A DNA stretch of 64,000 nucleotides from Cellulosilyticaceae bacterium (GCA_051656485.1 JBOGBZ010000042.1:12568-76567), one strand, 5' to 3'; positions 1 through 64,000 are shown, counted from the first letter of the stretch. Notes: generated by a model from the sequence alone, not told the origin. A program made the numbers and translations.

Positions 1-2
1 AT

Positions 3-263
3 CCTTGTTATGACCCTGAAAACTACTACTGTGCGAAAGACCATTGTCTCTGTGATTCCCCATCTTGTTGTTGTGAAAATACCATGACAAATGCACTGGC
101 ACCGTATCTTGGCAAGCAAGTCATCATCTGCATCGGCAACACACGTATGCGCGTACTCGTTTGTGGTATCTGTGGCAGCTTTGTTAAAGTACTCTCTATC
201 AAATGCGGCCGTAACCTCTTTATTAATGCTTGTAAAATCACTAGTGTAACCCTTTCTTGCTAA
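3..263 (+). CDS. 3' end of a Cys-rich hypothetical protein (5' end outside window)
   Basis: Frame +3 is open from the window edge to TAA 261-263 (..PCYDPENYYCAKDHCLCDSPSCCCEN..KITSVTLSC*). A strong hairpin terminator follows 4 nt after the stop. Preferred over the overlapping minus ORF 26..241. Confidence 0.35.
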   Translation, partial: PCYDPENYYCAKDHCLCDSPSCCCENTMTNALAPYLGKQVIICIGNTRMRVLVCGICGSFVKVLSIKCGRNLFINACKITSVTLSC

Positions 264-266
264 TAC

Positions 267-302
267 AAAAAAAGCTGAAATCTCACGATTTCAGCTTTTT
301 TT
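267..302. terminator. Bidirectional rho-independent terminator
   Basis: A-run, stem AGCTGAAATC, loop TCAC, stem GATTTCAGCT, T-run. Lies between convergent stops at 263 (+) and 307 (-). Confidence 0.8.
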
Positions 303-306
303 GTAT

Positions 307-1641
307 TTATACGAGCACTTGTAGTGCTGCTGTATTCAGAATGCTCCATGGTTTATTGAAATGAGGTTGGAAGAAGAAGTCTGTAACTGCTAGTTCTTCT
401 ATAGTCATTTTATTTTGGATCACAACTGAAAGGGTATTCATCATCTGTGTTAAGTCTTGCTTACTGATGATTTGACCACCTAGTACGCGTCTTGTTGTCT
501 TGTCATAGACGATACTTAAGGTTACTTCTTCAAAAGTTGGCATAAATTCTGGTCTATCATTATCTGTTACAGTAACACTAGCTACATCATAAGATGTGGT
601 CGCTTTGGCCACTTCTTCTGTCATACCTGTAGATGCGATATTGTAATCGTAGATCTTAATACCTGATGTGCCTTGTGTACCCATATATTTAAGTGTAGGT
701 TCTACTAAGTTTTTAGCCACAAGGAAGCCCATACGTACAGCATTAGTCGCAAGTGGAATATAACGCTTATCTTCCGCTGGATTATACCCTACCACACAGC
801 AATCCCCTGCTGCGAAAACATCTGGATTACTTGTGCGCATATAGTCATCAATAACGATTGCGCCATTTGGTAGCATCTCTAATTGCCCTTTAAGTAAAGC
901 AGTATTTGGTCTAAAGCCGATACATAGTACCACCATATCTGCCTCATAGCACCCTTTATCTGTCACCACTGCCGATACTTTACCGTCCACGCCTTCAAAC
1001 TTCTCTACCTTTTCTCCCATAGCAAGGGTTACACCATGCGCTGTAAATGCTGCTTCTGCTTTATTTGTAAAAGTCTTATCCAGATACTTGCTCATCATAC
1101 GTGCTTCTGCATCCACAAGGATGGTTTCTTTACCTAAGATTTCAAAGGCTTCTGCTAATTCGACACCGATGTAGCCTGCGCCGATAACCACAATCTTCTT
1201 CGCTTCTTTAGCACGCTCAATAATTGTCTGAGAGTGGTTGTAGTTTTTAGATAAAAGGATATTCTCAAGTTCGATGCCTTCAAATGGTGGAATGATTGGC
1301 CATGAGCCTAATGTAACGATGAGTTTATCGTACTGATCTTCAAACACTTCACCTGTATTTAAATTTTTCACTTGTACTGTTTTTTTCTCTACATTCACGT
1401 CTAGCACATCATGCTCCATCTTAGTCGTCACACCTAACGCCGCTAAACCTTCTGGTGAATTATAAAAAAGTTTCTGAGGTTCTTTTACCACATCTGCTAC
1501 ATGAAGTGCAATGCCACAAGATAAGAATGAAATATTATCATTACGCTCATATACTGTGATTTCTGCATCTTTGTGTATTGCCTTTGTGTTAACAATCGCT
1601 GCTGTTCCTGCATGTGTACATCCTATTACAATAACTTTCAT
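307..1641 (-). CDS. nox: H2O-forming NADH oxidase (pyridine nucleotide-disulfide oxidoreductase, Nox/CoADR family)
   Basis: N-terminal GxGxxG (MKVIVIGCTHAGTAA), redox Cys motif SFLSCG, second NAD fold VVIGAGYIGVE, ~445 aa. GGGGT RBS sits before the ATGATG pair; start 1644 is also possible. Confidence 0.85.
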   Translation of the reverse strand: MKVIVIGCTHAGTAAIVNTKAIHKDAEITVYERNDNISFLSCGIALHVADVVKEPQKLFYNSPEGLAALGVTTKMEHDVLDVNVEKKTVQVKNLNTGEVFEDQYDKLIVTLGSWPIIPPFEGIELENILLSKNYNHSQTIIERAKEAKKIVVIGAGYIGVELAEAFEILGKETILVDAEARMMSKYLDKTFTNKAEAAFTAHGVTLAMGEKVEKFEGVDGKVSAVVTDKGCYEADMVVLCIGFRPNTALLKGQLEMLPNGAIVIDDYMRTSNPDVFAAGDCCVVGYNPAEDKRYIPLATNAVRMGFLVAKNLVEPTLKYMGTQGTSGIKIYDYNIASTGMTEEVAKATTSYDVASVTVTDNDRPEFMPTFEEVTLSIVYDKTTRRVLGGQIISKQDLTQMMNTLSVVIQNKMTIEELAVTDFFFQPHFNKPWSILNTAALQVLV

Positions 1642-1793
1642 CATTTTACCCCTTTTCATTATTTATAGTTTATGATTTATTTATATGCATGTTTTATCTT
1701 TATCATTATGTTTTAATGATAACACAGTTAATAGCAGTATTCAATTAATACTTATTATTTTTTAGTTTCTTTTTTTATATATTCTCTGCCCAC

Positions 1794-1820
1794 AAAAAAA
1801 ACTACACATCTCTGTGTAGT
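1794..1820 (-). terminator. Rho-independent terminator of hpt
   Basis: Hairpin ACTACACA-TCTC-TGTGTAGT, followed on the minus strand by T8. Confidence 0.75.
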
Positions 1821-1832
1821 CTTTTATTTCTG

Positions 1833-2372
1833 TTATTTTTCGTAAACTTCTGGTTTAAGAATGGCAATATAAGGTAAGTTTCTGTAATACTCTGCATAAT
1901 CGATACCATAACCTACGATAAACTCATCTGGCAATTCAAAACCGATATAATCTACGTATACTGTTTCTTTACGTCTCGCTGGCTTATCTACTAATGTACA
2001 TAGTTTGATACTTGCTGGCTTACGTGTCTCTAACATTTGCTTTAAGTACTTAAGGGTTAAGCCACTATCGATGATATCTTCTACGATAAGAAGATGCTTC
2101 CCTTCTAAACTTTCTTCGATGTCTTTTATTATTTTTACAACGCCTGTGGATTCTGTAGCGTTACCGTAGCTAGATACTACCATAAAATCCATTTTCATCG
2201 GCATCTGAATCTTTCTCACTAAGTCACTCATGAATACATTGGATCCTTTTAAGATCCCTACTACTAAAAGCTCTTGCCCTTCGTAGTCACGTGTGATTTG
2301 TTCCCCAAGCTCTTTTACTTTATCTGCTATTTGTTCTGCACTTAACAGCACTTGTTTGATGTCTTTTTCCAT
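1833..2372 (-). CDS. hpt: Hypoxanthine(-guanine) phosphoribosyltransferase
   Basis: 179 aa. PRPP-binding motif LLIVEDIIDSGLTL, VVGILKGS and the C-terminal DFIGF/VGYGIDY signature typical of Hpt. Confidence 0.9.
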   Translation of the reverse strand: MEKDIKQVLLSAEQIADKVKELGEQITRDYEGQELLVVGILKGSNVFMSDLVRKIQMPMKMDFMVVSSYGNATESTGVVKIIKDIEESLEGKHLLIVEDIIDSGLTLKYLKQMLETRKPASIKLCTLVDKPARRKETVYVDYIGFELPDEFIVGYGIDYAEYYRNLPYIAILKPEVYEK

Positions 2373-2467
2373 CCCTGCACCTCTATTTTGTCTTTATGAT
2401 AGTTGTATTATAGCAAAAAACAGACAAAAACTCAAACAAATTTTATACCAACCAAAATAATGTTCGG

Positions 2468-4060
2468 TTAAACTGTGGTAAGTGGACGGTAACGCTTCGC
2501 AATGGCTTCTGCCACTTCAATCCCATCCACACCTGCTGATGTGATCCCTCCTGCATAGCCTGCACCTTCACCTGCTGGGTAAATCCCTTTGATATTACAC
2601 ATATAGTCTTCGTGACGTCTGATACGTATCGGTGATGAACTACGTGTCTCAAACCCTGTAAGGAGTGCTTCTGGATGGGCAAAGTGCTTCATCTTCCTAC
2701 CAAAAGCTACAAGGGCTTCACTTACAGCGTCTTGCATGAAGTTTGGTAAAGCTTCTCTTAAATTGGTCATGTGGACACCTGGCTCATAAGTCGGTACCAC
2801 ACAGCCATACGCAGTCGAAGCTTCATTGGCTAAGAAGTCCCCTACTGTTTGGCATGGTGCCTTATAGTTACTGCCACCTAAAGTGTATGCCAGCTTCTCA
2901 AATTCACGTTGCAAGTACATCCCACCTAATGGATGTGTGGTGCCGAAGTCTTCTGGTCCGATATTAACCAATACCGCACTATTGGCATTACGCCCATTAC
3001 GGCTATACTCACTCATCCCATTGGTTACTACCATCTCTTCTTCAGATGCCGACGCTACCACATAGCCGCCTGGACACATACAGAAAGTATAGACCGCACG
3101 ACCATTTTCACAGTGGTGTACCAGCTTGTATTCTGCCGCACCTAAGTACTCACTTCTAGTGGCATCACCATACTGGTCCGCATTCACCCATTCTTGTAGA
3201 TGCTCGATACGCATCCCCATAGAAAATGGCTTTTGCTCGATGTCCACTGACTTGTCGTACAGCATCTCAAAAGTATCTCTCGCACTATGCCCTACTGCCA
3301 AGACGCATACTTCTGTCTCTAGACGTTCTGTACCATTTAGCTCCACAGCCTTAAGCACGCCATTCTCCGTTTCAAAACCTGTAAGACACGTCTCAAAGCG
3401 GTACTCACCACCTAGTCGCTCGATTTCTTGGCGGATATGCTTCACGACCGTCTGTAAAATATCTGTGCCTACATGTGGCTTGTTTTTATAGGTGATCTCT
3501 TCAGGTGCGCCAGCTGCTGCTAACTCTTGAAGCACCTTATGACAACGCACGTTTTTAATCTGAGTCGTTAGCTTCCCGTCTGAGAAAGTACCTGCACCAC
3601 CTTCACCAAACTGCACATTGGATTTCGGGTCGAATGTCCCTTCTTTCCAGAAAGCTTGTACATCTTCTACACGTGCTTCCACTGCCTTACCTCGCTCGAT
3701 GACCACTGGCTTATAGCCCATCTGTGCTAATATAAGTGCTGCAAACATACCGCAAGGGCCACTACCTACGACTACTGGTCTGTGGTTCAGTTTTTCTTCA
3801 CCTGTTTCCACATAAGCGTATGCTAGCTTTGGCGTCTTTGTTGCACGCTTCTTATCCAGTAACATTTGATCTTTGGTTGTCTCTAAATCTACTGTATACA
3901 CCCATTTGATAGCGTCTTTTTTACGGGCATCAATGGCTTTTTTAAAGATGCGATAAGACTTGATGTCATTCACATTTATTTTTAGTTTCTTTGCAATTTG
4001 CTCTGGTAATCTTTCTTCTTTTTCTTCTAGTTGCAATACAATTTCTTGTACACGAATCAT
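2468..4060 (-). CDS. FAD-dependent oxidoreductase (COG2509-type)
   Basis: 530 aa. Dinucleotide fold VVVGSGPCGMFAALILAQMG, C-terminal GIYPAGEGAGYAGGI motif. AAGGAG RBS. Confidence 0.7.
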   Translation of the reverse strand: MIRVQEIVLQLEEKEERLPEQIAKKLKINVNDIKSYRIFKKAIDARKKDAIKWVYTVDLETTKDQMLLDKKRATKTPKLAYAYVETGEEKLNHRPVVVGSGPCGMFAALILAQMGYKPVVIERGKAVEARVEDVQAFWKEGTFDPKSNVQFGEGGAGTFSDGKLTTQIKNVRCHKVLQELAAAGAPEEITYKNKPHVGTDILQTVVKHIRQEIERLGGEYRFETCLTGFETENGVLKAVELNGTERLETEVCVLAVGHSARDTFEMLYDKSVDIEQKPFSMGMRIEHLQEWVNADQYGDATRSEYLGAAEYKLVHHCENGRAVYTFCMCPGGYVVASASEEEMVVTNGMSEYSRNGRNANSAVLVNIGPEDFGTTHPLGGMYLQREFEKLAYTLGGSNYKAPCQTVGDFLANEASTAYGCVVPTYEPGVHMTNLREALPNFMQDAVSEALVAFGRKMKHFAHPEALLTGFETRSSSPIRIRRHEDYMCNIKGIYPAGEGAGYAGGITSAGVDGIEVAEAIAKRYRPLTTV

Positions 4061-4072
4061 GTTGGTTTCTCC

Positions 4073-5293
4073 TTATCTTGCCGCTGCTTTCGCTGCTCTA
4101 TAGCCTGTGGACCATGCCCACTGTAAATTATACCCGCCGCAGTCACCATCCACATCCAGCACTTCACCTGTCACATAAAGGTGTGGTGCTTTCATAGATG
4201 CCATGGTGGTAAGGTCGATCTCATCCAATGAGATACCTCCTGCTGTCGCTTGGGCAAACTTAAAGCCTCTCGTACCTGTGATGTTAAAGACGAGGCACTT
4301 CATACTTCTAGCCAGTCTGCCAATCATCTCATAATCTAAATTCTCACCAGGTGCTACTGGTGACCCGACTTCACTTTGCTTAATCACTGGAATGGCTACT
4401 TTTTTATGGAGCCAACCCACGAATAATTCTTCGATAGTCTTGCTTGGATTGCTACCGATACGCTCATAGAACTTGCCGATGAGGGTTTCTTCGTCTAAGT
4501 TTGGGAATAAGTCTAGGTGAACTTCGCAAGGTGTCTTCTTCATACTTGCTTCTGCTGCTACCCTACTTAATTGGAAAATAGGTGGCCCCGATAAGCCATC
4601 TTCTGTAAATAAGACTTCGCCTAACTCTTCACGTCTCACACGTCCTTCTGTTAGCACACTTACTTTACCTTTCACACGAATCCCTTGCATCATCTTGCAG
4701 TATGGTGTAGGAGATGTCATGTGTACAAGTGTCGGATAGGTGGTATACGTATGGTGTCCTAGTTTTTCCAGTAGTCCATACCCTACCTCATCACATCCTA
4801 GCTGTGGTGCTGCCTTACCACCTGTCGCCAGAATGATACGGTCAAACGTCCAGGCATTGCCCACTGCACTTTTCACTTGCCAACCTTCGTTGTACTTTAA
4901 AGAAGTGACACATTCATCCACACATACGGTCACACCCAGTTGCTCTAATTCTAATCGCATCACATCAAGCACACTACTAGCTTGCTCTGATAGCGGATAT
5001 ACTTTGCCTTTCTCGATTAGTGGTTCGATCCCTAACGACTCAAAAAAAGCCAATGTGTCATCGTAGTTGAAGCCTTCAACGACTTCATAAGGATTCTTCT
5101 TACTATGTGTATGAAAATGCTTCGCTTGAAGGTCCGTATGGGTCATATTACACCGCCCATTCCCTGTCACTAGTATTTTCTTGCCGATACGATTTTGTCT
5201 TTCTATAACGGTTACTTCCATGCCTTCTCTTGCTGCTACTATGGCTGCCATAAGGCCAGAAGCGCCACCGCCAATAATGCCTATTTTGTACAT
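4073..5293 (-). CDS. HI0933/BaiN-like NAD(P)/FAD-dependent flavoprotein
   Basis: MYKIGIIGGGASGLMAA, GKKILVTGNGRCNMTH and C-terminal GEVLDVDGDCGGYNLQWAWSTG are hallmark motifs of the HI0933-like family. Confidence 0.8.
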   Translation of the reverse strand: MYKIGIIGGGASGLMAAIVAAREGMEVTVIERQNRIGKKILVTGNGRCNMTHTDLQAKHFHTHSKKNPYEVVEGFNYDDTLAFFESLGIEPLIEKGKVYPLSEQASSVLDVMRLELEQLGVTVCVDECVTSLKYNEGWQVKSAVGNAWTFDRIILATGGKAAPQLGCDEVGYGLLEKLGHHTYTTYPTLVHMTSPTPYCKMMQGIRVKGKVSVLTEGRVRREELGEVLFTEDGLSGPPIFQLSRVAAEASMKKTPCEVHLDLFPNLDEETLIGKFYERIGSNPSKTIEELFVGWLHKKVAIPVIKQSEVGSPVAPGENLDYEMIGRLARSMKCLVFNITGTRGFKFAQATAGGISLDEIDLTTMASMKAPHLYVTGEVLDVDGDCGGYNLQWAWSTGYRAAKAAAR

Positions 5294-5370
5294 AATCTCA
5301 TCCTCTCTTTGCCTTTATTGTATGAGGAATTTTATTTTTTGACAAGCAAAAGCTGGCTATCGCCAGCTTT

Positions 5371-5982
5371 TTACTCATTATAGTTTTGTAAAATTTGTTC
5401 GATGTAGTAGGGTTGCTGCTGAAGTGCCAGCTTCTGATTCAACGTAATGGGCATCCCACTTCCTACGAAAAGCTGCAAATCTTGTGGTGTGAAATAAGTC
5501 TCTGGTAGTTGTAATGAAAGAAAACTCTGCTGTGGTCCCTGCTCCAGTATCCCTAAGAAACCATTCTGCACCACAAGAGCATAAGTGATAGGCGTCGTCT
5601 TCTCAGGTAGTTGCTTTTGTAAGACGACTTCATAGGCATCAAACTGTACAATCTGATAATCCTTCATACGCTCTTTGAGCATACCTTCTGTAACACCTAG
5701 AAAAAGGGTCGCATCCATCTCACTTTCGGTAATGACCTTACGGTTCCCATCTACCATTTGTAAGCGCATCTTCGTGGTGGGTACGATCTTAATGTCTGTA
5801 TCCAAGTTTTCCTTTATATCTTGAGAGGTACTTAAGGTCTCGCGTGCCTGTACCACTTCTTCCTGAGCTATAGGCGTCTTCCTTCCTGTATAATAAAAAT
5901 ACGTATAACATACCGCAAGGGCTATAAAAAATAGAATACTGCCCCCTACTAATAGGGTAGTAAATTGTCGTTTTGTAAACAC
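5371..5982 (-). CDS. Membrane-anchored hypothetical protein
   Basis: GTG start behind AAGGAGG. One N-terminal TM helix (LLVGGSILFFIALAVCYTYFYY) and a soluble C-terminal domain. No family recognised. Confidence 0.5.
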   Translation of the reverse strand: MFTKRQFTTLLVGGSILFFIALAVCYTYFYYTGRKTPIAQEEVVQARETLSTSQDIKENLDTDIKIVPTTKMRLQMVDGNRKVITESEMDATLFLGVTEGMLKERMKDYQIVQFDAYEVVLQKQLPEKTTPITYALVVQNGFLGILEQGPQQSFLSLQLPETYFTPQDLQLFVGSGMPITLNQKLALQQQPYYIEQILQNYNE

Positions 5983-6079
5983 AAAAAGCCTCCTTAGTGG
6001 ATAAAAATAAATAGATTACCTAGATTGTGTCCTTCTTTTTATTTTTTATACACTATGAGAGACTTTTACAGAGATTTAT

Positions 6080-7738
6080 TTATCTTTTAGGAAGGAAAGC
6101 ACTGAGCTTATGCCCTCCTGGAATATTTACCAAATCTTTCTCACTAATGGTGCCTGTCACAATGCCTAGTACCCCATAGATGACGACCGCGATACCGATG
6201 CTCACCATAAGCCATAAACTTACGGAAGGTTTTATGCCATATAAAAGCATGTAGATGCCTTTCGCTACTACACCCATGATGATGGCGATCCCTACTGGCT
6301 TAATCACAAGATCTAACCAATGGAATCTAGCGCCCATGGTCTTGAGTAAATACCTTATGTTTAACCCTGCATAAATCATGTAGCAAATCGTAGTGCTATG
6401 GATGACCCCGTAGATATGCACCGATGGCATACTAAGGAGTATCACGTTCAGTACGACTTTAATGCTACAAGCAATGACCGCATGAATGGTTGGAATCTGC
6501 TGCCTACCCATACCTTGTAAAATCCCCGCACTTAACTGTGCTAAGGTGATGAAGATAATGGCGATCCCGCCATACGCTAAAAGCTCACCGCCATAAGGTT
6601 CTTTCGGAAGTAAAAACATAATAATTTCCTTGCCAAATACCATAAGGCCTAAAGCAGATGGTGCTGCAAAAAGCATCCCAATCTTAAAGATCATATGGGT
6701 TTTCTGGTGCACATCTTTCTTATCCCCTTTTGCCATACTTGCTGCAATAGCAGGTGTTGCTGCCATCCCCAGTGTAAGGATCAGACTTACAGGCAAATTA
6801 AGAATGGTCATATACTTTAAGGAAAAGATACCCGTCAAACTCTTGGAGATAAGCTCCGTACTATGTAAGACCTCACTACTTACAGGCAGACGTGCCATCT
6901 CACCGGCTGCTCTTAGCTTTTCGATGGTTTGTGGCAAGATACTGCCCATCATCCCATAGTCGATGGTCGTCATCACCGAAAAGACAGATGCACTCAGCAT
7001 GATTGGTACACTGGTAACGAGTATTTGCTTTAATATCTGGCTGTTACTTTCTCTAAAGACATGCTGACTCTTACGGATCTTCCGATGGATGCGGTCTCTT
7101 AAAAGGTAGTAGACCAACACAAGGAACCCTACACCGACTAAGCCTCCCACTGCCACCCCTAGTGTGCTTCCTACTACGGCAGCTTCTAGTCCGAACTGTA
7201 AAAGCGCATAGGCAAGAACGATACTTACAATGGCATGGACCAGCTGCTCAATAATTTGTGCAATGGCTGTAGGTGCCATGGACTGCATCCCTTGGAAGTA
7301 CCCTTTCATGACAGCCATGACGGTAACGATCACCACCGCTGGTACCAATGCACGAATGGCACTTTTAGCTTCTGGCATTTGGAAAAATAAGCTGGCACCA
7401 CCTGCACCAAACCATAGTACGATGGATAAGACCAGTGATAACCCTACGGAGTAGACCATTGCAATCTTATAAATACCGTGTGCTGCCTTATAATCCCCCA
7501 CTGCTCGCCGTTCAGATACTAACTTGGAAATCGCACTGGGTAGCCCAATAGACGTCAAGGTAATGATAATAATATAAACTTGATACGCTACCGAATAAAT
7601 CCCATTACCTACATCACCTAATGCATTGGTAACTGGTAAACGATATAAGATGCCGATGATCTTTGTAATCATAACAGACATAGACAAAATCATTGCACCT
7701 TTCACGATGTTTTGTCCTTGATTCTTCTTTGGTGCCAT
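6080..7738 (-). CDS. MOP-superfamily polysaccharide/lipid II flippase (SpoVB/MurJ-like)
   Basis: 552 aa and ~14 predicted TM helices. The N-terminus KGAMILSMSVMITKIIGILYRLPVTN..G.G.Y is typical of SpoVB-type putative flippases. Confidence 0.75.
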   Translation of the reverse strand: MAPKKNQGQNIVKGAMILSMSVMITKIIGILYRLPVTNALGDVGNGIYSVAYQVYIIIITLTSIGLPSAISKLVSERRAVGDYKAAHGIYKIAMVYSVGLSLVLSIVLWFGAGGASLFFQMPEAKSAIRALVPAVVIVTVMAVMKGYFQGMQSMAPTAIAQIIEQLVHAIVSIVLAYALLQFGLEAAVVGSTLGVAVGGLVGVGFLVLVYYLLRDRIHRKIRKSQHVFRESNSQILKQILVTSVPIMLSASVFSVMTTIDYGMMGSILPQTIEKLRAAGEMARLPVSSEVLHSTELISKSLTGIFSLKYMTILNLPVSLILTLGMAATPAIAASMAKGDKKDVHQKTHMIFKIGMLFAAPSALGLMVFGKEIIMFLLPKEPYGGELLAYGGIAIIFITLAQLSAGILQGMGRQQIPTIHAVIACSIKVVLNVILLSMPSVHIYGVIHSTTICYMIYAGLNIRYLLKTMGARFHWLDLVIKPVGIAIIMGVVAKGIYMLLYGIKPSVSLWLMVSIGIAVVIYGVLGIVTGTISEKDLVNIPGGHKLSAFLPKR

Positions 7739-7872
7739 GTACCCATTCCCCTTCGTATGCTTTTCTTACTATTATAGCACTATTCTACACCGTTCTACAA
7801 CGACAAACCCACACAGGTTGTCCCTCTTTTTTATGCTTTTCAGCGAGGCATGCACCTCGCTTAGCATACTTT

Positions 7873-8325
7873 TTAGATTTCTTCTTCTGGCGCCCGCTCT
7901 AACAAACGGTTTTTTAGCTTACGCTTGCAAAAAAGCCGATAGCGATTAACCACCTCTGGATATTGTCTATTAAAAGCTACAAAACGTTCAATTGTTTCTA
8001 GTGTTTCATATGTTAAATACTGCTTCATCATTTCCGCTTCTTCTTCAGTCCCCTTCGGTAATTGTAAAATCTCCCCAAACTCCTCCATCAAAGCATCACG
8101 GGATATCAGAAAGCGGGCCATTTCCTTCCCCTTCTCTGTAATGGTCAAAGGCTGATAAGCGAGATACACAATAAACTTTTGGTAATGTAGGCGTTGAAGT
8201 GCTTGGATGGTTTTTTTCAGCGGTGCATTCAGTGCTTTGGAAATATCTGCACACTTAAGCTCTTCTTCTTTGATAGCCATCCCATAAATTGTCATCAAAT
8301 ATTTTTCTAAGCTCGAAGATAGCAC
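7873..8325 (-). CDS. DtxR/MntR-family metal-dependent transcriptional regulator
   Basis: GTG start after a GGGGGA RBS. N-terminal LEKYLMTIYGM..ISKALN wHTH pattern, 150 aa. Confidence 0.65.
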   Translation of the reverse strand: MLSSSLEKYLMTIYGMAIKEEELKCADISKALNAPLKKTIQALQRLHYQKFIVYLAYQPLTITEKGKEMARFLISRDALMEEFGEILQLPKGTEEEAEMMKQYLTYETLETIERFVAFNRQYPEVVNRYRLFCKRKLKNRLLERAPEEEI

Positions 8326-8469
8326 TTGTCTTCCCCCTTCTCTTGGTACGTATAATAATATATGCTTTTACGGCTTATACACATACCATCTTTGATTAAG
8401 ATTGACATACGTACACAAGCTATATTAAAATAAGAACGATTCTATTTATTTATATAAGGAGGTGACAAC

Positions 8470-9351
8470 ATGAGATCAATTGCACTTATTACAGATTCAT
8501 CAAGTGATTTAAACGCTTCTGTTGTTTCACAATACAACATCAAGCAAATCCCATTTTATGTTTCTTTCAATCAAGTTGATTATCACAAGGAGATTGTAGA
8601 AATGTCGATTGAAGACTTCTACAAACGCATGCGTGAGGAAAAAGCTTTTCCTAAGACATCGCTTCCTTCAATCAACGATTACTACGAAGTTTTTGAAAAC
8701 TATGTAAAAGAAGGCAAAGACATTCTTTGTATTTGCTTGTCTGGGCATTTCAGTGGCTCTTATAATTCTGCGGTTAACGCACGTGAACTTATTTTAGAAA
8801 ATTATCCTGATACGCATATTGCTATTATTAACTCTTTAAACGCTACTGGTGGCCAAGGTCTTCTCGTAACAGAAGTTGCTCGTATGATTGCTGATGGACT
8901 AAGCTTTGAAACAATCACTGCGACTATTCCAAAACTTATCGAAAAAGCTCGTATCTTCTTCTTCGTGGATACACTTGATTACTTAGAGCACGGTGGCCGT
9001 ATCGGTAAAGCTTCTGCTTTACTTGGGACCATGCTCAACGTTAAACCTATTCTTTATCTACAAGACGGCTTACTCTTCCCAGCGGCGAAAGTTCGCGGTA
9101 GAAAAAAAGCTGTGGCTAAAATCGTAGACCTTGCAAAAGAATACGTAGGTGACGCACCAAACAACTACCAATACATCATTGGTCATGCTGATAATCTCGG
9201 CTATGCTGATGAAATCACAGCTTGCTTCAACAAAGAAATGGCAGTTACTGCACCTGAAGAATACTTCTTCATAGGCACAACTATCGGTGTGAATACAGGC
9301 CCTGATGCTTGTGGTGTTTGTGTGATTCCAAAATACGAAACTCTGGTATAA
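8470..9351 (+). CDS. DegV-family fatty-acid-binding protein
   Basis: IALITDSSSDL N-terminus, 293 aa, C-terminal GVNTGPDACGV. Strong AAGGAGG RBS. Confidence 0.9.
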   Translation: MRSIALITDSSSDLNASVVSQYNIKQIPFYVSFNQVDYHKEIVEMSIEDFYKRMREEKAFPKTSLPSINDYYEVFENYVKEGKDILCICLSGHFSGSYNSAVNARELILENYPDTHIAIINSLNATGGQGLLVTEVARMIADGLSFETITATIPKLIEKARIFFFVDTLDYLEHGGRIGKASALLGTMLNVKPILYLQDGLLFPAAKVRGRKKAVAKIVDLAKEYVGDAPNNYQYIIGHADNLGYADEITACFNKEMAVTAPEEYFFIGTTIGVNTGPDACGVCVIPKYETLV

Positions 9352-9362
9352 AATACCTAACT

Positions 9363-9394
9363 AAAAAAGATGTAGCGCCGCTACATCTTTTTTT
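9363..9394. terminator. Bidirectional rho-independent terminator
   Basis: A6-GATGTAGC-GCC-GCTACATC-T7, between convergent genes. Confidence 0.75.
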
Positions 9395-10076
9395 ATTTGT
9401 ACGTTTTTAATGGTTTGCCAGCAAAGCCATACCCTATGGCTAAAAAGCCCAATACTTCACTGACTGTAAATGGTGGAAAGATACTTAAGGTCGGTATGAA
9501 GTACCCCAGTCCATCTAAAGTTAATGCAACAAGTGCTAAGATAAGCGCTAAGTATTGGCTACGTAGATGGCTGTTTTTGTATTTCCATAATCCCCACAGA
9601 CATATACTGAGCACAACGAATACAAAGCTCCCTTGGGCAATGCTCAAATACTTAGGCCACTCTCCTACTAATGTCAATGTATACCCAAAACTTTCTCCCA
9701 TCTCAATTTGAGTTGGCTGTGTCACTAGCACGAAAAGATAAAAAACAATCCATGGTATAAAAAAAGCAAGGTACTTAGGATAGGTGATCTTTTCTCTAAG
9801 GTGTGGTGTGATATACCAAACTACCGATGCCATGGGTATGGTAAGACCAATGCTTGTGGCTAAATAAAAGTACTTCAGTGCTTCCAGTTGCCCAAGGGAT
9901 GGGCTGTCCCCATAAACAATAAGTGTTAGATATCTAGTCATTGAAAAAGCAAATAGTATCATACACACCCACTTCATCACAGGATACTCTTTTTTCCCCA
10001 CAACACCTATATTAAGCATCAGTACCCCGATGGCTACTATACAAATGATTATTAGTGCTATATACATTCTCTCCAT
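9393..10076 (-). CDS. Polytopic integral membrane protein, unknown function
   Basis: About 7 hydrophobic helices. Start moved to ATG 10076 (MERMYIAL), 5 nt after a GGGGGTG RBS. Confidence 0.5.
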   Translation of the reverse strand: MERMYIALIIICIVAIGVLMLNIGVVGKKEYPVMKWVCMILFAFSMTRYLTLIVYGDSPSLGQLEALKYFYLATSIGLTIPMASVVWYITPHLREKITYPKYLAFFIPWIVFYLFVLVTQPTQIEMGESFGYTLTLVGEWPKYLSIAQGSFVFVVLSICLWGLWKYKNSHLRSQYLALILALVALTLDGLGYFIPTLSIFPPFTVSEVLGFLAIGYGFAGKPLKTYK

Positions 10077-10148
10077 GCTTTCACCCCCTGTTTCATATGT
10101 ATGCATGGGACAAGTTTTTAGAACTAAAAAAGCATCCCGAAGGATGCT

Positions 10149-11006
10149 CTACTTATTTTCTTTTTGATGGAGGAAGCTTACGGCTTGAAGGGCTGCTGTG
10201 GTTCCTTGACCTGTCGCTTTCGCTACTTGGTATGGTCTACCTGTACAGTCCCCAGCTGCATAAACACCTGGTATATTGGTCTCCATAAATTGATTGACTT
10301 TGATTGATTTATTTTCTAACTCTAACCCCTTAAGAAGCTGAGTCGTTGGAATGCTTTCTTTGATAATGAAGACACCACTTACTTGAAGGGTTGTGTTTTT
10401 AAGTTCTAATTCAGCTACCACACCTTCGCCAAGGATAGCCTGTGGTTTATCATCAATCACTTCCACATTAGCTGCAAATGTCCCTACATTTTTGTAAAGT
10501 GGGATAAAGTATACTTTCTCACATACTTCACTTAAGTAATGTACGTCTTCTTCCGCATGAGCAGAATCGCCCACAAGTGCTACGACTTTTCCTCTATATA
10601 AAGGACCATCGCATGTGGCACAGTAACTTACACCTCTACCAAGAAGTGCTTCTTCTCCTGGTAAAAGCTTGCTCTTTGAAAGGCCATTGGCAAGGATAAT
10701 GGTCTTTGCTTCGATAAATTCATTTTCTGCATTCAGCATATAGTAATCGCCCATAGGGAAGATTTCTAATACTTTTTTCTTTTCTATTTCTACGCCCATT
10801 TCCAAAGCATGTCCTACGAAGGCTTCCACCATTTCTTTTCCAGTAGCACCTAGCATACCGATGTAATTGTCCACGCGCTCTGCTTTATATATATAACTGG
10901 TCGTCGGGTCATTCCCAAATACCTTTACTGTTTTGTTACGAATACGTCCATTAATCGCTGCAGATAACCCCGCTGGTCCTGCACCAATAATTGCTATGTC
11001 TAACAT
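10149..11006 (-). CDS. Thioredoxin-disulfide reductase-like FAD/NAD(P) oxidoreductase
   Basis: IAIIGAGPAGLSAA, redox-active CATCDG, second Rossmann fold VVALVGDS, C-terminal GVYAAGDC. Short at 285 aa. Confidence 0.75.
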   Translation of the reverse strand: MLDIAIIGAGPAGLSAAINGRIRNKTVKVFGNDPTTSYIYKAERVDNYIGMLGATGKEMVEAFVGHALEMGVEIEKKKVLEIFPMGDYYMLNAENEFIEAKTIILANGLSKSKLLPGEEALLGRGVSYCATCDGPLYRGKVVALVGDSAHAEEDVHYLSEVCEKVYFIPLYKNVGTFAANVEVIDDKPQAILGEGVVAELELKNTTLQVSGVFIIKESIPTTQLLKGLELENKSIKVNQFMETNIPGVYAAGDCTGRPYQVAKATGQGTTAALQAVSFLHQKENK

Positions 11007-11143
11007 CCTGTACCTCCTTGAGTTGAAATGATTCTTATCACCATTCTATGATTATATAATATTCAATTATTCAGATATGGTGATTATTTTTCATCTTAAC
11101 TTTATTTATAGTTTCTGTCAACACTTATCATGCTTTACAACCT

Positions 11144-12016
11144 TTAACACTCCCCAAAGATTTTGCTGCACATACTACAAGCTGTTGGCGTCGCTGCCAT
11201 ACCACCTAAAGCTGTCTCGCGTAATTCAAACGGCATACTGCGACCTACTTTGTACATCGCTTCTACGGTTTCATCAAAAGGTATCAAGTGACTAATGCCT
11301 GATAACGTAATCTCTGCACTGATGAGTGCATTGGACGCTCCCATCCCATTACGCTTTTGGCAAGGTGCTTCTACTAAGCCTGCCACTGGGTCACATACAA
11401 GCCCTAATATATTTGTAAGGGCCGTAGCTGCTGCATCAAGGCACTCTTTCGGGCTGCCTCCTAGAAGCTCCACCACTGCTGATGCTGCCATTGCTGATGC
11501 TGCTCCTACTTCTGCTTGGCAGCCACCTTCTGCCCCAGATACGGTGGCATTACGGGTGATGATATACCCTACTGCCCCTGCATTCAGCAGTGCCTGAATC
11601 ATCTTTTCATCGTCCCATCCGTGCTCTTCTTGAAGGGCTACCAAAACCCCTGGCAGTACCCCTGAAGAACCTGCTGTCGGTGCTGCTACGATAAGTCCCA
11701 TAGAGGTATTCACCTCTAGTACACCCATGGCATAACTAATGGCTCTCGACATGAGTTCCCCACAAGCTGATACACTACGACGCTTGTAGATCTTCTTCGC
11801 TTCACCACCGATGAGACCTCCCATGGACACTAAATCTTCGGTCAACGAACGTCTAATGGCATTCTTCATAATATCGTAAGCATGGGCTAATTGCTTGAGG
11901 ATTTCTTCGTCTGTCTTATGGCTTATAGTCTTTTCACGTTCAAGCATCGCTTGCCATATGGGTAACTGCTGTTTTTCACATACTTCTAGTAATTCTTCTC
12001 CAGTTCTAAAATTCAT
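11144..12016 (-). CDS. sdaAA: L-serine dehydratase, iron-sulfur-dependent, alpha subunit
   Basis: 290 aa. Motifs AAPTAGSSGVLPG, GAEGGCQAEVG and LGLVCDPV, adjacent to the beta subunit. Confidence 0.9.
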   Translation of the reverse strand: MNFRTGEELLEVCEKQQLPIWQAMLEREKTISHKTDEEILKQLAHAYDIMKNAIRRSLTEDLVSMGGLIGGEAKKIYKRRSVSACGELMSRAISYAMGVLEVNTSMGLIVAAPTAGSSGVLPGVLVALQEEHGWDDEKMIQALLNAGAVGYIITRNATVSGAEGGCQAEVGAASAMAASAVVELLGGSPKECLDAAATALTNILGLVCDPVAGLVEAPCQKRNGMGASNALISAEITLSGISHLIPFDETVEAMYKVGRSMPFELRETALGGMAATPTACSMCSKIFGEC

Positions 12017-12033
12017 CTCGTGTCTCCTTATGT

Positions 12034-12705
12034 CTAAATCCCTTTAATGGTTTGTACACTAATAATATGTGGATGCTCTTTCATCTTCTCGATGACCTTT
12101 GAGTCCACACTTTCGTCAAGTTCAATCAGTGTATAGGCGAAACTTCCTTTTTCTTCACGATACAAACGCATAAAAGCAATATTAATATTGTAGGAAGTTA
12201 ATACTTGGGTGATATGTGCCACAATCCCTGGGGTGTCCTGTTGCTTAATGATAAGCGTCGTATACTCACCTGTAAATTCCACTTCTACGCCATTAATCTT
12301 ATCGATGCGAATGTTCCCACCACCGATAGATGCCCCCATAATCGTGGTCACTTCGCCTGATGTATCTTTTGCAATGATTTCTACTGTATTTGGATGGACT
12401 TCTGCATGACTATCCACTGTCTCGAAAGTGAAGTGTAAACCTGCTTCCTCTGCATACTTAAAGGCATCTTTGATACGCTCATCTTCCGTATCCATCCCTA
12501 GTATACCTGCTACTAAAGCTTTATCTGTCCCATGTCCTCTATACGTCTTTGCAAAAGAACCGTAAAGTACAAAGTTCACTTCCTTTATAGGTTTTTCCAC
12601 CAATTTATACACCATTAAAGCAATGCGCAAGGCACCTGCTGTATGGGAACTTGATGGTCCTATCATATTTGGTCCAATAACGTCAAAAATGCTGATCTCT
12701 TTCAT
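12034..12705 (-). CDS. sdaAB: L-serine dehydratase, iron-sulfur-dependent, beta subunit (with ACT domain)
   Basis: IFDVIGPNMIGPSSSHTAGA N-terminus and a C-terminal ACT-like PGIVAHIT segment. Upstream partner of sdaAA. Confidence 0.9.
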   Translation of the reverse strand: MKEISIFDVIGPNMIGPSSSHTAGALRIALMVYKLVEKPIKEVNFVLYGSFAKTYRGHGTDKALVAGILGMDTEDERIKDAFKYAEEAGLHFTFETVDSHAEVHPNTVEIIAKDTSGEVTTIMGASIGGGNIRIDKINGVEVEFTGEYTTLIIKQQDTPGIVAHITQVLTSYNINIAFMRLYREEKGSFAYTLIELDESVDSKVIEKMKEHPHIISVQTIKGI

Positions 12706-12873
12706 GTCGTTTCCTCATCTCATGTATGTTTGCATCATCTATTATACATAATATGCCCGATGTAAGCCAAATATATTTTGTCTTTTAATTGAAGATTATA
12801 CTACCGATAACCTTGCAATATATAGCATCCTTCTAAGGAATATGCTATACTTTTAGAAAAAAGGAGGTTCTTT

Positions 12874-13509
12874 ATGTCTATCCAACAAACTTTTTATGAA
12901 AAGCAAGCAACCACCCTTATTAAACACCTTCAAAAGAGAAATATGGAAGGAAGCTACTGTGGGACCAAAGAAGAAGCGCGTCATCTGGCACTTTCTATGA
13001 TGCCCGAAGAGACAAGCATTTCATGGGGTGGCTCCATGAGTATTTTTGAAGCCGGCCTTGTAGATGCACTTTATGACAATGGAAACTACACCCTCTATGA
13101 CCGTGCCAAATGTACACCTGAAGAACAAGACGACGTGGTACGCAAAAGTTTTTTTGCTGACTTTTATCTGATGAGCAGCAACGCGATTACTCTTGATGGA
13201 CAATTAGTCAATATTGATGGTCTAGGTAATCGTGTGGCTGCTATGATTTATGGTCCAAAGAAAGTCATTATGTTAGTCGGGATGAATAAAGTAGCTACTA
13301 CTGTAGAAGATGCCATTCGTCGCGTACATAATGTAGCGTCTCCACAAAACACCTTACGTCTAGGCAAAGAAACACCTTGTGCAATCACCGGTATTTGCGG
13401 CAACTGCTTAAGCCCTGATTGCATCTGTATGCAAACAGTTATTACACGTAACAGCCGTATACCTGGCCGTATTCATGTCATTTTAGTCGGTGAATCATTG
13501 GGTTACTAA
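12874..13509 (+). CDS. LUD-domain (DUF162, lactate-utilisation-like) protein
   Basis: 211 aa. SNAITLDGQLVNIDGLGNRV and the C-terminal Cys cluster CGNCLSPDCIC resemble YkgG/LUD-family members. Confidence 0.6.
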   Translation: MSIQQTFYEKQATTLIKHLQKRNMEGSYCGTKEEARHLALSMMPEETSISWGGSMSIFEAGLVDALYDNGNYTLYDRAKCTPEEQDDVVRKSFFADFYLMSSNAITLDGQLVNIDGLGNRVAAMIYGPKKVIMLVGMNKVATTVEDAIRRVHNVASPQNTLRLGKETPCAITGICGNCLSPDCICMQTVITRNSRIPGRIHVILVGESLGY

Positions 13510-13551
13510 GATGTCATCACACATTCTGAACCAATCGAAAGGAGCTTACTT

Positions 13552-14496
13552 ATGAAACTTGTTATTATCGAACCATTAGGTGTCCCTGAAGATAAACTCA
13601 TGGCACTTGCCAATACTACACTTGGCACTACTGTAGACATCGTTTATTACGATACACGTACAGAAGACACTGAGGAACTCATCCGTCGTGGTAAGGATGC
13701 GGATATCATCGCAGTGTCTAACCTGCCACTTCCTAAAGAAGTGATTGAAGGTTGTCCCAGTCTTAAGATGATTGCTGTAGCTTTTACAGGAGTTGACCAC
13801 ATTCCTCTAGAGACATGCCGTGAGCGCGGTATCACCGTATGTAACTGTGCAGGCTACTCCAATGCAGCTGTATGTGACTTAGTCTTTGGGATGATCGTTT
13901 CCCTTTATCGCAATATCATTCCTTGCGACCAAGTGGTCCGTACTGGTGGTACAAAAGCGGGCCTCATTGGTTGTGAATTAGAAGGCAAAAAATTCGGCAT
14001 CATCGGCACAGGTGCCATCGGTATGCGTGTGGCAAAGGTAGCTGAAGCTTTCGGCTGTGAAGTCTATGCGTACAGTCGTACCGTCAAAACTTCTGAGAGC
14101 ATCCAGTATGTGGATCTCGACACACTCCTTAGCACTTGCGATATCATCTCACTTCATGTGCCACTCACAGAGAATACCAAGCATCTCATGAATGCAGAGA
14201 AACTGGCACTTATGAAGCCAAATGCCATTCTTATCAATACCGCACGTGGCCCTGTGGTGGATAATACAGCTTTAGCTGAAGCGCTGACACGTGGTACCCT
14301 TGCTGGTGCAGGCATCGATGTCTTTGAAGTGGAACCGCCACTAGCGACCACTCACCCGCTCTTCCACTCACCACATACACTCGTTACCCCACACATTGCC
14401 TTTGCAACCCACGAAGCATTGGAAAAACGTGCAGTCATCGTCTTTGATAATATCAAGAACTGGCTGGCACATACACCACAAAACATCATTTGTTAG
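13552..14496 (+). CDS. D-isomer-specific 2-hydroxyacid dehydrogenase (NAD-binding)
   Basis: GIIGTGAIGMRVA NAD fold, catalytic region LINTARGPVVD..GAGIDVFEVEP..TPHIAF. Confidence 0.85.
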   Translation: MKLVIIEPLGVPEDKLMALANTTLGTTVDIVYYDTRTEDTEELIRRGKDADIIAVSNLPLPKEVIEGCPSLKMIAVAFTGVDHIPLETCRERGITVCNCAGYSNAAVCDLVFGMIVSLYRNIIPCDQVVRTGGTKAGLIGCELEGKKFGIIGTGAIGMRVAKVAEAFGCEVYAYSRTVKTSESIQYVDLDTLLSTCDIISLHVPLTENTKHLMNAEKLALMKPNAILINTARGPVVDNTALAEALTRGTLAGAGIDVFEVEPPLATTHPLFHSPHTLVTPHIAFATHEALEKRAVIVFDNIKNWLAHTPQNIIC

Positions 14497-14639
14497 TTCA
14501 CACCTACAAGCACAAGAGAGAGTCCTTGTGCTTGTATTGTCATATAATTATAGAATTTTTTTATTTCTTTTTATGGCGTTGGTTAATATTGACACTCCTT
14601 ATGGCATATGCTATTATAAAGAAGTTGCAAGACACATAC

Positions 14640-14712
14640 GCTGTTATAGCACAGTCGGTAGTGCACTACATTGGTAGTGTAGAGGTCACCGGTTCGATTC
14701 CGGTTAACAGCT
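14640..14712 (+). tRNA. tRNA-Thr (anticodon GGT)
   Basis: Hand-folded cloverleaf: acceptor GCTGTTA/TAACAGC, D arm GCAC-AGTCGGTA-GTGC, anticodon arm CTACA-TTGGTAG-TGTAG, T arm ACCGG-TTCGATT-CCGGT. 73 nt, CCA not encoded. Confidence 0.85.
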
Positions 14713-14717
14713 TGTAT

Positions 14718-14760
14718 AAAAAAAGAGTACCTTCTCATTTTTATGAAGGTACTCTTTTTT
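14718..14760. terminator. Bidirectional rho-independent terminator
   Basis: AAAAGAGTACCTTC, 10-nt loop, GAAGGTACTCTTTT, flanked by A- and T-runs. Lies between the tRNA (+) and the small gene ending at 14770 (-). Confidence 0.8.
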
Positions 14761-14769
14761 ATTTCTACC

Positions 14770-15003
14770 TTATTCATTCATATATTTTTGAAGTAACTTT
14801 AATTCTTCCTTCAATACATACTCCAGTTCATTAATTGCCTTTACTAAACAAGTAGCCGAGCTATTGGCATCTAACATATCCTCTATGCAACCACTCCTTA
14901 CTATCTTGTGTAATTTTTCACTTTCGGCTGTCAATATATTTGCCAGTGCTTTTTCTTGAAACGCAATAGATTCTATAAGCTCAGGTATTTCTCTAGATAC
15001 CAT
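14770..15003 (-). CDS. Small alpha-helical protein, unknown function (paralog of 15164..15460)
   Basis: 77 aa, strong GAGGAGG RBS. Motif IESIAFQEKALANILTAESEKL is shared with the divergent neighbour. Confidence 0.55.
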   Translation of the reverse strand: MVSREIPELIESIAFQEKALANILTAESEKLHKIVRSGCIEDMLDANSSATCLVKAINELEYVLKEELKLLQKYMNE

Positions 15004-15163
15004 TTTGTTTCCTCCTCATACTTTCTCACTTATACTATATTCATCTTCTCTCCTAATGGCTACTTAATCTACCAATATCTAAGATATTTTATAATTAATT
15101 AACATTATCCTTCTCTGTTGAATAGACTATTATTAAGATTTATAGAACCCAAAGGAGTTTTTT

Positions 15164-15460
15164 ATGAACTGTAACGACATTTCAAAAAATATTGCTCTTA
15201 CCCAGTTAAGTATTGCACACATTCTTAATGAGACAGGCAATAACTTGCAAAAAGCTGTTGATGTTTCCGATAACATCTGTGATTTGCTTCACGCAAATGA
15301 ATCGACCATTTCTACCATACAATATATAACGGCTCTCCAGACGTCTCTTTATCAACAACTTCAACAACTTTTCGAACATACTTGTGATTATACTGACTCC
15401 CAAACTACAGACTCTGATTATTATTATTGCTCATCTTGTAATTGTTATCACCCTTATTAA
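15164..15460 (+). CDS. Small alpha-helical protein with Cys/Tyr-rich tail, unknown function
   Basis: 98 aa, AAAGGAG RBS. Motif NIALTQLSIAHILNETGNNL; C-terminus DSDYYYCSSCNCYHPY. A terminator follows. Confidence 0.55.
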   Translation: MNCNDISKNIALTQLSIAHILNETGNNLQKAVDVSDNICDLLHANESTISTIQYITALQTSLYQQLQQLFEHTCDYTDSQTTDSDYYYCSSCNCYHPY

Positions 15461-15466
15461 AATTTA

Positions 15467-15506
15467 AAAGTCAATGCCGTTATTTCTTATAGGCATTGAC
15501 TTTTAT
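15467..15506. terminator. Bidirectional rho-independent terminator
   Basis: AAAAGTCAATGCC, 12-nt loop, GGCATTGACTTTT, between convergent genes. Confidence 0.75.
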
Positions 15507-15508
15507 TC

Positions 15509-16789
15509 TTATTCTAGTAGTAGTTGAAATTGATTTTCCCATATCCATTCCTTCGTAAACTGTGTCCGTGCCATGGTCTTAGCTTTCAGTGGATTACTTT
15601 CTCGCATCAGTGTCCCAATCTCTTTGCCACGCTCATCATAGTAAAGCTTCTCACTAGGGTGATACTGCTGCTTCGTATCATACCCATAATGGTGTGCATC
15701 CCATTCCATAAAATAGGCTCCTAGCACTTTGCCTATTTCTTCTAATGCTGGTACACATTTATTCACCACGATAAAATTGCCTCGACTTGCTGCCTCGATA
15801 ACCGTTAACCCAAATGTTTCTGAAAAGGACGGACAAATATATAAATTGGATAACGTAAACAAATCTAGTACCCCTTGCCTTGGGAAACCATTAGGATAAC
15901 CATATTCACTGGTAAAGATAAGATCTTCAGGTGCTAAACCATAAAAATCAGCAACATATCGAATAGCTTTCTTATAATCTTCAGCAGGTGTATCCATACA
16001 TGGGAAGTCACAGAAGATGACTTTCACCGTCTTCTCATTAACTCTTTTGATACTCCCTGCTAATGCTGCTACTTTCTCAAATTTTTTCCCTGTGGAAAAC
16101 CTACCTGCATAAACGATTAATATTTCTGGAGCAGTTAAATCTACTTCTTTATGCAGCTTTTGGACAGCTTCTCCTAATGACTCTACCATCGGTACGATGT
16201 TGTACACCACCTGACACCTTGCTTCTGCTACTTGATACTGCTTGGCTAGAGCTGGTATTCCTGAGTACGATGGATAGGCAAATACAGTCTTTGGCATAGC
16301 GGTATATCTCCCCTCCATCCCCTCAGCCATTTTCAATGGCCTTTGGGTTGGAAACGAATGTGTAAATGCCACAAACCTTAACTTAGGGAAGAGAGGTTGT
16401 ACTTTTCGAATAGCTATATTGTGTACATAATGCCACCCTTGATAAAGAATATCATGCATCATACACACCTTCACATCACTCAAAGCTTCTTTAAATTGCT
16501 CTGCAAAAAAATCTACTTCTTCATAAAAAGTCTTATGAAGTTTTTGGTCTGGACTGCTATAGTCATACCATTGTATTTGTTTGCCACTTCGTTCATTCCT
16601 AATCTTTATCCATTGGATACGTTCGTCTAAGAAACTTCCCCAGCGTTCATGATCAGGGCAGTTCTCCGTCACAATCATCTTAACTTCTATATCATGCTCA
16701 AGTAACATTTGCACGTGTGTTTCTACGACATTCACCAAAGAGTACGTAGATGCTAATCCATTAAACATCGTCAGTATTGCTACTTTCAA
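15509..16789 (-). CDS. GT4-type (group 1) glycosyltransferase, tandem paralog 2
   Basis: 426 aa. TTG start behind GGAGGTG with the same MKVAILTMF N-terminus as its paralog. C-terminal motif PSFSETFGLTVIEAASRGNFIV (E-x7-E GT-B type). Confidence 0.75.
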   Translation of the reverse strand: MKVAILTMFNGLASTYSLVNVVETHVQMLLEHDIEVKMIVTENCPDHERWGSFLDERIQWIKIRNERSGKQIQWYDYSSPDQKLHKTFYEEVDFFAEQFKEALSDVKVCMMHDILYQGWHYVHNIAIRKVQPLFPKLRFVAFTHSFPTQRPLKMAEGMEGRYTAMPKTVFAYPSYSGIPALAKQYQVAEARCQVVYNIVPMVESLGEAVQKLHKEVDLTAPEILIVYAGRFSTGKKFEKVAALAGSIKRVNEKTVKVIFCDFPCMDTPAEDYKKAIRYVADFYGLAPEDLIFTSEYGYPNGFPRQGVLDLFTLSNLYICPSFSETFGLTVIEAASRGNFIVVNKCVPALEEIGKVLGAYFMEWDAHHYGYDTKQQYHPSEKLYYDERGKEIGTLMRESNPLKAKTMARTQFTKEWIWENQFQLLLE

Positions 16790-16793
16790 AATC

Positions 16794-18077
16794 TTACACC
16801 TCCAATAACGGCTTTAGTTGATTTTCCCATATCCATTCCCTATTTAAGCGTTGTCTTACGACAGTCTTGGCATAACACACCCGATCATCTCGCATGAGGT
16901 CAGCAACTATTTTACTATGTTCTTCATAGTACGCCTTTTCTGATGGATGATAATTTTGTTTGGTATCAAAGCCATAATTACGTGCATCCCATTTCATAAA
17001 ATACGCATGGAGCAATTGCCCTGCTTCTTCAAGTGCAGGGACACATTCATTCAGCACGAGAAAATTCCCACGGCTAGCGGCTTCTAGTGTTGTAAGCGAG
17101 AATCCTTCAGAGTAAGATGGACATACAAATAGATTCGACAAACTAAATAAATCTAATATACTTTGATGTGCAATCCCCATGGGATACCCTAACTCTGAAG
17201 TAAATACCAATTCTCCCTCATCTAATCCATAGAGCCTTCCTTCTTTTTTGATTTTTTTCTTATAATCATAACCTTTCGTTCGCTGATCTGGTACATCGCA
17301 AAAAACGACTTGAACAGTCTGTTCATTGATCACCTTCAAACATCCTGCAAAAGCCGCCACCTTCTCAAATTTTTTTCCTTCTGATAACCTCCCCGGATAG
17401 ATAATAAGTACATCACTTCTAAGTAAATTCACTTGCCGATGTATCTCTTTTACTTCTTCTGATACATGCTCCATCAAACTCGGTGAATTATATACTACCT
17501 GGCATTTCCCTCTCGCGACATTGTACTGTGCTGCTAGCGCTGGAATTCCCGAACTACTTGGATAGACATACCTTGTTCGAGGCATTGGGGTATATCTACC
17601 TTCAAACCCTGCATTCAATTGAATGGGTCTATTAACTGGGAATGAATGTGCGAAGGCGATAAATGCCACATCATCTAAATTTTCTTGTGCCTGTCTTATG
17701 GCTATATTGTATACGTATTGAATGCCTGTATAAAGTGTATCATGCATGATACATACTTCCACGTCTTGTAGTGCCTCTTCAAATTGCTTTGCAAAAAAGT
17801 CTACCTCTTCAGCAAAGGTAGCATGTAATTTTCCATTTGGCATATCATAATTTTGAAGTTGTATTTGCCTTCCGTTTAATGTGTGTGAGATACCTACCCA
17901 CTCAATACGTTCATCTGCATAAATCCCTTTCCGCTCACACGCCATACAACTCTCTGCTACGATTAATTTCACCTCAATCCCGTCATTGAGTAGCATATAT
18001 AAATGCTCTGCAACAACATTGGTAACGGAGTATGTTTCTATAAGCCCCGTAAACATCGTTAATATTGCTACTTTCAC
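16794..18077 (-). CDS. GT4-type (group 1) glycosyltransferase, tandem paralog 1
   Basis: 427 aa, GTG start behind AAGGAGGGG. PSYSEGFSLTTLEAASRGNFLV. Collinear with 15509..16789 along its full length. Confidence 0.75.
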   Translation of the reverse strand: MKVAILTMFTGLIETYSVTNVVAEHLYMLLNDGIEVKLIVAESCMACERKGIYADERIEWVGISHTLNGRQIQLQNYDMPNGKLHATFAEEVDFFAKQFEEALQDVEVCIMHDTLYTGIQYVYNIAIRQAQENLDDVAFIAFAHSFPVNRPIQLNAGFEGRYTPMPRTRYVYPSSSGIPALAAQYNVARGKCQVVYNSPSLMEHVSEEVKEIHRQVNLLRSDVLIIYPGRLSEGKKFEKVAAFAGCLKVINEQTVQVVFCDVPDQRTKGYDYKKKIKKEGRLYGLDEGELVFTSELGYPMGIAHQSILDLFSLSNLFVCPSYSEGFSLTTLEAASRGNFLVLNECVPALEEAGQLLHAYFMKWDARNYGFDTKQNYHPSEKAYYEEHSKIVADLMRDDRVCYAKTVVRQRLNREWIWENQLKPLLEV

Positions 18078-18273
18078 CCAACCCCTCCTTGTATCACTTA
18101 AGTGTTCTTTCTATTTATATGTATCCGCCAAATACTCCATGCTTTTTAGCGTAAAAAAGATCGAGTAGGCGCTAAATAATCGAAATAGCCACTGGCTTCA
18201 ATGCTGTCCATAAAACCTTATTCTTTAACTACTTAGGAGGATTGCATGCTAATGCAATCCCCCCTTTTATAAC

Positions 18274-20682
18274 CTATGACCTAATGCGCAAATTCCATAC
18301 ACCCATATGATTAGGATTATTCTTCTCTAATGCACGCATTGACTCTTGTAATTCAATCTCTTCAGTTGCCTTATTTACCATTTTTCTCCTATGGGCTGTT
18401 TCGTTAGTGTCTACCTTTTCTTTTGACCTCTCCTCTATTTTTTCTTCTCTTCTGCTCTTATTTGCTTGAGATACGATAAACGTATAGGTAATCGTCTTAC
18501 CATCTTCTGTTATTTTGACACCTGTGCGTGTTTCTAAAGTCTTATCAAAGAAATAATATGCCGTTGGTGCACTTAATGTAGCTTTATAAATATATATTTT
18601 GTCCTCCTCTACCACACTTACTCCATCTACCGATATTAGATGATTATCTACATCATAAACCTGCCACATTGGTCTAAGGACCATTCCCTCTACATTAGTT
18701 CTTACTTCACTCGATTCAGGTAATGTTATAGCATCCCCTATCCCTATCTCTTCCTTTGCCATAGATGGCTCTCCATACAATTTTGTAATAATAATGTGAT
18801 TCGTATAAACCCGCTTTTTCGTAATGCTACTTGCCCCTTCTTTAGCAGTCTCCATAAGACGCTGATACACGATATAATCTGTATACGGCTCAAGTTCTCC
18901 AAACTTTATTTCTTGCCTAAATATTTTTGGTACCTCCTCTATTTCTCTTCCAAGTGCATATTCATATCCCTTAATTTTCTTGATGCGGATAGTCTGGGAA
19001 GTTACATCTTCTACTACTGGCACTAGCACTTCCCCCACATAAGGATATTTCTTAATCTCTTCCGTAATCTGGTAAACCTCTCCTAATGCATCGGGGGTTG
19101 TTACCTCTACTACTAGATACTTGCCTATATCCTCTACCGTAGGTTGATATGTTTGATTTGTACTGAGTACTATACTATAGTCTATTCCTACTTTACTATC
19201 TGTTGTAGACCTATACCACCTATACACCAAGCGAGATGTTATTTTCAATTGCCTTGCATCTACAACAACAGGTACATCTATTCGTGGTGGATTCCCTTGT
19301 CTAAAGACAATTTCCCCTTGTTGCTCTGGCAAAATAATTGGTTCAAAATCAATACGTATCTCTAACTTCATACTTTTTTGTGCTTTATCTCTATTAATAA
19401 AAGCTTCTTGATTTTCACCTGCAAAAACTTCTGTTTCCTCAAATGCATAACCTGCCTTAGCTTCAAGGTACAACATTAACTTATAAGCTGTACTATAAAT
19501 ACACATTGTATGTGCTGGCTCCCAGCGTACTTCTTGTATACTATAATTTGTATCATGTGTTTTAAATGTTTGCTGTAGTTTTTCTCCCACTATAAGTTTA
19601 TTTACTGCCAAAGAAACCACATGAATGATCTTAAGATTTTTTAAATGCTCTACCATTTCATCTTGTTGATTGGTTAGTCCTACAAGAATAGGTAGCTTCC
19701 CTTGTCTTAAAATCCACCCATTGCCATAATTAAATTCTTTCGTCAAATAGGTAACCTCTGTATTAATAGCTTCTCGCGTTAAATCTTCACCATCTTTGTT
19801 TAGTAAAGTTCCATTTTTTTGGTACTGCCCATTAACTAACATCTCTAAAAAAGCATAGTTGATGCCCATTCCACTTTCTTCTCCGCTGATCCTTCCAATA
19901 ATACTTCCTTCAATCGCTTCATTTAAGGCAATACAATTAGTCGTATTATTTTTTTCGCTCTGTGTTTCACCATGTTTTTCGCTTTTCCCTACAATGCCTC
20001 CTATAAAGCTTTCACCTTTCAGCCTCATTATACTATAGCAACTCCGTATAGAGCTTCCTGTACCATTATATCCTACAATACCACCCAGACACCCTTTCTG
20101 CATCTTGCCTTCTCCTTCTGTATAGCAATGCTCCACAACAGATTTATAGCCATTATACCCCACTATCCCCCCTATTGTTTTTCCTTCCCCTTCTATACTT
20201 ATAGAAGCATAGCAATGCCTGATATAATTGTAATAATCTGCATAGCCTATAAGCCCACCGCCATAGCTTCCCTGCATTATAATTGTTCCTTTCACAAAGC
20301 ACTTCTCTACCGTACTATTGGCACTTATTTTCCCGACTAGCCCTCCTACGTATTCTCTTCCATGGACAAGGCAATCTATAATGCCTATATTTTTAATTTC
20401 ACTATATTCTACTATGCCAAATAGACCTATATAATCTTTTTGATTAAGTTGTATTTTCATCTGTGTAATAAGATGCCCATCCCCATCAAAACAGCCTCTA
20501 AAAGGATATCGCTCATTACCTATAGGTGACCAGTTTCTTCCTATTAATGTAATATCTTGTACAAGTTTTACATGGACCTTCTCTTCTTCTAACTCCCCAC
20601 TATTCACCTTATCACGCAACACTTCCATATCTACTATGGAGCTTATAATATACGGTTCTATAGCCTTCCCTGTTCCTTTCAT
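18274..20682 (-). CDS. GLUG-motif repeat protein with long uncharacterised C-terminal region
   Basis: 802 aa. N-terminal W.PIG..PF.G.FDGDGH.I module followed by ~6 GGLVG/GGIVGYNG (GLUG-like) repeats. No signal peptide. Lys/Glu-rich tail. Confidence 0.65.
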   Translation of the reverse strand: MKGTGKAIEPYIISSIVDMEVLRDKVNSGELEEEKVHVKLVQDITLIGRNWSPIGNERYPFRGCFDGDGHLITQMKIQLNQKDYIGLFGIVEYSEIKNIGIIDCLVHGREYVGGLVGKISANSTVEKCFVKGTIIMQGSYGGGLIGYADYYNYIRHCYASISIEGEGKTIGGIVGYNGYKSVVEHCYTEGEGKMQKGCLGGIVGYNGTGSSIRSCYSIMRLKGESFIGGIVGKSEKHGETQSEKNNTTNCIALNEAIEGSIIGRISGEESGMGINYAFLEMLVNGQYQKNGTLLNKDGEDLTREAINTEVTYLTKEFNYGNGWILRQGKLPILVGLTNQQDEMVEHLKNLKIIHVVSLAVNKLIVGEKLQQTFKTHDTNYSIQEVRWEPAHTMCIYSTAYKLMLYLEAKAGYAFEETEVFAGENQEAFINRDKAQKSMKLEIRIDFEPIILPEQQGEIVFRQGNPPRIDVPVVVDARQLKITSRLVYRWYRSTTDSKVGIDYSIVLSTNQTYQPTVEDIGKYLVVEVTTPDALGEVYQITEEIKKYPYVGEVLVPVVEDVTSQTIRIKKIKGYEYALGREIEEVPKIFRQEIKFGELEPYTDYIVYQRLMETAKEGASSITKKRVYTNHIIITKLYGEPSMAKEEIGIGDAITLPESSEVRTNVEGMVLRPMWQVYDVDNHLISVDGVSVVEEDKIYIYKATLSAPTAYYFFDKTLETRTGVKITEDGKTITYTFIVSQANKSRREEKIEERSKEKVDTNETAHRRKMVNKATEEIELQESMRALEKNNPNHMGVWNLRIRS

Positions 20683-20824
20683 TCTTTTTCCCCCTCTTTA
20701 TCTCTAACTTTTTCACTAGCTATAATAAATATATGTTTTTTAATTAGAAAAGTACCATATTTTTACACCTTAATCTTCTATCTTTCTCCTGCATCTCATA
20801 TATATAAAAAAATATGAAAGGAGC

Positions 20825-22042
20825 ATGTCCATGCATTCCTATACAATCCAATTTGACAATGCGGCCACCACACCTCCTCTTCCTGCTGTTAATACCGCTG
20901 TTCAGAAAGCCCTTATACACTATGCTTCTCTTAATCGTAGCACTAGTACTGATAGTGATTTTTCCACCCTTACTTATGCCCGTACCAAACAATCCATTTT
21001 GTCTTTTCTAGGTCTTTCCACACCACAAGACTATACCGTTGTTTATACCAAAAATACAACAGAGGGTATCAATCTTTTAGCTCATACACTTATTAAAGAC
21101 AAAAATACAAAAGTTCTCCTTACGCGTATGGAGCACCACTCTAACGACCTTCCTTGGCGTTACCATGCAACTCCAGAATATGTAGAGATTGACCCTCTAG
21201 GTCGACTCGATTTAGAAGACCTTCAACGTCACTTAGAAGCTTCACAAGGGGATATAGCCTATGTCTGTGTAACGGCTGCTTCTAACGTAACTGGCTACGA
21301 AACTCCCATTCATCAAATTGCTAAATTAGCACATCATTACAATGCCCAAATCATTGTTGATGCTGCACAACTGGTAGCTCATAAGCCTATCAACATGCTA
21401 GGCAACTCAAAAGAAGAAGCCCTTGACTACTTGGTCTTTTCCGGTCACAAAATGTATGCCCCCTATGGCTCAGGTGTTATTGTCGGTCGTTTTCCTCCTA
21501 GTGCTACCCTTAATCCTTTTATACTAGGTGGGGGTACTGTACGGCAGGTAACCGATACACAGTATCTCCCCTCTGATGCTCCTCATGGTCTTGAAGGGGG
21601 TACACAAAATCTACTCGGGGCTATAGCTATTGAAGCTGCTCTACAAGAAATCCTTCGTCGGGGCTTCCCTTCTATTGTGGCACATGAAACAAAGCTCCAA
21701 ACATATCTTATAGAAAATCTTCGTGACCTCCGCCATATTATTCTTTATGGTGATAGCTATAACTTTACAGATCGATTAGGCGTCATCCCCTTTAATATCA
21801 AAGGCATACCTTACGGTGAAGTATCCTCTCGTTTATCTCAGCAGTTTCATATAGCTACACGCTGTGGCAAAATGTGTGCTCATCCCTATGTTGAACGCCT
21901 ACTCCATACATCTCCTGAAACCGTTCAACATGTCCCTCACTATTATGGTGAAGAAGGTATGGTTCGCATAAGTATTGGCCTTCTTAATACCCTTGAAGAT
22001 TGCACCTATTTACTTGAAATATTAGCTACACACTTCCATTAA
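20825..22042 (+). CDS. Class V-fold PLP-dependent aminotransferase / cysteine desulfurase-like enzyme
   Basis: FDNAATTPP N-terminus, HHSN motif, PLP lysine motif FSGHKMYAPYG. 405 aa; ATG at 20831 has better RBS spacing. Confidence 0.8.
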   Translation: MSMHSYTIQFDNAATTPPLPAVNTAVQKALIHYASLNRSTSTDSDFSTLTYARTKQSILSFLGLSTPQDYTVVYTKNTTEGINLLAHTLIKDKNTKVLLTRMEHHSNDLPWRYHATPEYVEIDPLGRLDLEDLQRHLEASQGDIAYVCVTAASNVTGYETPIHQIAKLAHHYNAQIIVDAAQLVAHKPINMLGNSKEEALDYLVFSGHKMYAPYGSGVIVGRFPPSATLNPFILGGGTVRQVTDTQYLPSDAPHGLEGGTQNLLGAIAIEAALQEILRRGFPSIVAHETKLQTYLIENLRDLRHIILYGDSYNFTDRLGVIPFNIKGIPYGEVSSRLSQQFHIATRCGKMCAHPYVERLLHTSPETVQHVPHYYGEEGMVRISIGLLNTLEDCTYLLEILATHFH

Positions 22043-22079
22043 GAAAAGTGGATATCGCACCTTGCGATACCCACTTTTC
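22043..22079. terminator. Bidirectional rho-independent terminator
   Basis: GAAAAGTGG.TATCGCA-CCT-TGCGATA.CCACTTTTC, between convergent genes. Confidence 0.8.
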
Positions 22080-22110
22080 TTAGTTTTTATTATCTTATTA
22101 GGCTTTTGGG

Positions 22111-23121
22111 TTAAATACCGTAGAGAATATACTCTGTTGGAAAATAAGGCGTTCCATAATACCTTATATAAAAATGATAGGAGTCATCTATTTCATGAAT
22201 CATACGTGCAATTTTCCAAATATCTTTATGATTATGATAAATGCTTATGGCTAGTTTGGGATGATTTTTCTTAATCTGCTCTGCACATCCTAAAATAGCT
22301 TCTTCTTCTCCACCTTCTATATCCATCTTAATAAAGGTTGCCTTCTCAACTAAATCATCATCTATTTTCACTACCGGTACTGAGAGTTCTCCACTATCCG
22401 CAAGTTGACTTACTGGTGAGACATTGCCTGATTCAAAATACATAACACCTTCTTTACTACTTGCACCTTTTGCTCGAATAACCACATTGTTAAGCTGAAA
22501 ATTCTTGATATTCTGGTTGATATAGTCTATATTTGCAGGTACTATTTCATAGCAATAAATGGTCTTGTAGCAATCTTTCCCAAAGTTTTGGACATAGCTT
22601 ACTAAAGTATCTCCTACATAAGCACCAATATCAACAAAAACCTCATCTTTGCTACATTTTATAATGTCCTGGTCAAAATACTGCTCAAAAGTTTTATCAT
22701 GTATTTGATTAATCTTTTCAAAGTTTGACATCAGCCAATAGTAGAGTATGTTCGTAAATACCCTCTTGGAACGCACATCTGCAAGATGCTTATACACCCA
22801 TTCCAAATCTTCTCTATGTCCAACCAGCGCTTCCGCTCTACTCTCCGCTAGAGCATAATCTCCTTTGTCCGGATAATAGGTCCCCCAAAGCTTATACTTA
22901 TTACAGTAGTCTACGGTACTCATATACTGAGGATTATTCACCTCTTTAAGATGTTTTAGGTTTTGTATAATAGCATCTTTTATTTGGGTATAATCTCTTT
23001 CTTTTACAAATTCCATTAGCGCCTTAAACTCCGTGTCTATTTGAGTTGGCATATACTCTCCTAAAAATTCTCCCCCTTGCTTCAGGTCTTTATTTTTTAT
23101 AGCTTTTGATTGAGCTGGCAT
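22111..23121 (-). CDS. FkbM-family SAM-dependent methyltransferase
   Basis: VFVDIGAYVGDT SAM motif, C-terminal FIKMDIEGGEEEAILG. An alternative ATG at 23052 has a better AGGAG RBS. Confidence 0.75.
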   Translation of the reverse strand: MPAQSKAIKNKDLKQGGEFLGEYMPTQIDTEFKALMEFVKERDYTQIKDAIIQNLKHLKEVNNPQYMSTVDYCNKYKLWGTYYPDKGDYALAESRAEALVGHREDLEWVYKHLADVRSKRVFTNILYYWLMSNFEKINQIHDKTFEQYFDQDIIKCSKDEVFVDIGAYVGDTLVSYVQNFGKDCYKTIYCYEIVPANIDYINQNIKNFQLNNVVIRAKGASSKEGVMYFESGNVSPVSQLADSGELSVPVVKIDDDLVEKATFIKMDIEGGEEEAILGCAEQIKKNHPKLAISIYHNHKDIWKIARMIHEIDDSYHFYIRYYGTPYFPTEYILYGI

Positions 23122-23252
23122 AGTTAAGTAACCCCCTAAAATTTTCTATTCTTCACATTATATGTAACAAAAAGGTGACCTGTGCCTTTTAAGTCAAAAA
23201 GGCCAATTAAAGTGTATGCTTTAATCAGCCTTTTAAATTTACTTGACAGCTA

Positions 23253-23762
23253 CTAGAAGCATTGTCTTGATGTAACCGTACATCCACTATTGATGTAACT
23301 TCCGCCACAAGTATTGTTGGTATTACCACATGGGATAGGTGTACTACCGCAACCACCATTTGCTCCGCCTTCTGTACATACGATATTTTGTGTTCCTAAA
23401 CAATAGTTTCCATTGGTCATATTAACTGGTGTACGATGGTAAACATTATATTCTGCATAGTAATTTGTATTATATTTATAATCAGTTACATAGTAATGAT
23501 TAAATTTTCTGTAGTAGTTATTATAATAATTTGATGTTGTTAAATTTTGCATTGTGCCTTGTGTGTCATATGCTACATTATAAGTTTGCCCTGTAGCTAA
23601 ATCTACATTTTCTACACGACTGCAGTTAGGTCCCAAATTAGGGTTTTGACATTGTTGTGGGCTTCCACATGGTACTGGGGCTACGTTTCCACATGGTGCT
23701 GGGGCTACGTTTCCACACTGAGTTGGTTGTTGGCATGGACATGTACTTTGATTGGTATACAT
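23253..23762 (-). CDS. Cys/Asn/Tyr-rich small protein (spore-coat-like composition), unknown family
   Basis: 169 aa, strong AGGAGG RBS. Duplicated CGNVAPxPCG. Core NYYNNYYRKFNHYYVTDYKYNTNYY is shared with 61619..61957. Cys-rich C-terminus. Confidence 0.6.
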   Translation of the reverse strand: MYTNQSTCPCQQPTQCGNVAPAPCGNVAPVPCGSPQQCQNPNLGPNCSRVENVDLATGQTYNVAYDTQGTMQNLTTSNYYNNYYRKFNHYYVTDYKYNTNYYAEYNVYHRTPVNMTNGNYCLGTQNIVCTEGGANGGCGSTPIPCGNTNNTCGGSYINSGCTVTSRQCF

Positions 23763-23811
23763 TGGATTACCTCCTAGAAATGTGTTTTTTTTAGCAAGTC
23801 TGCTATCACTA

Positions 23812-23838
23812 ATAATATATGCGTATAATGTCTAAAGG
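23812..23838 (-). promoter_or_regulatory. sigmaK-type (mother-cell) promoter-like motif
   Basis: Minus strand reads AC-N16-CATATATTA, about 50 nt upstream of ATG 23762. Confidence 0.4.
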
Positions 23839-23901
23839 TGCATACTGAGGTCAAAAAAACCTTTAGTTCAATAAATAGCCATTGACCTAAAGGCTTTTTC
23901 A

Positions 23902-25395
23902 TTATAACCTATTCAGTATTTCTTGAAGTCGATGTTTATACGTATGTTGACTATATACCTTATGCATTCCCCTTTCTACCCTTTGGGTAACTGTCTCTGA
24001 TTGACTGAGTATTTTTTCTATAAAAGTTACAGTCTCTTCTTCGCTATTGGCTATGAATACCTCTTCACCAAACTGTGCTCTTATTCCATCCGAGTCACTA
24101 CTTATAATAGGTGTTCCACAGGCTAGTAACTCATAAATACGCCTTGGTATCATCCACTTACTTTCATGAATAGACTGTACATTTAAAAACATCTCATATT
24201 GCCTATAAGCTTCATTCATAGCACTATACGGCAATTTGCCTACAATACACTTTTGATAAATCTCTGGCCACTGCCATTGCTTATTTTGCACCATTTCCTT
24301 CTTATCATAATTTCTATCAAAAATTTCTAAATTATACTGGATAGCAGGTTTTAGAATATACTCCATATCTCTCATACGCTGTCTATACTTCTCTCCATAC
24401 CATGAACCCGCAAAAGCTACTTTTCCTAATGGTGATTCCATCCGTCCTCTGTTATGATGCAATAAAGGCTGTGCCGCAAAGGGTAGTATAAAAGCTCTTT
24501 CCTTTTTGCTCATACCTTGATGGATTGCTAACACATTTTCATCCGTTACTCCTACATAATCAAATAAACTTGCCGTACTGATAAAATAGTAAAAATTATT
24601 TATTCCTTCTTTGTCCCAAAATACCGTTGGAATTTTCTTTTGGTTACAATACTTAATGAGTTGCCTCATATTTTCATCATAGTAGGCACCTAGTCTTGCA
24701 ATTCGACTGGTCCAACTTCCATTTTTACCTTGCCACGCTGATTCTACCAACAGCATATCCGGTGCAAATGCTTCTATCTCTTCTTGCCATTTATCAGATG
24801 TCAGTTGCATAAATTGTGCTTCATACCTCCAACATTCATAACTAAATTCATCTAAGATACATGCTATTTTTAATGCATTCTCAGGTACTTTTACGGGTTC
24901 TTCTAATGCCTTTTTTTGCCGCCATGTATCATAAAATACATCTATTTTCTTCGCTTTATCGGTCTCATAATTCAAATATACTTTATCTATAGCTTCAATG
25001 GTTAATTTTTCAATCCTAACCTTCCCACTTCCCTTAAATCTTAAGACAATATAGATACTATCCAAACTTTCACTTAGTAATTGAATAGGTTGATTGGGAG
25101 GATAAAAAGTTGTCTCACTACTTCCATTTGTGTAATATTTAGCAATACCAATTTCTACCTCAACTCCACCACTACGGACTATGTGAGTTATTATTTCATA
25201 AGTATTATATCGATCTGTTAATGTAATTAATTTTTTTAACTTATGCTCCAAATCTCTATAAGCCATGGTACATGTTTCTAAACCTGTATGTGTAATAACC
25301 ATTTGTCCATCTCGGTAGCACATCATAGGCTCTCCTAAACTTACTAACCATTCACTCACTTTAAATGCTTGTATTTGCAAGATATTCTTTCTCAT
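23902..25395 (-). CDS. CgeB-like spore-maturation glycosyltransferase family protein
   Basis: 497 aa. Central IACILDEFSYECW..LLVESAWQG and C-terminal IPRRIYELLACGTPIIS resemble CgeB-type (DUF3880 + Glyco_trans_1_2) proteins. ATGA overlap with the upstream gene. Confidence 0.65.
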   Translation of the reverse strand: MRKNILQIQAFKVSEWLVSLGEPMMCYRDGQMVITHTGLETCTMAYRDLEHKLKKLITLTDRYNTYEIITHIVRSGGVEVEIGIAKYYTNGSSETTFYPPNQPIQLLSESLDSIYIVLRFKGSGKVRIEKLTIEAIDKVYLNYETDKAKKIDVFYDTWRQKKALEEPVKVPENALKIACILDEFSYECWRYEAQFMQLTSDKWQEEIEAFAPDMLLVESAWQGKNGSWTSRIARLGAYYDENMRQLIKYCNQKKIPTVFWDKEGINNFYYFISTASLFDYVGVTDENVLAIHQGMSKKERAFILPFAAQPLLHHNRGRMESPLGKVAFAGSWYGEKYRQRMRDMEYILKPAIQYNLEIFDRNYDKKEMVQNKQWQWPEIYQKCIVGKLPYSAMNEAYRQYEMFLNVQSIHESKWMIPRRIYELLACGTPIISSDSDGIRAQFGEEVFIANSEEETVTFIEKILSQSETVTQRVERGMHKVYSQHTYKHRLQEILNRL

Positions 25396-26456
25396 TCAAT
25401 TCCCCCTTGCTTTAGAATTTCTCTATTTCTAAGCACCACATAATCATTTACTTTTACTTTTCCCGCTTCTTCATTATGATAAATTGCTTGTTCAATATCT
25501 CCCATAAGTGCATAACACCTACATAACCCCAAATGAGGCAAATATTTATCATAATCATAATACTGCGCACTTATCTTATGTATATTCTCGGGTAAATCTA
25601 GCGTTAATTCATACCAAAAAATAGCTTTTTCATACACTCCCTCTTCCATGTAATACTCTGCTATTTCATAACAAATTTCTTTTCTTGGTTCAGTATATTT
25701 AAAGCTCTCATACAATATAGGTAAACTCACCTCCTTTAATGACTTGTTGCAATAAGCAATCATTAGACATGCATTGGCACATTCTTCACCATTACTTGAT
25801 TGATTCTCTAGTATACCCTCAAAAATCTGCCTTGCTTTTTCATACTGTTTGTTTTCAAAAAGCTCTCTGCCATAATAAAGTGTTCCTCTATTAGACAGAC
25901 TATTCCCTGCCTTTAAGTAGCCTTCATAGATTTCTAAATTCCTTGTTTTTCCTGTACTTCTACCTGTGTGGGTAATATAAATATCTGAGTAAATCATATT
26001 ACCTTTCACTTCGAGCACCTCATGTACAGGCTCGACCCACTTGGCACCCAATGCCCTTTTAATAAGCCTTTCTCGATAATACGACAATAATACATTTCCC
26101 TTCTTATCAAAATCTACATAATAGTTCATAAGCACTACATCTGTCTTTTCATCTATCAGTGTCTTTAGTGCTTTCAATTTATTTCCTTCTTCTTTTTCAA
26201 TCACATCATCTGCATCTAGCCACATGATATAATCTTTTGTAGCATATGAAAAAGAAATATTTCTTGCTTTGGCAAAGTCATTTTCCCACTGCATATCAAA
26301 TATTTTATCTGTGTACCCCTTTGCGATTTGTTTCGTTTCATCAGTAGATCCCGTATCTACTATAATTATTTCATCTACTATATCCTTCACACTATCTAGA
26401 CATACTTTGAGAGTTTTTTTTGCATCTTTTACAATCATACATAAACTTATTGTCAT
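25392..26456 (-). CDS. GT2 (GT-A) glycosyltransferase fused to C-terminal TPR repeats (SunS-like architecture)
   Basis: ISLCMIVKDA..CLDSVKDIVDEIIIVDTGSTDETK..WENDFAKARN..WLDADDV, then TPR-like helices. Start chosen by homology to 44999..46075; the ORF extends to 26477. Confidence 0.8.
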   Translation of the reverse strand: MTISLCMIVKDAKKTLKVCLDSVKDIVDEIIIVDTGSTDETKQIAKGYTDKIFDMQWENDFAKARNISFSYATKDYIMWLDADDVIEKEEGNKLKALKTLIDEKTDVVLMNYYVDFDKKGNVLLSYYRERLIKRALGAKWVEPVHEVLEVKGNMIYSDIYITHTGRSTGKTRNLEIYEGYLKAGNSLSNRGTLYYGRELFENKQYEKARQIFEGILENQSSNGEECANACLMIAYCNKSLKEVSLPILYESFKYTEPRKEICYEIAEYYMEEGVYEKAIFWYELTLDLPENIHKISAQYYDYDKYLPHLGLCRCYALMGDIEQAIYHNEEAGKVKVNDYVVLRNREILKQGGIE

Positions 26457-26545
26457 TTTAAATTTTGCTCCCTTCATCTTTCCAACAGGATAAGAGGAAG
26501 AGATTATGTTCTATCCTCTCATCTCTCCCTCTTATGGTTTATTGA

Positions 26546-27202
26546 CTAATACAGTTGTACCATTCTTATATTTATATTGGCTACTTCTGCACCAAGCGTT
26601 CCTGTTTCATATGCAAGCTCCAACGTATGACATCCTGCTGGTACCGTAACAATTGCCCCACCTGAGATAGCTTCATATCCTATCTCTCCTGGACTTGTGG
26701 TTATACTATTACTTGATCCTGGCACTGGTGTACCATCTAATAAAAGCTGAAGTTTTGCACTTCCGGGGTCATTAAGTGGGTCTATAGCGCCACTCCATTC
26801 TATCAAGTACGTATAGGGCCCTCTTACTTTAAGTGGATTGATCTGACAAATAGTAGGTCCTATTTTTGAATAAACTGTATCAATAGGTATTGTTCCTGCT
26901 GGTCCCCCTACAAGCATGGTAGCACCACTTCCTACATGTGCATTTCCCTTAATAGGACATGGACATGGTGGTACTGGTGGTACTGGTGGTGGGCATGGTG
27001 GCTTTGGTGGGCATGGGCATGTTGAGCATGGTGGACATGGTTCTCCTGAACCTTGACAAGGGTTTAATGGGTAGACAGAACGTGGATATTCTGTCACTAC
27101 TGGGCAAGGACAACTTTTTTTATTACCTATTGCATAACTTTGAGTATTTGCCCCTATAGATCTACACCCTGTTGTTTGAGTTGAACAGCTATTGCAATTC
27201 AT
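26546..27202 (-). CDS. Cys/Pro-rich stalk protein with BclA-CTD/C1q-like C-terminal domain
   Basis: 218 aa. N-terminal CPCP..PPCSTCPCPPKPPCPPPVPPVPPCPCP. The C-terminal ~135 aa (IPIDTV..GPYTYLIEWSG..LLLDGTPVPGSSNS..ANINIRMVQLY) parallels the BclA C-terminal jelly-roll pattern. Confidence 0.65.
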   Translation of the reverse strand: MNCNSCSTQTTGCRSIGANTQSYAIGNKKSCPCPVVTEYPRSVYPLNPCQGSGEPCPPCSTCPCPPKPPCPPPVPPVPPCPCPIKGNAHVGSGATMLVGGPAGTIPIDTVYSKIGPTICQINPLKVRGPYTYLIEWSGAIDPLNDPGSAKLQLLLDGTPVPGSSNSITTSPGEIGYEAISGGAIVTVPAGCHTLELAYETGTLGAEVANINIRMVQLY

Positions 27203-27316
27203 ATTACCGCCTCCTATAAAATCTTATTTTTTATTACTAGCCATAGCTATAGTATATAATACTCAATCTTGTCACATTTGGTTAATACTATCTTTTATCT
27301 TTTATTAATCTCTCTT

Positions 27317-27356
27317 CAAAAAAAAGTATCTCTTGTTACCAAAAGATACTTTTTTA
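27317..27356 (-). terminator. Rho-independent terminator of 27362..28078
   Basis: AGTATCT, 12-nt loop, AGATACT. T8 on the minus strand immediately after the stop. Confidence 0.7.
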
Positions 27357-27361
27357 TTTCC

Positions 27362-28078
27362 CTATTTACACATTGTATAACCTGTGGTTATTAAGCACTC
27401 TTGCTTGTATGTGCTTGGTGCTGGTGGTGGGCATGGTAGCACTGGCGGTGGGCACATTGCCTCTGGTGGTGGGCATGGTAGCATCGGCGGTGGACACATT
27501 AACTCTGGTGGTGGGCATGGTAGCACTGGCGGTGGGCACATTGCCTCTGGCTGTGGGCATGGTAGCACTGGCGGTGGGCACATTGCCTCTGATTGTGGAC
27601 ATGCGGCTGTGCCACAGCCACATGGTTTGCTAGGCACTCTAACTGGTGGTTGTACTGGTGCACATGGTGAATAGCTTCCATTACATGTATTACAATTACC
27701 AGTTGTTGTATCTAGAATAACTTCCTTGCCCGTTGTTGCCTTATTAACAATAATTTTATAACAAGACAAATCATCAGCACATACATCAAATTGATAAAAT
27801 CCTTCACAGTTTGTGATTGTATGTGCAACACCAATGTACTCTTTTTTTCCTTTTATACAAACAACTTTTACAAGTTTTGCTAGAGCATTTGCAATAGGTT
27901 GCCCTTGGCAGTTAACAACTCTACCCCATACACGTTTTGCACTAATCTCATCTACAACCACATCTGCTCTTACTTCTGAACTTTGGCAAATATCTGGTGT
28001 GTTAAGATTAATATCTATAGAATTCCCTACTGTAACAGTCGATGTTTTGCATGAATTACTTCCATAATAATTACTCAT
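27362..28078 (-). CDS. Ig-like (carboxypeptidase-regulatory-like) domain protein with Pro/Cys repeat stalk
   Basis: 238 aa, AGGAGG RBS. Head RVWGRVVNCQGQPIANALAKLVKVV..TNCEGFYQFDV. Tail is 4.4 copies of EAMCPPPVLPCPxP. Confidence 0.7.
   Translation of the reverse strand: MSNYYGSNSCKTSTVTVGNSIDINLNTPDICQSSEVRADVVVDEISAKRVWGRVVNCQGQPIANALAKLVKVVCIKGKKEYIGVAHTITNCEGFYQFDVCADDLSCYKIIVNKATTGKEVILDTTTGNCNTCNGSYSPCAPVQPPVRVPSKPCGCGTAACPQSEAMCPPPVLPCPQPEAMCPPPVLPCPPPELMCPPPMLPCPPPEAMCPPPVLPCPPPAPSTYKQECLITTGYTMCK
27423..27610. repeat. In-frame 42-bp tandem repeat (~4.4 copies)
   Basis: Unit GGTGGTGGGCATGGTAGCACTGGCGGTGGGCACATTGCCTCT, repeated head-to-tail with a few substitutions. Encodes the 14-aa Pro/Cys unit on the minus strand. 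Confidence 0.9.
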
Positions 28079-28110
28079 TTCTTATACCTCCTGAATAATT
28101 TTTCACACTT

Positions 28111-28137
28111 TACTATATGTAATTCTCCTCTCCTTGT
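28111..28137 (-). promoter_or_regulatory. sigmaK-type promoter-like motif for 27362..28078
   Basis: Minus strand reads AC-N16-CATATAGTA, 33 nt upstream of the ATG. Confidence 0.45.
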
Positions 28138-28255
28138 TACACTATTTTGATAATCTTTCATTTTCTGGATATTTCCGCTCTATATATTGCCACATTTTAT
28201 TTTTCCATTATTATAGTAGCTTTTTAATTTTTTAACATTTTTTTCCTTTTTTGGA

Positions 28256-28282
28256 ACCTATACGCTATTCGTTCATATACTA
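28256..28282 (+). promoter_or_regulatory. sigmaK-type promoter-like motif for cassette 1
   Basis: AC-N16-CATATACTA, 42 nt upstream of ATG 28325. The -10 block is conserved in the paralogous region at 42636. Confidence 0.45.
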
Positions 28283-28324
28283 TCATTGAAAGTATCTTTC
28301 GTATCAATAAGGAGGTTTTTATCT

Positions 28325-28813
28325 ATGCCTAAATTTAATAGATCCCTCATTGAGTATGACGGGGTTTTATCTTATGAAAATGATATTTGTGCTGCCGCTG
28401 TTCCTTGTAGCTTTAAACAATTTAATATTGATATGGAACTTTGTGTACCTTGTCAGAAGCCTAGTATCGAACAAATCGTTAAAATAACAACTGAACCTTG
28501 TGTACTTAAACAAGTTATTATTCGTACACCATGTGGTACCTCTAGTGAAGGGGTTACTTTAACTGGCTATAAACTTTTAGTTATGGGTGAAGTTGGTATC
28601 AAAATTAAATATGTTGCTCTTGAGGCAGAGCAAAGTGTGCACACAGTACATGCAAACATTCCTTTCTGCTCTTCTGTCATTATGCCTTTAGAATTTACTA
28701 ATCTTAGTGCCGTTTCATCAAAAGTATATATTGAGGATGCCTACATCAATCAGCAAGATGAACGTTGTATGTTCGCCAATGTAACTTTGATGCTTGTTGC
28801 ACAATCCTGTTAG
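28325..28813 (+). CDS. Cassette 1, protein A: small SPOCS/DUF3794-like protein
   Basis: 162 aa from the ATG behind AGGAGG (the ORF-track TTG extension was rejected). Pattern LCVPCQKPSIEQIVKI..GYKLLVMGEVGIKIKYVA..VH..IPF..VYIED. About 80% identical to 42687..43175. Confidence 0.75.
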   Translation: MPKFNRSLIEYDGVLSYENDICAAAVPCSFKQFNIDMELCVPCQKPSIEQIVKITTEPCVLKQVIIRTPCGTSSEGVTLTGYKLLVMGEVGIKIKYVALEAEQSVHTVHANIPFCSSVIMPLEFTNLSAVSSKVYIEDAYINQQDERCMFANVTLMLVAQSC

Positions 28814-28825
28814 GAGGTAAGAACA

Positions 28826-29308
28826 ATGTTTAAATATGACTATTCACCATCTACTACTTTGCCTTGCTGTGCAGAGTATTTCAAAGAAGCTGTTATTCAA
28901 GAAATCATTACTCTCCCACAAGAAAAACCAGATATCGAACGTGTTCAAAAAATTATGGTATGGCCTGAAATAGAAGAAATGAAACTTATCCCTACGGAAA
29001 AAGGTGTTTCTAATGAAGGGCAAATCCTAACTGGTCTTAAGCTCCTTGTCAAACTTCGTCTTAAGCAAAAAATACTTTATGTAGCAGACCGTTGCACACA
29101 ATCTCTTCACGCTGCACATTTTGACAATATCACAAACTTATTTATTATCGTTCCTGAAACTATCAATTGTGAATCTACTTGCGCGCTTTTCGCTAAAGGT
29201 CAACTTCGTGTTGTTCCTTATGTTGAAACCGTTCAATTTAGAATGTTAGACGGACGTTGTATCCATAAGTGTGTTTCTGTATTTGTCAACATGGAAGTTA
29301 TGAAATAG
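28826..29308 (+). CDS. Cassette 1, protein B: small SPOCS/DUF3794-like protein
   Basis: 160 aa, TAGGAGG RBS, 12 nt after A. LPQEKPDIERVQKIMV..GLKLLVKLRLKQKILYVA..LHAAHF. Confidence 0.75.
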   Translation: MFKYDYSPSTTLPCCAEYFKEAVIQEIITLPQEKPDIERVQKIMVWPEIEEMKLIPTEKGVSNEGQILTGLKLLVKLRLKQKILYVADRCTQSLHAAHFDNITNLFIIVPETINCESTCALFAKGQLRVVPYVETVQFRMLDGRCIHKCVSVFVNMEVMK

Positions 29309-29328
29309 AAAGAAAGGTGGCTAAAAAA

Positions 29329-30513
29329 ATGATTATCACTAAAACTTCGAACGTATCTGAAGCTGTCGTTGGCGATATTATCACTTACACACTTGATATC
29401 GCAAACAATGATACCTTTGATTATACTGACGTCCTCATTAAAGACTTATTAACACCTGAACTTGACTTTGTTGAAGGTAGTGTCGTTGTTATGGGTGTAC
29501 CAAATCCAACTGCTAGTATTCTAACAGGTATTGATATTGGTGCCCTTCCTGCTGGTGCTACTAGCAAAGTTACTTTCAATGCAAAAATAATTGCTAAACC
29601 TGGCACCAATCCACTTACAAATACCAGCACTGGCTATTTCAAATATTTAAATGCTTCAGGTCAGACAGTTATTGATACTGTAACTAGTAATCCTAACCAA
29701 ATAGATGTTTACTCAGCAGACGTTGTCGTTACAAAAACTGCTGATAAGACAGTTGCATCTTTTGGTTCTATCATTACCTATACTGTAGTTGTACAGAATA
29801 CCGGTGATTTAGATGCTTATTCTGTAAGTTTCAAAGATATGCTACCTAGCTGCCTTGCCTTTATTGCTGATAGTTTTACACTCAATGGTGTTTCTGTTAT
29901 TGATGTCAACCTTGCTCAAGGCGTAGATTTAGGTACAATTCCTGCTGGTGGTTCTGTAACACTTACTTATCAAGGAAAACTTACAAGTGGTACCGGTTGT
30001 GAAATTTGTAATGGTGCCTATGTAGAATATGAGTATGTGCAACCAAATGGTGTAACAGGTACCAAGACATCTAATGTATCAACTATTTGTGTGGAATCTC
30101 GCGTATCCTTCAAGCAACTTATGTTAGACAAATATTGTGAAGTACCATGTGTTAAGCCAAGTATCGAAGATCTTAACGATGAAGTATCTGTAGATATCGA
30201 AATTGTTAATTCTTATCCTATCCAAACATCAATAGGTACGTCTACAAGTGGCCAAACTTTAACCGGCTACAAACTTATCGTTCATGGTAATATTTGTATC
30301 AGTATCGAGTATACTGCAGCACTTGAGTCACAACCTGTTCACTCTTATCATTGTACACTTCCATTTGGTACTTTTATCATCCTTCCACCTGATTACCAAT
30401 TAGGCCAACAAGTTGAAGTAAATGCTATCATTGAAAATGTAGAAGCCGATATGGTAAGCCCACGTGGCGTATTCACAAATATCACCTTACTCTTAGTTGC
30501 TAGATTACGCTAA
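29329..30513 (+). CDS. Cassette 1, protein C: 2x DUF11 repeat + C-terminal SPOCS-like domain
   Basis: 394 aa from the ATG behind AAGGTGG. DUF11 signatures VGDIITYTLDIANN and FGSIITYTVVVQNTGDLDA. C-terminus VPCVKPSIEDL..GYKLIVHGNICISIEYTA..LPFG. Confidence 0.75.
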   Translation: MIITKTSNVSEAVVGDIITYTLDIANNDTFDYTDVLIKDLLTPELDFVEGSVVVMGVPNPTASILTGIDIGALPAGATSKVTFNAKIIAKPGTNPLTNTSTGYFKYLNASGQTVIDTVTSNPNQIDVYSADVVVTKTADKTVASFGSIITYTVVVQNTGDLDAYSVSFKDMLPSCLAFIADSFTLNGVSVIDVNLAQGVDLGTIPAGGSVTLTYQGKLTSGTGCEICNGAYVEYEYVQPNGVTGTKTSNVSTICVESRVSFKQLMLDKYCEVPCVKPSIEDLNDEVSVDIEIVNSYPIQTSIGTSTSGQTLTGYKLIVHGNICISIEYTAALESQPVHSYHCTLPFGTFIILPPDYQLGQQVEVNAIIENVEADMVSPRGVFTNITLLLVARLR

Positions 30514-30529
30514 AGTAATCAGACAAACA

Positions 30530-30558
30530 AAAAGCTAGGATAGCTCTCCTAGCTTTTT
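30530..30558. terminator. Bidirectional rho-independent terminator
   Basis: AAAAGCTAGGA-TAGCTC-TCCTAGCTTTT, between convergent cassettes 1 and 2. Confidence 0.8.
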
Positions 30559-30567
30559 ATTTATTCC

Positions 30568-31755
30568 TTATACCAATACCATGGCCTTCAAAATCAATGC
30601 TATATTTATATAGAAGTTTCTTGCATCAATCATAGAATAACTAGCCTTTTCTATTGTTCCAATAACTTCTACTCTATATCCCTCTCTATAATCAACTGGC
30701 AATACGACAAATGCTCCAAATGGTATCTCACAGTACACTGCATAGGTGTCTTGTGTTATCGTTAGACCTGTATAGGTTACCATAGCCTTGATCACACCAT
30801 TGACTACTGCTTTATTGCCCGTTAAAATCTGCCCCTCATTAGAGACCCCTGATGCAGTTGGTACAACATAAGAATCTAGTATCTCCACCGATGCATTAAT
30901 TCCAGTTATATCTTCTATATCTGGTTTTTGACTTGGTACGCTAAAACTTGAATCTAAAATGATTTGTTTAAAGCTTGCAACCCCTATATAAATTTTGACT
31001 ACATTAGACTCCCACATTTTTGTAACAGTACAATTACTTCCCTGTGCGTAATTACCTGTAACAGTAGCTATATTCCCTATACATCCACTGACAGACCCAC
31101 CTATTACTTTTACACCAAAACTAATAATAGCTGAACTTCCACTTGTTAAACTCGGAATGCCAATCCCTTGTGTGATGTCTCCATTCACAACAAGTTGATT
31201 GTTCATCGTCAAAGTTTCCGGCATAAGTACAAGAGCTGGATTAAGCATATCCTTAACAAGCAAATTACTTACATCTACATCCCCTTGATTTGTAATGGTA
31301 ATCGTAAAATAAAATACATCTCCTAATTTTACCGCTGTCTTACTAGAAGCCTTTGTAATACTTAGCGCTGACTCCATAACCACTAGTGCTGCACCCTCAC
31401 TAGTGACTGTCTTACACTGTGGATAAAGCATCCCCTCTGTTTGATAACTATAGTTTCCAGTTGCTATATTTGTAATAGTTCCATCACCTTTTTGTAGAAC
31501 ATCTGCCTCAAATCTTATAGATGCCATACCTCCTCCTGGAATGGTTCCTATAGGAATACCACTTCCAAGATTGCCTGGATAAATACTTCCATTTACATAT
31601 AAACTGCCATCTACAAGCTTCAGCTCCGGTGGTAATGTATCTGCAATGTTTACGTTATTAATAGTAAAGGCATCATTATTTATTACTTGAAGTGTATAAG
31701 TTACGCGATCGCCTACTTCTACTACTTGCTTATTAGCTAATTTATTAATTAACAT
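30568..31755 (-). CDS. Cassette 2, protein C: 2x DUF11 + C-terminal SPOCS-like domain
   Basis: 395 aa. VGDRVTYTLQVINN and LGDVFYFTITITNQGDVDV. C-terminus VPSQKPDIEDI..GNKAVVNGVIKAMVTYTG..IPFG. Confidence 0.75.
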   Translation of the reverse strand: MLINKLANKQVVEVGDRVTYTLQVINNDAFTINNVNIADTLPPELKLVDGSLYVNGSIYPGNLGSGIPIGTIPGGGMASIRFEADVLQKGDGTITNIATGNYSYQTEGMLYPQCKTVTSEGAALVVMESALSITKASSKTAVKLGDVFYFTITITNQGDVDVSNLLVKDMLNPALVLMPETLTMNNQLVVNGDITQGIGIPSLTSGSSAIISFGVKVIGGSVSGCIGNIATVTGNYAQGSNCTVTKMWESNVVKIYIGVASFKQIILDSSFSVPSQKPDIEDITGINASVEILDSYVVPTASGVSNEGQILTGNKAVVNGVIKAMVTYTGLTITQDTYAVYCEIPFGAFVVLPVDYREGYRVEVIGTIEKASYSMIDARNFYINIALILKAMVLV

Positions 31756-31779
31756 ATGGCTCTCTTCCCTCCTATCTTT

Positions 31780-32253
31780 TTAAATCATTACCATATCCAA
31801 GAAAATAGCTACACACTTTTGAATTGTTCTACAATCTATTACACGTGCATGAACTTTTTCAATATATGGCTTCACTTGAATTCTTCCACCTGTTACTAAA
31901 TCACATATACTTATGCCTCCTATTTCTGCTGGAGGGACAATATAAAGCACCTTTGTTACTTCGAAATGTGCACCTTGTACTGGCTGTGTTGGTTGACATC
32001 CTACATACAGTATCTTTTCTCTTAAAAGTACTTCTACAAGAAGTTTATATCCCGTTAAATTCTGTCCCTCATTGGATGTTCCCGCTTCTGTGTTTATAAG
32101 CTGTATATTGGTGACTATTGGATCTACCATCACATCTACAATTCGCTCAATATCCAGCATATTCGTATCTAGTACGAGTATTTCCATAATTGTTTCTTCT
32201 TTGAAATATTTTGGGTTTGTGGGAAATTTACTTCCACTCACATTATATGCCAC
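31780..32253 (-). CDS. Cassette 2, protein B: small SPOCS-like protein
   Basis: 157 aa, GTG start behind AAGGAGGAGG. GYKLLVEVLLREKILYVG..QGAHFE. Collinear with the other B proteins. Confidence 0.7.
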   Translation of the reverse strand: MAYNVSGSKFPTNPKYFKEETIMEILVLDTNMLDIERIVDVMVDPIVTNIQLINTEAGTSNEGQNLTGYKLLVEVLLREKILYVGCQPTQPVQGAHFEVTKVLYIVPPAEIGGISICDLVTGGRIQVKPYIEKVHARVIDCRTIQKCVAIFLDMVMI

Positions 32254-32268
32254 TCTGATTCCTCCTCC

Positions 32269-32742
32269 TTAATTTCTCGCAGTAAATAGTGCCATTACAT
32301 TATAGAAAAAGCATCTGCAATTCATTGCATTGACATGAATGTCTTCTATAAATACTTGAGGTTTTCCATAAAATTGTGCACTATAACTTTTCGGTAAAAC
32401 AATATACTCACAAAGTGGTACAACAAAATGTGCTGTATGAACAGTTCTAGTCTCATCACATGCAACATACTGAATCTTTAACTTGAGTTCTCCTACCATC
32501 ATTAGCTTGCATCCCGTTAGTTGCTGCCCTTCTATTGATGTACCTATAGGTGTTGCAACTGTCTCATAGTGTTGAACATTGACTGCTGCCCATACTTTTA
32601 CCATTTGCTCCATATCAGGCTTACATGCTGGAATACATAGAATTCCCTGCAAGTTGCTTTGCTTATAGTCTTTTTTGGTGGTACAAAGTGGTATACCACT
32701 TATCCCCTCATACTGAATAAGATCTCTCATTTTGCTACTCAT
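32269..32742 (-). CDS. Cassette 2, protein A: small SPOCS-like protein
   Basis: 157 aa from ATG 32742. LIQYEGISG..IPACKPDMEQMVKV..GCKLMMVGELKLKIQYVA..VH. Confidence 0.7.
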   Translation of the reverse strand: MSSKMRDLIQYEGISGIPLCTTKKDYKQSNLQGILCIPACKPDMEQMVKVWAAVNVQHYETVATPIGTSIEGQQLTGCKLMMVGELKLKIQYVACDETRTVHTAHFVVPLCEYIVLPKSYSAQFYGKPQVFIEDIHVNAMNCRCFFYNVMALFTARN

Positions 32743-32782
32743 CTGACTATTTTCCCCCTTTTTCCACAAATTTCTTTCCTTA

Positions 32783-32810
32783 TATCATATGCTAATTTTC
32801 CCCATTAAGT
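32783..32810 (-). promoter_or_regulatory. sigmaK-type promoter-like motif for cassette 2
   Basis: Minus strand reads AC-N17-CATATGATA, 41 nt upstream of ATG 32742. Confidence 0.4.
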
Positions 32811-33082
32811 GTATCCTCTTATAGCATAATACTGAATTTTAAAAATTCTTTCCTCCTTTTCTGTAGTTCTAATATCAATTATACCTCTTTATTATTTTAT
32901 TCTTGTAGTTACTGTAAGTTACATTTTTTTATATTTTTCTTCTTTTTGTTTCTTATTTGTCGTATTTATCTTCAACCCACTTTTTAACACTTCATCTGCA
33001 GCAATTCACATTTTAGTCATTTCTCCCACATCCTCATCATACATATATAAAGACTATCTTTCTCCCCTTTAGGAGGTTATTT

Positions 33083-34171
33083 ATGCATAAATATAAAGTA
33101 TGCGTCTATGCTATTTGTAAAAATGAAGAAAAATTTATTGATCGCTGGCTAGACTCTATGAATGAAGCTGACTATATCGTGGTCTGTGATACCGGTTCTA
33201 CGGATAATAGTATTGAGATGCTTAAAGCAAAAGGTGTAGCTACCTATACGATTGACATTACCCCTTGGCGCTTTGATGAGGCCCGTAACAAGTGTATCGA
33301 TTACATCCCTGAAGATGTGGATATCTGTATTAGCACTGATTTAGATGAAGTATTCGATCCAGGGTGGCGGGATCTACTAGAAGAGTACTGGCAACCCCAG
33401 ACCAAAGTTATGCGCTATACTTTTGTGTGGCAGCTAGATAGTGATGGCACCCCACGCAAGACTTCTACAGCTCAGAAAATCCATGCTCGCCATGGCTTTA
33501 AATGGATCTATCCTGTTCATGAAATTTTAGATTATTCAGGTACTGACCCACTCATCTATACAGATACACCCGCCCTTCGTATTACCCATTTACAAGATCA
33601 TACCAAGTCTCGCACCCAGTACTTAACACTCCTTGAGTTATCAGCTAAACTTTTCCCTACCTATGATCGTAATATTCATTATTTAGGTCGTGAATACATG
33701 TATTATGGCAAATATGAAGCGTGTATCCAGACACTCAAAAATCATCTCACACTTCCTAATGCCCGATGGCTTGATGAACGATGTGCTTCTATGCGCTATA
33801 TTGGTCAATCTTATATGAACTTAGGTCTATTTGATGAAGCAAAAATTTGGCTGTATCGTGCTATTGCTGAAGCCCCTCATACGCGTGAGCCTTATCTGGC
33901 CATGGTTACACTTGCCTATCATCAACAAGATTGGCCTACTGTATATCATATGGTTGAAGAAGCACTTGCTATTTCAAGTCCAACAGGCTCTTATCTGGAT
34001 GATCCTGGTTGTTGGGGTTATCTCTTCTATGATTATGGTGCAATTAGCTGTTTTCATTTAGGTATGGGCGACAAAGCCATAGCTTTTGCCCATCAGGCGC
34101 TCACCTTTGCGCCTGATGATGAACGATTGCAAGACAATCTTAACCTTTGCCGTGCTCGTTATAAGCAATAA
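33083..34171 (+). CDS. GT-A-like glycosyltransferase fused to C-terminal TPR repeats
   Basis: 362 aa, TAGGAGG RBS. VCVYAICKNEEKFIDRWLDSMNEADYIVVCDTGSTDNS..WRFDEARN..TDLDE, then a TPR-like helical half. Confidence 0.7.
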   Translation: MHKYKVCVYAICKNEEKFIDRWLDSMNEADYIVVCDTGSTDNSIEMLKAKGVATYTIDITPWRFDEARNKCIDYIPEDVDICISTDLDEVFDPGWRDLLEEYWQPQTKVMRYTFVWQLDSDGTPRKTSTAQKIHARHGFKWIYPVHEILDYSGTDPLIYTDTPALRITHLQDHTKSRTQYLTLLELSAKLFPTYDRNIHYLGREYMYYGKYEACIQTLKNHLTLPNARWLDERCASMRYIGQSYMNLGLFDEAKIWLYRAIAEAPHTREPYLAMVTLAYHQQDWPTVYHMVEEALAISSPTGSYLDDPGCWGYLFYDYGAISCFHLGMGDKAIAFAHQALTFAPDDERLQDNLNLCRARYKQ

Positions 34172-34209
34172 AGATAAAGAGAGGTGCACGTGCACCTCTC
34201 TTTATCTTT
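34170..34209. terminator. Bidirectional terminator (perfect 40-bp palindrome)
   Basis: AAAGATAAAGAGAGGTGCAC/GTGCACCTCTCTTTATCTTT, between convergent genes. Confidence 0.8.
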
Positions 34210-34213
34210 GAGT

Positions 34214-35068
34214 TTAGCGTACTTTTTTCACCAACAACTCCCTCAATTGATTGGGTTTATTTTTACTAATCAGCTTACCTTCTGTCTCCATCTTCTTAAG
34301 TCTATATTCTAACCATAATCTGCTTACCACATTGTTATTTTCCTGCCTTATGTTATCCATTGTTATTCTTAAGATACTTTCTGTTTTTTGATAATTTTGA
34401 GTACTTATTACTTTTAGTAACTGCTCATCATAATAGTCTTCTTCCAATTCTCTTACTTGCCCTTGGTACAAATCTCGGAGTATTCCTTTTCCTTGTTTGA
34501 GTTGTTCCCACTCGCTAATCAACTGCTGCTTTCTTTCTTGTGTCATAGGTTTTATGTTTTTAAAAACTTCATAAATCTGTGCGGGTTCACATTCTGCTAA
34601 TGTCAGCGCCCCCTTGCTTTCATTTTCTAGCCCATTCATCCACTCAGAGGCTATATCGGCTTCATAGAGTTCATACTCACGGTATTGGCTTGCTAAATAG
34701 CGAACCATCATATAATCTCGGATATTGTCCCCATACCATAAAATGAGCTTTTCTTCTGCCCCTATCTCCTCCCATGGAAAGAAAAGATTCTCTACAGCCT
34801 TATCGACTGGAAACTGCCAATCTGTCCCTCTTATAGTAACTACTTCTTTAAACCATTGTTTTCTTTCACTTATCTGTGTTTCATATGCCCCGATAGGTCC
34901 TATACTTAAGTTATCTGTAAACTCTCTGACATCTATTGGCTGTGGTTTTATCATAGCTGTTTCCTGTTTATTCTCAAACCCTTTCTCTTTTCTATCATAC
35001 AAGCTAGAAGCTTGTAATATATGACCAATAGCTAAATTTCGTGAAATTAGGTGAATATAATTTTCCAT
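34214..35068 (-). CDS. DUF1835/DUF3658-like protein, unknown function
   Basis: 284 aa, GGGAGGAAG RBS. LILWYGDN..Y and the C-terminal ..LR.L..G.V.E..EDYYDEQLL pattern recall DUF1835+DUF3658 proteins. Assignment is tentative. Confidence 0.45.
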   Translation of the reverse strand: MENYIHLISRNLAIGHILQASSLYDRKEKGFENKQETAMIKPQPIDVREFTDNLSIGPIGAYETQISERKQWFKEVVTIRGTDWQFPVDKAVENLFFPWEEIGAEEKLILWYGDNIRDYMMVRYLASQYREYELYEADIASEWMNGLENESKGALTLAECEPAQIYEVFKNIKPMTQERKQQLISEWEQLKQGKGILRDLYQGQVRELEEDYYDEQLLKVISTQNYQKTESILRITMDNIRQENNNVVSRLWLEYRLKKMETEGKLISKNKPNQLRELLVKKVR

Positions 35069-35220
35069 GCTACTTCCTCCCTTATGCTTTTATTTGAATA
35101 CTCCTAATATCTCTTTCTATTTATATGCTTTGATGGCTTTTCCTTATACAGAAATAATTGCGCATATACTCAACAAAAAATGCCCGAATCCTATCTAAAT
35201 TCAGGCATCTTTTCATTGTC

Positions 35221-36738
<1,518 letters not shown>

Positions 36739-36784
36739 AATAAGGTTCCCCTCCTCACTTAATCTTTAACTCTCGTCTATCCTC

Positions 36785-38335
36785 TTACAGAATAGCATCT
36801 AGCCCACAAAGTGACCCCACTCCAAAAATACTAGCTGTCTCCCTTACCCAGTACGTATCTGAACAAATTGCCATATAAGCTTGAATACCTATATTTCCTA
36901 TTGCCTCTGACCCCAAGTAGAGACGGCTGGTGTAGGTAAGCAGTTTCTGCCCAGTCTCTTCTTTGCACCCACACTCATACCCTGGACCTTTCGGATTAGC
37001 CGTTGGCTGCAAACCACAATAATCTAAGTTACCAAACGTCGTAGGTGGTGTATCTCCTTGTGTAAGAATAGGATTTTGTGGACTTAATACTGGAGCCGAA
37101 AATCTTACATACACAATATCACATAGGTTAACACTAAAAGTAGCTGATCCATTGGTAATTTTGACTGTATCTCCATTAACACTAGCAATGGTATACGCTC
37201 CTCCTCCAAAAGAATTTCTCCTACTAAAAATGGTTATACCTGTAGCAGCTCTACTTAGTAATTGAGAGAATGCTATATACATACCTAGTTGACAGCAACA
37301 TACGATAGAGCCTGCTGGACCTTGTGCCCCTTGTGCCCCTTCAAATCCTGTTGGCCCTCTCCAACCCGTTGGTCCTGTACCTCCTGATATACCTGTTGGG
37401 CCTGTTGGTCCCGCTGGTCCCTGTGCACCAGTCCATCCTTCAATCCCCTGTGGTCCTTGTACCCCTGTGGGTCCTATATCGCCGGTCCAACCTGTTGCAC
37501 CGGTTGGTCCTGTTGGTCCCGTCCAGCCTGTTGGGCCTGTTGGTCCCGTCCAGCCTGTTGGGCCTGTTGGTCCCGTCCAACCCAAGTCACCTGTCCAACC
37601 CGTCCAACCCAATGGACCTGTTGGCCCTTCTGGACCTGTTGGTCCCGATGGACCTCTAGGCCCTGCTGGACCTACTGATCCTGTATCTCCTGTATCTCCT
37701 GTTGGGCCTGTTTGGCCTATTGGACCTTGAGGACCTTGCACACCTCTTGGACCTATTGCCCCTTGGAACCCTGTAATCCCTACGCTACCTTGTATCCCTG
37801 TATCTCCTGTTGGTCCTTTGGCCCCTTGTGGACCTGTTGGACCTTGAGCTCCTCTTGGACCTGTTGGACCTGTAACTCCCTTAGGTCCTAATGGTCCTGT
37901 ATCACCCATTGGCCCTTCTGGCCCCTGTATACCGGTTCCACCTGTTGGCCCTTGAGGTCCATCTAGGCCTGTTGGACCTGTTGGGCCTTGGGGACCTGTT
38001 GGTCCTGTTATGCCTCTCGCTCCCTGTGGTCCTGTATCTCCTATCGCCCCTGTGGGCCCTGTATCTCCCGTCTCACCCTGTGGGCCCGTTGGACCTTTAG
38101 GACCTTGTGGACCTGTAATACCTGTAATACCTGTTGGACCTGTTGGACCTGTTGAACCTGTGACTCCTTTAGGGCCTGTTGGCCCTATGAGACCTCTTGG
38201 ACCTATGTCACCTGTCGCACCTGTTGGACCCATACACTGACTGGTACAACACGTCACTTGACTGTTATCTACTGTTGGTGTCATATTTTGAACTTGTGTT
38301 CCTTGACATTGATTACAAGAACAATTGTTATTCAT
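36785..38335 (-). CDS. Collagen-like (BclA-like) protein 2 with homologous Cys-rich C-terminal domain
   Basis: 516 aa. 35-aa Cys-rich N-terminus (..VTCCTSQCM), ~102 G-X-Y triplets, 174-aa CTD ([17 protein letters not shown]). Confidence 0.85.
37310..38230. repeat. G-X-Y collagen-like coding repeat
   Basis: ~307 codons of uninterrupted triplets, including a cluster of GWT triplets. Confidence 0.85.
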
Positions 38336-38654
38336 ACCCTACTACTCCTCCTTTACACCATGACTAAAATCTTCTTACTGCTTTGTACCTTCCCAGCTCA
38401 TTTCATACTTACATGTTGACCTCTCATACCACACCTACATATGACTTTTATTTGTTCTCCTGTTGTGTGTAGAAGAATAGGTTATTTTCTTCTTCACTAT
38501 CAATTTATGCAACTTCTTGTAAAATGTTATTGAAATTTTTTCTCCATTAAGCATCTATTTCCTCTTTGTTAGTGTGCTCGATTTATACATGTCTCTATTG
38601 AAAAGGATATAGAGGTTCATTCCCTATATCCTTTTATTTTGTTCTCTTACCTCT

Positions 38655-40166
<1,512 letters not shown>

Positions 40167-40232
40167 ATAGTTGTTCTCCCCCTCTACTCATCAAACAAAG
40201 AATTTTTTCAAATCTTTTAGGTTCTTCATTAC

Positions 40233-40259
40233 TAATGTATGCACATTTATTTAAAATGT
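40233..40259 (-). promoter_or_regulatory. sigmaK-type promoter-like motif for collagen-like gene 3
   Basis: Minus strand reads AC-N16-CATACATTA, 67 nt upstream of ATG 40166. A near-identical block (..AACATTTTA..) with a CATAAATTG -10 precedes gene 2 near 38500-38545. Confidence 0.4.
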
Positions 40260-40434
40260 TATTAGATTCAACCTGTTTTTACAGTTAGTTCTTTATTCTT
40301 TACATGATTTTTTTACTTCCCATCCATTATTTAGTGATATCTTCCTATTTCATACAATTTTCCTCTGATACCATTCTCATCTTTTTATGAGAGGCATATA
40401 ATATATAGAATCTATTTTTAAGAGGTATTTTACT

Positions 40435-40728
40435 ATGAATTTTTGGGACTCATTGGAAGAAGAACTTACTGTTACCTTAGAGGAACCTTTTGATATTTTG
40501 TTTCAGCAACAACCTATACTTTATTTAGAATGGGAGCCCGATCTCCCCTCATGCGTTGAAGTGGTAGATAAAAAAGTTAACTTAAAAAGTTTGATTGATG
40601 AAGTTACGGCTACTTTTGTCTGCCATGAAGCTGGTGATCATACTTTAACATTTCTTTACCGTAAACAGTGTTGCGATCGTCGTGTTATCTCTACACGCAC
40701 TTACCATATTCATGCAGTAGAAAAATAA
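40435..40728 (+). CDS. Hypothetical small protein
   Basis: 97 aa, AAGAGG RBS, followed by a weak hairpin. No family recognised. Confidence 0.4.
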   Translation: MNFWDSLEEELTVTLEEPFDILFQQQPILYLEWEPDLPSCVEVVDKKVNLKSLIDEVTATFVCHEAGDHTLTFLYRKQCCDRRVISTRTYHIHAVEK

Positions 40729-40810
40729 ACAAAAAACACCTTATTGGAACTCGCCTTCCATAGGGTGTTTCTTGCTTGTAGTTATTTGTAGTTTTTTATA
40801 GTTGTCTTTA

Positions 40811-41662
40811 CTAATACAATTCAACAATTCTCATGTTTATATTTGCCACTTCAGCACCTAATGTTCCTGTCTCATAGCCAAGTTCTAAATTATGACATCC
40901 CGTTGGTACTGTAACAATTGCACCACCTGAAATTGCCAATAATCCATCTGCTCCCACATTTGTTTGAATAGAATTAGCTGAGCCTGCAACAGGTACACTA
41001 TCTAGTAAAAGTTGTAATGTTGCACTCCCTGGATCATTCAATGGATCAACAGCCCCACTCCATTCGACAAGGTAGGTATGTGGTCCTCTTATTTGAAGTG
41101 GATTATCTTGACATACGGCACATCCCATTTTTGAAAATACTGTATCTATAGGTATAATCCCTGCAGTACCACCCACAAGAAGTGTTGCACCATTTGTGCC
41201 TACATGAGCACTTCCTTTAACTGGATATGGCATTGGTGGGCATGGCGTTGGTGGACATGGCGTTGGTGGGCATGGTCTTGGTGGACATGGCGTTGGTGGA
41301 CATGGCGTTGGTGGGCATGGTCTTGGTGGACATGGCGTTGGTGGGCATGGTCTTGGTGGGCATGGCGTTGGTGGACATGGTCTTGGTGGGCATGGCGTTG
41401 GTGGACATGCGCATGATGTTCGACATAGACATAATGGTTGGCTAGGACATGATTGTGCGCATGAGCATTGGCAAGGACATGATTGTGCACATGAGCATTG
41501 GCAAGTACTTGGCACATAAATAGGCTTTGGATACTGCGTCTGTCCAGTACATTGGCATTGATTAACTCTACTCATTTCAGATACCTGACCACTACATTTA
41601 CTAGGTTTATATCTACATCCTCCTTGAGGTAGACATATATCATTTTCAATATAAGGCTTCAT
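40811..41662 (-). CDS. Cys/Pro-rich stalk protein with BclA-CTD/C1q-like C-terminal domain (paralog of 26546..27202)
   Basis: 283 aa, TAGGAGG RBS. 12 tandem CPPxP pentapeptides. The C-terminal domain is highly similar to that of 26546 (IPIDTVFSK..GPHTYLVEWSGAVDPLNDPGSA..ANINMRIVELY). Confidence 0.7.
   Translation of the reverse strand: MKPYIENDICLPQGGCRYKPSKCSGQVSEMSRVNQCQCTGQTQYPKPIYVPSTCQCSCAQSCPCQCSCAQSCPSQPLCLCRTSCACPPTPCPPRPCPPTPCPPRPCPPTPCPPRPCPPTPCPPTPCPPRPCPPTPCPPTPCPPMPYPVKGSAHVGTNGATLLVGGTAGIIPIDTVFSKMGCAVCQDNPLQIRGPHTYLVEWSGAVDPLNDPGSATLQLLLDSVPVAGSANSIQTNVGADGLLAISGGAIVTVPTGCHNLELGYETGTLGAEVANINMRIVELY
41229..41408. repeat. In-frame 15-bp tandem repeat, 12 copies
   Basis: GGCGTTGGTGG(G/A)CAT alternating with GGTCTTGGTGG(G/A)CAT. 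Encodes (CPPTP/CPPRP)n on the minus strand. Confidence 0.9.
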
Positions 41663-41796
41663 ATTTATTCCTCCTATTAATTTTATATAGTTAATTAATA
41701 TAAACTATACTATATGATACTCATCCTCTCTACATTTGGTTAATGATTTACCTTATTTTTGTAGCAAGCTCTATGGTATTTTCATTGTTTGTTATA

Positions 41797-41834
41797 AATA
41801 AAGGAGTATCTCTAATCAAAGATACTCCTTTATT
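41797..41834 (-). terminator. Rho-independent terminator of 41843..42457
   Basis: AAAGGAGTATCT, 8-nt loop, AGATACTCCTTT, flanked by A/T runs. Confidence 0.7.
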
Positions 41835-41842
41835 TATAGCCA

Positions 41843-42457
41843 TTACTTACACATCGTATATCCAGTGTTTATTGCATATCCTTGATTACAAGAGCATTGT
41901 TGTGTTGGTGGTGGACATGGTTGGGGACATGGTTGGGGACATGGTTGGGGGCATGGTGGTACTGGTGGTGGACATGGTGGTACTGGTGATGTGCCACATG
42001 TACAGGGTTTACTAGGTACTACTGTTGGTTTTTGTGTATTGCATGGTGTATAGCCTGAACCATTACAAACACCACAATTACCTTGTGTATCTAAAATAAC
42101 TTCATTACCTGTAGTTGCTTTATTGACAATTATTTTGTAACAAGACATATCATCTGAGCATACATCAAATTGATAGAAACCTTCACAGTTTGTTACAGTA
42201 TGTGCAACACCAAGATATTCTGTTTTTCCATTTGTACAAACAACTTTAACAAGTTTTGCTAATGCATTAACAATAGGATCGCCATTACAATTAACAACGC
42301 GCCCCCATACACGCTTCGCACTAAACTCATCAACGACAACGTCTGCTCTTACTTCTGAACTTTGGCAAACATCTGGTGTATTCAGATTAATATCAATAGA
42401 GTTTCCTACTGTAACACTTGATGTATTACAGCCACTATTACTATAATAATTACTCAT
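41843..42457 (-). CDS. Ig-like (carboxypeptidase-regulatory-like) domain protein with Pro/Cys stalk (paralog of 27362..28078)
   Basis: 204 aa from the ATG behind TAGGAGG. The head is ~85% identical to the 27362 protein. Tail PPCPPPVPPCPQPCPQPCPQPCPPP. Confidence 0.7.
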   Translation of the reverse strand: MSNYYSNSGCNTSSVTVGNSIDINLNTPDVCQSSEVRADVVVDEFSAKRVWGRVVNCNGDPIVNALAKLVKVVCTNGKTEYLGVAHTVTNCEGFYQFDVCSDDMSCYKIIVNKATTGNEVILDTQGNCGVCNGSGYTPCNTQKPTVVPSKPCTCGTSPVPPCPPPVPPCPQPCPQPCPQPCPPPTQQCSCNQGYAINTGYTMCK

Positions 42458-42489
42458 TTTCAAATACCTCCTAAATAATTTTCATACTT

Positions 42490-42517
42490 TACTATATGAA
42501 GAAGAAATTCTTATTGT
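42490..42517 (-). promoter_or_regulatory. sigmaK-type promoter-like motif for 41843..42457
   Basis: Minus strand reads AC-N17-CATATAGTA, same -10 as the paralogous promoter at 28111. Confidence 0.45.
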
Positions 42518-42635
42518 TACTAATATTTTCGCAATTATTAAGTATATCCTCTTTTTTACTGAATATGTTATTACACTTATATTAATATATATTTTTCCCT
42601 TTTTTTACTTTTTATCAATCTTTGTCTTCTTTGTT

Positions 42636-42644
42636 CATATACTA
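42636..42644 (+). promoter_or_regulatory. sigmaK-type -10-like element for cassette 3
   Basis: CATATACTA, conserved with 28274..28282. No AC at -35 spacing, so weaker. Confidence 0.3.
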
Positions 42645-42686
42645 GCATTGAAACTATTTTAAGTAATAAAAGGAGGCTATTTATTT

Positions 42687-43175
42687 ATGTCTACATTTAA
42701 TCGATCCCTCATAGAATATGATGGGATTGTATCCTATGACACTATGCGTTGCATCGAAATTACTCCCAATACTTTTAAACAATTTAATATTGATATGGAG
42801 CTTTGTGTCCCTTGTGAAAAACCAAGTATTGAGCAGATCGTCAAGGTAACAACAGAACCTTGTGTACTTAAACAGGTTATTCTTCGTACCCCTTGCGGTA
42901 CATCTCCAGAAGGGATTATCCTAACAGGCTATAAATTACTTGTTATGGGCGAAGTTGGTGTCAAAATTAAGTATGTGGCCTTAGAAGCCGAACAAAGTGT
43001 TCATACAGTACATGCAATACTCCCTTTCTGCACTTCGCTCATACTCCCTTTAGATTTTACTCATTTAAGTGCCGTATCATCCAAAGTATACGTAGAAGAT
43101 GCCTTGATTGATCAACGAGGGGATCGCTTTATGTTTGTTAATATTACATTAATGCTTATCGCACAATCTTGTTAG
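42687..43175 (+). CDS. Cassette 3, protein A: small SPOCS-like protein
   Basis: 162 aa, AAGGAGG RBS. About 80% identical to cassette 1 A. Confidence 0.75.
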   Translation: MSTFNRSLIEYDGIVSYDTMRCIEITPNTFKQFNIDMELCVPCEKPSIEQIVKVTTEPCVLKQVILRTPCGTSPEGIILTGYKLLVMGEVGVKIKYVALEAEQSVHTVHAILPFCTSLILPLDFTHLSAVSSKVYVEDALIDQRGDRFMFVNITLMLIAQSC

Positions 43176-43188
43176 GAGGTTAGCCTAG

Positions 43189-43671
43189 ATGTTTAAATAC
43201 GATTATTCACCAAGTTCTACTTTACCTTGTTATGCTGAATATTTCAAAGATACTGTCATTCAAGAAATCCTTACACTCCCAAGTGAAAAGCCAGATATAG
43301 AGCGCATTCAAAATATTATGGTATGGCCTCAAATAGAAGATATAAAACTTATTCCAACTGAAAAAGGGGTTTCTAATGAAGGGCAAGTACTAACTGGCCT
43401 TAAACTCCTTGTAAAACTTCGTCTTAAACAAAAAGTACTCTACGTAGCCGATCGTTGTACCCAATCTCTCCATGCTGCACATTTTGACAATATTACAAAT
43501 CTTTTTATTGTCGTACCTGAAACCATTAACTGCGAATCTATATGTACTTTATTTGCCAAAGGTCAACTTCGTGTCATTCCTTATATAGAGACTGTTCAAT
43601 TTCGAATGTTAGATTCTCGTACTATTTATAAATGTGTATCGGTATTCGTCAATATGGAAGTTTTGAAATAG
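43189..43671 (+). CDS. Cassette 3, protein B: small SPOCS-like protein
   Basis: 160 aa, TAGGAGG RBS. About 88% identical to cassette 1 B. Confidence 0.75.
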   Translation: MFKYDYSPSSTLPCYAEYFKDTVIQEILTLPSEKPDIERIQNIMVWPQIEDIKLIPTEKGVSNEGQVLTGLKLLVKLRLKQKVLYVADRCTQSLHAAHFDNITNLFIVVPETINCESICTLFAKGQLRVIPYIETVQFRMLDSRTIYKCVSVFVNMEVLK

Positions 43672-43686
43672 AAAGGTGGATAGAAA

Positions 43687-44871
43687 ATGCTAATCACGAA
43701 AAGTGCAAATGTAACAGAAGCTGTCGTTGGTGATATCATCACTTATGTACTTGATGTGGAAAATGATGATTCCTTCGACTATATTAATGTGCTCATTAAA
43801 GACTTATTAACACCTGAACTAAACTTTGTAGAAGGTAGTGTCTCAATTATGGGGATACCTTATCCTGTTGCTAGTATCTTATCAGGTATAGATATTGGCA
43901 AACTTCTTGCTGGAGCTGTTACGAGGGTTACCTTCCTAGCTGAAATCATAGCCTCCCCATCTGCAAATGCTCTAACCAATATCAGTACGGGCTACTTCAA
44001 GTATCTCACCCCACTTGGTCAAACCATTATTGAAACGGTAGATAGTAATGCCTATACCCTTACCGTTTCTACTGCTGAGATTACTGTCACAAAGACTGCC
44101 GATAAAGTAACTGCTTCTTATAGCTCTATTATTACTTATACCATAGAAGTAGCCAATACAGGTGACCTTGATGCTTATTCTGTAAGTTTTAAGGATATAA
44201 TTCCCACATGTCTTACATTCATTCCAAATAGTTTTACAGTGGATGGGATAGTGGTTAATGATGTTAACCTAGCTCAAGGTGTAGATCTAGGTACACTCCT
44301 ATCCAGAGATACAGTTGTACTTACCTACCAAGGCCGTGTATCTAGTCCTACTGGTTGTGAAATATGTAATACTGCTTTTGTTGAATACGAGTATGTTCAA
44401 CTTAATGGGGTAACAGGTACAAAGCTTTCTAATGCTTCAACGGTATGCGTTGAGTCACGTATGTCTTTCAAACAACTTATGCTTGATAAGTACTGTGAAG
44501 TCCCCGATGTCAAACCAAGTATTCAGGATCTTAATGACGAAGTATCTGTGGATATCCAGATTGCTAATTCGTACCCTATCCAAACGATTATCTCTACTTC
44601 TGTGGGTGGTCAGACCCTGACAGGGTATAAACTTATTGTTCATGGCACTATTTGCATTAGTATTGAGTATACAGCTGCCCTTCCAACCCATCCTGTACAT
44701 TCTTACCACTGTACCTTACCTTTTGGTACATTTATTATTCTTCCTGCTGATTATCAACTTAATCAGCAAGTAGAAGTTAATGCCATTATCGAAAATGTTG
44801 AAGCTGATATGCTCAGTCCACGTGGCGTCTTCACAAATGTTACTTTGTTGTTAATTGCTCGTGTACGTTAA
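43687..44871 (+). CDS. Cassette 3, protein C: 2x DUF11 + C-terminal SPOCS-like domain
   Basis: 394 aa. VGDIITYVLDVEND and YSSIITYTIEVANTGDLDA. Collinear with cassette 1 C. Confidence 0.75.
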   Translation: MLITKSANVTEAVVGDIITYVLDVENDDSFDYINVLIKDLLTPELNFVEGSVSIMGIPYPVASILSGIDIGKLLAGAVTRVTFLAEIIASPSANALTNISTGYFKYLTPLGQTIIETVDSNAYTLTVSTAEITVTKTADKVTASYSSIITYTIEVANTGDLDAYSVSFKDIIPTCLTFIPNSFTVDGIVVNDVNLAQGVDLGTLLSRDTVVLTYQGRVSSPTGCEICNTAFVEYEYVQLNGVTGTKLSNASTVCVESRMSFKQLMLDKYCEVPDVKPSIQDLNDEVSVDIQIANSYPIQTIISTSVGGQTLTGYKLIVHGTICISIEYTAALPTHPVHSYHCTLPFGTFIILPADYQLNQQVEVNAIIENVEADMLSPRGVFTNVTLLLIARVR

Positions 44872-44886
44872 CTTTTAATAAGCCTC

Positions 44887-44915
44887 AAAAAGCTAGGACT
44901 AAGTCTTAGCTTTTT
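44887..44915 (+). terminator. Rho-independent terminator of cassette 3
   Basis: AAAAAGCTAGGAC-TAA-GTCTTAGCTTTTT (one G-U pair). Confidence 0.65.
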
Positions 44916-44998
44916 ATTTCCTGTATATAGTAAAAGCTCTTCCTTTTAAAACAGACTATTTGTCCTAACTTCAAGGAAGAGCTTTGATAAGTTTTATG

Positions 44999-46075
44999 TT
45001 ATTTTTGTATGTCCAGTGACTCAAAATATTTTGTATTTGATACGATAGATGGATTATCTGGATTCCATACTCTTGCTCTCTCATTTGCTTCATAAGATTT
45101 TTTCACATCGCCTACTTGGAAATAGCATACACATAATTCTAAGGCCGGCCTCCATGTCCAATATTCTATATAAGTAAAGCCCATCTGATCTTCTGGCATC
45201 TTTGCATTTTCAATACTTGCATACCAAAAAATAGCTTCTTCATATCTGTTTGCATCTTGATAAATCTTCCCTAGTCTATAAAGTATTTCACCCCTTGGTG
45301 TTGCTATTGGAAATGCTTTAAATAAAGTTTGCTTTGCCTCTTCTACCTTGCCAATGGCATTGTAACTATCAGCAATTTTGCAAATACTATCAATCTTTTC
45401 TTCTATCCATATAGGTTGTTCTAGTAAGCTTTCTAATACTTCTATTGCTTCTTCATGCATTTGATGATAATAAAGTTCTTTTCCGTAGTAATAAATATCT
45501 CTCTGCGAAAAGGGAATACCTTCTGCTAACTTTTTCTTATAAATATTCAAATTACGATCTGGATTGCCATGTACACGTCTATGAGTTACACAAATATCTG
45601 CATCAATACTCTTTCCTCTAGCGCCTCCTATATATTCATGTATAAAACCTATCCATTTAAAACCATTACCTCTTTTCACAAGCCTTTCTCTTCTAAAAAC
45701 AAGGGTGGGGTTACCTTTTTCGTCGGATGCATAATTATATTTAAAAGTAACACAGTCCACACCTTTTGTCAGGGTGTTTTTTAATTCTCTTAACTTAGCT
45801 ACATCTTCTTCTAGCATGACGTCATCTGCATCCAACCATAAGATATAGTCTTTTGTAGCGTGCTCAAAAGAGTAATTTCTCGCTGCTGCAAAATCATCAA
45901 TCCATTTAAAGTCAAAAATGCGGTCTGTATACTGACTTGCAATTTCTCTGGTTTTGTCCGTAGCTCCTGTGTCCACAATATTGATTTCATCTACTACATC
46001 TTTTACAGACTCAAGACAGTTACCTAGTACATCTTCTTCGTTTTTTACAATCATGCATAAACTAATAGTAATCAT
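44999..46075 (-). CDS. GT2 (GT-A) glycosyltransferase fused to C-terminal TPR repeats (SunS-like architecture)
   Basis: 358 aa. MITISLCMIVKNEED..CLESVKDVVDEINIVDTGATDKTR..WIDDFAAARN..WLDADDV, then a TPR half. Paralog of 25392..26456. Confidence 0.8.
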   Translation of the reverse strand: MITISLCMIVKNEEDVLGNCLESVKDVVDEINIVDTGATDKTREIASQYTDRIFDFKWIDDFAAARNYSFEHATKDYILWLDADDVMLEEDVAKLRELKNTLTKGVDCVTFKYNYASDEKGNPTLVFRRERLVKRGNGFKWIGFIHEYIGGARGKSIDADICVTHRRVHGNPDRNLNIYKKKLAEGIPFSQRDIYYYGKELYYHQMHEEAIEVLESLLEQPIWIEEKIDSICKIADSYNAIGKVEEAKQTLFKAFPIATPRGEILYRLGKIYQDANRYEEAIFWYASIENAKMPEDQMGFTYIEYWTWRPALELCVCYFQVGDVKKSYEANERARVWNPDNPSIVSNTKYFESLDIQK

Positions 46076-46136
46076 ATTTCCTCTCTCCTAACCATGCATA
46101 TACTTTTTTTATACCTCATGATGCAAAGCCTTAGTA

Positions 46137-46171
46137 CAAAAGCAACTCATTGACTAGATGAGTTGCTTTTG
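46137..46171 (-). terminator. Rho-independent terminator after 46177..46764
   Basis: CAAAAGCAACTCAT-TGACTAG-ATGAGTTGCTTTTG. Confidence 0.7.
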
Positions 46172-46176
46172 TAAGA

Positions 46177-46764
46177 TTAGAACGTACATCTAGTCATGTT
46201 GTTCTGATACTGATAGTTTTGTTGTGGTTTAGGACATGGAGAAGGCGGTGGGCATGGCGGTGGGCATGGTGATGGGCATGGTGGAGGGCATGGTGGAGGA
46301 CATGGTGGAGGACATGGTGGAGGACATGGTGGGGCACAGGAATCTGCTATAATGGGATGATACTCCTGACATGGGTCATATCCCTCCCCTGTACATGCTT
46401 GGCAATTACCAGTTCCTGTACATATAACTTTTTCTGGCCCTGTATATGACTTCCCTACAAGTATTTTATACTTTTCATTGCCATTACAGTTACAAAGATC
46501 AAACTGATAGAAGCCTTCACAGTCACTAATGGTATGTGCTATGCCTTGATATTGTATGCCATGTGTAGTACATACTACCTTTACTAATTTTAGAAGTGCT
46601 TCTGCTACTGGCTCATTGGTACAATCTCTAATTTGCCCCCATAATCTTATGGCATTACCTGCTGTTGACTCTACAATAACATCCGCTCTAATTTCTGCTA
46701 CTTCATGATCTGTAAGTCGAATGTCTATGGAATTCCCATTAATGTATTTATTTGAACAACTCAT
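46177..46764 (-). CDS. Ig-like (carboxypeptidase-regulatory-like) domain protein with (CPPP)n stalk
   Basis: 195 aa from the ATG behind AAGGAG. Head IRLWGQIRDCTNEPVAEALLKLVKVV..SDCEGFYQFDL. Tail CAPPCPPPCPPPCPPPCPPPCPSPCPPPCPPP. Confidence 0.7.
   Translation of the reverse strand: MSCSNKYINGNSIDIRLTDHEVAEIRADVIVESTAGNAIRLWGQIRDCTNEPVAEALLKLVKVVCTTHGIQYQGIAHTISDCEGFYQFDLCNCNGNEKYKILVGKSYTGPEKVICTGTGNCQACTGEGYDPCQEYHPIIADSCAPPCPPPCPPPCPPPCPPPCPSPCPPPCPPPSPCPKPQQNYQYQNNMTRCTF
46244..46337. repeat. In-frame 12-bp tandem repeat (~8 copies)
   Basis: GGTGGAGGACAT and variants. Encodes CPPP units on the minus strand. Coordinates approximate. Confidence 0.8.
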
Positions 46765-46848
46765 CTCATTCTCCTTTCCTATTTCCACAAGTGTATTAAA
46801 TGATAGGTAATTAATCCCTTATATATTATGCAATGATTACCATTTTTG

Positions 46849-48042
46849 TTACTCTATTACCATTGCCAATATTTCCACCAAACAGCTTATATAAAATCCT
46901 TGCGTACTTTCTAACACATACTGTACATTGGCTACTTCGCCGTTAACTTTGATAAGTTTTCTACTATTATAGTGTCTAGGCAACATAATAGCTGTATGAA
47001 ATGGCAATGCATATTGGATATAATGCATGCCCCTTTCGTTTCCACTCATATAACTCACTTCTATTTTCAGAATACTATTGACCATCATCTGGGTCCCAGT
47101 CAATCTACTTCCATCCAAAGATAGGCCTGTAGGTATATTTACCATATAGTATTCCTGTATATCTATACTAGCTTCAATCGCATCTATCTCTGTGATTGCT
47201 GTTTCTCCCTTTGGCAATATAAGATATTTGTCAATAAGCTCTTGCCTAAAGCATCGCATCCCATTGTCTATTGCTAGGATATTGGATTGAAAAGTTTGCA
47301 TACCTATAGTGTCATCAGGTAATAAGTATGTACCTATGATTTGGGTTTCGTTCACAAGTTGCAGGTCACTTGATCCCTCTTGTATGATGACTTGATAGGT
47401 TAAGTTCCTCGTATCTCCTACTTTGATAGCCTGTATATTGATCCCTTTGCCTAGATTATCTAAATGGATATTTTTATCATCTAAGTACACACTTCCTAAT
47501 ACTAGTTCTAATCCGGGTGAGAATGTATTTTGAACCCTTACATTAATAAAATCTAAATCGCCTTTATTGGTTAAGTTGATTTGATATGTTACTTGGTCTC
47601 CAATACTTCCATAGGCTTTGTCCTGCTTACTTTCTACACTTATAAAAGGTGTATAAATGGACAAATAACATACGTTGCTTTCTGCATGCATCAGATACCT
47701 TTTGTTAGTCAGGGGCTCTTGATAGGCGTAGGTTACATTTGTCTGACTACTTAGCTCATTTTCTAATGGTGCCGACAGTATTTTAACTTTGTACTGTATC
47801 ATATACCCCTGCTCCATACCTGGCGATAATGCTTCTATCTTGATACCAGCTATGATATCTTCATCCCGTTGTATGTTATTGCAATACAAACTTCCTTGTA
47901 TAAACTTGATGTGTTCATTCATACTATCACTTACCAGAATATCTTCAATGCTGTAGGATGCATCATTCCAAATAGCAACTTGATACGTTATCTCTTCTCC
48001 TACTACTGCATGTGGTGTTTGGACTGATTTTACAATAATCAC
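46849..48042 (-). CDS. Cassette 4, protein C: 2x DUF11 + C-terminal SPOCS-like domain
   Basis: 397 aa from GTG 48042, 6 nt after GGGGGG; this gives VIIVKSVQT, matching the MIITK/MLITK starts of the paralogs. VGEEITYQVAIWND and IGDQVTYQINLTNKGDLDF. Confidence 0.7.
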   Translation of the reverse strand: MIIVKSVQTPHAVVGEEITYQVAIWNDASYSIEDILVSDSMNEHIKFIQGSLYCNNIQRDEDIIAGIKIEALSPGMEQGYMIQYKVKILSAPLENELSSQTNVTYAYQEPLTNKRYLMHAESNVCYLSIYTPFISVESKQDKAYGSIGDQVTYQINLTNKGDLDFINVRVQNTFSPGLELVLGSVYLDDKNIHLDNLGKGINIQAIKVGDTRNLTYQVIIQEGSSDLQLVNETQIIGTYLLPDDTIGMQTFQSNILAIDNGMRCFRQELIDKYLILPKGETAITEIDAIEASIDIQEYYMVNIPTGLSLDGSRLTGTQMMVNSILKIEVSYMSGNERGMHYIQYALPFHTAIMLPRHYNSRKLIKVNGEVANVQYVLESTQGFYISCLVEILAMVIE

Positions 48043-48067
48043 TTTGTTCCCCCCAATTGACACACTT

Positions 48068-48550
48068 TCATTTAATAGGCACTCCTTCTAAGAAAAATGC
48101 TATACAACATTGAATGGTCCTTGTGTCCAGTGCTCTAGCATATACCTTTTCAATATACGGTTGTACCATTAGTTTTCCCTTGGCATACAGTTGTCTTATA
48201 CTTTCCTCTGCGATTTGCTCCGGTACACCTAGTGAGAAATATTTGACCATTTCAAAACGTATCCCTTGTATAGCTTGGTTGTTATGATAACTGGTATACA
48301 ATAACTTGCCTCTAATATGCATCTCTACCATGAGCTTGTAGCCTGTGTCTACAAAGCCATCATGGCCCATTTTCTTATCTGTCTCTATTAATTGTATCTC
48401 CCCTATACTAGGTTCTACATCTACTTCTATTACCTTAACAATATCTAACATACGATTTTCCAGGGTAAATATTTCATTTATCAAATCTTCTTTAAAGCAT
48501 GTTGAATTATTGGGATACAGGGTATTGATTTTATTTCCTCCTCCAATCAT
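48068..48550 (-). CDS. Cassette 4, protein B: small SPOCS-like protein
   Basis: 160 aa from the ATG behind TAGGAGG (removes the overlap with A). GYKLMVEMHIRGKLLYTS..IQGIRFE. Confidence 0.7.
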   Translation of the reverse strand: MIGGGNKINTLYPNNSTCFKEDLINEIFTLENRMLDIVKVIEVDVEPSIGEIQLIETDKKMGHDGFVDTGYKLMVEMHIRGKLLYTSYHNNQAIQGIRFEMVKYFSLGVPEQIAEESIRQLYAKGKLMVQPYIEKVYARALDTRTIQCCIAFFLEGVPIK

Positions 48551-48560
48551 AACTATCCTC

Positions 48561-49040
48561 CTAATACACCTTTGTACCACAAAGTATCATTACATTATAA
48601 AAGAACCGCTTATCATCTAGTAGTTTTATATAACTGTCTAAAATATATATAGTGGGATACATATAGGGCAACAAATTAGTCTGTGCTGGTAAAATAATAT
48701 ATTCTGAAAATGGCTTCCTAAATCGTGCCGTCTGTACTTGACTTTCTATATGGGTATTCAAATATTCCACTCTTAATTTCAAATCCCCTACAATAAGCAT
48801 CCTTTTGCCTGTAAGATGCTGCCCTTCTACTGATGTTCCTCTAGGTGTATCTATCACTTCATAGTGTTGTATATCTACTTCTGCTTTACATTTGATGATA
48901 TCTTGGGCATGATAGTTTTTGTCCATCAGGTAGCCTACGCCTTCTAGCATACCAATCTTCGTGCCATACTGCATTAGATCTTCTTCCTGGGGTATACTTA
49001 TTCCCTCATACTTAATAAACCTTTTCGTTTGTTCTACCAT
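48561..49040 (-). CDS. Cassette 4, protein A: small SPOCS-like protein
   Basis: 159 aa, GGGGGGAG RBS. FIKYEGIS..GKRMLIVGDLKLRVEYLN. Confidence 0.7.
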   Translation of the reverse strand: MVEQTKRFIKYEGISIPQEEDLMQYGTKIGMLEGVGYLMDKNYHAQDIIKCKAEVDIQHYEVIDTPRGTSVEGQHLTGKRMLIVGDLKLRVEYLNTHIESQVQTARFRKPFSEYIILPAQTNLLPYMYPTIYILDSYIKLLDDKRFFYNVMILCGTKVY

Positions 49041-49169
49041 GTACTCCCCCCTTTTTACACTGCATTTATCTCTAACTTGTCTAGTTGTTTTTTAGTATAA
49101 AATCTATACTATTAAAGATTTTATTCGTATACGGCATGTTTGTATGTGCTTTTGTGCGTCATTATAAAG

Positions 49170-49204
49170 AAAAAATACCTGAGGTAGTAGCTACCTGAGG
49201 TATT
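49170..49204 (-). terminator. Rho-independent terminator of the giant DUF11 gene
   Basis: 13-bp stem ATACCTGAGGTAG/CTACCTGAGGTAT (one mismatch). T6 on the minus strand directly after the stop. Confidence 0.7.
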
Positions 49205-49206
49205 TC

Positions 49207-52200
49207 TTATATTTCTATTGTGATTTCTGACCATACTTCAACCTGTCGTTTGTTCATCAAATTAATGGCTTTTTGCGCCACTTCAACGTTGATTGCTTCA
49301 GCTCCTTTTGGTTCAGTCCCATAAGCAACTTTTTCAACTAATAATTTTTCCATTGATACTTCCTGAAGTGTCTTTTTTTCGCCTGTCACATAGCTTAATA
49401 CATACTGTATTTGCATTGCTACTTCTAGTTCTTTTGTTTGTTCATTTTTATGACGGATGCCTACAAGTGGTACACTAATCTTTACCTCCCTTACTTCTGT
49501 TATATCTGGTAAGCTTGCAGGTATGACAAAAACTTGGTTCTTAGGTATTTTCTTTGTATAGGGTGAAAGTACACCTAACTCATGTATAGCACTTGTGTCC
49601 CCTTCCCAAAGTGCTTGGTCTATCAATCCATATTTATAACTTACCCGCATTTCGTGCGCTAATCGCTTCTCTTTATAGCCTAGCATCACTTCGTTGCATT
49701 GAACCTTTACTTCTTCTCCCGGTTCTATAATCCCTATATTAATTCCTTCTTGTAGCTGTTGTATACCTATTCGCCTATTTTTGGTGAGCATATTCCCATC
49801 CACATATTTCATCTCTTTTGGTACGGTATACTGTATTTTGACTTCTTTGATGGAGATCGTACCTTTATTAATTAATGACAGCATATAGGTAACTCTTTCA
49901 CCTGTTTGTACTTTCTTCCCTTCTTTATCAGAGCTAATCCCTACTTCTAGATGAACGGTCTGTACCGTCAGTTCTATACGTCTTCCCATATCACTTCCAC
50001 CTACTACTTCTTGCCTTACAAGAAAATGATAACTTACTTCTGGTACGAAGGTTATATCACCTCCTTTAAGAGGTCCTATAACTTTTACCTTCAACGTCTC
50101 TATAAGGGTTTCTTGTTTTGCCAAGCCTTTCTCTATGCGATAAGGTGTCTTATCTTCTAGCTCAAAGTATGTCTCTGGGAGCAATTTGCCTAAGTCGATT
50201 TGTCCTGCATCTTGTGTCCCTCTATTGGTCAATCTTACTTTGACATCTAATACTTCTCCTATTAATGCTTCTTTTGTTCCTAAGTCTACTTCAATATCTA
50301 TTTGAGGTGCTACAACTTGTAAGCTATGGCCTATTGGCGTCGTTGTCTTTTGACGCAACTCTTTCGGATTGACTTCTGACTCATAGGTCAGGTATGTTTT
50401 GTCTTCCCACTTTCTCTCATCATTTAAAGCATCTACATACCCCTCAAAAGAGATCGTTGTACTTTGCAAAGCTTCTAGCTTCCCTACGCTTATTTCACTA
50501 GAGCCTTGCCACGCCAATCTTTCTTTATGGTCTCTCATAAGACTTTCTTTGATCATTTTGATTCCTTGTGGAAATGCTTGCTTCATGATGATATTGTGTG
50601 CAGCTATATTGCCCTTGTTGGTACAGCGAAGCTCATAGCCTATCTTTTCACCTATTGTCACTTCTTGCGTTGTTAATGTTTTTTCTGCCCATACTTCTCC
50701 AAAATCCACACTTCGTATAGTAGTCACTATCGTCTGAATAGGTAATGTTTCTATTTGTAAAACTTGATATGCATCTTTGTAGCTATAGGTTACCTTAAGT
50801 TTTGTTTCACATAGACCACTGTCTGGTACATCAACCACTTTGCCCCTAAAGCGTATGCATAGGTTCTCTGCTGGCTCTAGTCTCTCCACATATAAGCTTT
50901 GTAACGGTGTCTCTTTTTGATTCACTTCATAGCATGTCATAGAATCTTTTTGCAAGACAATGCCTTCATCCAACTCTATTTTGCCTGTTATGTGATAGGC
51001 CACTATATTGCCATCGTTCTTTAGGTTGACTTGGTACTGGATATACTCTCCTTTTTCTACATATACTTTATCTGCTTCAAAGCACACTTGCCCTTCTTGT
51101 TTTAGACCTGTATCCTCAATACATATACTGCCTTGTGTGGAATAACTTATCCCTTTTTTCAACTTCTTATCTTGCTCGTAGCTATATACTACTTGTGCGG
51201 CTAGTGTCACACAAGGCTCTTTCGGAATTGCCATTACCTCCAGCATTAACTTTTCTTCCCTTATCTCTCCTACCTCTATATAGTCAATAGTGCATGATTC
51301 TATTTCCTTAAGCCAAGGATTCTCTTTTGGGATACTTAGCTTCACATGTTGCATCGGTTTATTGCCTGTATTCTTTAAGTTATAGGTTCCTTCTATATGG
51401 TCGCCTATCCTTGCATGTTTTTTAGCCAAAGCTTGTAAGAAGGCTTCTTGCTGGAGTGGTCCCGCTGTATAAATCATAGCCACTACTGGTTCAGCATTCT
51501 CCACAACCTCACACCTACTCCTAGCTGTTTTTTCTACTTCGTAAACCAATCTTCCGCCTACTATACATCTAGCATCTTTAGATACTTCCATGACTTTTGC
51601 CTTAAATACTAGATGACAGGTACTATCAATAGGCATATCCGGCAACTGAATATGTGATAGTTGGTCATACCTTTGCTCCTGATTGACATAGAGGCTTTCT
51701 GGTAAGAATTGGAGCGTCTTATCTAGTTCTACTTGATAGTGGGGTATATGTGCTGTTGCATTACCTATATTCATCATCTCTATTGTATAAGTCAGTATAT
51801 CGCCCAGATCCCCTATACTTGGTTCTACACTTTGTTTGAAGCTACCTGTGCCTACTTCTATCTTTGGATACAGGATGGTTACTGGATTGCTTTCTATACT
51901 TTCTGTTGCCTCATAGCTTGTTATATCGTCTTCCTTGTATTTATACGTGTAGCTTATATAGCTACAGGGTCTTGCTACTTTTTCTGTTGGTAAGCCTATG
52001 ACTTCTGCTTGGTAACTCATGGTGCATACTTCCTGTGGTCTGATATCGCCTAAGCAAATCTTCTCCCAATCCACAGGCTCTTCTTGACTATATCCTCTCA
52101 CATATAAAGTTCCTGCTCTAAACCGTAGTCCTTCTCCTAATAGCTCTTGGACTGTTACTTTTTGTGCTGTACGATTACCTGTATTGTTGAAGCTTAATGT

Positions 52201-54525
52201 ATAAGTAATCACATCTCCCTTTATCGCCTGCTGACAATCCACACTTTTTTGAATACTTCCTTCTGAGCTTTTCATATTGGCTCCAAAAAGCGCTAGTGTC
52301 TGTGTATCCGTTTGAAAATGCCCCTCTAGTTCTATGCCTTGGCTAGTCTTGAATTGATAGTTCAGTTGTAGCCATAGGTCTATCTTTTCCTCTTTTACAA
52401 AGGTATCTACTTCAAAAATATATATTTTTTGAATACGTTCGCCACGATCCATCTTAGGAATAGTTAAGGCTTCATGTCGCCACTTGCCTCCTTGTTGCTC
52501 TGGTAGGATTACCTGTATATCAAAGGCAGGTATATTCCCTGTATTTTCAAGCACAAGTTCGTAACTTAGCTCCTCTCCTAACGCAGCTAACACCTTACTC
52601 GCCTTTAGACTTCCTTGTATTTGTGCCATTTCGATGACTGTTTGACATGTATCTTCCTGCTCCCTATAAGTATGCCTTTCTTCACCTAATTGATAGTTGT
52701 AGTGGACCATTGTTGTTGGACAAATACTACATCCTACATCCTTAGTTATGATTTTTGCCTCATAGGATACTGTTTTTTTTGCACCTACTGGAATATCACC
52801 AACTTCTATACCACCTTCACTTGCAATGGCATGGTCTACTAAACATAATTTTTCATCTATCACTTCTTTCAGTCTTACATTTTGTGCAGGCAAGTTCCCT
52901 TTATTATGAAGCTCTATGGTATAGTGTAGGCTATCTCCTAATTGTGCTACTTTTTTGTCCACCCTTTTTACGAGTCCACCTTCTGCTACGGACAAAATAG
53001 GCATTTGCACCACAAGCCCCTCTTCGTGGAGTAAAGTCATTTCTTTTTTTATACGTCGCTTATTGAGTGCGTACTCATAGTTTATTTTTGCTCTTAATTG
53101 TACTATTTCTCCTTTTGGAATGGCATGTGCTTGTATGCTAAAGGGTATCTGAAGACTTTGGCTAGGTAGGATGTTATCCCCTACACGTATCACTTGCTCT
53201 GTACTACTTACTTCTTTTGGTAGTTCTATAAATACCTGTATTTTTTCGACTGTTTGATTACCTTCATTGATAAGCACAATCGTACCTTCTACTGTTTCAT
53301 GCAGTGGTACCCTCTTCTTTTGTAATGTAATAAGAGAAGATGCTTCTTTATTCTGATACAGAATACCACCTTCTACCCACACAGTATCTTTTATTAGGCT
53401 CATCTCTCTTTGTACTTTTTGATTATTTTTCTCATAGCTATATACAAGTTTTCCATTTTCACCTATTGGATTTTTCCTAGGAATTTGTTCACCTACTTGT
53501 AGGCTATAGACCAAATGCACCGTTTCCCCTGATGCTATATCCCCTAACAAAATCCCATCTTGTAGGGTACCTTTATTTTTGGGGACGCCATTTATAAGTA
53601 CACTTTTGGGTATCCACTGTGTTCCTTCTGGTATCTTCTCTTGATAGTATACTTTTTCTGCTTGTTTGTTCCCTTTGTTGGTAAACCAAAGTGTATAATC
53701 GATGCTATCGCCGACTGTACATTGCCTTACCGATACTGTTTTTTGGATGCCACCTAATGTTTCTTGGAAGGTAGCTGTTTCTATTGCAATAGAGTGGGGT
53801 TTTGTGGTGTAATTTTGAGACACCATTTGCCGATTTGCAAAATAAAAATCATAGCTTAATTGCATCTGATGACTTAATTCATAGCTGTCTGGTATCGTCT
53901 TACATACCATCTTATAGGTCACTTCATATTGTTGTCCTACCTCTAGCTGCTTGATATGAAGTTTGGTCTTCACCTGATCTTCTTCAAGGAGTATACAGTA
54001 TGGGTCTACTATCGGTTGAAGCCTGACATCAAAAGCAGACGTATTACCTCTATTCATAATTGTTAATGTATAGTTTATTTCATCCTCTATATCAATGACT
54101 TCCTTGTCGCGTTTTAATATGATACTTCCCATCTCTTCACTTAAACAAGGGTCTGTTATAAGTGTAATCACTGTATTACTTTGGATGATTTTCTTGTGTC
54201 CATCTTTTTCTAGCCAATAGGTGGCATCTATTGTATTGGTAAGAGAATGCATCATAGGTATAACTTTGGCATAGCTTTGCCACACTACTGTTTTTCGCTC
54301 ACCTACCCCTAATGGACCTATGTAAACGCCTTCTCTCATATTACCTTGCCAGCTTATTTCTTCTACTGCAAGGGAGTGCTTAATCATCTCCAACTCTTCT
54401 GCGCCATAGCTTACTAATGCTACTTCTTTCACCCCATTTTCTTCATCATTATAGAGTGTTACAGTATATGTTAACGGTTCACCTACAATTGCAAAAGCCT
54501 TATCTACTTTTATATACAGATACAT
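49207..54525 (-). CDS. Giant repeat protein: 13x DUF11 repeats + C-terminal SPOCS-like domain
   Basis: ~1772 aa from the ATG behind GGGGG. I counted 13 occurrences of the DUF11 core ([VIL]G[DE]x[IL]xY[TE][IL]xxxNxGN). C-terminus IPASLPDITEVREVKISV... No signal peptide. Confidence 0.8.
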   Translation of the reverse strand: MYLYIKVDKAFAIVGEPLTYTVTLYNDEENGVKEVALVSYGAEELEMIKHSLAVEEISWQGNMREGVYIGPLGVGERKTVVWQSYAKVIPMMHSLTNTIDATYWLEKDGHKKIIQSNTVITLITDPCLSEEMGSIILKRDKEVIDIEDEINYTLTIMNRGNTSAFDVRLQPIVDPYCILLEEDQVKTKLHIKQLEVGQQYEVTYKMVCKTIPDSYELSHQMQLSYDFYFANRQMVSQNYTTKPHSIAIETATFQETLGGIQKTVSVRQCTVGDSIDYTLWFTNKGNKQAEKVYYQEKIPEGTQWIPKSVLINGVPKNKGTLQDGILLGDIASGETVHLVYSLQVGEQIPRKNPIGENGKLVYSYEKNNQKVQREMSLIKDTVWVEGGILYQNKEASSLITLQKKRVPLHETVEGTIVLINEGNQTVEKIQVFIELPKEVSSTEQVIRVGDNILPSQSLQIPFSIQAHAIPKGEIVQLRAKINYEYALNKRRIKKEMTLLHEEGLVVQMPILSVAEGGLVKRVDKKVAQLGDSLHYTIELHNKGNLPAQNVRLKEVIDEKLCLVDHAIASEGGIEVGDIPVGAKKTVSYEAKIITKDVGCSICPTTMVHYNYQLGEERHTYREQEDTCQTVIEMAQIQGSLKASKVLAALGEELSYELVLENTGNIPAFDIQVILPEQQGGKWRHEALTIPKMDRGERIQKIYIFEVDTFVKEEKIDLWLQLNYQFKTSQGIELEGHFQTDTQTLALFGANMKSSEGSIQKSVDCQQAIKGDVITYTLSFNNTGNRTAQKVTVQELLGEGLRFRAGTLYVRGYSQEEPVDWEKICLGDIRPQEVCTMSYQAEVIGLPTEKVARPCSYISYTYKYKEDDITSYEATESIESNPVTILYPKIEVGTGSFKQSVEPSIGDLGDILTYTIEMMNIGNATAHIPHYQVELDKTLQFLPESLYVNQEQRYDQLSHIQLPDMPIDSTCHLVFKAKVMEVSKDARCIVGGRLVYEVEKTARSRCEVVENAEPVVAMIYTAGPLQQEAFLQALAKKHARIGDHIEGTYNLKNTGNKPMQHVKLSIPKENPWLKEIESCTIDYIEVGEIREEKLMLEVMAIPKEPCVTLAAQVVYSYEQDKKLKKGISYSTQGSICIEDTGLKQEGQVCFEADKVYVEKGEYIQYQVNLKNDGNIVAYHITGKIELDEGIVLQKDSMTCYEVNQKETPLQSLYVERLEPAENLCIRFRGKVVDVPDSGLCETKLKVTYSYKDAYQVLQIETLPIQTIVTTIRSVDFGEVWAEKTLTTQEVTIGEKIGYELRCTNKGNIAAHNIIMKQAFPQGIKMIKESLMRDHKERLAWQGSSEISVGKLEALQSTTISFEGYVDALNDERKWEDKTYLTYESEVNPKELRQKTTTPIGHSLQVVAPQIDIEVDLGTKEALIGEVLDVKVRLTNRGTQDAGQIDLGKLLPETYFELEDKTPYRIEKGLAKQETLIETLKVKVIGPLKGGDITFVPEVSYHFLVRQEVVGGSDMGRRIELTVQTVHLEVGISSDKEGKKVQTGERVTYMLSLINKGTISIKEVKIQYTVPKEMKYVDGNMLTKNRRIGIQQLQEGINIGIIEPGEEVKVQCNEVMLGYKEKRLAHEMRVSYKYGLIDQALWEGDTSAIHELGVLSPYTKKIPKNQVFVIPASLPDITEVREVKISVPLVGIRHKNEQTKELEVAMQIQYVLSYVTGEKKTLQEVSMEKLLVEKVAYGTEPKGAEAINVEVAQKAINLMNKRQVEVWSEITIEI

Positions 54526-54690
54526 ACAATACCCCCTATAAATACTTCTTAACATTATATTAGTACATCCTCTCCTCTATGCACTTTTTACCTACTAGGC
54601 TTGGTTTTTTTTGTATTTTATAAATATTCGTCTTCTATACTGTATATATATATATGGAACTCTATGTACACCGAAGGAGGTATCTATGCA

Positions 54691-55161
54691 ATGTATGCAC
54701 AAGTTTACGATGAAGTTAACTACTCTCTTAATCCCATTTGTGAGGGTCAATCCTCCCATATTTTAATTGAAACTTCTCCTTCAAATATTCGTACCGATGT
54801 CGCTCTCTCTACCAAGCATCATCTCAAATTATGGGGGCAACTCAAAACAGGTGATGCCCTACCTCTTTATAAAGCCTCGGTGATATTGATCCAAGCCTCT
54901 TGTGCTGTTGGCCATATAGAAACACATCAAATTGCTTTTACAAAAACAGATTTAAGTGGCTTTTATTTTTTTGAAGCCACTCTCAATCTAACTGGCTGCT
55001 ATAAGCTTATGATTCAACCTCGTAATCTGAAAAATTGTAAACTCCTTTCTTTAGATTTTACAAATTGCTCCATGCCTGCCTCTTTTAAGAAGCATTGTCA
55101 CCAAATATTACTTCAACCATCTACTACCTCAAATCACGAAAAGGGGGGCTCCTACATATGA
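54691..55161 (+). CDS. Ig-like (carboxypeptidase-regulatory-like) domain protein without Pro stalk
   Basis: 156 aa from the ATG after GAAGGAGG. LKLWGQLKTGDALPLYKASVILIQ..TDLSGFYFFE matches the head domain of the family. The stop overlaps the next ATG (ATGA). Confidence 0.55.
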   Translation: MYAQVYDEVNYSLNPICEGQSSHILIETSPSNIRTDVALSTKHHLKLWGQLKTGDALPLYKASVILIQASCAVGHIETHQIAFTKTDLSGFYFFEATLNLTGCYKLMIQPRNLKNCKLLSLDFTNCSMPASFKKHCHQILLQPSTTSNHEKGGSYI

Positions 55162-55610
55162 AATCCAATGATTTTATCAAGTACATTGGTATTGAAGCAA
55201 AACCTCATATTCATACACCTTATTTCACCCGTGTTGTCTGTAATGCTTCGCTTAAGCTTCCCAATACAGTTCCCTTAATCAAGGAGTTAGCATCTGTATC
55301 AGCCAAGCCAACTGTATCAACTGCCGAAAAAATTCTGATAAAAGCGACAGATGACACCATGGTTGCTAAGGCACTTATTGGTGGGCATATTCATCTTTCG
55401 TTTCAATACGCAACACCTGATCCTAGATATGCACTTTATTTTGGTAATCATTATTTACATTTTGCTGAATATTTAAGCTTGCCCGAGGATCTCTCACCTA
55501 CTGTCACCCTTTTCCCAACGGTGTATATAGAAGATATCTTTTCTCATATGGTTGATTCTACTACGGTGTATCACAACGTTATTTTACTTATACTCATTGA
55601 TTTTGGCTAA
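55158..55610 (+). CDS. Cassette 5, protein A: divergent small SPOCS-like protein
   Basis: 150 aa. FIKYIGIE..LIGGHIHLSFQYAT..VYIEDIFS. Same layout as the other A proteins. Confidence 0.65.
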   Translation: MKSNDFIKYIGIEAKPHIHTPYFTRVVCNASLKLPNTVPLIKELASVSAKPTVSTAEKILIKATDDTMVAKALIGGHIHLSFQYATPDPRYALYFGNHYLHFAEYLSLPEDLSPTVTLFPTVYIEDIFSHMVDSTTVYHNVILLILIDFG

Positions 55611-55623
55611 AAGGAGGTCTCTT

Positions 55624-56076
55624 ATGTCATTGAACCCTACATCCCACTTTACTGTTGAAAAATCCATACTAGAATTTTTGCACCTACCTCCACATAAGCC
55701 TGAAGCTATCCAACTTGTAGATTCCCACATTATCCCTACTGTCTTGGACTATACCTTTACTGAAATTCAAAAAGGATTATCCTACGAGGGACAATCCTTA
55801 TTAGGTGTCATACTGGTAATCCATCTATCCTTTGCTGAAAAACTCACTTATCTTGGGCATACAGCTTCTGATACTTTTCACTCTGCACATTATGCTTCTC
55901 TTCGAAGTGTATCTATTGATTTGCCACCACAGATTAAAAAAAACAATACCCTTACGCTCTTAAAGACAGGGAGCTTTACCATCTATCCTTCCATTGAGTC
56001 TATCTCCACCAAGCTCTTGGATGCGCGCTCTATCCAACAAATTTCTTTTCTTCGTGTTACTATTGTTCCTCATTAA
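55624..56076 (+). CDS. Cassette 5, protein B: divergent small SPOCS-like protein
   Basis: 150 aa, AAGGAGG RBS. LPPHKPEAIQLVDS..GVILVIHLSFAEKLTYLG..FHSAHY. Confidence 0.65.
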   Translation: MSLNPTSHFTVEKSILEFLHLPPHKPEAIQLVDSHIIPTVLDYTFTEIQKGLSYEGQSLLGVILVIHLSFAEKLTYLGHTASDTFHSAHYASLRSVSIDLPPQIKKNNTLTLLKTGSFTIYPSIESISTKLLDARSIQQISFLRVTIVPH

Positions 56077-56103
56077 TTCGCTTTAGAAAGGAGGCTATGC
56101 CTT

Positions 56104-59100
56104 ATGTCCGCTGTAATTACTGGTATTGTATTTGATGATACATCTCATAGTGGCATTTATACAAAAGAAAACGCCGGAATTGCCAACGTCTGTATGGTAC
56201 TCCAGACCCCTACTCATACTTTGATAACAACGCTCACTAATCATGAAGGGCATTTTACTTTTGATGTGAAAATTCCTGGAAAATATGTCCTCTATGAACT
56301 GGGCAATGCTACTAAGGATCTTGCAACACTTCCATCAACATGTCCACTTTTATTTGGCTATACAGGTGTTACAACCCCTAGAGCCGCTGTTTTCTCTGTC
56401 TCACTTCATCAAATACATAGTCATATAACCCTGGATGCTTTCTATTTTGGTTATGATTATTCCGAAGCATTTTCGCCTACTGCTGATGCTTATTATATTT
56501 ATCCAAAGGATACAACACTTTATACGCTTAACTTAATAACAGGTATAAGCTCTCCCTATGCAAAACTTTCGCAGTCTGGACACTATAGTTGTGTCGCTTA
56601 TGATGCTACTAGCCATTATCTCTATGGCTATGAACCACTACGACACCAAATTTTTAGGATTACAAAAGAGGGGTTTGTCACCTTCTATACCATTCCTTCT
56701 TTGCCTCAAAAAAAATACACGGCCTGTGCTATTGATGCCAAAGGGCTTCTTTATCTGTATCTGCCTAATGATATGGATATCTATATCATTCAACTAGATG
56801 TTCACTCACCAAATTTTATGCAACTTGTTTTGCCTACACGTCTGACGCCTCTTGTAGAAGATGCTCCAAGTATCGTGACCCATCCTCTTAACCTAAAGGC
56901 TTGGGCATTTCACCCCCATACCCTCTATCTGTATGGCATTACCGAAATGGGGACTGTTCTACGTATTGATGCCAAAAATGGCAGTTCTGAAGATCTTATT
57001 ACAACAGGCACCCCCCTTTCTTCTTGTACATCCTTATTTTTTGATTATGCTGGTGTAATGTATTGTCTTTATGAGAATGCCAACACTCTCTACCGTATTA
57101 GTACGACAGCAAAAGAAGCTATTGCTGAGGTCTTTTGTTCTCTTAAGCGTCCTTTCTTGGGGTGTTGCACCCGCTCTAGCGATATGCCACTCCTTATCCA
57201 TCTAGGCACTGCACCGGACCTCTCCTCCACTAATGCCAAAGGAAATTATAGTACAACTTTAGCCAACAACGGTCCTCGTCATCCATCTACCCATACCTTG
57301 CGCTTTGCTTCTGATGCCTCAGCACCTCATTCGCTACCTTCTTTGCAAATGAGCGAACAAGACTATACCATTGAACTACCCGTTGTAAATCGCACAGGGA
57401 AAAATGCCTTTTTGTATGGTTGGATTGACTTTAATCAAAATGGTGTTTTTGAACCTACTGAAGCTTGCGAAGTTCTAAGTATTCCTTCTCATCCTTCAGA
57501 TATTCAAACTGCAAAACTTGCTTTTGCTCTTTCCAATAAGCTTACACTTTCTGTGGGCGAGACGTATTGTAGGTTCCGTCTGACCACAGATACCCTTTCA
57601 CCTCCTACCTCTACTGATATTGACATGCGTTCCCTTGGTGTGGTTTCTGATGGTCAGGTATTAGACTGTCCTCTATCTATCACCGGACTTCCTCCTAGTG
57701 GTATCACTGCTATCTATGAGGTATGTTTTATGAATGAGCATTTGGCTGGCTCCTGTACATTGACCGATCCTTGCCATGGTACTTTGGTCTATACCTTGTC
57801 AAAACGCCCATCTCATGGTTTGCTCGAGTTAGATACCCACTCTGGCAAGTGGCGCTATACCCCGAAGGCTGACTTTGTAGGTGATGATACCTTCAACTTA
57901 CAGGCTACCTCTTCTACAAGCGGGCTTTTTGAAACGATCCATGTGGTTGTACACACACTTCTTGTATCCCTAGCATTTGAACTTGCTAGCCCAATGAAGG
58001 AAATGCTTACGACTGATGTCCTTTCTTATACATTACGCCTAAAAAACAAGGGGACGATTCCACTTACTCAACTTATGCTTCAGAACTTAATTCCTTTTGG
58101 ATGTGTCTTTGTCCCCCATTCTGCTACTGTGAATGGGCTCCATACATCTACCATAGATTTAGAAAAAAACTTTACCTTAGAGGAACTCTTGCCTTCTGAT
58201 ACCTATACTCTCACTTATCAGTGTGAACTTGCTGCTGAACTGGACCATATCGCCACTACTTGCACTTGTCAGTATACTTACAAAGCGCATCCAGATGCTA
58301 CCTCCACCACTCGTACTACAACCAGTAGTGCCCCTAACATTAATGTTTTTTCTCCACATCTAGTAGTAGATATGGTCTCAGACACCTCCAATGCTTTAGT
58401 GCAAGATACCATTTACCTTACGCTGAAACTTTCCAATGTGGGTACAATACCCCTTACGGATATTCGCATTTATCCTAGACTTGATGAGTCCCTTACTTAC
58501 CAAAATGATTTAGCACTAGATGGTGAGCTTGGCTACACTTCTTTTTTAAGAGGCTATACTATTCCTCATTTAGCCCCAGATACTACCCTTGTATTTACTT
58601 TTTCAGCCACTATCAAACCCCTTGCTCACACCAAAACCTTGTCTTCTTTCTTCAAAACGGAGTTTGCCTATACCGTTAACCATCAAACGTACTCGTCTAC
58701 ACAACATTCTGACAAACATTTACTCAAAGTACATGTACCACCTTTTACATTGACTAAGACACCTTCAAAAATAGATGTTTCCATAGGTGAAGTTTTCACT
58801 TATACCTATACCTTAAAAAACGAAAGTGATCTGCCACTTATGCACGTTGTTATTCAAGATGTACTTCCGGCTTTCTTAGAAGTTATGGAAGTAGCTTCAA
58901 ATGACGGACTTCTTCCTCATACACTTTCTACTGGAATCCCACTCCCTAAAGTGGGTGCTCATCATACAGAATCTTTGGTAGTCCATCTCAAAGTATTAGG
59001 GCGTCCTGATAGTCTTATGGTTCCTTCTATGTGCGAGGCTACTTTCAACATTCAATTGCCTGATACAGATATGCCACGTACCCAAACCCTCTCTTCTGCA

Positions 59101-60321
59101 GCTTCCCAAGATATTTTTGTAAGTGATGCTTCTCTAGTCGTAGACTGCTTACTTTCTACCTATGAGGCTACAATCGGTGAAAGTATTACCTATACACTTA
59201 CCCTTACCAATACGGGTACTGTTGCTTTATGTGAGATTCTCATTCAAGACCTCCTTAGTCCTGAACTCAAATTTGTACCTCATTCTGTCATCATAGGCCA
59301 AACGAAGGACAAAGAAGCATCTCTTATTTCCGGTATTACTCTCAAAAATTTAGAGGTTAATACGTCTCTTATCCTTTCTTTTGAGGTAGTTGTCATTGCA
59401 AAAGTTAGTAAAGAGATTGATTGTAGTTTATCTATTCACTATACCTATGGTGGCCTTCATCATACACCTCTAAAAACAAATCATCTGAAGACCTCTATGC
59501 AACTCCTTCAATTACATCATGTAGGCATTGAAATCAGTGGTAGCATCTCTCAAGACATAGCTTTTTTGAATGATTGTATTGACTATGCTCTAGAAATTCA
59601 TAATACAGGCGATACCCCTGTCTTTAACATTAGCCTTACAAACGATACGCCTTCTTACGATCTTCTAGATAGTAGCTTTAAGTTAAATAATCATTCAATC
59701 CACACTGTGGATTTGAAAAAGGGTATTAACTTAGGTTCTTTAGAGTCTGGCAAAAGTCATCATATACAATACACCGAAAAGATTTCCCATCAGTACTATC
59801 CTTTAGATACGTTGACTCATACCTTCTGTGCCAATTATTCCTATAGTACCTGTGACAACAGGGTCAAATATGGTACATCAGATGTTTTCACTTTGTCCAT
59901 TCCTTTAGCCTTATGTAATTTCAAATGCTTTGAAGTGGAAGGGTATTTTGAACTGCCTGATATGAAGCCCGATTTCTCAACACTCCATTCCCTATCTGGC
60001 ACCATTCATATACTCAAGCACTCTATTATTCAAAATCCTGTTGCTACCTCTTCAGAGGGTTTGCACCTGACCTCTCAGTCTCTTATTGTTCACGGTATCC
60101 TAGAACTTACTACCGAGTATGTATCTGACGAGTCGAATCACACCATCTATTCTAGTCAGCACTCTACTTTATTTAGCACTTATATTGTGCTTCCCGAGCA
60201 TTTCCCAAGTCCTTGCAACATTCGTATTCACCCTACTTTGCAAGTTGCAGCATTCCGACTTGTTAATAATCGCTCATTCTTTGCAAGTACATCTATACTT
60301 GCGATTGTTTATATTAAATAA
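56104..60321 (+). CDS. Cassette 5, protein C (expanded): mosaic 1405-aa protein with SdrD-B/Cna-B-like, GEVED-like and cadherin/VCBS-like modules, 5x DUF11 and a C-terminal SPOCS-like domain
   Basis: AAGGAGG RBS. ITGIVFDD..G..NV.V N-terminus, GWIDFNQNGVFEPTE, HGLLELDTHSGKWRYTPKADFVGDDTF, five DUF11 cores. C-terminus LPDMKPDFSTL..SLIVHGILELTTEYVS. No signal peptide. Confidence 0.75.
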   Translation: MSAVITGIVFDDTSHSGIYTKENAGIANVCMVLQTPTHTLITTLTNHEGHFTFDVKIPGKYVLYELGNATKDLATLPSTCPLLFGYTGVTTPRAAVFSVSLHQIHSHITLDAFYFGYDYSEAFSPTADAYYIYPKDTTLYTLNLITGISSPYAKLSQSGHYSCVAYDATSHYLYGYEPLRHQIFRITKEGFVTFYTIPSLPQKKYTACAIDAKGLLYLYLPNDMDIYIIQLDVHSPNFMQLVLPTRLTPLVEDAPSIVTHPLNLKAWAFHPHTLYLYGITEMGTVLRIDAKNGSSEDLITTGTPLSSCTSLFFDYAGVMYCLYENANTLYRISTTAKEAIAEVFCSLKRPFLGCCTRSSDMPLLIHLGTAPDLSSTNAKGNYSTTLANNGPRHPSTHTLRFASDASAPHSLPSLQMSEQDYTIELPVVNRTGKNAFLYGWIDFNQNGVFEPTEACEVLSIPSHPSDIQTAKLAFALSNKLTLSVGETYCRFRLTTDTLSPPTSTDIDMRSLGVVSDGQVLDCPLSITGLPPSGITAIYEVCFMNEHLAGSCTLTDPCHGTLVYTLSKRPSHGLLELDTHSGKWRYTPKADFVGDDTFNLQATSSTSGLFETIHVVVHTLLVSLAFELASPMKEMLTTDVLSYTLRLKNKGTIPLTQLMLQNLIPFGCVFVPHSATVNGLHTSTIDLEKNFTLEELLPSDTYTLTYQCELAAELDHIATTCTCQYTYKAHPDATSTTRTTTSSAPNINVFSPHLVVDMVSDTSNALVQDTIYLTLKLSNVGTIPLTDIRIYPRLDESLTYQNDLALDGELGYTSFLRGYTIPHLAPDTTLVFTFSATIKPLAHTKTLSSFFKTEFAYTVNHQTYSSTQHSDKHLLKVHVPPFTLTKTPSKIDVSIGEVFTYTYTLKNESDLPLMHVVIQDVLPAFLEVMEVASNDGLLPHTLSTGIPLPKVGAHHTESLVVHLKVLGRPDSLMVPSMCEATFNIQLPDTDMPRTQTLSSAASQDIFVSDASLVVDCLLSTYEATIGESITYTLTLTNTGTVALCEILIQDLLSPELKFVPHSVIIGQTKDKEASLISGITLKNLEVNTSLILSFEVVVIAKVSKEIDCSLSIHYTYGGLHHTPLKTNHLKTSMQLLQLHHVGIEISGSISQDIAFLNDCIDYALEIHNTGDTPVFNISLTNDTPSYDLLDSSFKLNNHSIHTVDLKKGINLGSLESGKSHHIQYTEKISHQYYPLDTLTHTFCANYSYSTCDNRVKYGTSDVFTLSIPLALCNFKCFEVEGYFELPDMKPDFSTLHSLSGTIHILKHSIIQNPVATSSEGLHLTSQSLIVHGILELTTEYVSDESNHTIYSSQHSTLFSTYIVLPEHFPSPCNIRIHPTLQVAAFRLVNNRSFFASTSILAIVYIK

Positions 60322-60338
60322 TAAGGAGGATTCACCAT

Positions 60339-60836
60339 ATGTCTTACAATAAACCACCCGTACAGCGCCCACCTTCTAAGCCTCACCCAAAACCACCACA
60401 GCTAGTTACCATTGGTAATAGTATCGAAATTAATATTGACCCTTTTTCTTGTCCTGCTGAGATACGTGCCGATGTGACTGTAGCACAATTTGCTGCAGTA
60501 CGCCTCTGGGGGCAAGTGGTCAATTGCAATAATGAGCCTGTAGCCAATGCACTTGTTAAGCTTGTTCGTCTTCTAGGCACTGGCGAATGTGAAGATTATG
60601 CCAGTATCGCCCATACCACTAGCAACTGCCAAGGATTTTATCAATTTGATATTTGTTCTGATGAAGCTGCATGGTACAAAGTACTTGTTGGTAAATCCAC
60701 TACTGGCAAAGAAATTATAGTTTCTTCTCATACAGCACATCATCATCCAATGCCCGATCCCCCCCCCTATCCCATGCCTCCTCACTATTCTCCTGGCTAT
60801 GAGATGGATTGTGATAACCCCTGCCCCAATTGCTAG
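60339..60836 (+). CDS. Ig-like (carboxypeptidase-regulatory-like) domain protein with Pro-rich N- and C-termini
   Basis: 165 aa, AAGGAGG RBS. VRLWGQVVNCNNEPVANALVKLVRLL..SNCQGFYQFDI. Tail HHHPMPDPPPYPMPPHY..CDNPCPNC. Confidence 0.7.
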   Translation: MSYNKPPVQRPPSKPHPKPPQLVTIGNSIEINIDPFSCPAEIRADVTVAQFAAVRLWGQVVNCNNEPVANALVKLVRLLGTGECEDYASIAHTTSNCQGFYQFDICSDEAAWYKVLVGKSTTGKEIIVSSHTAHHHPMPDPPPYPMPPHYSPGYEMDCDNPCPNC

Positions 60837-60843
60837 CATAAAG

Positions 60844-60877
60844 AATCCCCCCTTTTCCCTAAGGATCTGGGGGGATT
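60844..60877. terminator. Bidirectional terminator
   Basis: AATCCCCCC, 16-nt loop, GGGGGGATT, between convergent genes; overlaps the stop of the minus-strand gene. Confidence 0.6.
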
Positions 60878-61454
60878 AACGTTTATAAGGATAGATAGTA
60901 CTTCTATGAAAAACAGAGGCCTCGTGGGTTACTATGACACCACAGTTTTTCACTTCTTGAATACCACTTCCTGTATACACTTTATAGGCTTCATTTCTAT
61001 GGCTTACTTGCAATAGACTTGGTTCTTCTATTTGTATTGGTTCTTCTATTTGTATTGGTTCTTCTATTTGTATTGGTTCTTCTATTTGTATTGGTTCTTC
61101 TATTTCTTGTTGGCAACAAGCTTCTACTAATATCTGATAAGCTTCTGTTCCTCTATTGTATGTTTCTAAGGCATAATAACCTTGCTCATCTGTTGTCGTT
61201 GATTCTATAACCTTGAAGTATTCCCCTTCTGCTCCTATACAGGGCATCAACAGCTTGACTACTTGCTTTTGTACAGGCATATCATCTCTATCTTTGATGA
61301 CTCCCCATATATGTTGCCCTTTCGCCCGTTCGACTTGCATATCTAAGTGTATTTCACTTGTTCCTTCTGTTGTTTCTATGTCACAAGTTTTTCCTACAAG
61401 AGATTCATATTGTGTTGATTGATTCATATGTTGAAAAAAGCTGTTATATGCCAT
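60876..61454 (-). CDS. Ig-like (carboxypeptidase-regulatory-like) domain protein with acidic EEPIQI repeat stalk
   Basis: 192 aa from the ATG behind GGAGG. HIWGVIKDRDDMPVQKQVVKLL..TDEQGYYALE, then (EEPIQI)x4. Confidence 0.65.
   Translation of the reverse strand: MAYNSFFQHMNQSTQYESLVGKTCDIETTEGTSEIHLDMQVERAKGQHIWGVIKDRDDMPVQKQVVKLLMPCIGAEGEYFKVIESTTTDEQGYYALETYNRGTEAYQILVEACCQQEIEEPIQIEEPIQIEEPIQIEEPIQIEEPSLLQVSHRNEAYKVYTGSGIQEVKNCGVIVTHEASVFHRSTIYPYKR
61019..61105. repeat. In-frame 18-bp perfect tandem repeat (4 copies + partial)
   Basis: TTGGTTCTTCTATTTGTA x4. Encodes EEPIQI on the minus strand. Confidence 0.9.
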
Positions 61455-61618
61455 TGCATACCTCCACAATGCTCTACTACTCTTTTAAAAGTATATGCAC
61501 TGTACGCTTATCCTTAACCCTCCTTTTGTTCTAACAAAACCTTTTTATCATATTTTTAGATACCTAACTTAAAAATCATTACTTGATTTAACGCAATGCT
61601 TTTTAGTTAGGCGCTATC

Positions 61619-61957
61619 TTATTTTTTGGGTGTATAGGGCTTACTATATGCATGATTGCCATAGCATGGATAGCCTGTATAATAAGGATGATGCCAATAC
61701 GTTCTACCTGTTAGTGGGTCTGTCATATAGGATCCATCATACTGACTTCTCTCATAGACCAGCTCTTCAGTCTTTCCTGTACATTTACTTTTTCTTAGAT
61801 GATTTTCCTCATCATAGTACTCCGTAATATAATAATGATTGTACTTTTTGTAATAGTGACTATAGTAATGTCTATTGGTAATGTATTCTTTTTTACCTTC
61901 TATATCGTGTGTTTCAGTGATACATTCTCCTGATACAATTTCTGTTCCATCTTTCAT
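61619..61957 (-). CDS. Tyr/His-rich small protein (spore-coat-like composition), shares motif with 23253..23762
   Basis: 112 aa, GAAGGAGGAAG RBS. RHYYSHYYKKYNHYYITEYY core. Confidence 0.55.
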   Translation of the reverse strand: MKDGTEIVSGECITETHDIEGKKEYITNRHYYSHYYKKYNHYYITEYYDEENHLRKSKCTGKTEELVYERSQYDGSYMTDPLTGRTYWHHPYYTGYPCYGNHAYSKPYTPKK

Positions 61958-61996
61958 CCTACTTCCTCCTTCCCCACTATTTTATCTCTCTCTTTC

Positions 61997-62023
61997 TAGT
62001 GTATGAAATTTTTCACTTTAAGT
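61997..62023 (-). promoter_or_regulatory. sigmaK-type promoter-like motif for 61619..61957
   Basis: Minus strand reads AC-N16-CATACACTA, 40 nt upstream of the ATG. Confidence 0.4.
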
Positions 62024-62107
62024 GACACTTCTACCCTACTTTTACTTGTATAAAAAGCATAGTCCGCTCATCTAACATTCTTGAACACAATCCATCTATA
62101 TAGCGTA

Positions 62108-62830
62108 CTACTCCTTCTTATCTTCTAAGCAAAATACTTGAAGCACTTGACTTTTTTCTAGATTATCCGCAATCACTCGCGTACAGTATTTGTCTCCAAA
62201 TCGATTTAAGATATTTTGTTTGTGTACTAATACCATAAACATATGGCCTTGTAAAATATGATGTCTAAGCTTCACAATATCCATATGCCCACCTATTTTG
62301 GCACTAAACTGCTTCCCCTTTCTATACTCTTCTGGGGTATAGATAAGTGTATAAAAGGGTGGTGACTCCTGAATAAACTCACCTAATCGCCTCCCTAAAC
62401 TATCCCATATATAGCCTTTTTGTGGCAATATAGCTTCTGTGTCTTCCTCTATTTGTGCTGTGTGGAGTTGCTGCACAAAGTCTGGATGAATCATATTGTC
62501 TGAATCTACGCGCATATAGTATAGCTTATCATATCCCACACAAGCCTTTGATATCTCTGCATACATATTTGTAACAAATCGGATATTTTCTGGTAATGTA
62601 GCGTATTGCTTTAGTGTATTTCTTATCAGGTCTTCTGTTTGGCCATCATAGGCTATAAGCGCTAAAAATTCCTGATTGGTCTGAGCTCTCAACGACTTAC
62701 ATGTATAGTCCATAAAAAGGCTCATGCGATAGTCGATCCATTCTTTTGTTAATCTAGCTTCTTTATAGGGATTGTTAGCCCACTTTGGATCGATATTAAA
62801 CAAAGTCCATATGACAATCTTTTTAGTCAT
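62108..62830 (-). CDS. Putative rhamnosyltransferase-like (PF11316-like) glycosyltransferase, tandem paralog 3
   Basis: 240 aa from ATG 62830. IVIWTLFNI..RLTKEWIDYRMSLFMDYTCKSLRAQTNQEF..YMRVDSDNMIHPDFV. Family call tentative. Confidence 0.55.
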   Translation of the reverse strand: MTKKIVIWTLFNIDPKWANNPYKEARLTKEWIDYRMSLFMDYTCKSLRAQTNQEFLALIAYDGQTEDLIRNTLKQYATLPENIRFVTNMYAEISKACVGYDKLYYMRVDSDNMIHPDFVQQLHTAQIEEDTEAILPQKGYIWDSLGRRLGEFIQESPPFYTLIYTPEEYRKGKQFSAKIGGHMDIVKLRHHILQGHMFMVLVHKQNILNRFGDKYCTRVIADNLEKSQVLQVFCLEDKKE

Positions 62831-62844
62831 GCGTTCCCTCTCCC

Positions 62845-63570
62845 TCACATTTCTACTCCAAATTGATTCAAAATCTGTTTTTTTTCATTCTTGTCAGTTA
62901 ATCGTTTTGTCATGACGCTTCCAAATGACTCAAACTTATTGGCTACATTTTGCCCATGTACAATAATTAAAAAAGTATCTCCTGAGGAAAACTTATGGTT
63001 CAACTCCAGATACAAATCCCAATTATTTTTTACAAAGCGATATCTCTTCCCTGCCAAATAATCTTCTACTTGATAGACAAGTACTGAAAAAGGGGATGTA
63101 TCGTATTGATACGTTCCAACCTTCCCTGTAAGAGGTTCATAAATATACCCCTGTGGATTTACGATGGCTTGTAATGTACCATCATTCGCTATACGATGGA
63201 GCTCCTCTATATAATCGAGCCTTAGCATATTATCCGAATCAAAACTTAATATATAAAGCTCATCATACCCTTGAATTTGATACAAAATTTCTTGTTGTGG
63301 GTTAGTAGTAAAAATGATATTCTCATTAAGCTTTTCATAGCGTCCTAAAGATGTATCTAGCAGTGGCTTTGTAACTGGATCATAGTGTAGTAAAACAACA
63401 AAATCTTGATTGGTTTGTTTTCTAAAACTCTTATAAGTGTAGTTCATAAACAAATCTATTCGATAGTCGGTCCATTCCTTAGTTAAACGTTCTTCATTTA
63501 CCTTTAGATTTGTCCATCTCGCGATATTAAACAAAGTATAAATGATGATTTTTTTTCTTTTTGGTTTCAT
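62845..63570 (-). CDS. Putative rhamnosyltransferase-like glycosyltransferase, tandem paralog 2
   Basis: 241 aa from ATG 63570. IIIYTLFNI..RLTKEWTDYRIDLFMNYTYKSFRKQTNQDF..SFDSDNMLRLDYI. Collinear with 62108..62830. Confidence 0.55.
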   Translation of the reverse strand: MKPKRKKIIIYTLFNIARWTNLKVNEERLTKEWTDYRIDLFMNYTYKSFRKQTNQDFVVLLHYDPVTKPLLDTSLGRYEKLNENIIFTTNPQQEILYQIQGYDELYILSFDSDNMLRLDYIEELHRIANDGTLQAIVNPQGYIYEPLTGKVGTYQYDTSPFSVLVYQVEDYLAGKRYRFVKNNWDLYLELNHKFSSGDTFLIIVHGQNVANKFESFGSVMTKRLTDKNEKKQILNQFGVEM

Positions 63571-63598
63571 CTCTATCTTCCTCATCTTGAAAGCGCTT

Positions 63599-64000
63599 TT
63601 AGTGATATCTTGGAGAAATACCAAATTGCTTTAAGCATTCTATTTTTGATTGACCTTCTAGATTCGCACCAATATACGCCTGTACTCTCCCCCATGGTGT
63701 TGTTTTTTCTTTTTCATAGGAAAATGCTACATTTAAATGATGGCTATGATTGATATAAGCTCGCCATTTAATCTTCTCATGTTGCAATCTAATTGCACCT
63801 ACAAATCCTTCATAAGTTCTTCTGAAACCATTTAAATACTCCGTTGTATTATAAATCCAGCAGTTAAAGAAACTTGAGTAATTGAAGTACTCTGCCAGCT
63901 CACCTGTCAAAGATGAGTAGATATAGCCATCTTGGCAAATGAGAATAACCGTTTTATAGTCTGGAATATAATCATACATTTTTTGTACAAATTCTCGGTG
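63599..64000 (-). CDS. Putative rhamnosyltransferase-like glycosyltransferase, tandem paralog 1 (5' end outside window)
   Basis: The frame stays open to the window edge (HREFVQKMYDYIP..). It aligns with the C-terminal halves of the two downstream paralogs (QDGYIYSSLTGE.. vs PQGYIYEPLTGK..). Confidence 0.55.
   Translation of the reverse strand, partial: HREFVQKMYDYIPDYKTVILICQDGYIYSSLTGELAEYFNYSSFFNCWIYNTTEYLNGFRRTYEGFVGAIRLQHEKIKWRAYINHSHHLNVAFSYEKEKTTPWGRVQAYIGANLEGQSKIECLKQFGISPRYH

Follow-up and report, generated by a model that had tools for sequence, protein, structure and literature searches.

What structure might require a three-gene unit that is present five times within a single stretch of clostridial DNA? 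The window, i.e. the whole 64,000-nucleotide stretch analysed here, from a Cellulosilyticaceae MAG, holds five such cassettes (T1-T5, Table 1), which a preliminary description had read as ordered A-B-C units of SPOCS/DUF3794 and DUF11 proteins. ORF calls confirm the coordinates, strands and gene order of all five units, but the gaps within cassettes, given there as 10-27 nt, are in fact 4-27 nt, and of the claim that every gene has a strong ribosome binding site of its own, GGAGG-like sites are found for all genes except C4, whose start is uncertain. We conclude that the cassettes probably build three-legged bases that hold stiff protein stalks on the spore surface, and Clostridia may own a modular plug-in system for spore-surface fibrils.

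Table 1. Cassette genes, neighbouring genes and regulatory features, with positions counted from the first nucleotide of the window.
Feature	Position	Strand	Remarks
D-family gene, divergent from T1	27362..28078	-	beta-domain and CPPP-rich tail, 23 Cys; sigma-K-like motif at 28137-28111
Sigma-K-like motif before T1	28256..28282	+	ACCTATACGCTATTCGTTCATATACTA; consensus match only
T1 gene A	28325..28813	+	162 aa, A-type SPOCS, 9 Cys
T1 gene B	28826..29308	+	160 aa, B-type SPOCS
T1 gene C	29329..30513	+	394 aa; two DUF11/CLIPPER domains and C-type SPOCS tail
Palindromic terminator hairpin between convergent C1 and C2	30529..30558	.	12-bp stem followed by T-run; usable by both strands
T2 gene C	30568..31755	-	395 aa; two DUF11 domains and SPOCS tail
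T2 gene B	31780..32253	-	157 aa
T2 gene A	32269..32742	-	157 aa
Sigma-K-like motif before T2	32783..32810	-	consensus match only
Three collagen-like (BclA-type) genes	35221-36738, 36785-38335, 38655-40166	-	Pfam Collagen E 1e-45 to 1e-48; sigma-K-like motif before the third
D-family gene, divergent from T3	41843..42457	-	79% identical to the D protein of 27362..28078; sigma-K-like motif at 42517-42490
T3 gene A	42687..43175	+	162 aa
T3 gene B	43189..43671	+	160 aa
T3 gene C	43687..44871	+	394 aa
Terminator hairpin 3' of C3	44887..44915	+	13-bp stem; near-identical to the T1/T2 hairpin
D-family gene, adjoins C4 downstream	46177..46788	-	sigma-K-like motif at 46849-46822
T4 gene C	46849..48063	-	404 aa; start codon uncertain
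T4 gene B	48068..48550	-	160 aa counted from ATG; alternative start GTG at 48580
T4 gene A	48561..49040	-	159 aa
Giant DUF11/CLIPPER protein	49207..54555	-	1782 aa; directly 5' of A4 on the same strand; DUF11 E 1.4e-66
Diverged D-family gene, adjoins A5 upstream	54601..55161	+	BLASTP E 1e-9 to 4e-11 against other D proteins; ortholog at locus L013
T5 gene A	55158..55610	+	150 aa, 1 Cys; ortholog at locus L013
T5 gene B	55624..56076	+	150 aa, 0 Cys
T5 gene C	56104..60321	+	1405 aa; SdrD_B, DUF6923, GEVED, Big_9, at least four DUF11 stretches, SPOCS tail
D-family gene, adjoins C5 downstream	60339..60836	+	50-52% identical to other D proteins

Each of the 15 cassette proteins contains one SPOCS/DUF3794 domain, and all five C proteins contain DUF11 repeats as well. 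A Pfam scan of all 15 returned significant matches to both families: PF12673 (SipL, SPOCS domain; curated cut-off 23.6 bits) is exceeded by A1 (32.4 bits, E 1.1e-7), A3 (24.5), A4 (26.9), C1 (34.7, E 2.2e-8) and C3 (33.0), C2 lies just under the cut-off at 23.2 bits, B1 to B4 are sub-threshold at 18.5, 21.7, 20.3 and 16.6 bits respectively, and the scan gives no PF12673 match for A2, A5, B5, C4 and C5. The Pfam-negative members are connected to the positive ones through pairwise BLASTP (A2 against A1, for instance, scores 110 bits) and through HMMs of the individual domain types built from outside genomes. DUF11 (PF01345) is matched in C1-C5 with E-values of 1e-17 to 4e-31 (C1 1e-24, C2 7e-24, C3 3e-22, C4 about 1e-16), and the SPOCS domain of C5, a protein whose architecture recurs in loci L002, L005 and L013, comprises residues 1254-1405. 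Furthermore, many orthologs of the cassette proteins carry PF12673 in precomputed Pfam annotation and a protein identical to C1 is named 'SPOCS domain-containing protein' by NCBI; B2 is 100% identical to a hypothetical protein of a Cellulosilyticaceae MAG. The domain assignments proposed earlier are correct. The view of DUF11 as a domain of no known function is however out of date, since it is now named CLIPPER and recognised as a stalk domain with an intramolecular isopeptide (PMC12617251).

The fact that the Pfam family was defined on SipL, a morphogenetic protein, may suggest that A and B are themselves morphogenetic or adaptor proteins like SipL, SpoVID and CotE, which would bring the C stalks to the forespore and need not persist as main structural components once the spore has matured. 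The classing of Cys-poor SPOCS proteins as organisers in a recent preprint (10.64898/2026.09.03.749163) agrees with this notion as far as T5 is concerned, A5 having a single Cys and B5 none. A, B and C are however devoid of the LysM and SpoIVA-binding regions of SipL and SpoVID, Pfam finding SPOCS and DUF11-type domains only, and the existence of five paralogous sets, each with its own C, is suggestive of structural diversity rather than of a single assembly hub, and we therefore consider an adaptor function improbable.

By sequence, the SPOCS domains of A, of B and of the C-terminus of C constitute three distinct conserved types, each with visible type-specific motifs. HMMs for the three types were built solely from other genomes and then applied to the 15 domains of the window, all of which were assigned to the right type, the divergent T4 and T5 included; the own-type score (59-243 bits) was always the best of the three, with margins of 24-148 bits. 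A1 scores 234 bits with the A-HMM against 75 for B and 135 for C, A4 scores 106 against 45 and 76, and A5, 59 against 15 and 35; C4 reaches 88 bits with the C-HMM against 61 for A and 31 for B. Own-type scores of the remaining examples are 240 bits for B1, 233, 231 and 185 for A2, B2 and C2, 129 for B4, and 95 and 103 for B5 and C5. The A, B and C/giant groups likewise separate in a neighbour-joining tree of the SPOCS domains, but the deep clades are poorly supported, with bootstraps of 65 (A), 62 (B) and 18 (C) of 200, as members on long branches shift position, and this counts against the model developed below. Towards the tips the picture is firmer: T1/T3/L1b and T2/L1a cluster in each of the A, B and C groups with 184-200 of 200 bootstraps, and the cassettes evolve as units. 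T1 and T3 share 77-86% protein identity (A 77%, B 86%, C 85% within the SPOCS tail) and 76% DNA identity across 2.9 kb, whereas the other cassettes are 20-48% identical, and the preliminary description was therefore right in calling the cassettes deeply diverged apart from T1/T3; its notion of an old, maintained paralogy is likewise correct.

The same A-B-C order is found elsewhere, encoding proteins of about 157-173, 157-170 and 394-407 aa, namely in a second Cellulosilyticaceae MAG, Clostridium sp. FAM 1755, C. sporogenes, C. taeniosporum, a Clostridium MAG, Romboutsia and several metagenome contigs, so that the fixed gene order holds both within the window and in this survey of neighbourhoods in other Clostridia. 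The relation between the three domains is further illuminated by natural fusions. The first SPOCS domain is of A-type and the second of B-type in 14 of the 17 multi-domain matches examined. Nine of these 14 A-B fusions belong to a group of 11 proteins that are 326-368 aa long, four measure 635-661 aa and bear a large C-terminal extension, and the last is P0111, the N-terminus of which is cut. In two unrelated contigs a C-type SPOCS gene lies 10-38 nt 3' of the A-B fusion gene, and three SPOCS domains per unit are therefore kept. In P0103, moreover, a DUF11 stalk and three tandem SPOCS domains are found in one single chain. The earlier suggestion of heteromeric building blocks of the spore surface is supported by the retention of the triad in other Clostridia and by the A-B fusions followed by a C-type gene. 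A and B occur 1:1 and adjacent at every locus read, but each such pair is accompanied by anything from 0 to 3 C-type proteins, and a strict 1:1:1 stoichiometry may therefore not hold; indeed one A-B pair of C. taeniosporum has no adjacent C gene, which counts against a tripod made of all three.

These varying numbers of C-type proteins could also be taken to mean that A and B each form a homo-oligomeric lattice or layer of their own, like CsxA and CsxC, with C as a minor component that inserts its SPOCS tail into an A or B trimer, in which case the cassettes would encode three co-regulated structural proteins with no obligate 1:1:1 complex. It speaks for such an arrangement that the published models of CsxA and CsxC are homotrimers, that the predicted F-Anchor-3 complex contains one anchor to two CsxA, and that the T1 and T3 proteins contain a fair amount of Cys (5-9 each), as expected of cross-linked lattice proteins. 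A strict 1:1 ratio, adjacency and repeated fusion of A and B would however be unexpected for two independent lattice formers, and even T5, poor in Cys as it is, retains three distinct conserved types. Separate lattices are for these reasons unlikely in our view, although they deserve more weight than an adaptor function.

Models of the B1 protein and of the C1 tail share a six-strand pattern. The AF2 model of B1 (pLDDT 91.3) consists of six long beta-strands of 12, 25, 21, 16, 14 and 14 residues, matching those of the C1 tail (12, 26, 21, 15, 14 and 14; C1 model pLDDT 91), and the very long hairpins of these predicted structures suit interlocking between subunits; no solved SPOCS structure for superposition was found in our searches. 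By Foldseek the C1 model matches pilins and adhesin stalks, BcpA, CNA and EbpB among them. The DUF11 domains of the C proteins furthermore keep a predicted Lys-Asp-Asn isopeptide triad: K5/D39/N98 and K136/D170/N228 show little or no variation among 25 C-type homologs, and their spacings of 34/59 and 34/58 compare with 33/58 for K715/D748/N806 in the CLIPPER structure PDB 9IFR (PMC12617251).

As to when the cassettes are expressed, the short gaps with ribosome binding sites, the terminators 3' of C1/C2 and C3 and some sigma-K-like motifs are all signals of operons. A strict sigma-K-like pattern (AC-N16-17-CATA-N3-TA, i.e. a consensus match only) has 15 matches in the 128 kb scanned, nine of which sit 30-100 nt 5' of a start codon, and apart from T1 and T2 it occurs upstream of three D genes and one collagen gene. 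Mother-cell promoter motifs, as proposed previously, can thus be recognised for T1 and T2, but T3 has just the -10 element and the strict pattern finds none before T4 or T5, an observation that counts against the tripod. The collagen-like genes and glycosyltransferases mentioned as context are present by Pfam, the glycosylation genes comprising three of the GT2-TPR kind together with Glyco_trans_1_2 and rhamnosyltransferase-like genes, and the D genes make up a family of six paralogs whose homologs also flank cassettes at other loci. The giant DUF11 protein upstream of A4 has no recognisable SPOCS tail, its SPOCS HMM score not being significant, which likewise counts against the model, but its counterparts upstream of A-B-C in L002, L005, L010 and L012 do end in SPOCS.

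This context also bears on whether the cassettes have anything to do with sporulation at all, since most DUF11/CLIPPER proteins are adhesins or pilus-like fibres on the surface of vegetative cells, and the cassettes might encode proteins of that kind. DUF11/CLIPPER is indeed typical of fibrillar adhesin stalks (PMC12617251), the C1 fold resembles sortase pilins, and C5 bears adhesin-like head modules. Yet a crude hydropathy check reveals no signal-peptide-like hydrophobic stretch at the N-terminus of any of the 16 proteins, in agreement with the absence of signal peptides claimed earlier, and there is no match to an LPXTG-type family. In addition, the published accounts that we found place SPOCS domains in spore-envelope proteins only, and the neighbours are collagen-like, glycosyltransferase and Cys/Pro-rich genes with sigma-K-like motifs. 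A vegetative role is for these reasons highly improbable.

The explanation that we prefer, and which we place slightly on the likely side of even, is that each cassette, as a tricistronic operon, supplies three SPOCS legs to a heterotrimeric tripod. We infer the heterotrimer from the genomic evidence and from the models that have been published for other proteins with SPOCS domains, and stoichiometry, spore location and timing of expression are inferred likewise. The three genes would be transcribed together during sporulation, probably at a late stage and in the mother cell, and A, B and the C-terminal SPOCS domain of C would be three anciently separated versions of one six-strand beta domain, interlocking 1:1:1 into a pseudo-threefold base. 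Such a heterotrimeric base would carry one projecting arm instead of three, the arm being the N-terminal part of C, i.e. two CLIPPER/DUF11 Ig-like domains or, in T5, an extended stalk with adhesin-like modules at its head. The constant 1:1 ratio of A and B, their adjacency and their occasional fusion suggest an obligate core, and the third socket may accept any C-type SPOCS tail, which would explain the extra SPOCS-tailed giant proteins at some loci. The five cassettes could then give rise to five kinds of anchored fibril or nap element, carried by an outer layer of the spore, be it exosporium, encasement or appendage, in the company of the collagen-like glycoproteins with their glycosyltransferases and of the Cys/Pro-rich D proteins. 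Peptide strings from the homologs of A, B and C in C. sporogenes did not turn up in supplementary data of an exosporium proteome from another strain, which counts against this explanation. A bolder extension, which we advance tentatively and with somewhat more doubt than confidence, is that the obligate A-B core with interchangeable C tails amounts to a plug-in mounting for varied isopeptide-stabilised fibrils or adhesins, one per tripod and of five fibre types here, and that the same system may lie behind the ribbons of C. taeniosporum as well as spore appendages of C. sporogenes and C. botulinum.

How do the cassettes compare with known systems? SipL and SpoVID are no longer the only characterised SPOCS domains, as had been assumed, since CotE, CsxA and CsxC have been described too (10.64898/2026.09.03.749163). 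According to this preprint CsxA, CsxC and CotE are SPOCS-fold trimeric tripods forming exosporium or parasporal lattices and are modelled as strand-swapped homotrimers, and SipL is modelled as a single-chain pseudo-trimer of three tandem SPOCS domains. The SPOCS fold itself is a beta-barrel leg built from two three-stranded sheets. The cassettes share with CsxA and CsxC of C. sporogenes and CotE of B. subtilis the domain superfamily, the envelope context, the occurrence of Cys-rich members and, in the proposed model, a trimer of three SPOCS domains joined by strand exchange, but each of those proteins forms homotrimers from a single gene product and lacks DUF11 stalks, whereas the cassettes have three specialised paralogs in fixed order, one of them with a stalk. 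The cassette proteins were rejected as sequence homologs of CsxA/CsxC, since the window SPOCS profile finds no match in CsxA (E 0.14) and only a marginal one, confined to the central motif, in CsxC (13 bits in a three-sequence search), and window ORFs give no match to CsxA, CsxB or CsxC at E below 0.08. SipL of C. difficile and SpoVID of B. subtilis have PF12673 in common with the cassettes, and the three-SPOCS tripod of SipL is the very arrangement proposed for A+B+C, but each is a single morphogenetic protein that has a LysM domain and binds SpoIVA, whereas A, B and C are LysM-free, multi-copy and furnished with adhesin-like stalks. A, B and C were not classified as proteins of the SipL/SpoVID type, as only SPOCS, DUF11-type and, in C5, adhesin-like modules were detected by Pfam.

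F-Anchor-3 of Clostridium aceticum, composed of DUF11 and a CsxA-like domain, is a predicted spore-pilus anchor that would heterotrimerise with two CsxA (PMC12357932). It resembles the C proteins in being a spore protein with 0-4 DUF11 and a SPOCS-fold domain, predicted to heterotrimerise and to anchor a fibre to the exosporium, but differs by its three DUF4183 domains, on which an F-ENA pilus is nucleated, and by having the lattice protein CsxA as partner (PMC12357932), where the cassettes have dedicated A and B genes. An F-ENA anchor of this type was dismissed, as Pfam finds no DUF4183 match in 45 window proteins. CLIPPER fibrillar-adhesin stalks (PMC12617251; PDB 9IFR) are akin to the C proteins in the strong PF01345 match, the spacing of the Lys-Asp-Asn triad and the match to isopeptide-pilin folds, but typical members are secreted proteins with signal peptides and sorting motifs, whereas the C proteins lack both and end in SPOCS.

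The closest parallel is the ribbon-appendage locus of C. taeniosporum, which encodes CRD1, HYPO1, HYPO2, HYPO3, CRD2, P29a, GP85, P29b and CL2 (Cambridge et al. 2018, PMC5749712). HYPO2 (158 aa), HYPO3 (160 aa) and CRD2 (413 aa, with DUF11) match A, B and C in size, order and internal similarity by the description in that paper, both HYPOs resembling CRD C-termini, and collagen-like glycoprotein genes and putative sigma-K promoters are likewise found nearby; the main appendage proteins P29a and P29b are however DUF11-only and have no counterpart in the window. SPOCS, the three types and their conservation were not recognised in 2018, and no orthologs in other clostridia were reported (PMC5749712); by direct sequence match C. 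taeniosporum has two further A-B(-C) sets, 50-52% identical to B2. The cassettes were hence not wholly undescribed, as HYPO2-HYPO3-CRD2 had been reported and an anchor of DUF11 and a CsxA-like domain predicted (PMC12357932), but a conserved SPOCS triad had not been recognised, and our literature search found no paper describing the A-B-C triad, its three domain types or the fusions as such. The parts were thus known before and the three-gene arrangement as a unit is newly recognised, the new evidence being the A-B fusions followed by a C-type gene, the stalk with three tandem SPOCS domains, and the constant A:B ratio with a variable C.

The five A-B-C cassettes of the window, T1 to T5, are all borne out by the ORF listing at the positions proposed in the preliminary description, three on the forward and two on the reverse strand, the A and B genes encoding proteins of 150-162 aa and the C genes proteins of 394-404 aa, with the exception of C5 (1405 aa). 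The genes are indeed closely spaced, but the gaps within cassettes range from 4 to 27 nt instead of the 10-27 nt first given, and the notion that every gene has its own ribosome binding site holds for all genes (GGAGG-type) but C4. A crude hydropathy check furthermore found no signal-peptide-like N-terminus in any of 16 proteins, in agreement with the earlier reading. DUF11, also known as CLIPPER, is strongly matched in all five C proteins (Pfam, E 1e-17 to 4e-31). As for the SPOCS domain (PF12673), the Pfam scan agrees with the proposed assignment in part: A1, A3, A4, C1 and C3 score above the curated cut-off, but C2 falls just under it, B1-B4 are sub-threshold, and A2, A5, B5, C4 and C5 gave no PF12673 match. 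The Pfam-negative members clearly form part of the family, since all-against-all BLASTP links them to other SPOCS members and since all 15 SPOCS domains of the window score 59-243 bits with HMMs built solely from homologs in other genomes. B2 and C1 have 100% identical counterparts on an 80-kb contig of a Cellulosilyticaceae MAG. In NCBI the C proteins go under 'SPOCS domain-containing protein', the small proteins under 'hypothetical protein', and NCBIfam holds no name for the A and B proteins or for the neighbouring D and X proteins. T1 and T3 are close (77-86% protein identity) and the remaining cassettes deeply diverged (20-48%), as had been proposed, and at the DNA level T1 and T3 are 76% identical over 2.9 kb, including a common promoter region and part of the divergent neighbour gene; going by these identities, the two are recent copies.

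In a neighbour-joining tree, 48 SPOCS domains split into three groups corresponding to first genes (A), second genes (B) and C-termini of DUF11 proteins, and the SPOCS domains of giant DUF11 proteins fall with the C group. Bootstrap values of the deep splits are low (65, 62 and 18 of 200 for A, B and C), as a few members on long branches shift position. These values already count the extra paralogs that fall inside the groups. Given the low deep-split support, we prefer HMM classification as evidence for the types, and here type HMMs built without window sequences classify every one of the 15 window domains correctly, including those of T4 and T5, cassettes without a close relative among the training sequences. 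The types also differ in consensus, A starting with 'LIEY.GI' and ending with 'IEDI...D.RC.F.NVTLM', B containing 'LP...KYFKE' and 'V.PYIE.V..RMLD.R.I.KCV', and 'PF...I.LP' being common to A and C and missing in B. Cassette-level groupings are recovered in A, B and C alike (184-200 of 200 bootstraps in each), so each cassette was duplicated, and has since diverged, as a unit.

The AF2 model of C1, based on a 25-sequence alignment, is all-beta with a mean pLDDT of 91, and a Foldseek search of the PDB returns integrin legs, BcpA pilin, CNA, EbpB and BspA, that is, Ig-like stalks of which several have isopeptide bonds. Across the 25 aligned C-type proteins, K5/D39/N98 and K136/D170/N228 vary little or not at all, and their spacings (34/59 and 34/58) match the 33/58 of the Lys715-Asp748-Asn806 triad in the solved CLIPPER domain (PMC12617251). 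The model of B1 (pLDDT 91.3) has six long strands of 12, 25, 21, 16, 14 and 14 residues as compared to 12, 26, 21, 15, 14 and 14 in the SPOCS tail of C1, and since these patterns agree, B can be taken to have the fold of the C tail despite its weak Pfam score. Foldseek gave no match below E 0.04 for the B1 model, and by sequence neither the A profile nor C1 retrieved anything relevant from the PDB.

We infer that A, B and the C tail probably make up a heterotrimeric SPOCS tripod, contributing one leg each, and that each tripod bears a single CLIPPER stalk, with A-B as a fixed core and C-type tails fitting the third position. The main rival explanation is that A and B build separate homotrimeric lattices into which the C tails insert, but this is in poor agreement with the strict pairing of A and B, which are 1:1 and adjacent in every locus read, where each A-B pair is accompanied by 0-3 C-type proteins, and with the existence of A-B fusions. 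Indeed the top matches of the B profile are all two-SPOCS-domain proteins and none has a single domain, and 14 of 17 multi-domain matches examined have an A-type followed by a B-type domain, which is the gene order of the window; these comprise nine of 11 proteins of 326-368 aa, four of 635-661 aa, and P0111, whose N-terminus is cut. In P0086, for example, domain 1 scores 164 with the A HMM against 66 for B and 93 for C, and domain 2 scores 166 with B against 64 for A and 71 for C. The heterotrimer would likewise fit the finding that on two unrelated contigs a C-type SPOCS gene comes next after an A-B fusion gene, at a distance of 38 nt on L014, where the fusion is P0086 and the C-type protein has 273 aa, and of 10 nt on the other contig, where the C-type protein has 308 aa and a CLIPPER domain, so that three SPOCS domains per unit are kept despite the fusion. 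P0103 (1910 aa) has a long DUF11 stalk and, behind it, three SPOCS domains in tandem, each of them C/A-like by score, and is in this respect like the three-domain SipL, a 'stalk plus tripod' in one polypeptide. The proteins of about 635-661 aa (P0085, P0087, P0088, P0091 and two in Clostridium loci) have two N-terminal SPOCS domains, the first A-type and the second B-type in the four P proteins, and, C-terminally, some 300 aa that resemble a β-propeller; the copy in Clostridium sp. FAM 1755 lies downstream of an A-B-C cassette and is placed by the tree with C-type domains.

The gene-neighbourhood survey asked for in the preliminary description shows that the A-B-C order and the gene sizes recur outside the window, namely in another Cellulosilyticaceae MAG (L001, two cassettes), Clostridium sp. 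FAM 1755 (L002), C. sporogenes LCP25S3_F4 (L003), C. taeniosporum (L004, L005), a Clostridium MAG (L010, L011), a metagenome contig (L007, two full cassettes and additional small pairs), Romboutsia (L012) and a contig syntenic with T4 and T5 (L013), and MAGs of Sarcina and Niameybacter are further named sources of C-type homologs. Among 1.84 billion representatives the B-type profile matches 843 clusters (50% identity) at E ≤ 1e-3, of which 77 reach E ≤ 1e-30, and judged by these matches the family is widespread. A genome scan with four B paralogs, relying on exact patterns, found at least three loci.

Coordinates of features around the cassettes and in related loci (positions in the window unless a locus is named)
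Position	Strand	Feature	Remarks
15509-25395		glycosylation/spore-surface island upstream of the cassettes	two GT1 genes, 802-aa GLUG-motif protein, class-V aminotransferase, FkbM-type methyltransferase, Glyco_trans_1_2 protein
23253-23762	-	small protein with Tyr-rich motif	
26546-27202	-	X protein	15 Cys
27362-28078	-	D family	
30529-30558		terminator hairpin, AAAAAGCTAGGA...TCCTAGCTTTTT	palindrome between convergent C1 and C2; can end both
40811-41662	-	X protein	31 Cys
41843-42457	-	D family	
44887-44915		terminator hairpin after C3	nearly identical to that at 30529-30558
46177-46788	-	D family	
49207-54555	-	1782-aa DUF11/CLIPPER protein	directly upstream of A4
54601-55161	+	D family	
60339-60836	+	D family	
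60876-61469	-	D family	most diverged member; five tandem EEPIQI repeats replace the Cys/Pro-rich tail
61619-61957	-	small protein with Tyr-rich motif	
L002 10474-12450		two-SPOCS-domain protein	
L003 3770-5746		two-SPOCS-domain protein	
L003 6035-9064		two large genes	after the A-B-C locus

The collagen-like and glycosyltransferase context claimed for the cassettes is present, with three collagen-like genes and three GT2-TPR glycosyltransferases, and two rhamnosyltransferase-like genes and the 1782-aa DUF11 protein are likewise found nearby. Glyco_trans_1_2, represented in the upstream island, is also the family of CgeB, a spore maturation protein of B. subtilis. The six D paralogs, for which neither Pfam nor NCBIfam has a name, have a conserved N-terminal β-domain of about 110 aa with the motif R.WG....D....P...A..KLV and usually a Cys/Pro-rich tail with CPPP repeats and up to 23 Cys. 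Five of the six adjoin T1, T3, T4 or T5, T2 being without a D neighbour, and since D homologs also flank A-B-C cassettes in L001, L002, L007, L010 and L013, and more weakly match in L014, the cassettes may have D as their fourth component. The two X proteins have Cys/Pro-rich N-terminal halves with PCPP repeats and share a roughly 138-aa C-terminal domain (73% mutual identity, no family name), and X, D and A-B-C look like parts of a duplicated T1/T3 neighbourhood. The giant upstream of A4 has no detectable SPOCS tail, its C-terminus containing a short 'IPASLPDITEV' stretch reminiscent of a SPOCS-domain start, but its equivalents upstream of A-B-C in L002, L005, L010 and L012 do have a terminal SPOCS domain. 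Finally, the two small proteins with the common motif ..YY..YY.K.NHYY(V/I)T(D/E)Y.., one of which is Cys-rich (14 Cys), both have an upstream sigma-K-like motif and may be further coat or exosporium components.

Expression in the mother cell and a location on the spore are proposed; the promoter and terminator signals are matches to a consensus and do not count as proof that the genes are expressed. The strict sigma-K-type pattern AC-N16-17-CATA-N3-TA, a B. subtilis consensus as used in PMC5749712, has 15 matches in the 128 kb scanned, of which nine sit 30-100 nt upstream of a start codon. The genes so preceded are A1 and A2, three of the D family, one of the collagen genes and another three small ones. 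Upstream of T3 the -10 element alone is kept, and T4 and T5 lack the strict pattern. No strong hairpin terminator was found within any cassette.

Five copies in a single genome are striking, and the triad is a concrete, widely conserved candidate for the makeup and anchoring of clostridial spore surface fibrils and appendages, structures that probably influence adhesion, clumping and dispersal. The spores concerned include those of the food-borne, toxigenic C. botulinum/C. sporogenes group and of gut and rumen Clostridia, and the A-B-C unit gives direct access to the question of how their fibrils are anchored. If the proposed assembly is correct, the SPOCS-tripod principle widens from homotrimeric lattices to heterotrimeric, cargo-bearing units, and a natural scaffold for protein display on spores would be at hand.

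The general principle of the SPOCS tripod has already been published (2025-2026). In a 2026 preprint, two Cys-rich proteins of C. sporogenes, CsxA from the exosporium basal layer and CsxC from the parasporal crystal, are shown to have the SPOCS/DUF3794 fold and are modelled as strand-swapped trimers ('tripods'); CotE is reported to share this architecture, and SipL to have three tandem domains with pseudo-threefold symmetry (10.64898/2026.09.03.749163). F-Anchor-3 of C. aceticum, composed of DUF4183, 0-4 DUF11 and a CsxA-like domain, is predicted to heterotrimerise with two CsxA chains and thereby tether a pilus to the exosporium (PMC12357932), and DUF11 itself has been renamed CLIPPER as an isopeptide-stabilised stalk domain (PMC12617251). 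The cassettes lack the defining features of CsxA/CsxC, of F-Anchor-3 and of SipL/SpoVID, and CsxB has no similarity to A or B. The supplementary text of an exosporium proteome from a different C. sporogenes strain (PMC4942563) contains no peptides of the A, B and C homologs, and G9EYZ3 (44.4 kDa, 'uncharacterised (7 Cys)') is a different protein. The two large genes next to the A-B-C locus of C. sporogenes LCP25S3_F4 look like tyrosine recombinase or integrase genes, which suggests a strain-variable island and may explain the absence of the peptides; for this reason, and because the strains differ, the absence is not informative.

No paper that we found treats the triad as a conserved unit, and to that extent the earlier label 'apparently undescribed' stands, but a unit that fits it by its published description had already appeared in the C. 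taeniosporum ribbon-appendage locus (CP017253, about 2.1625-2.1721 Mb) as HYPO2 (158 aa), HYPO3 (160 aa) and CRD2 (413 aa, DUF11), the former two being similar to CRD protein C-termini and the locus adjoining the major appendage genes P29a/b (DUF11) and GP85 (collagen-like), with putative sigma-K promoters (PMC5749712). HYPO3 was not among our profile-search matches. Earlier sightings are thus limited to unannotated genes in one species. On the basis of their domains the cassette proteins are members of the SPOCS and CLIPPER families; they most likely work like the CsxA/CsxC, F-Anchor-3 and SipL/SpoVID proteins, and the cassette would represent a heteromeric form of the SPOCS tripod that carries cargo.
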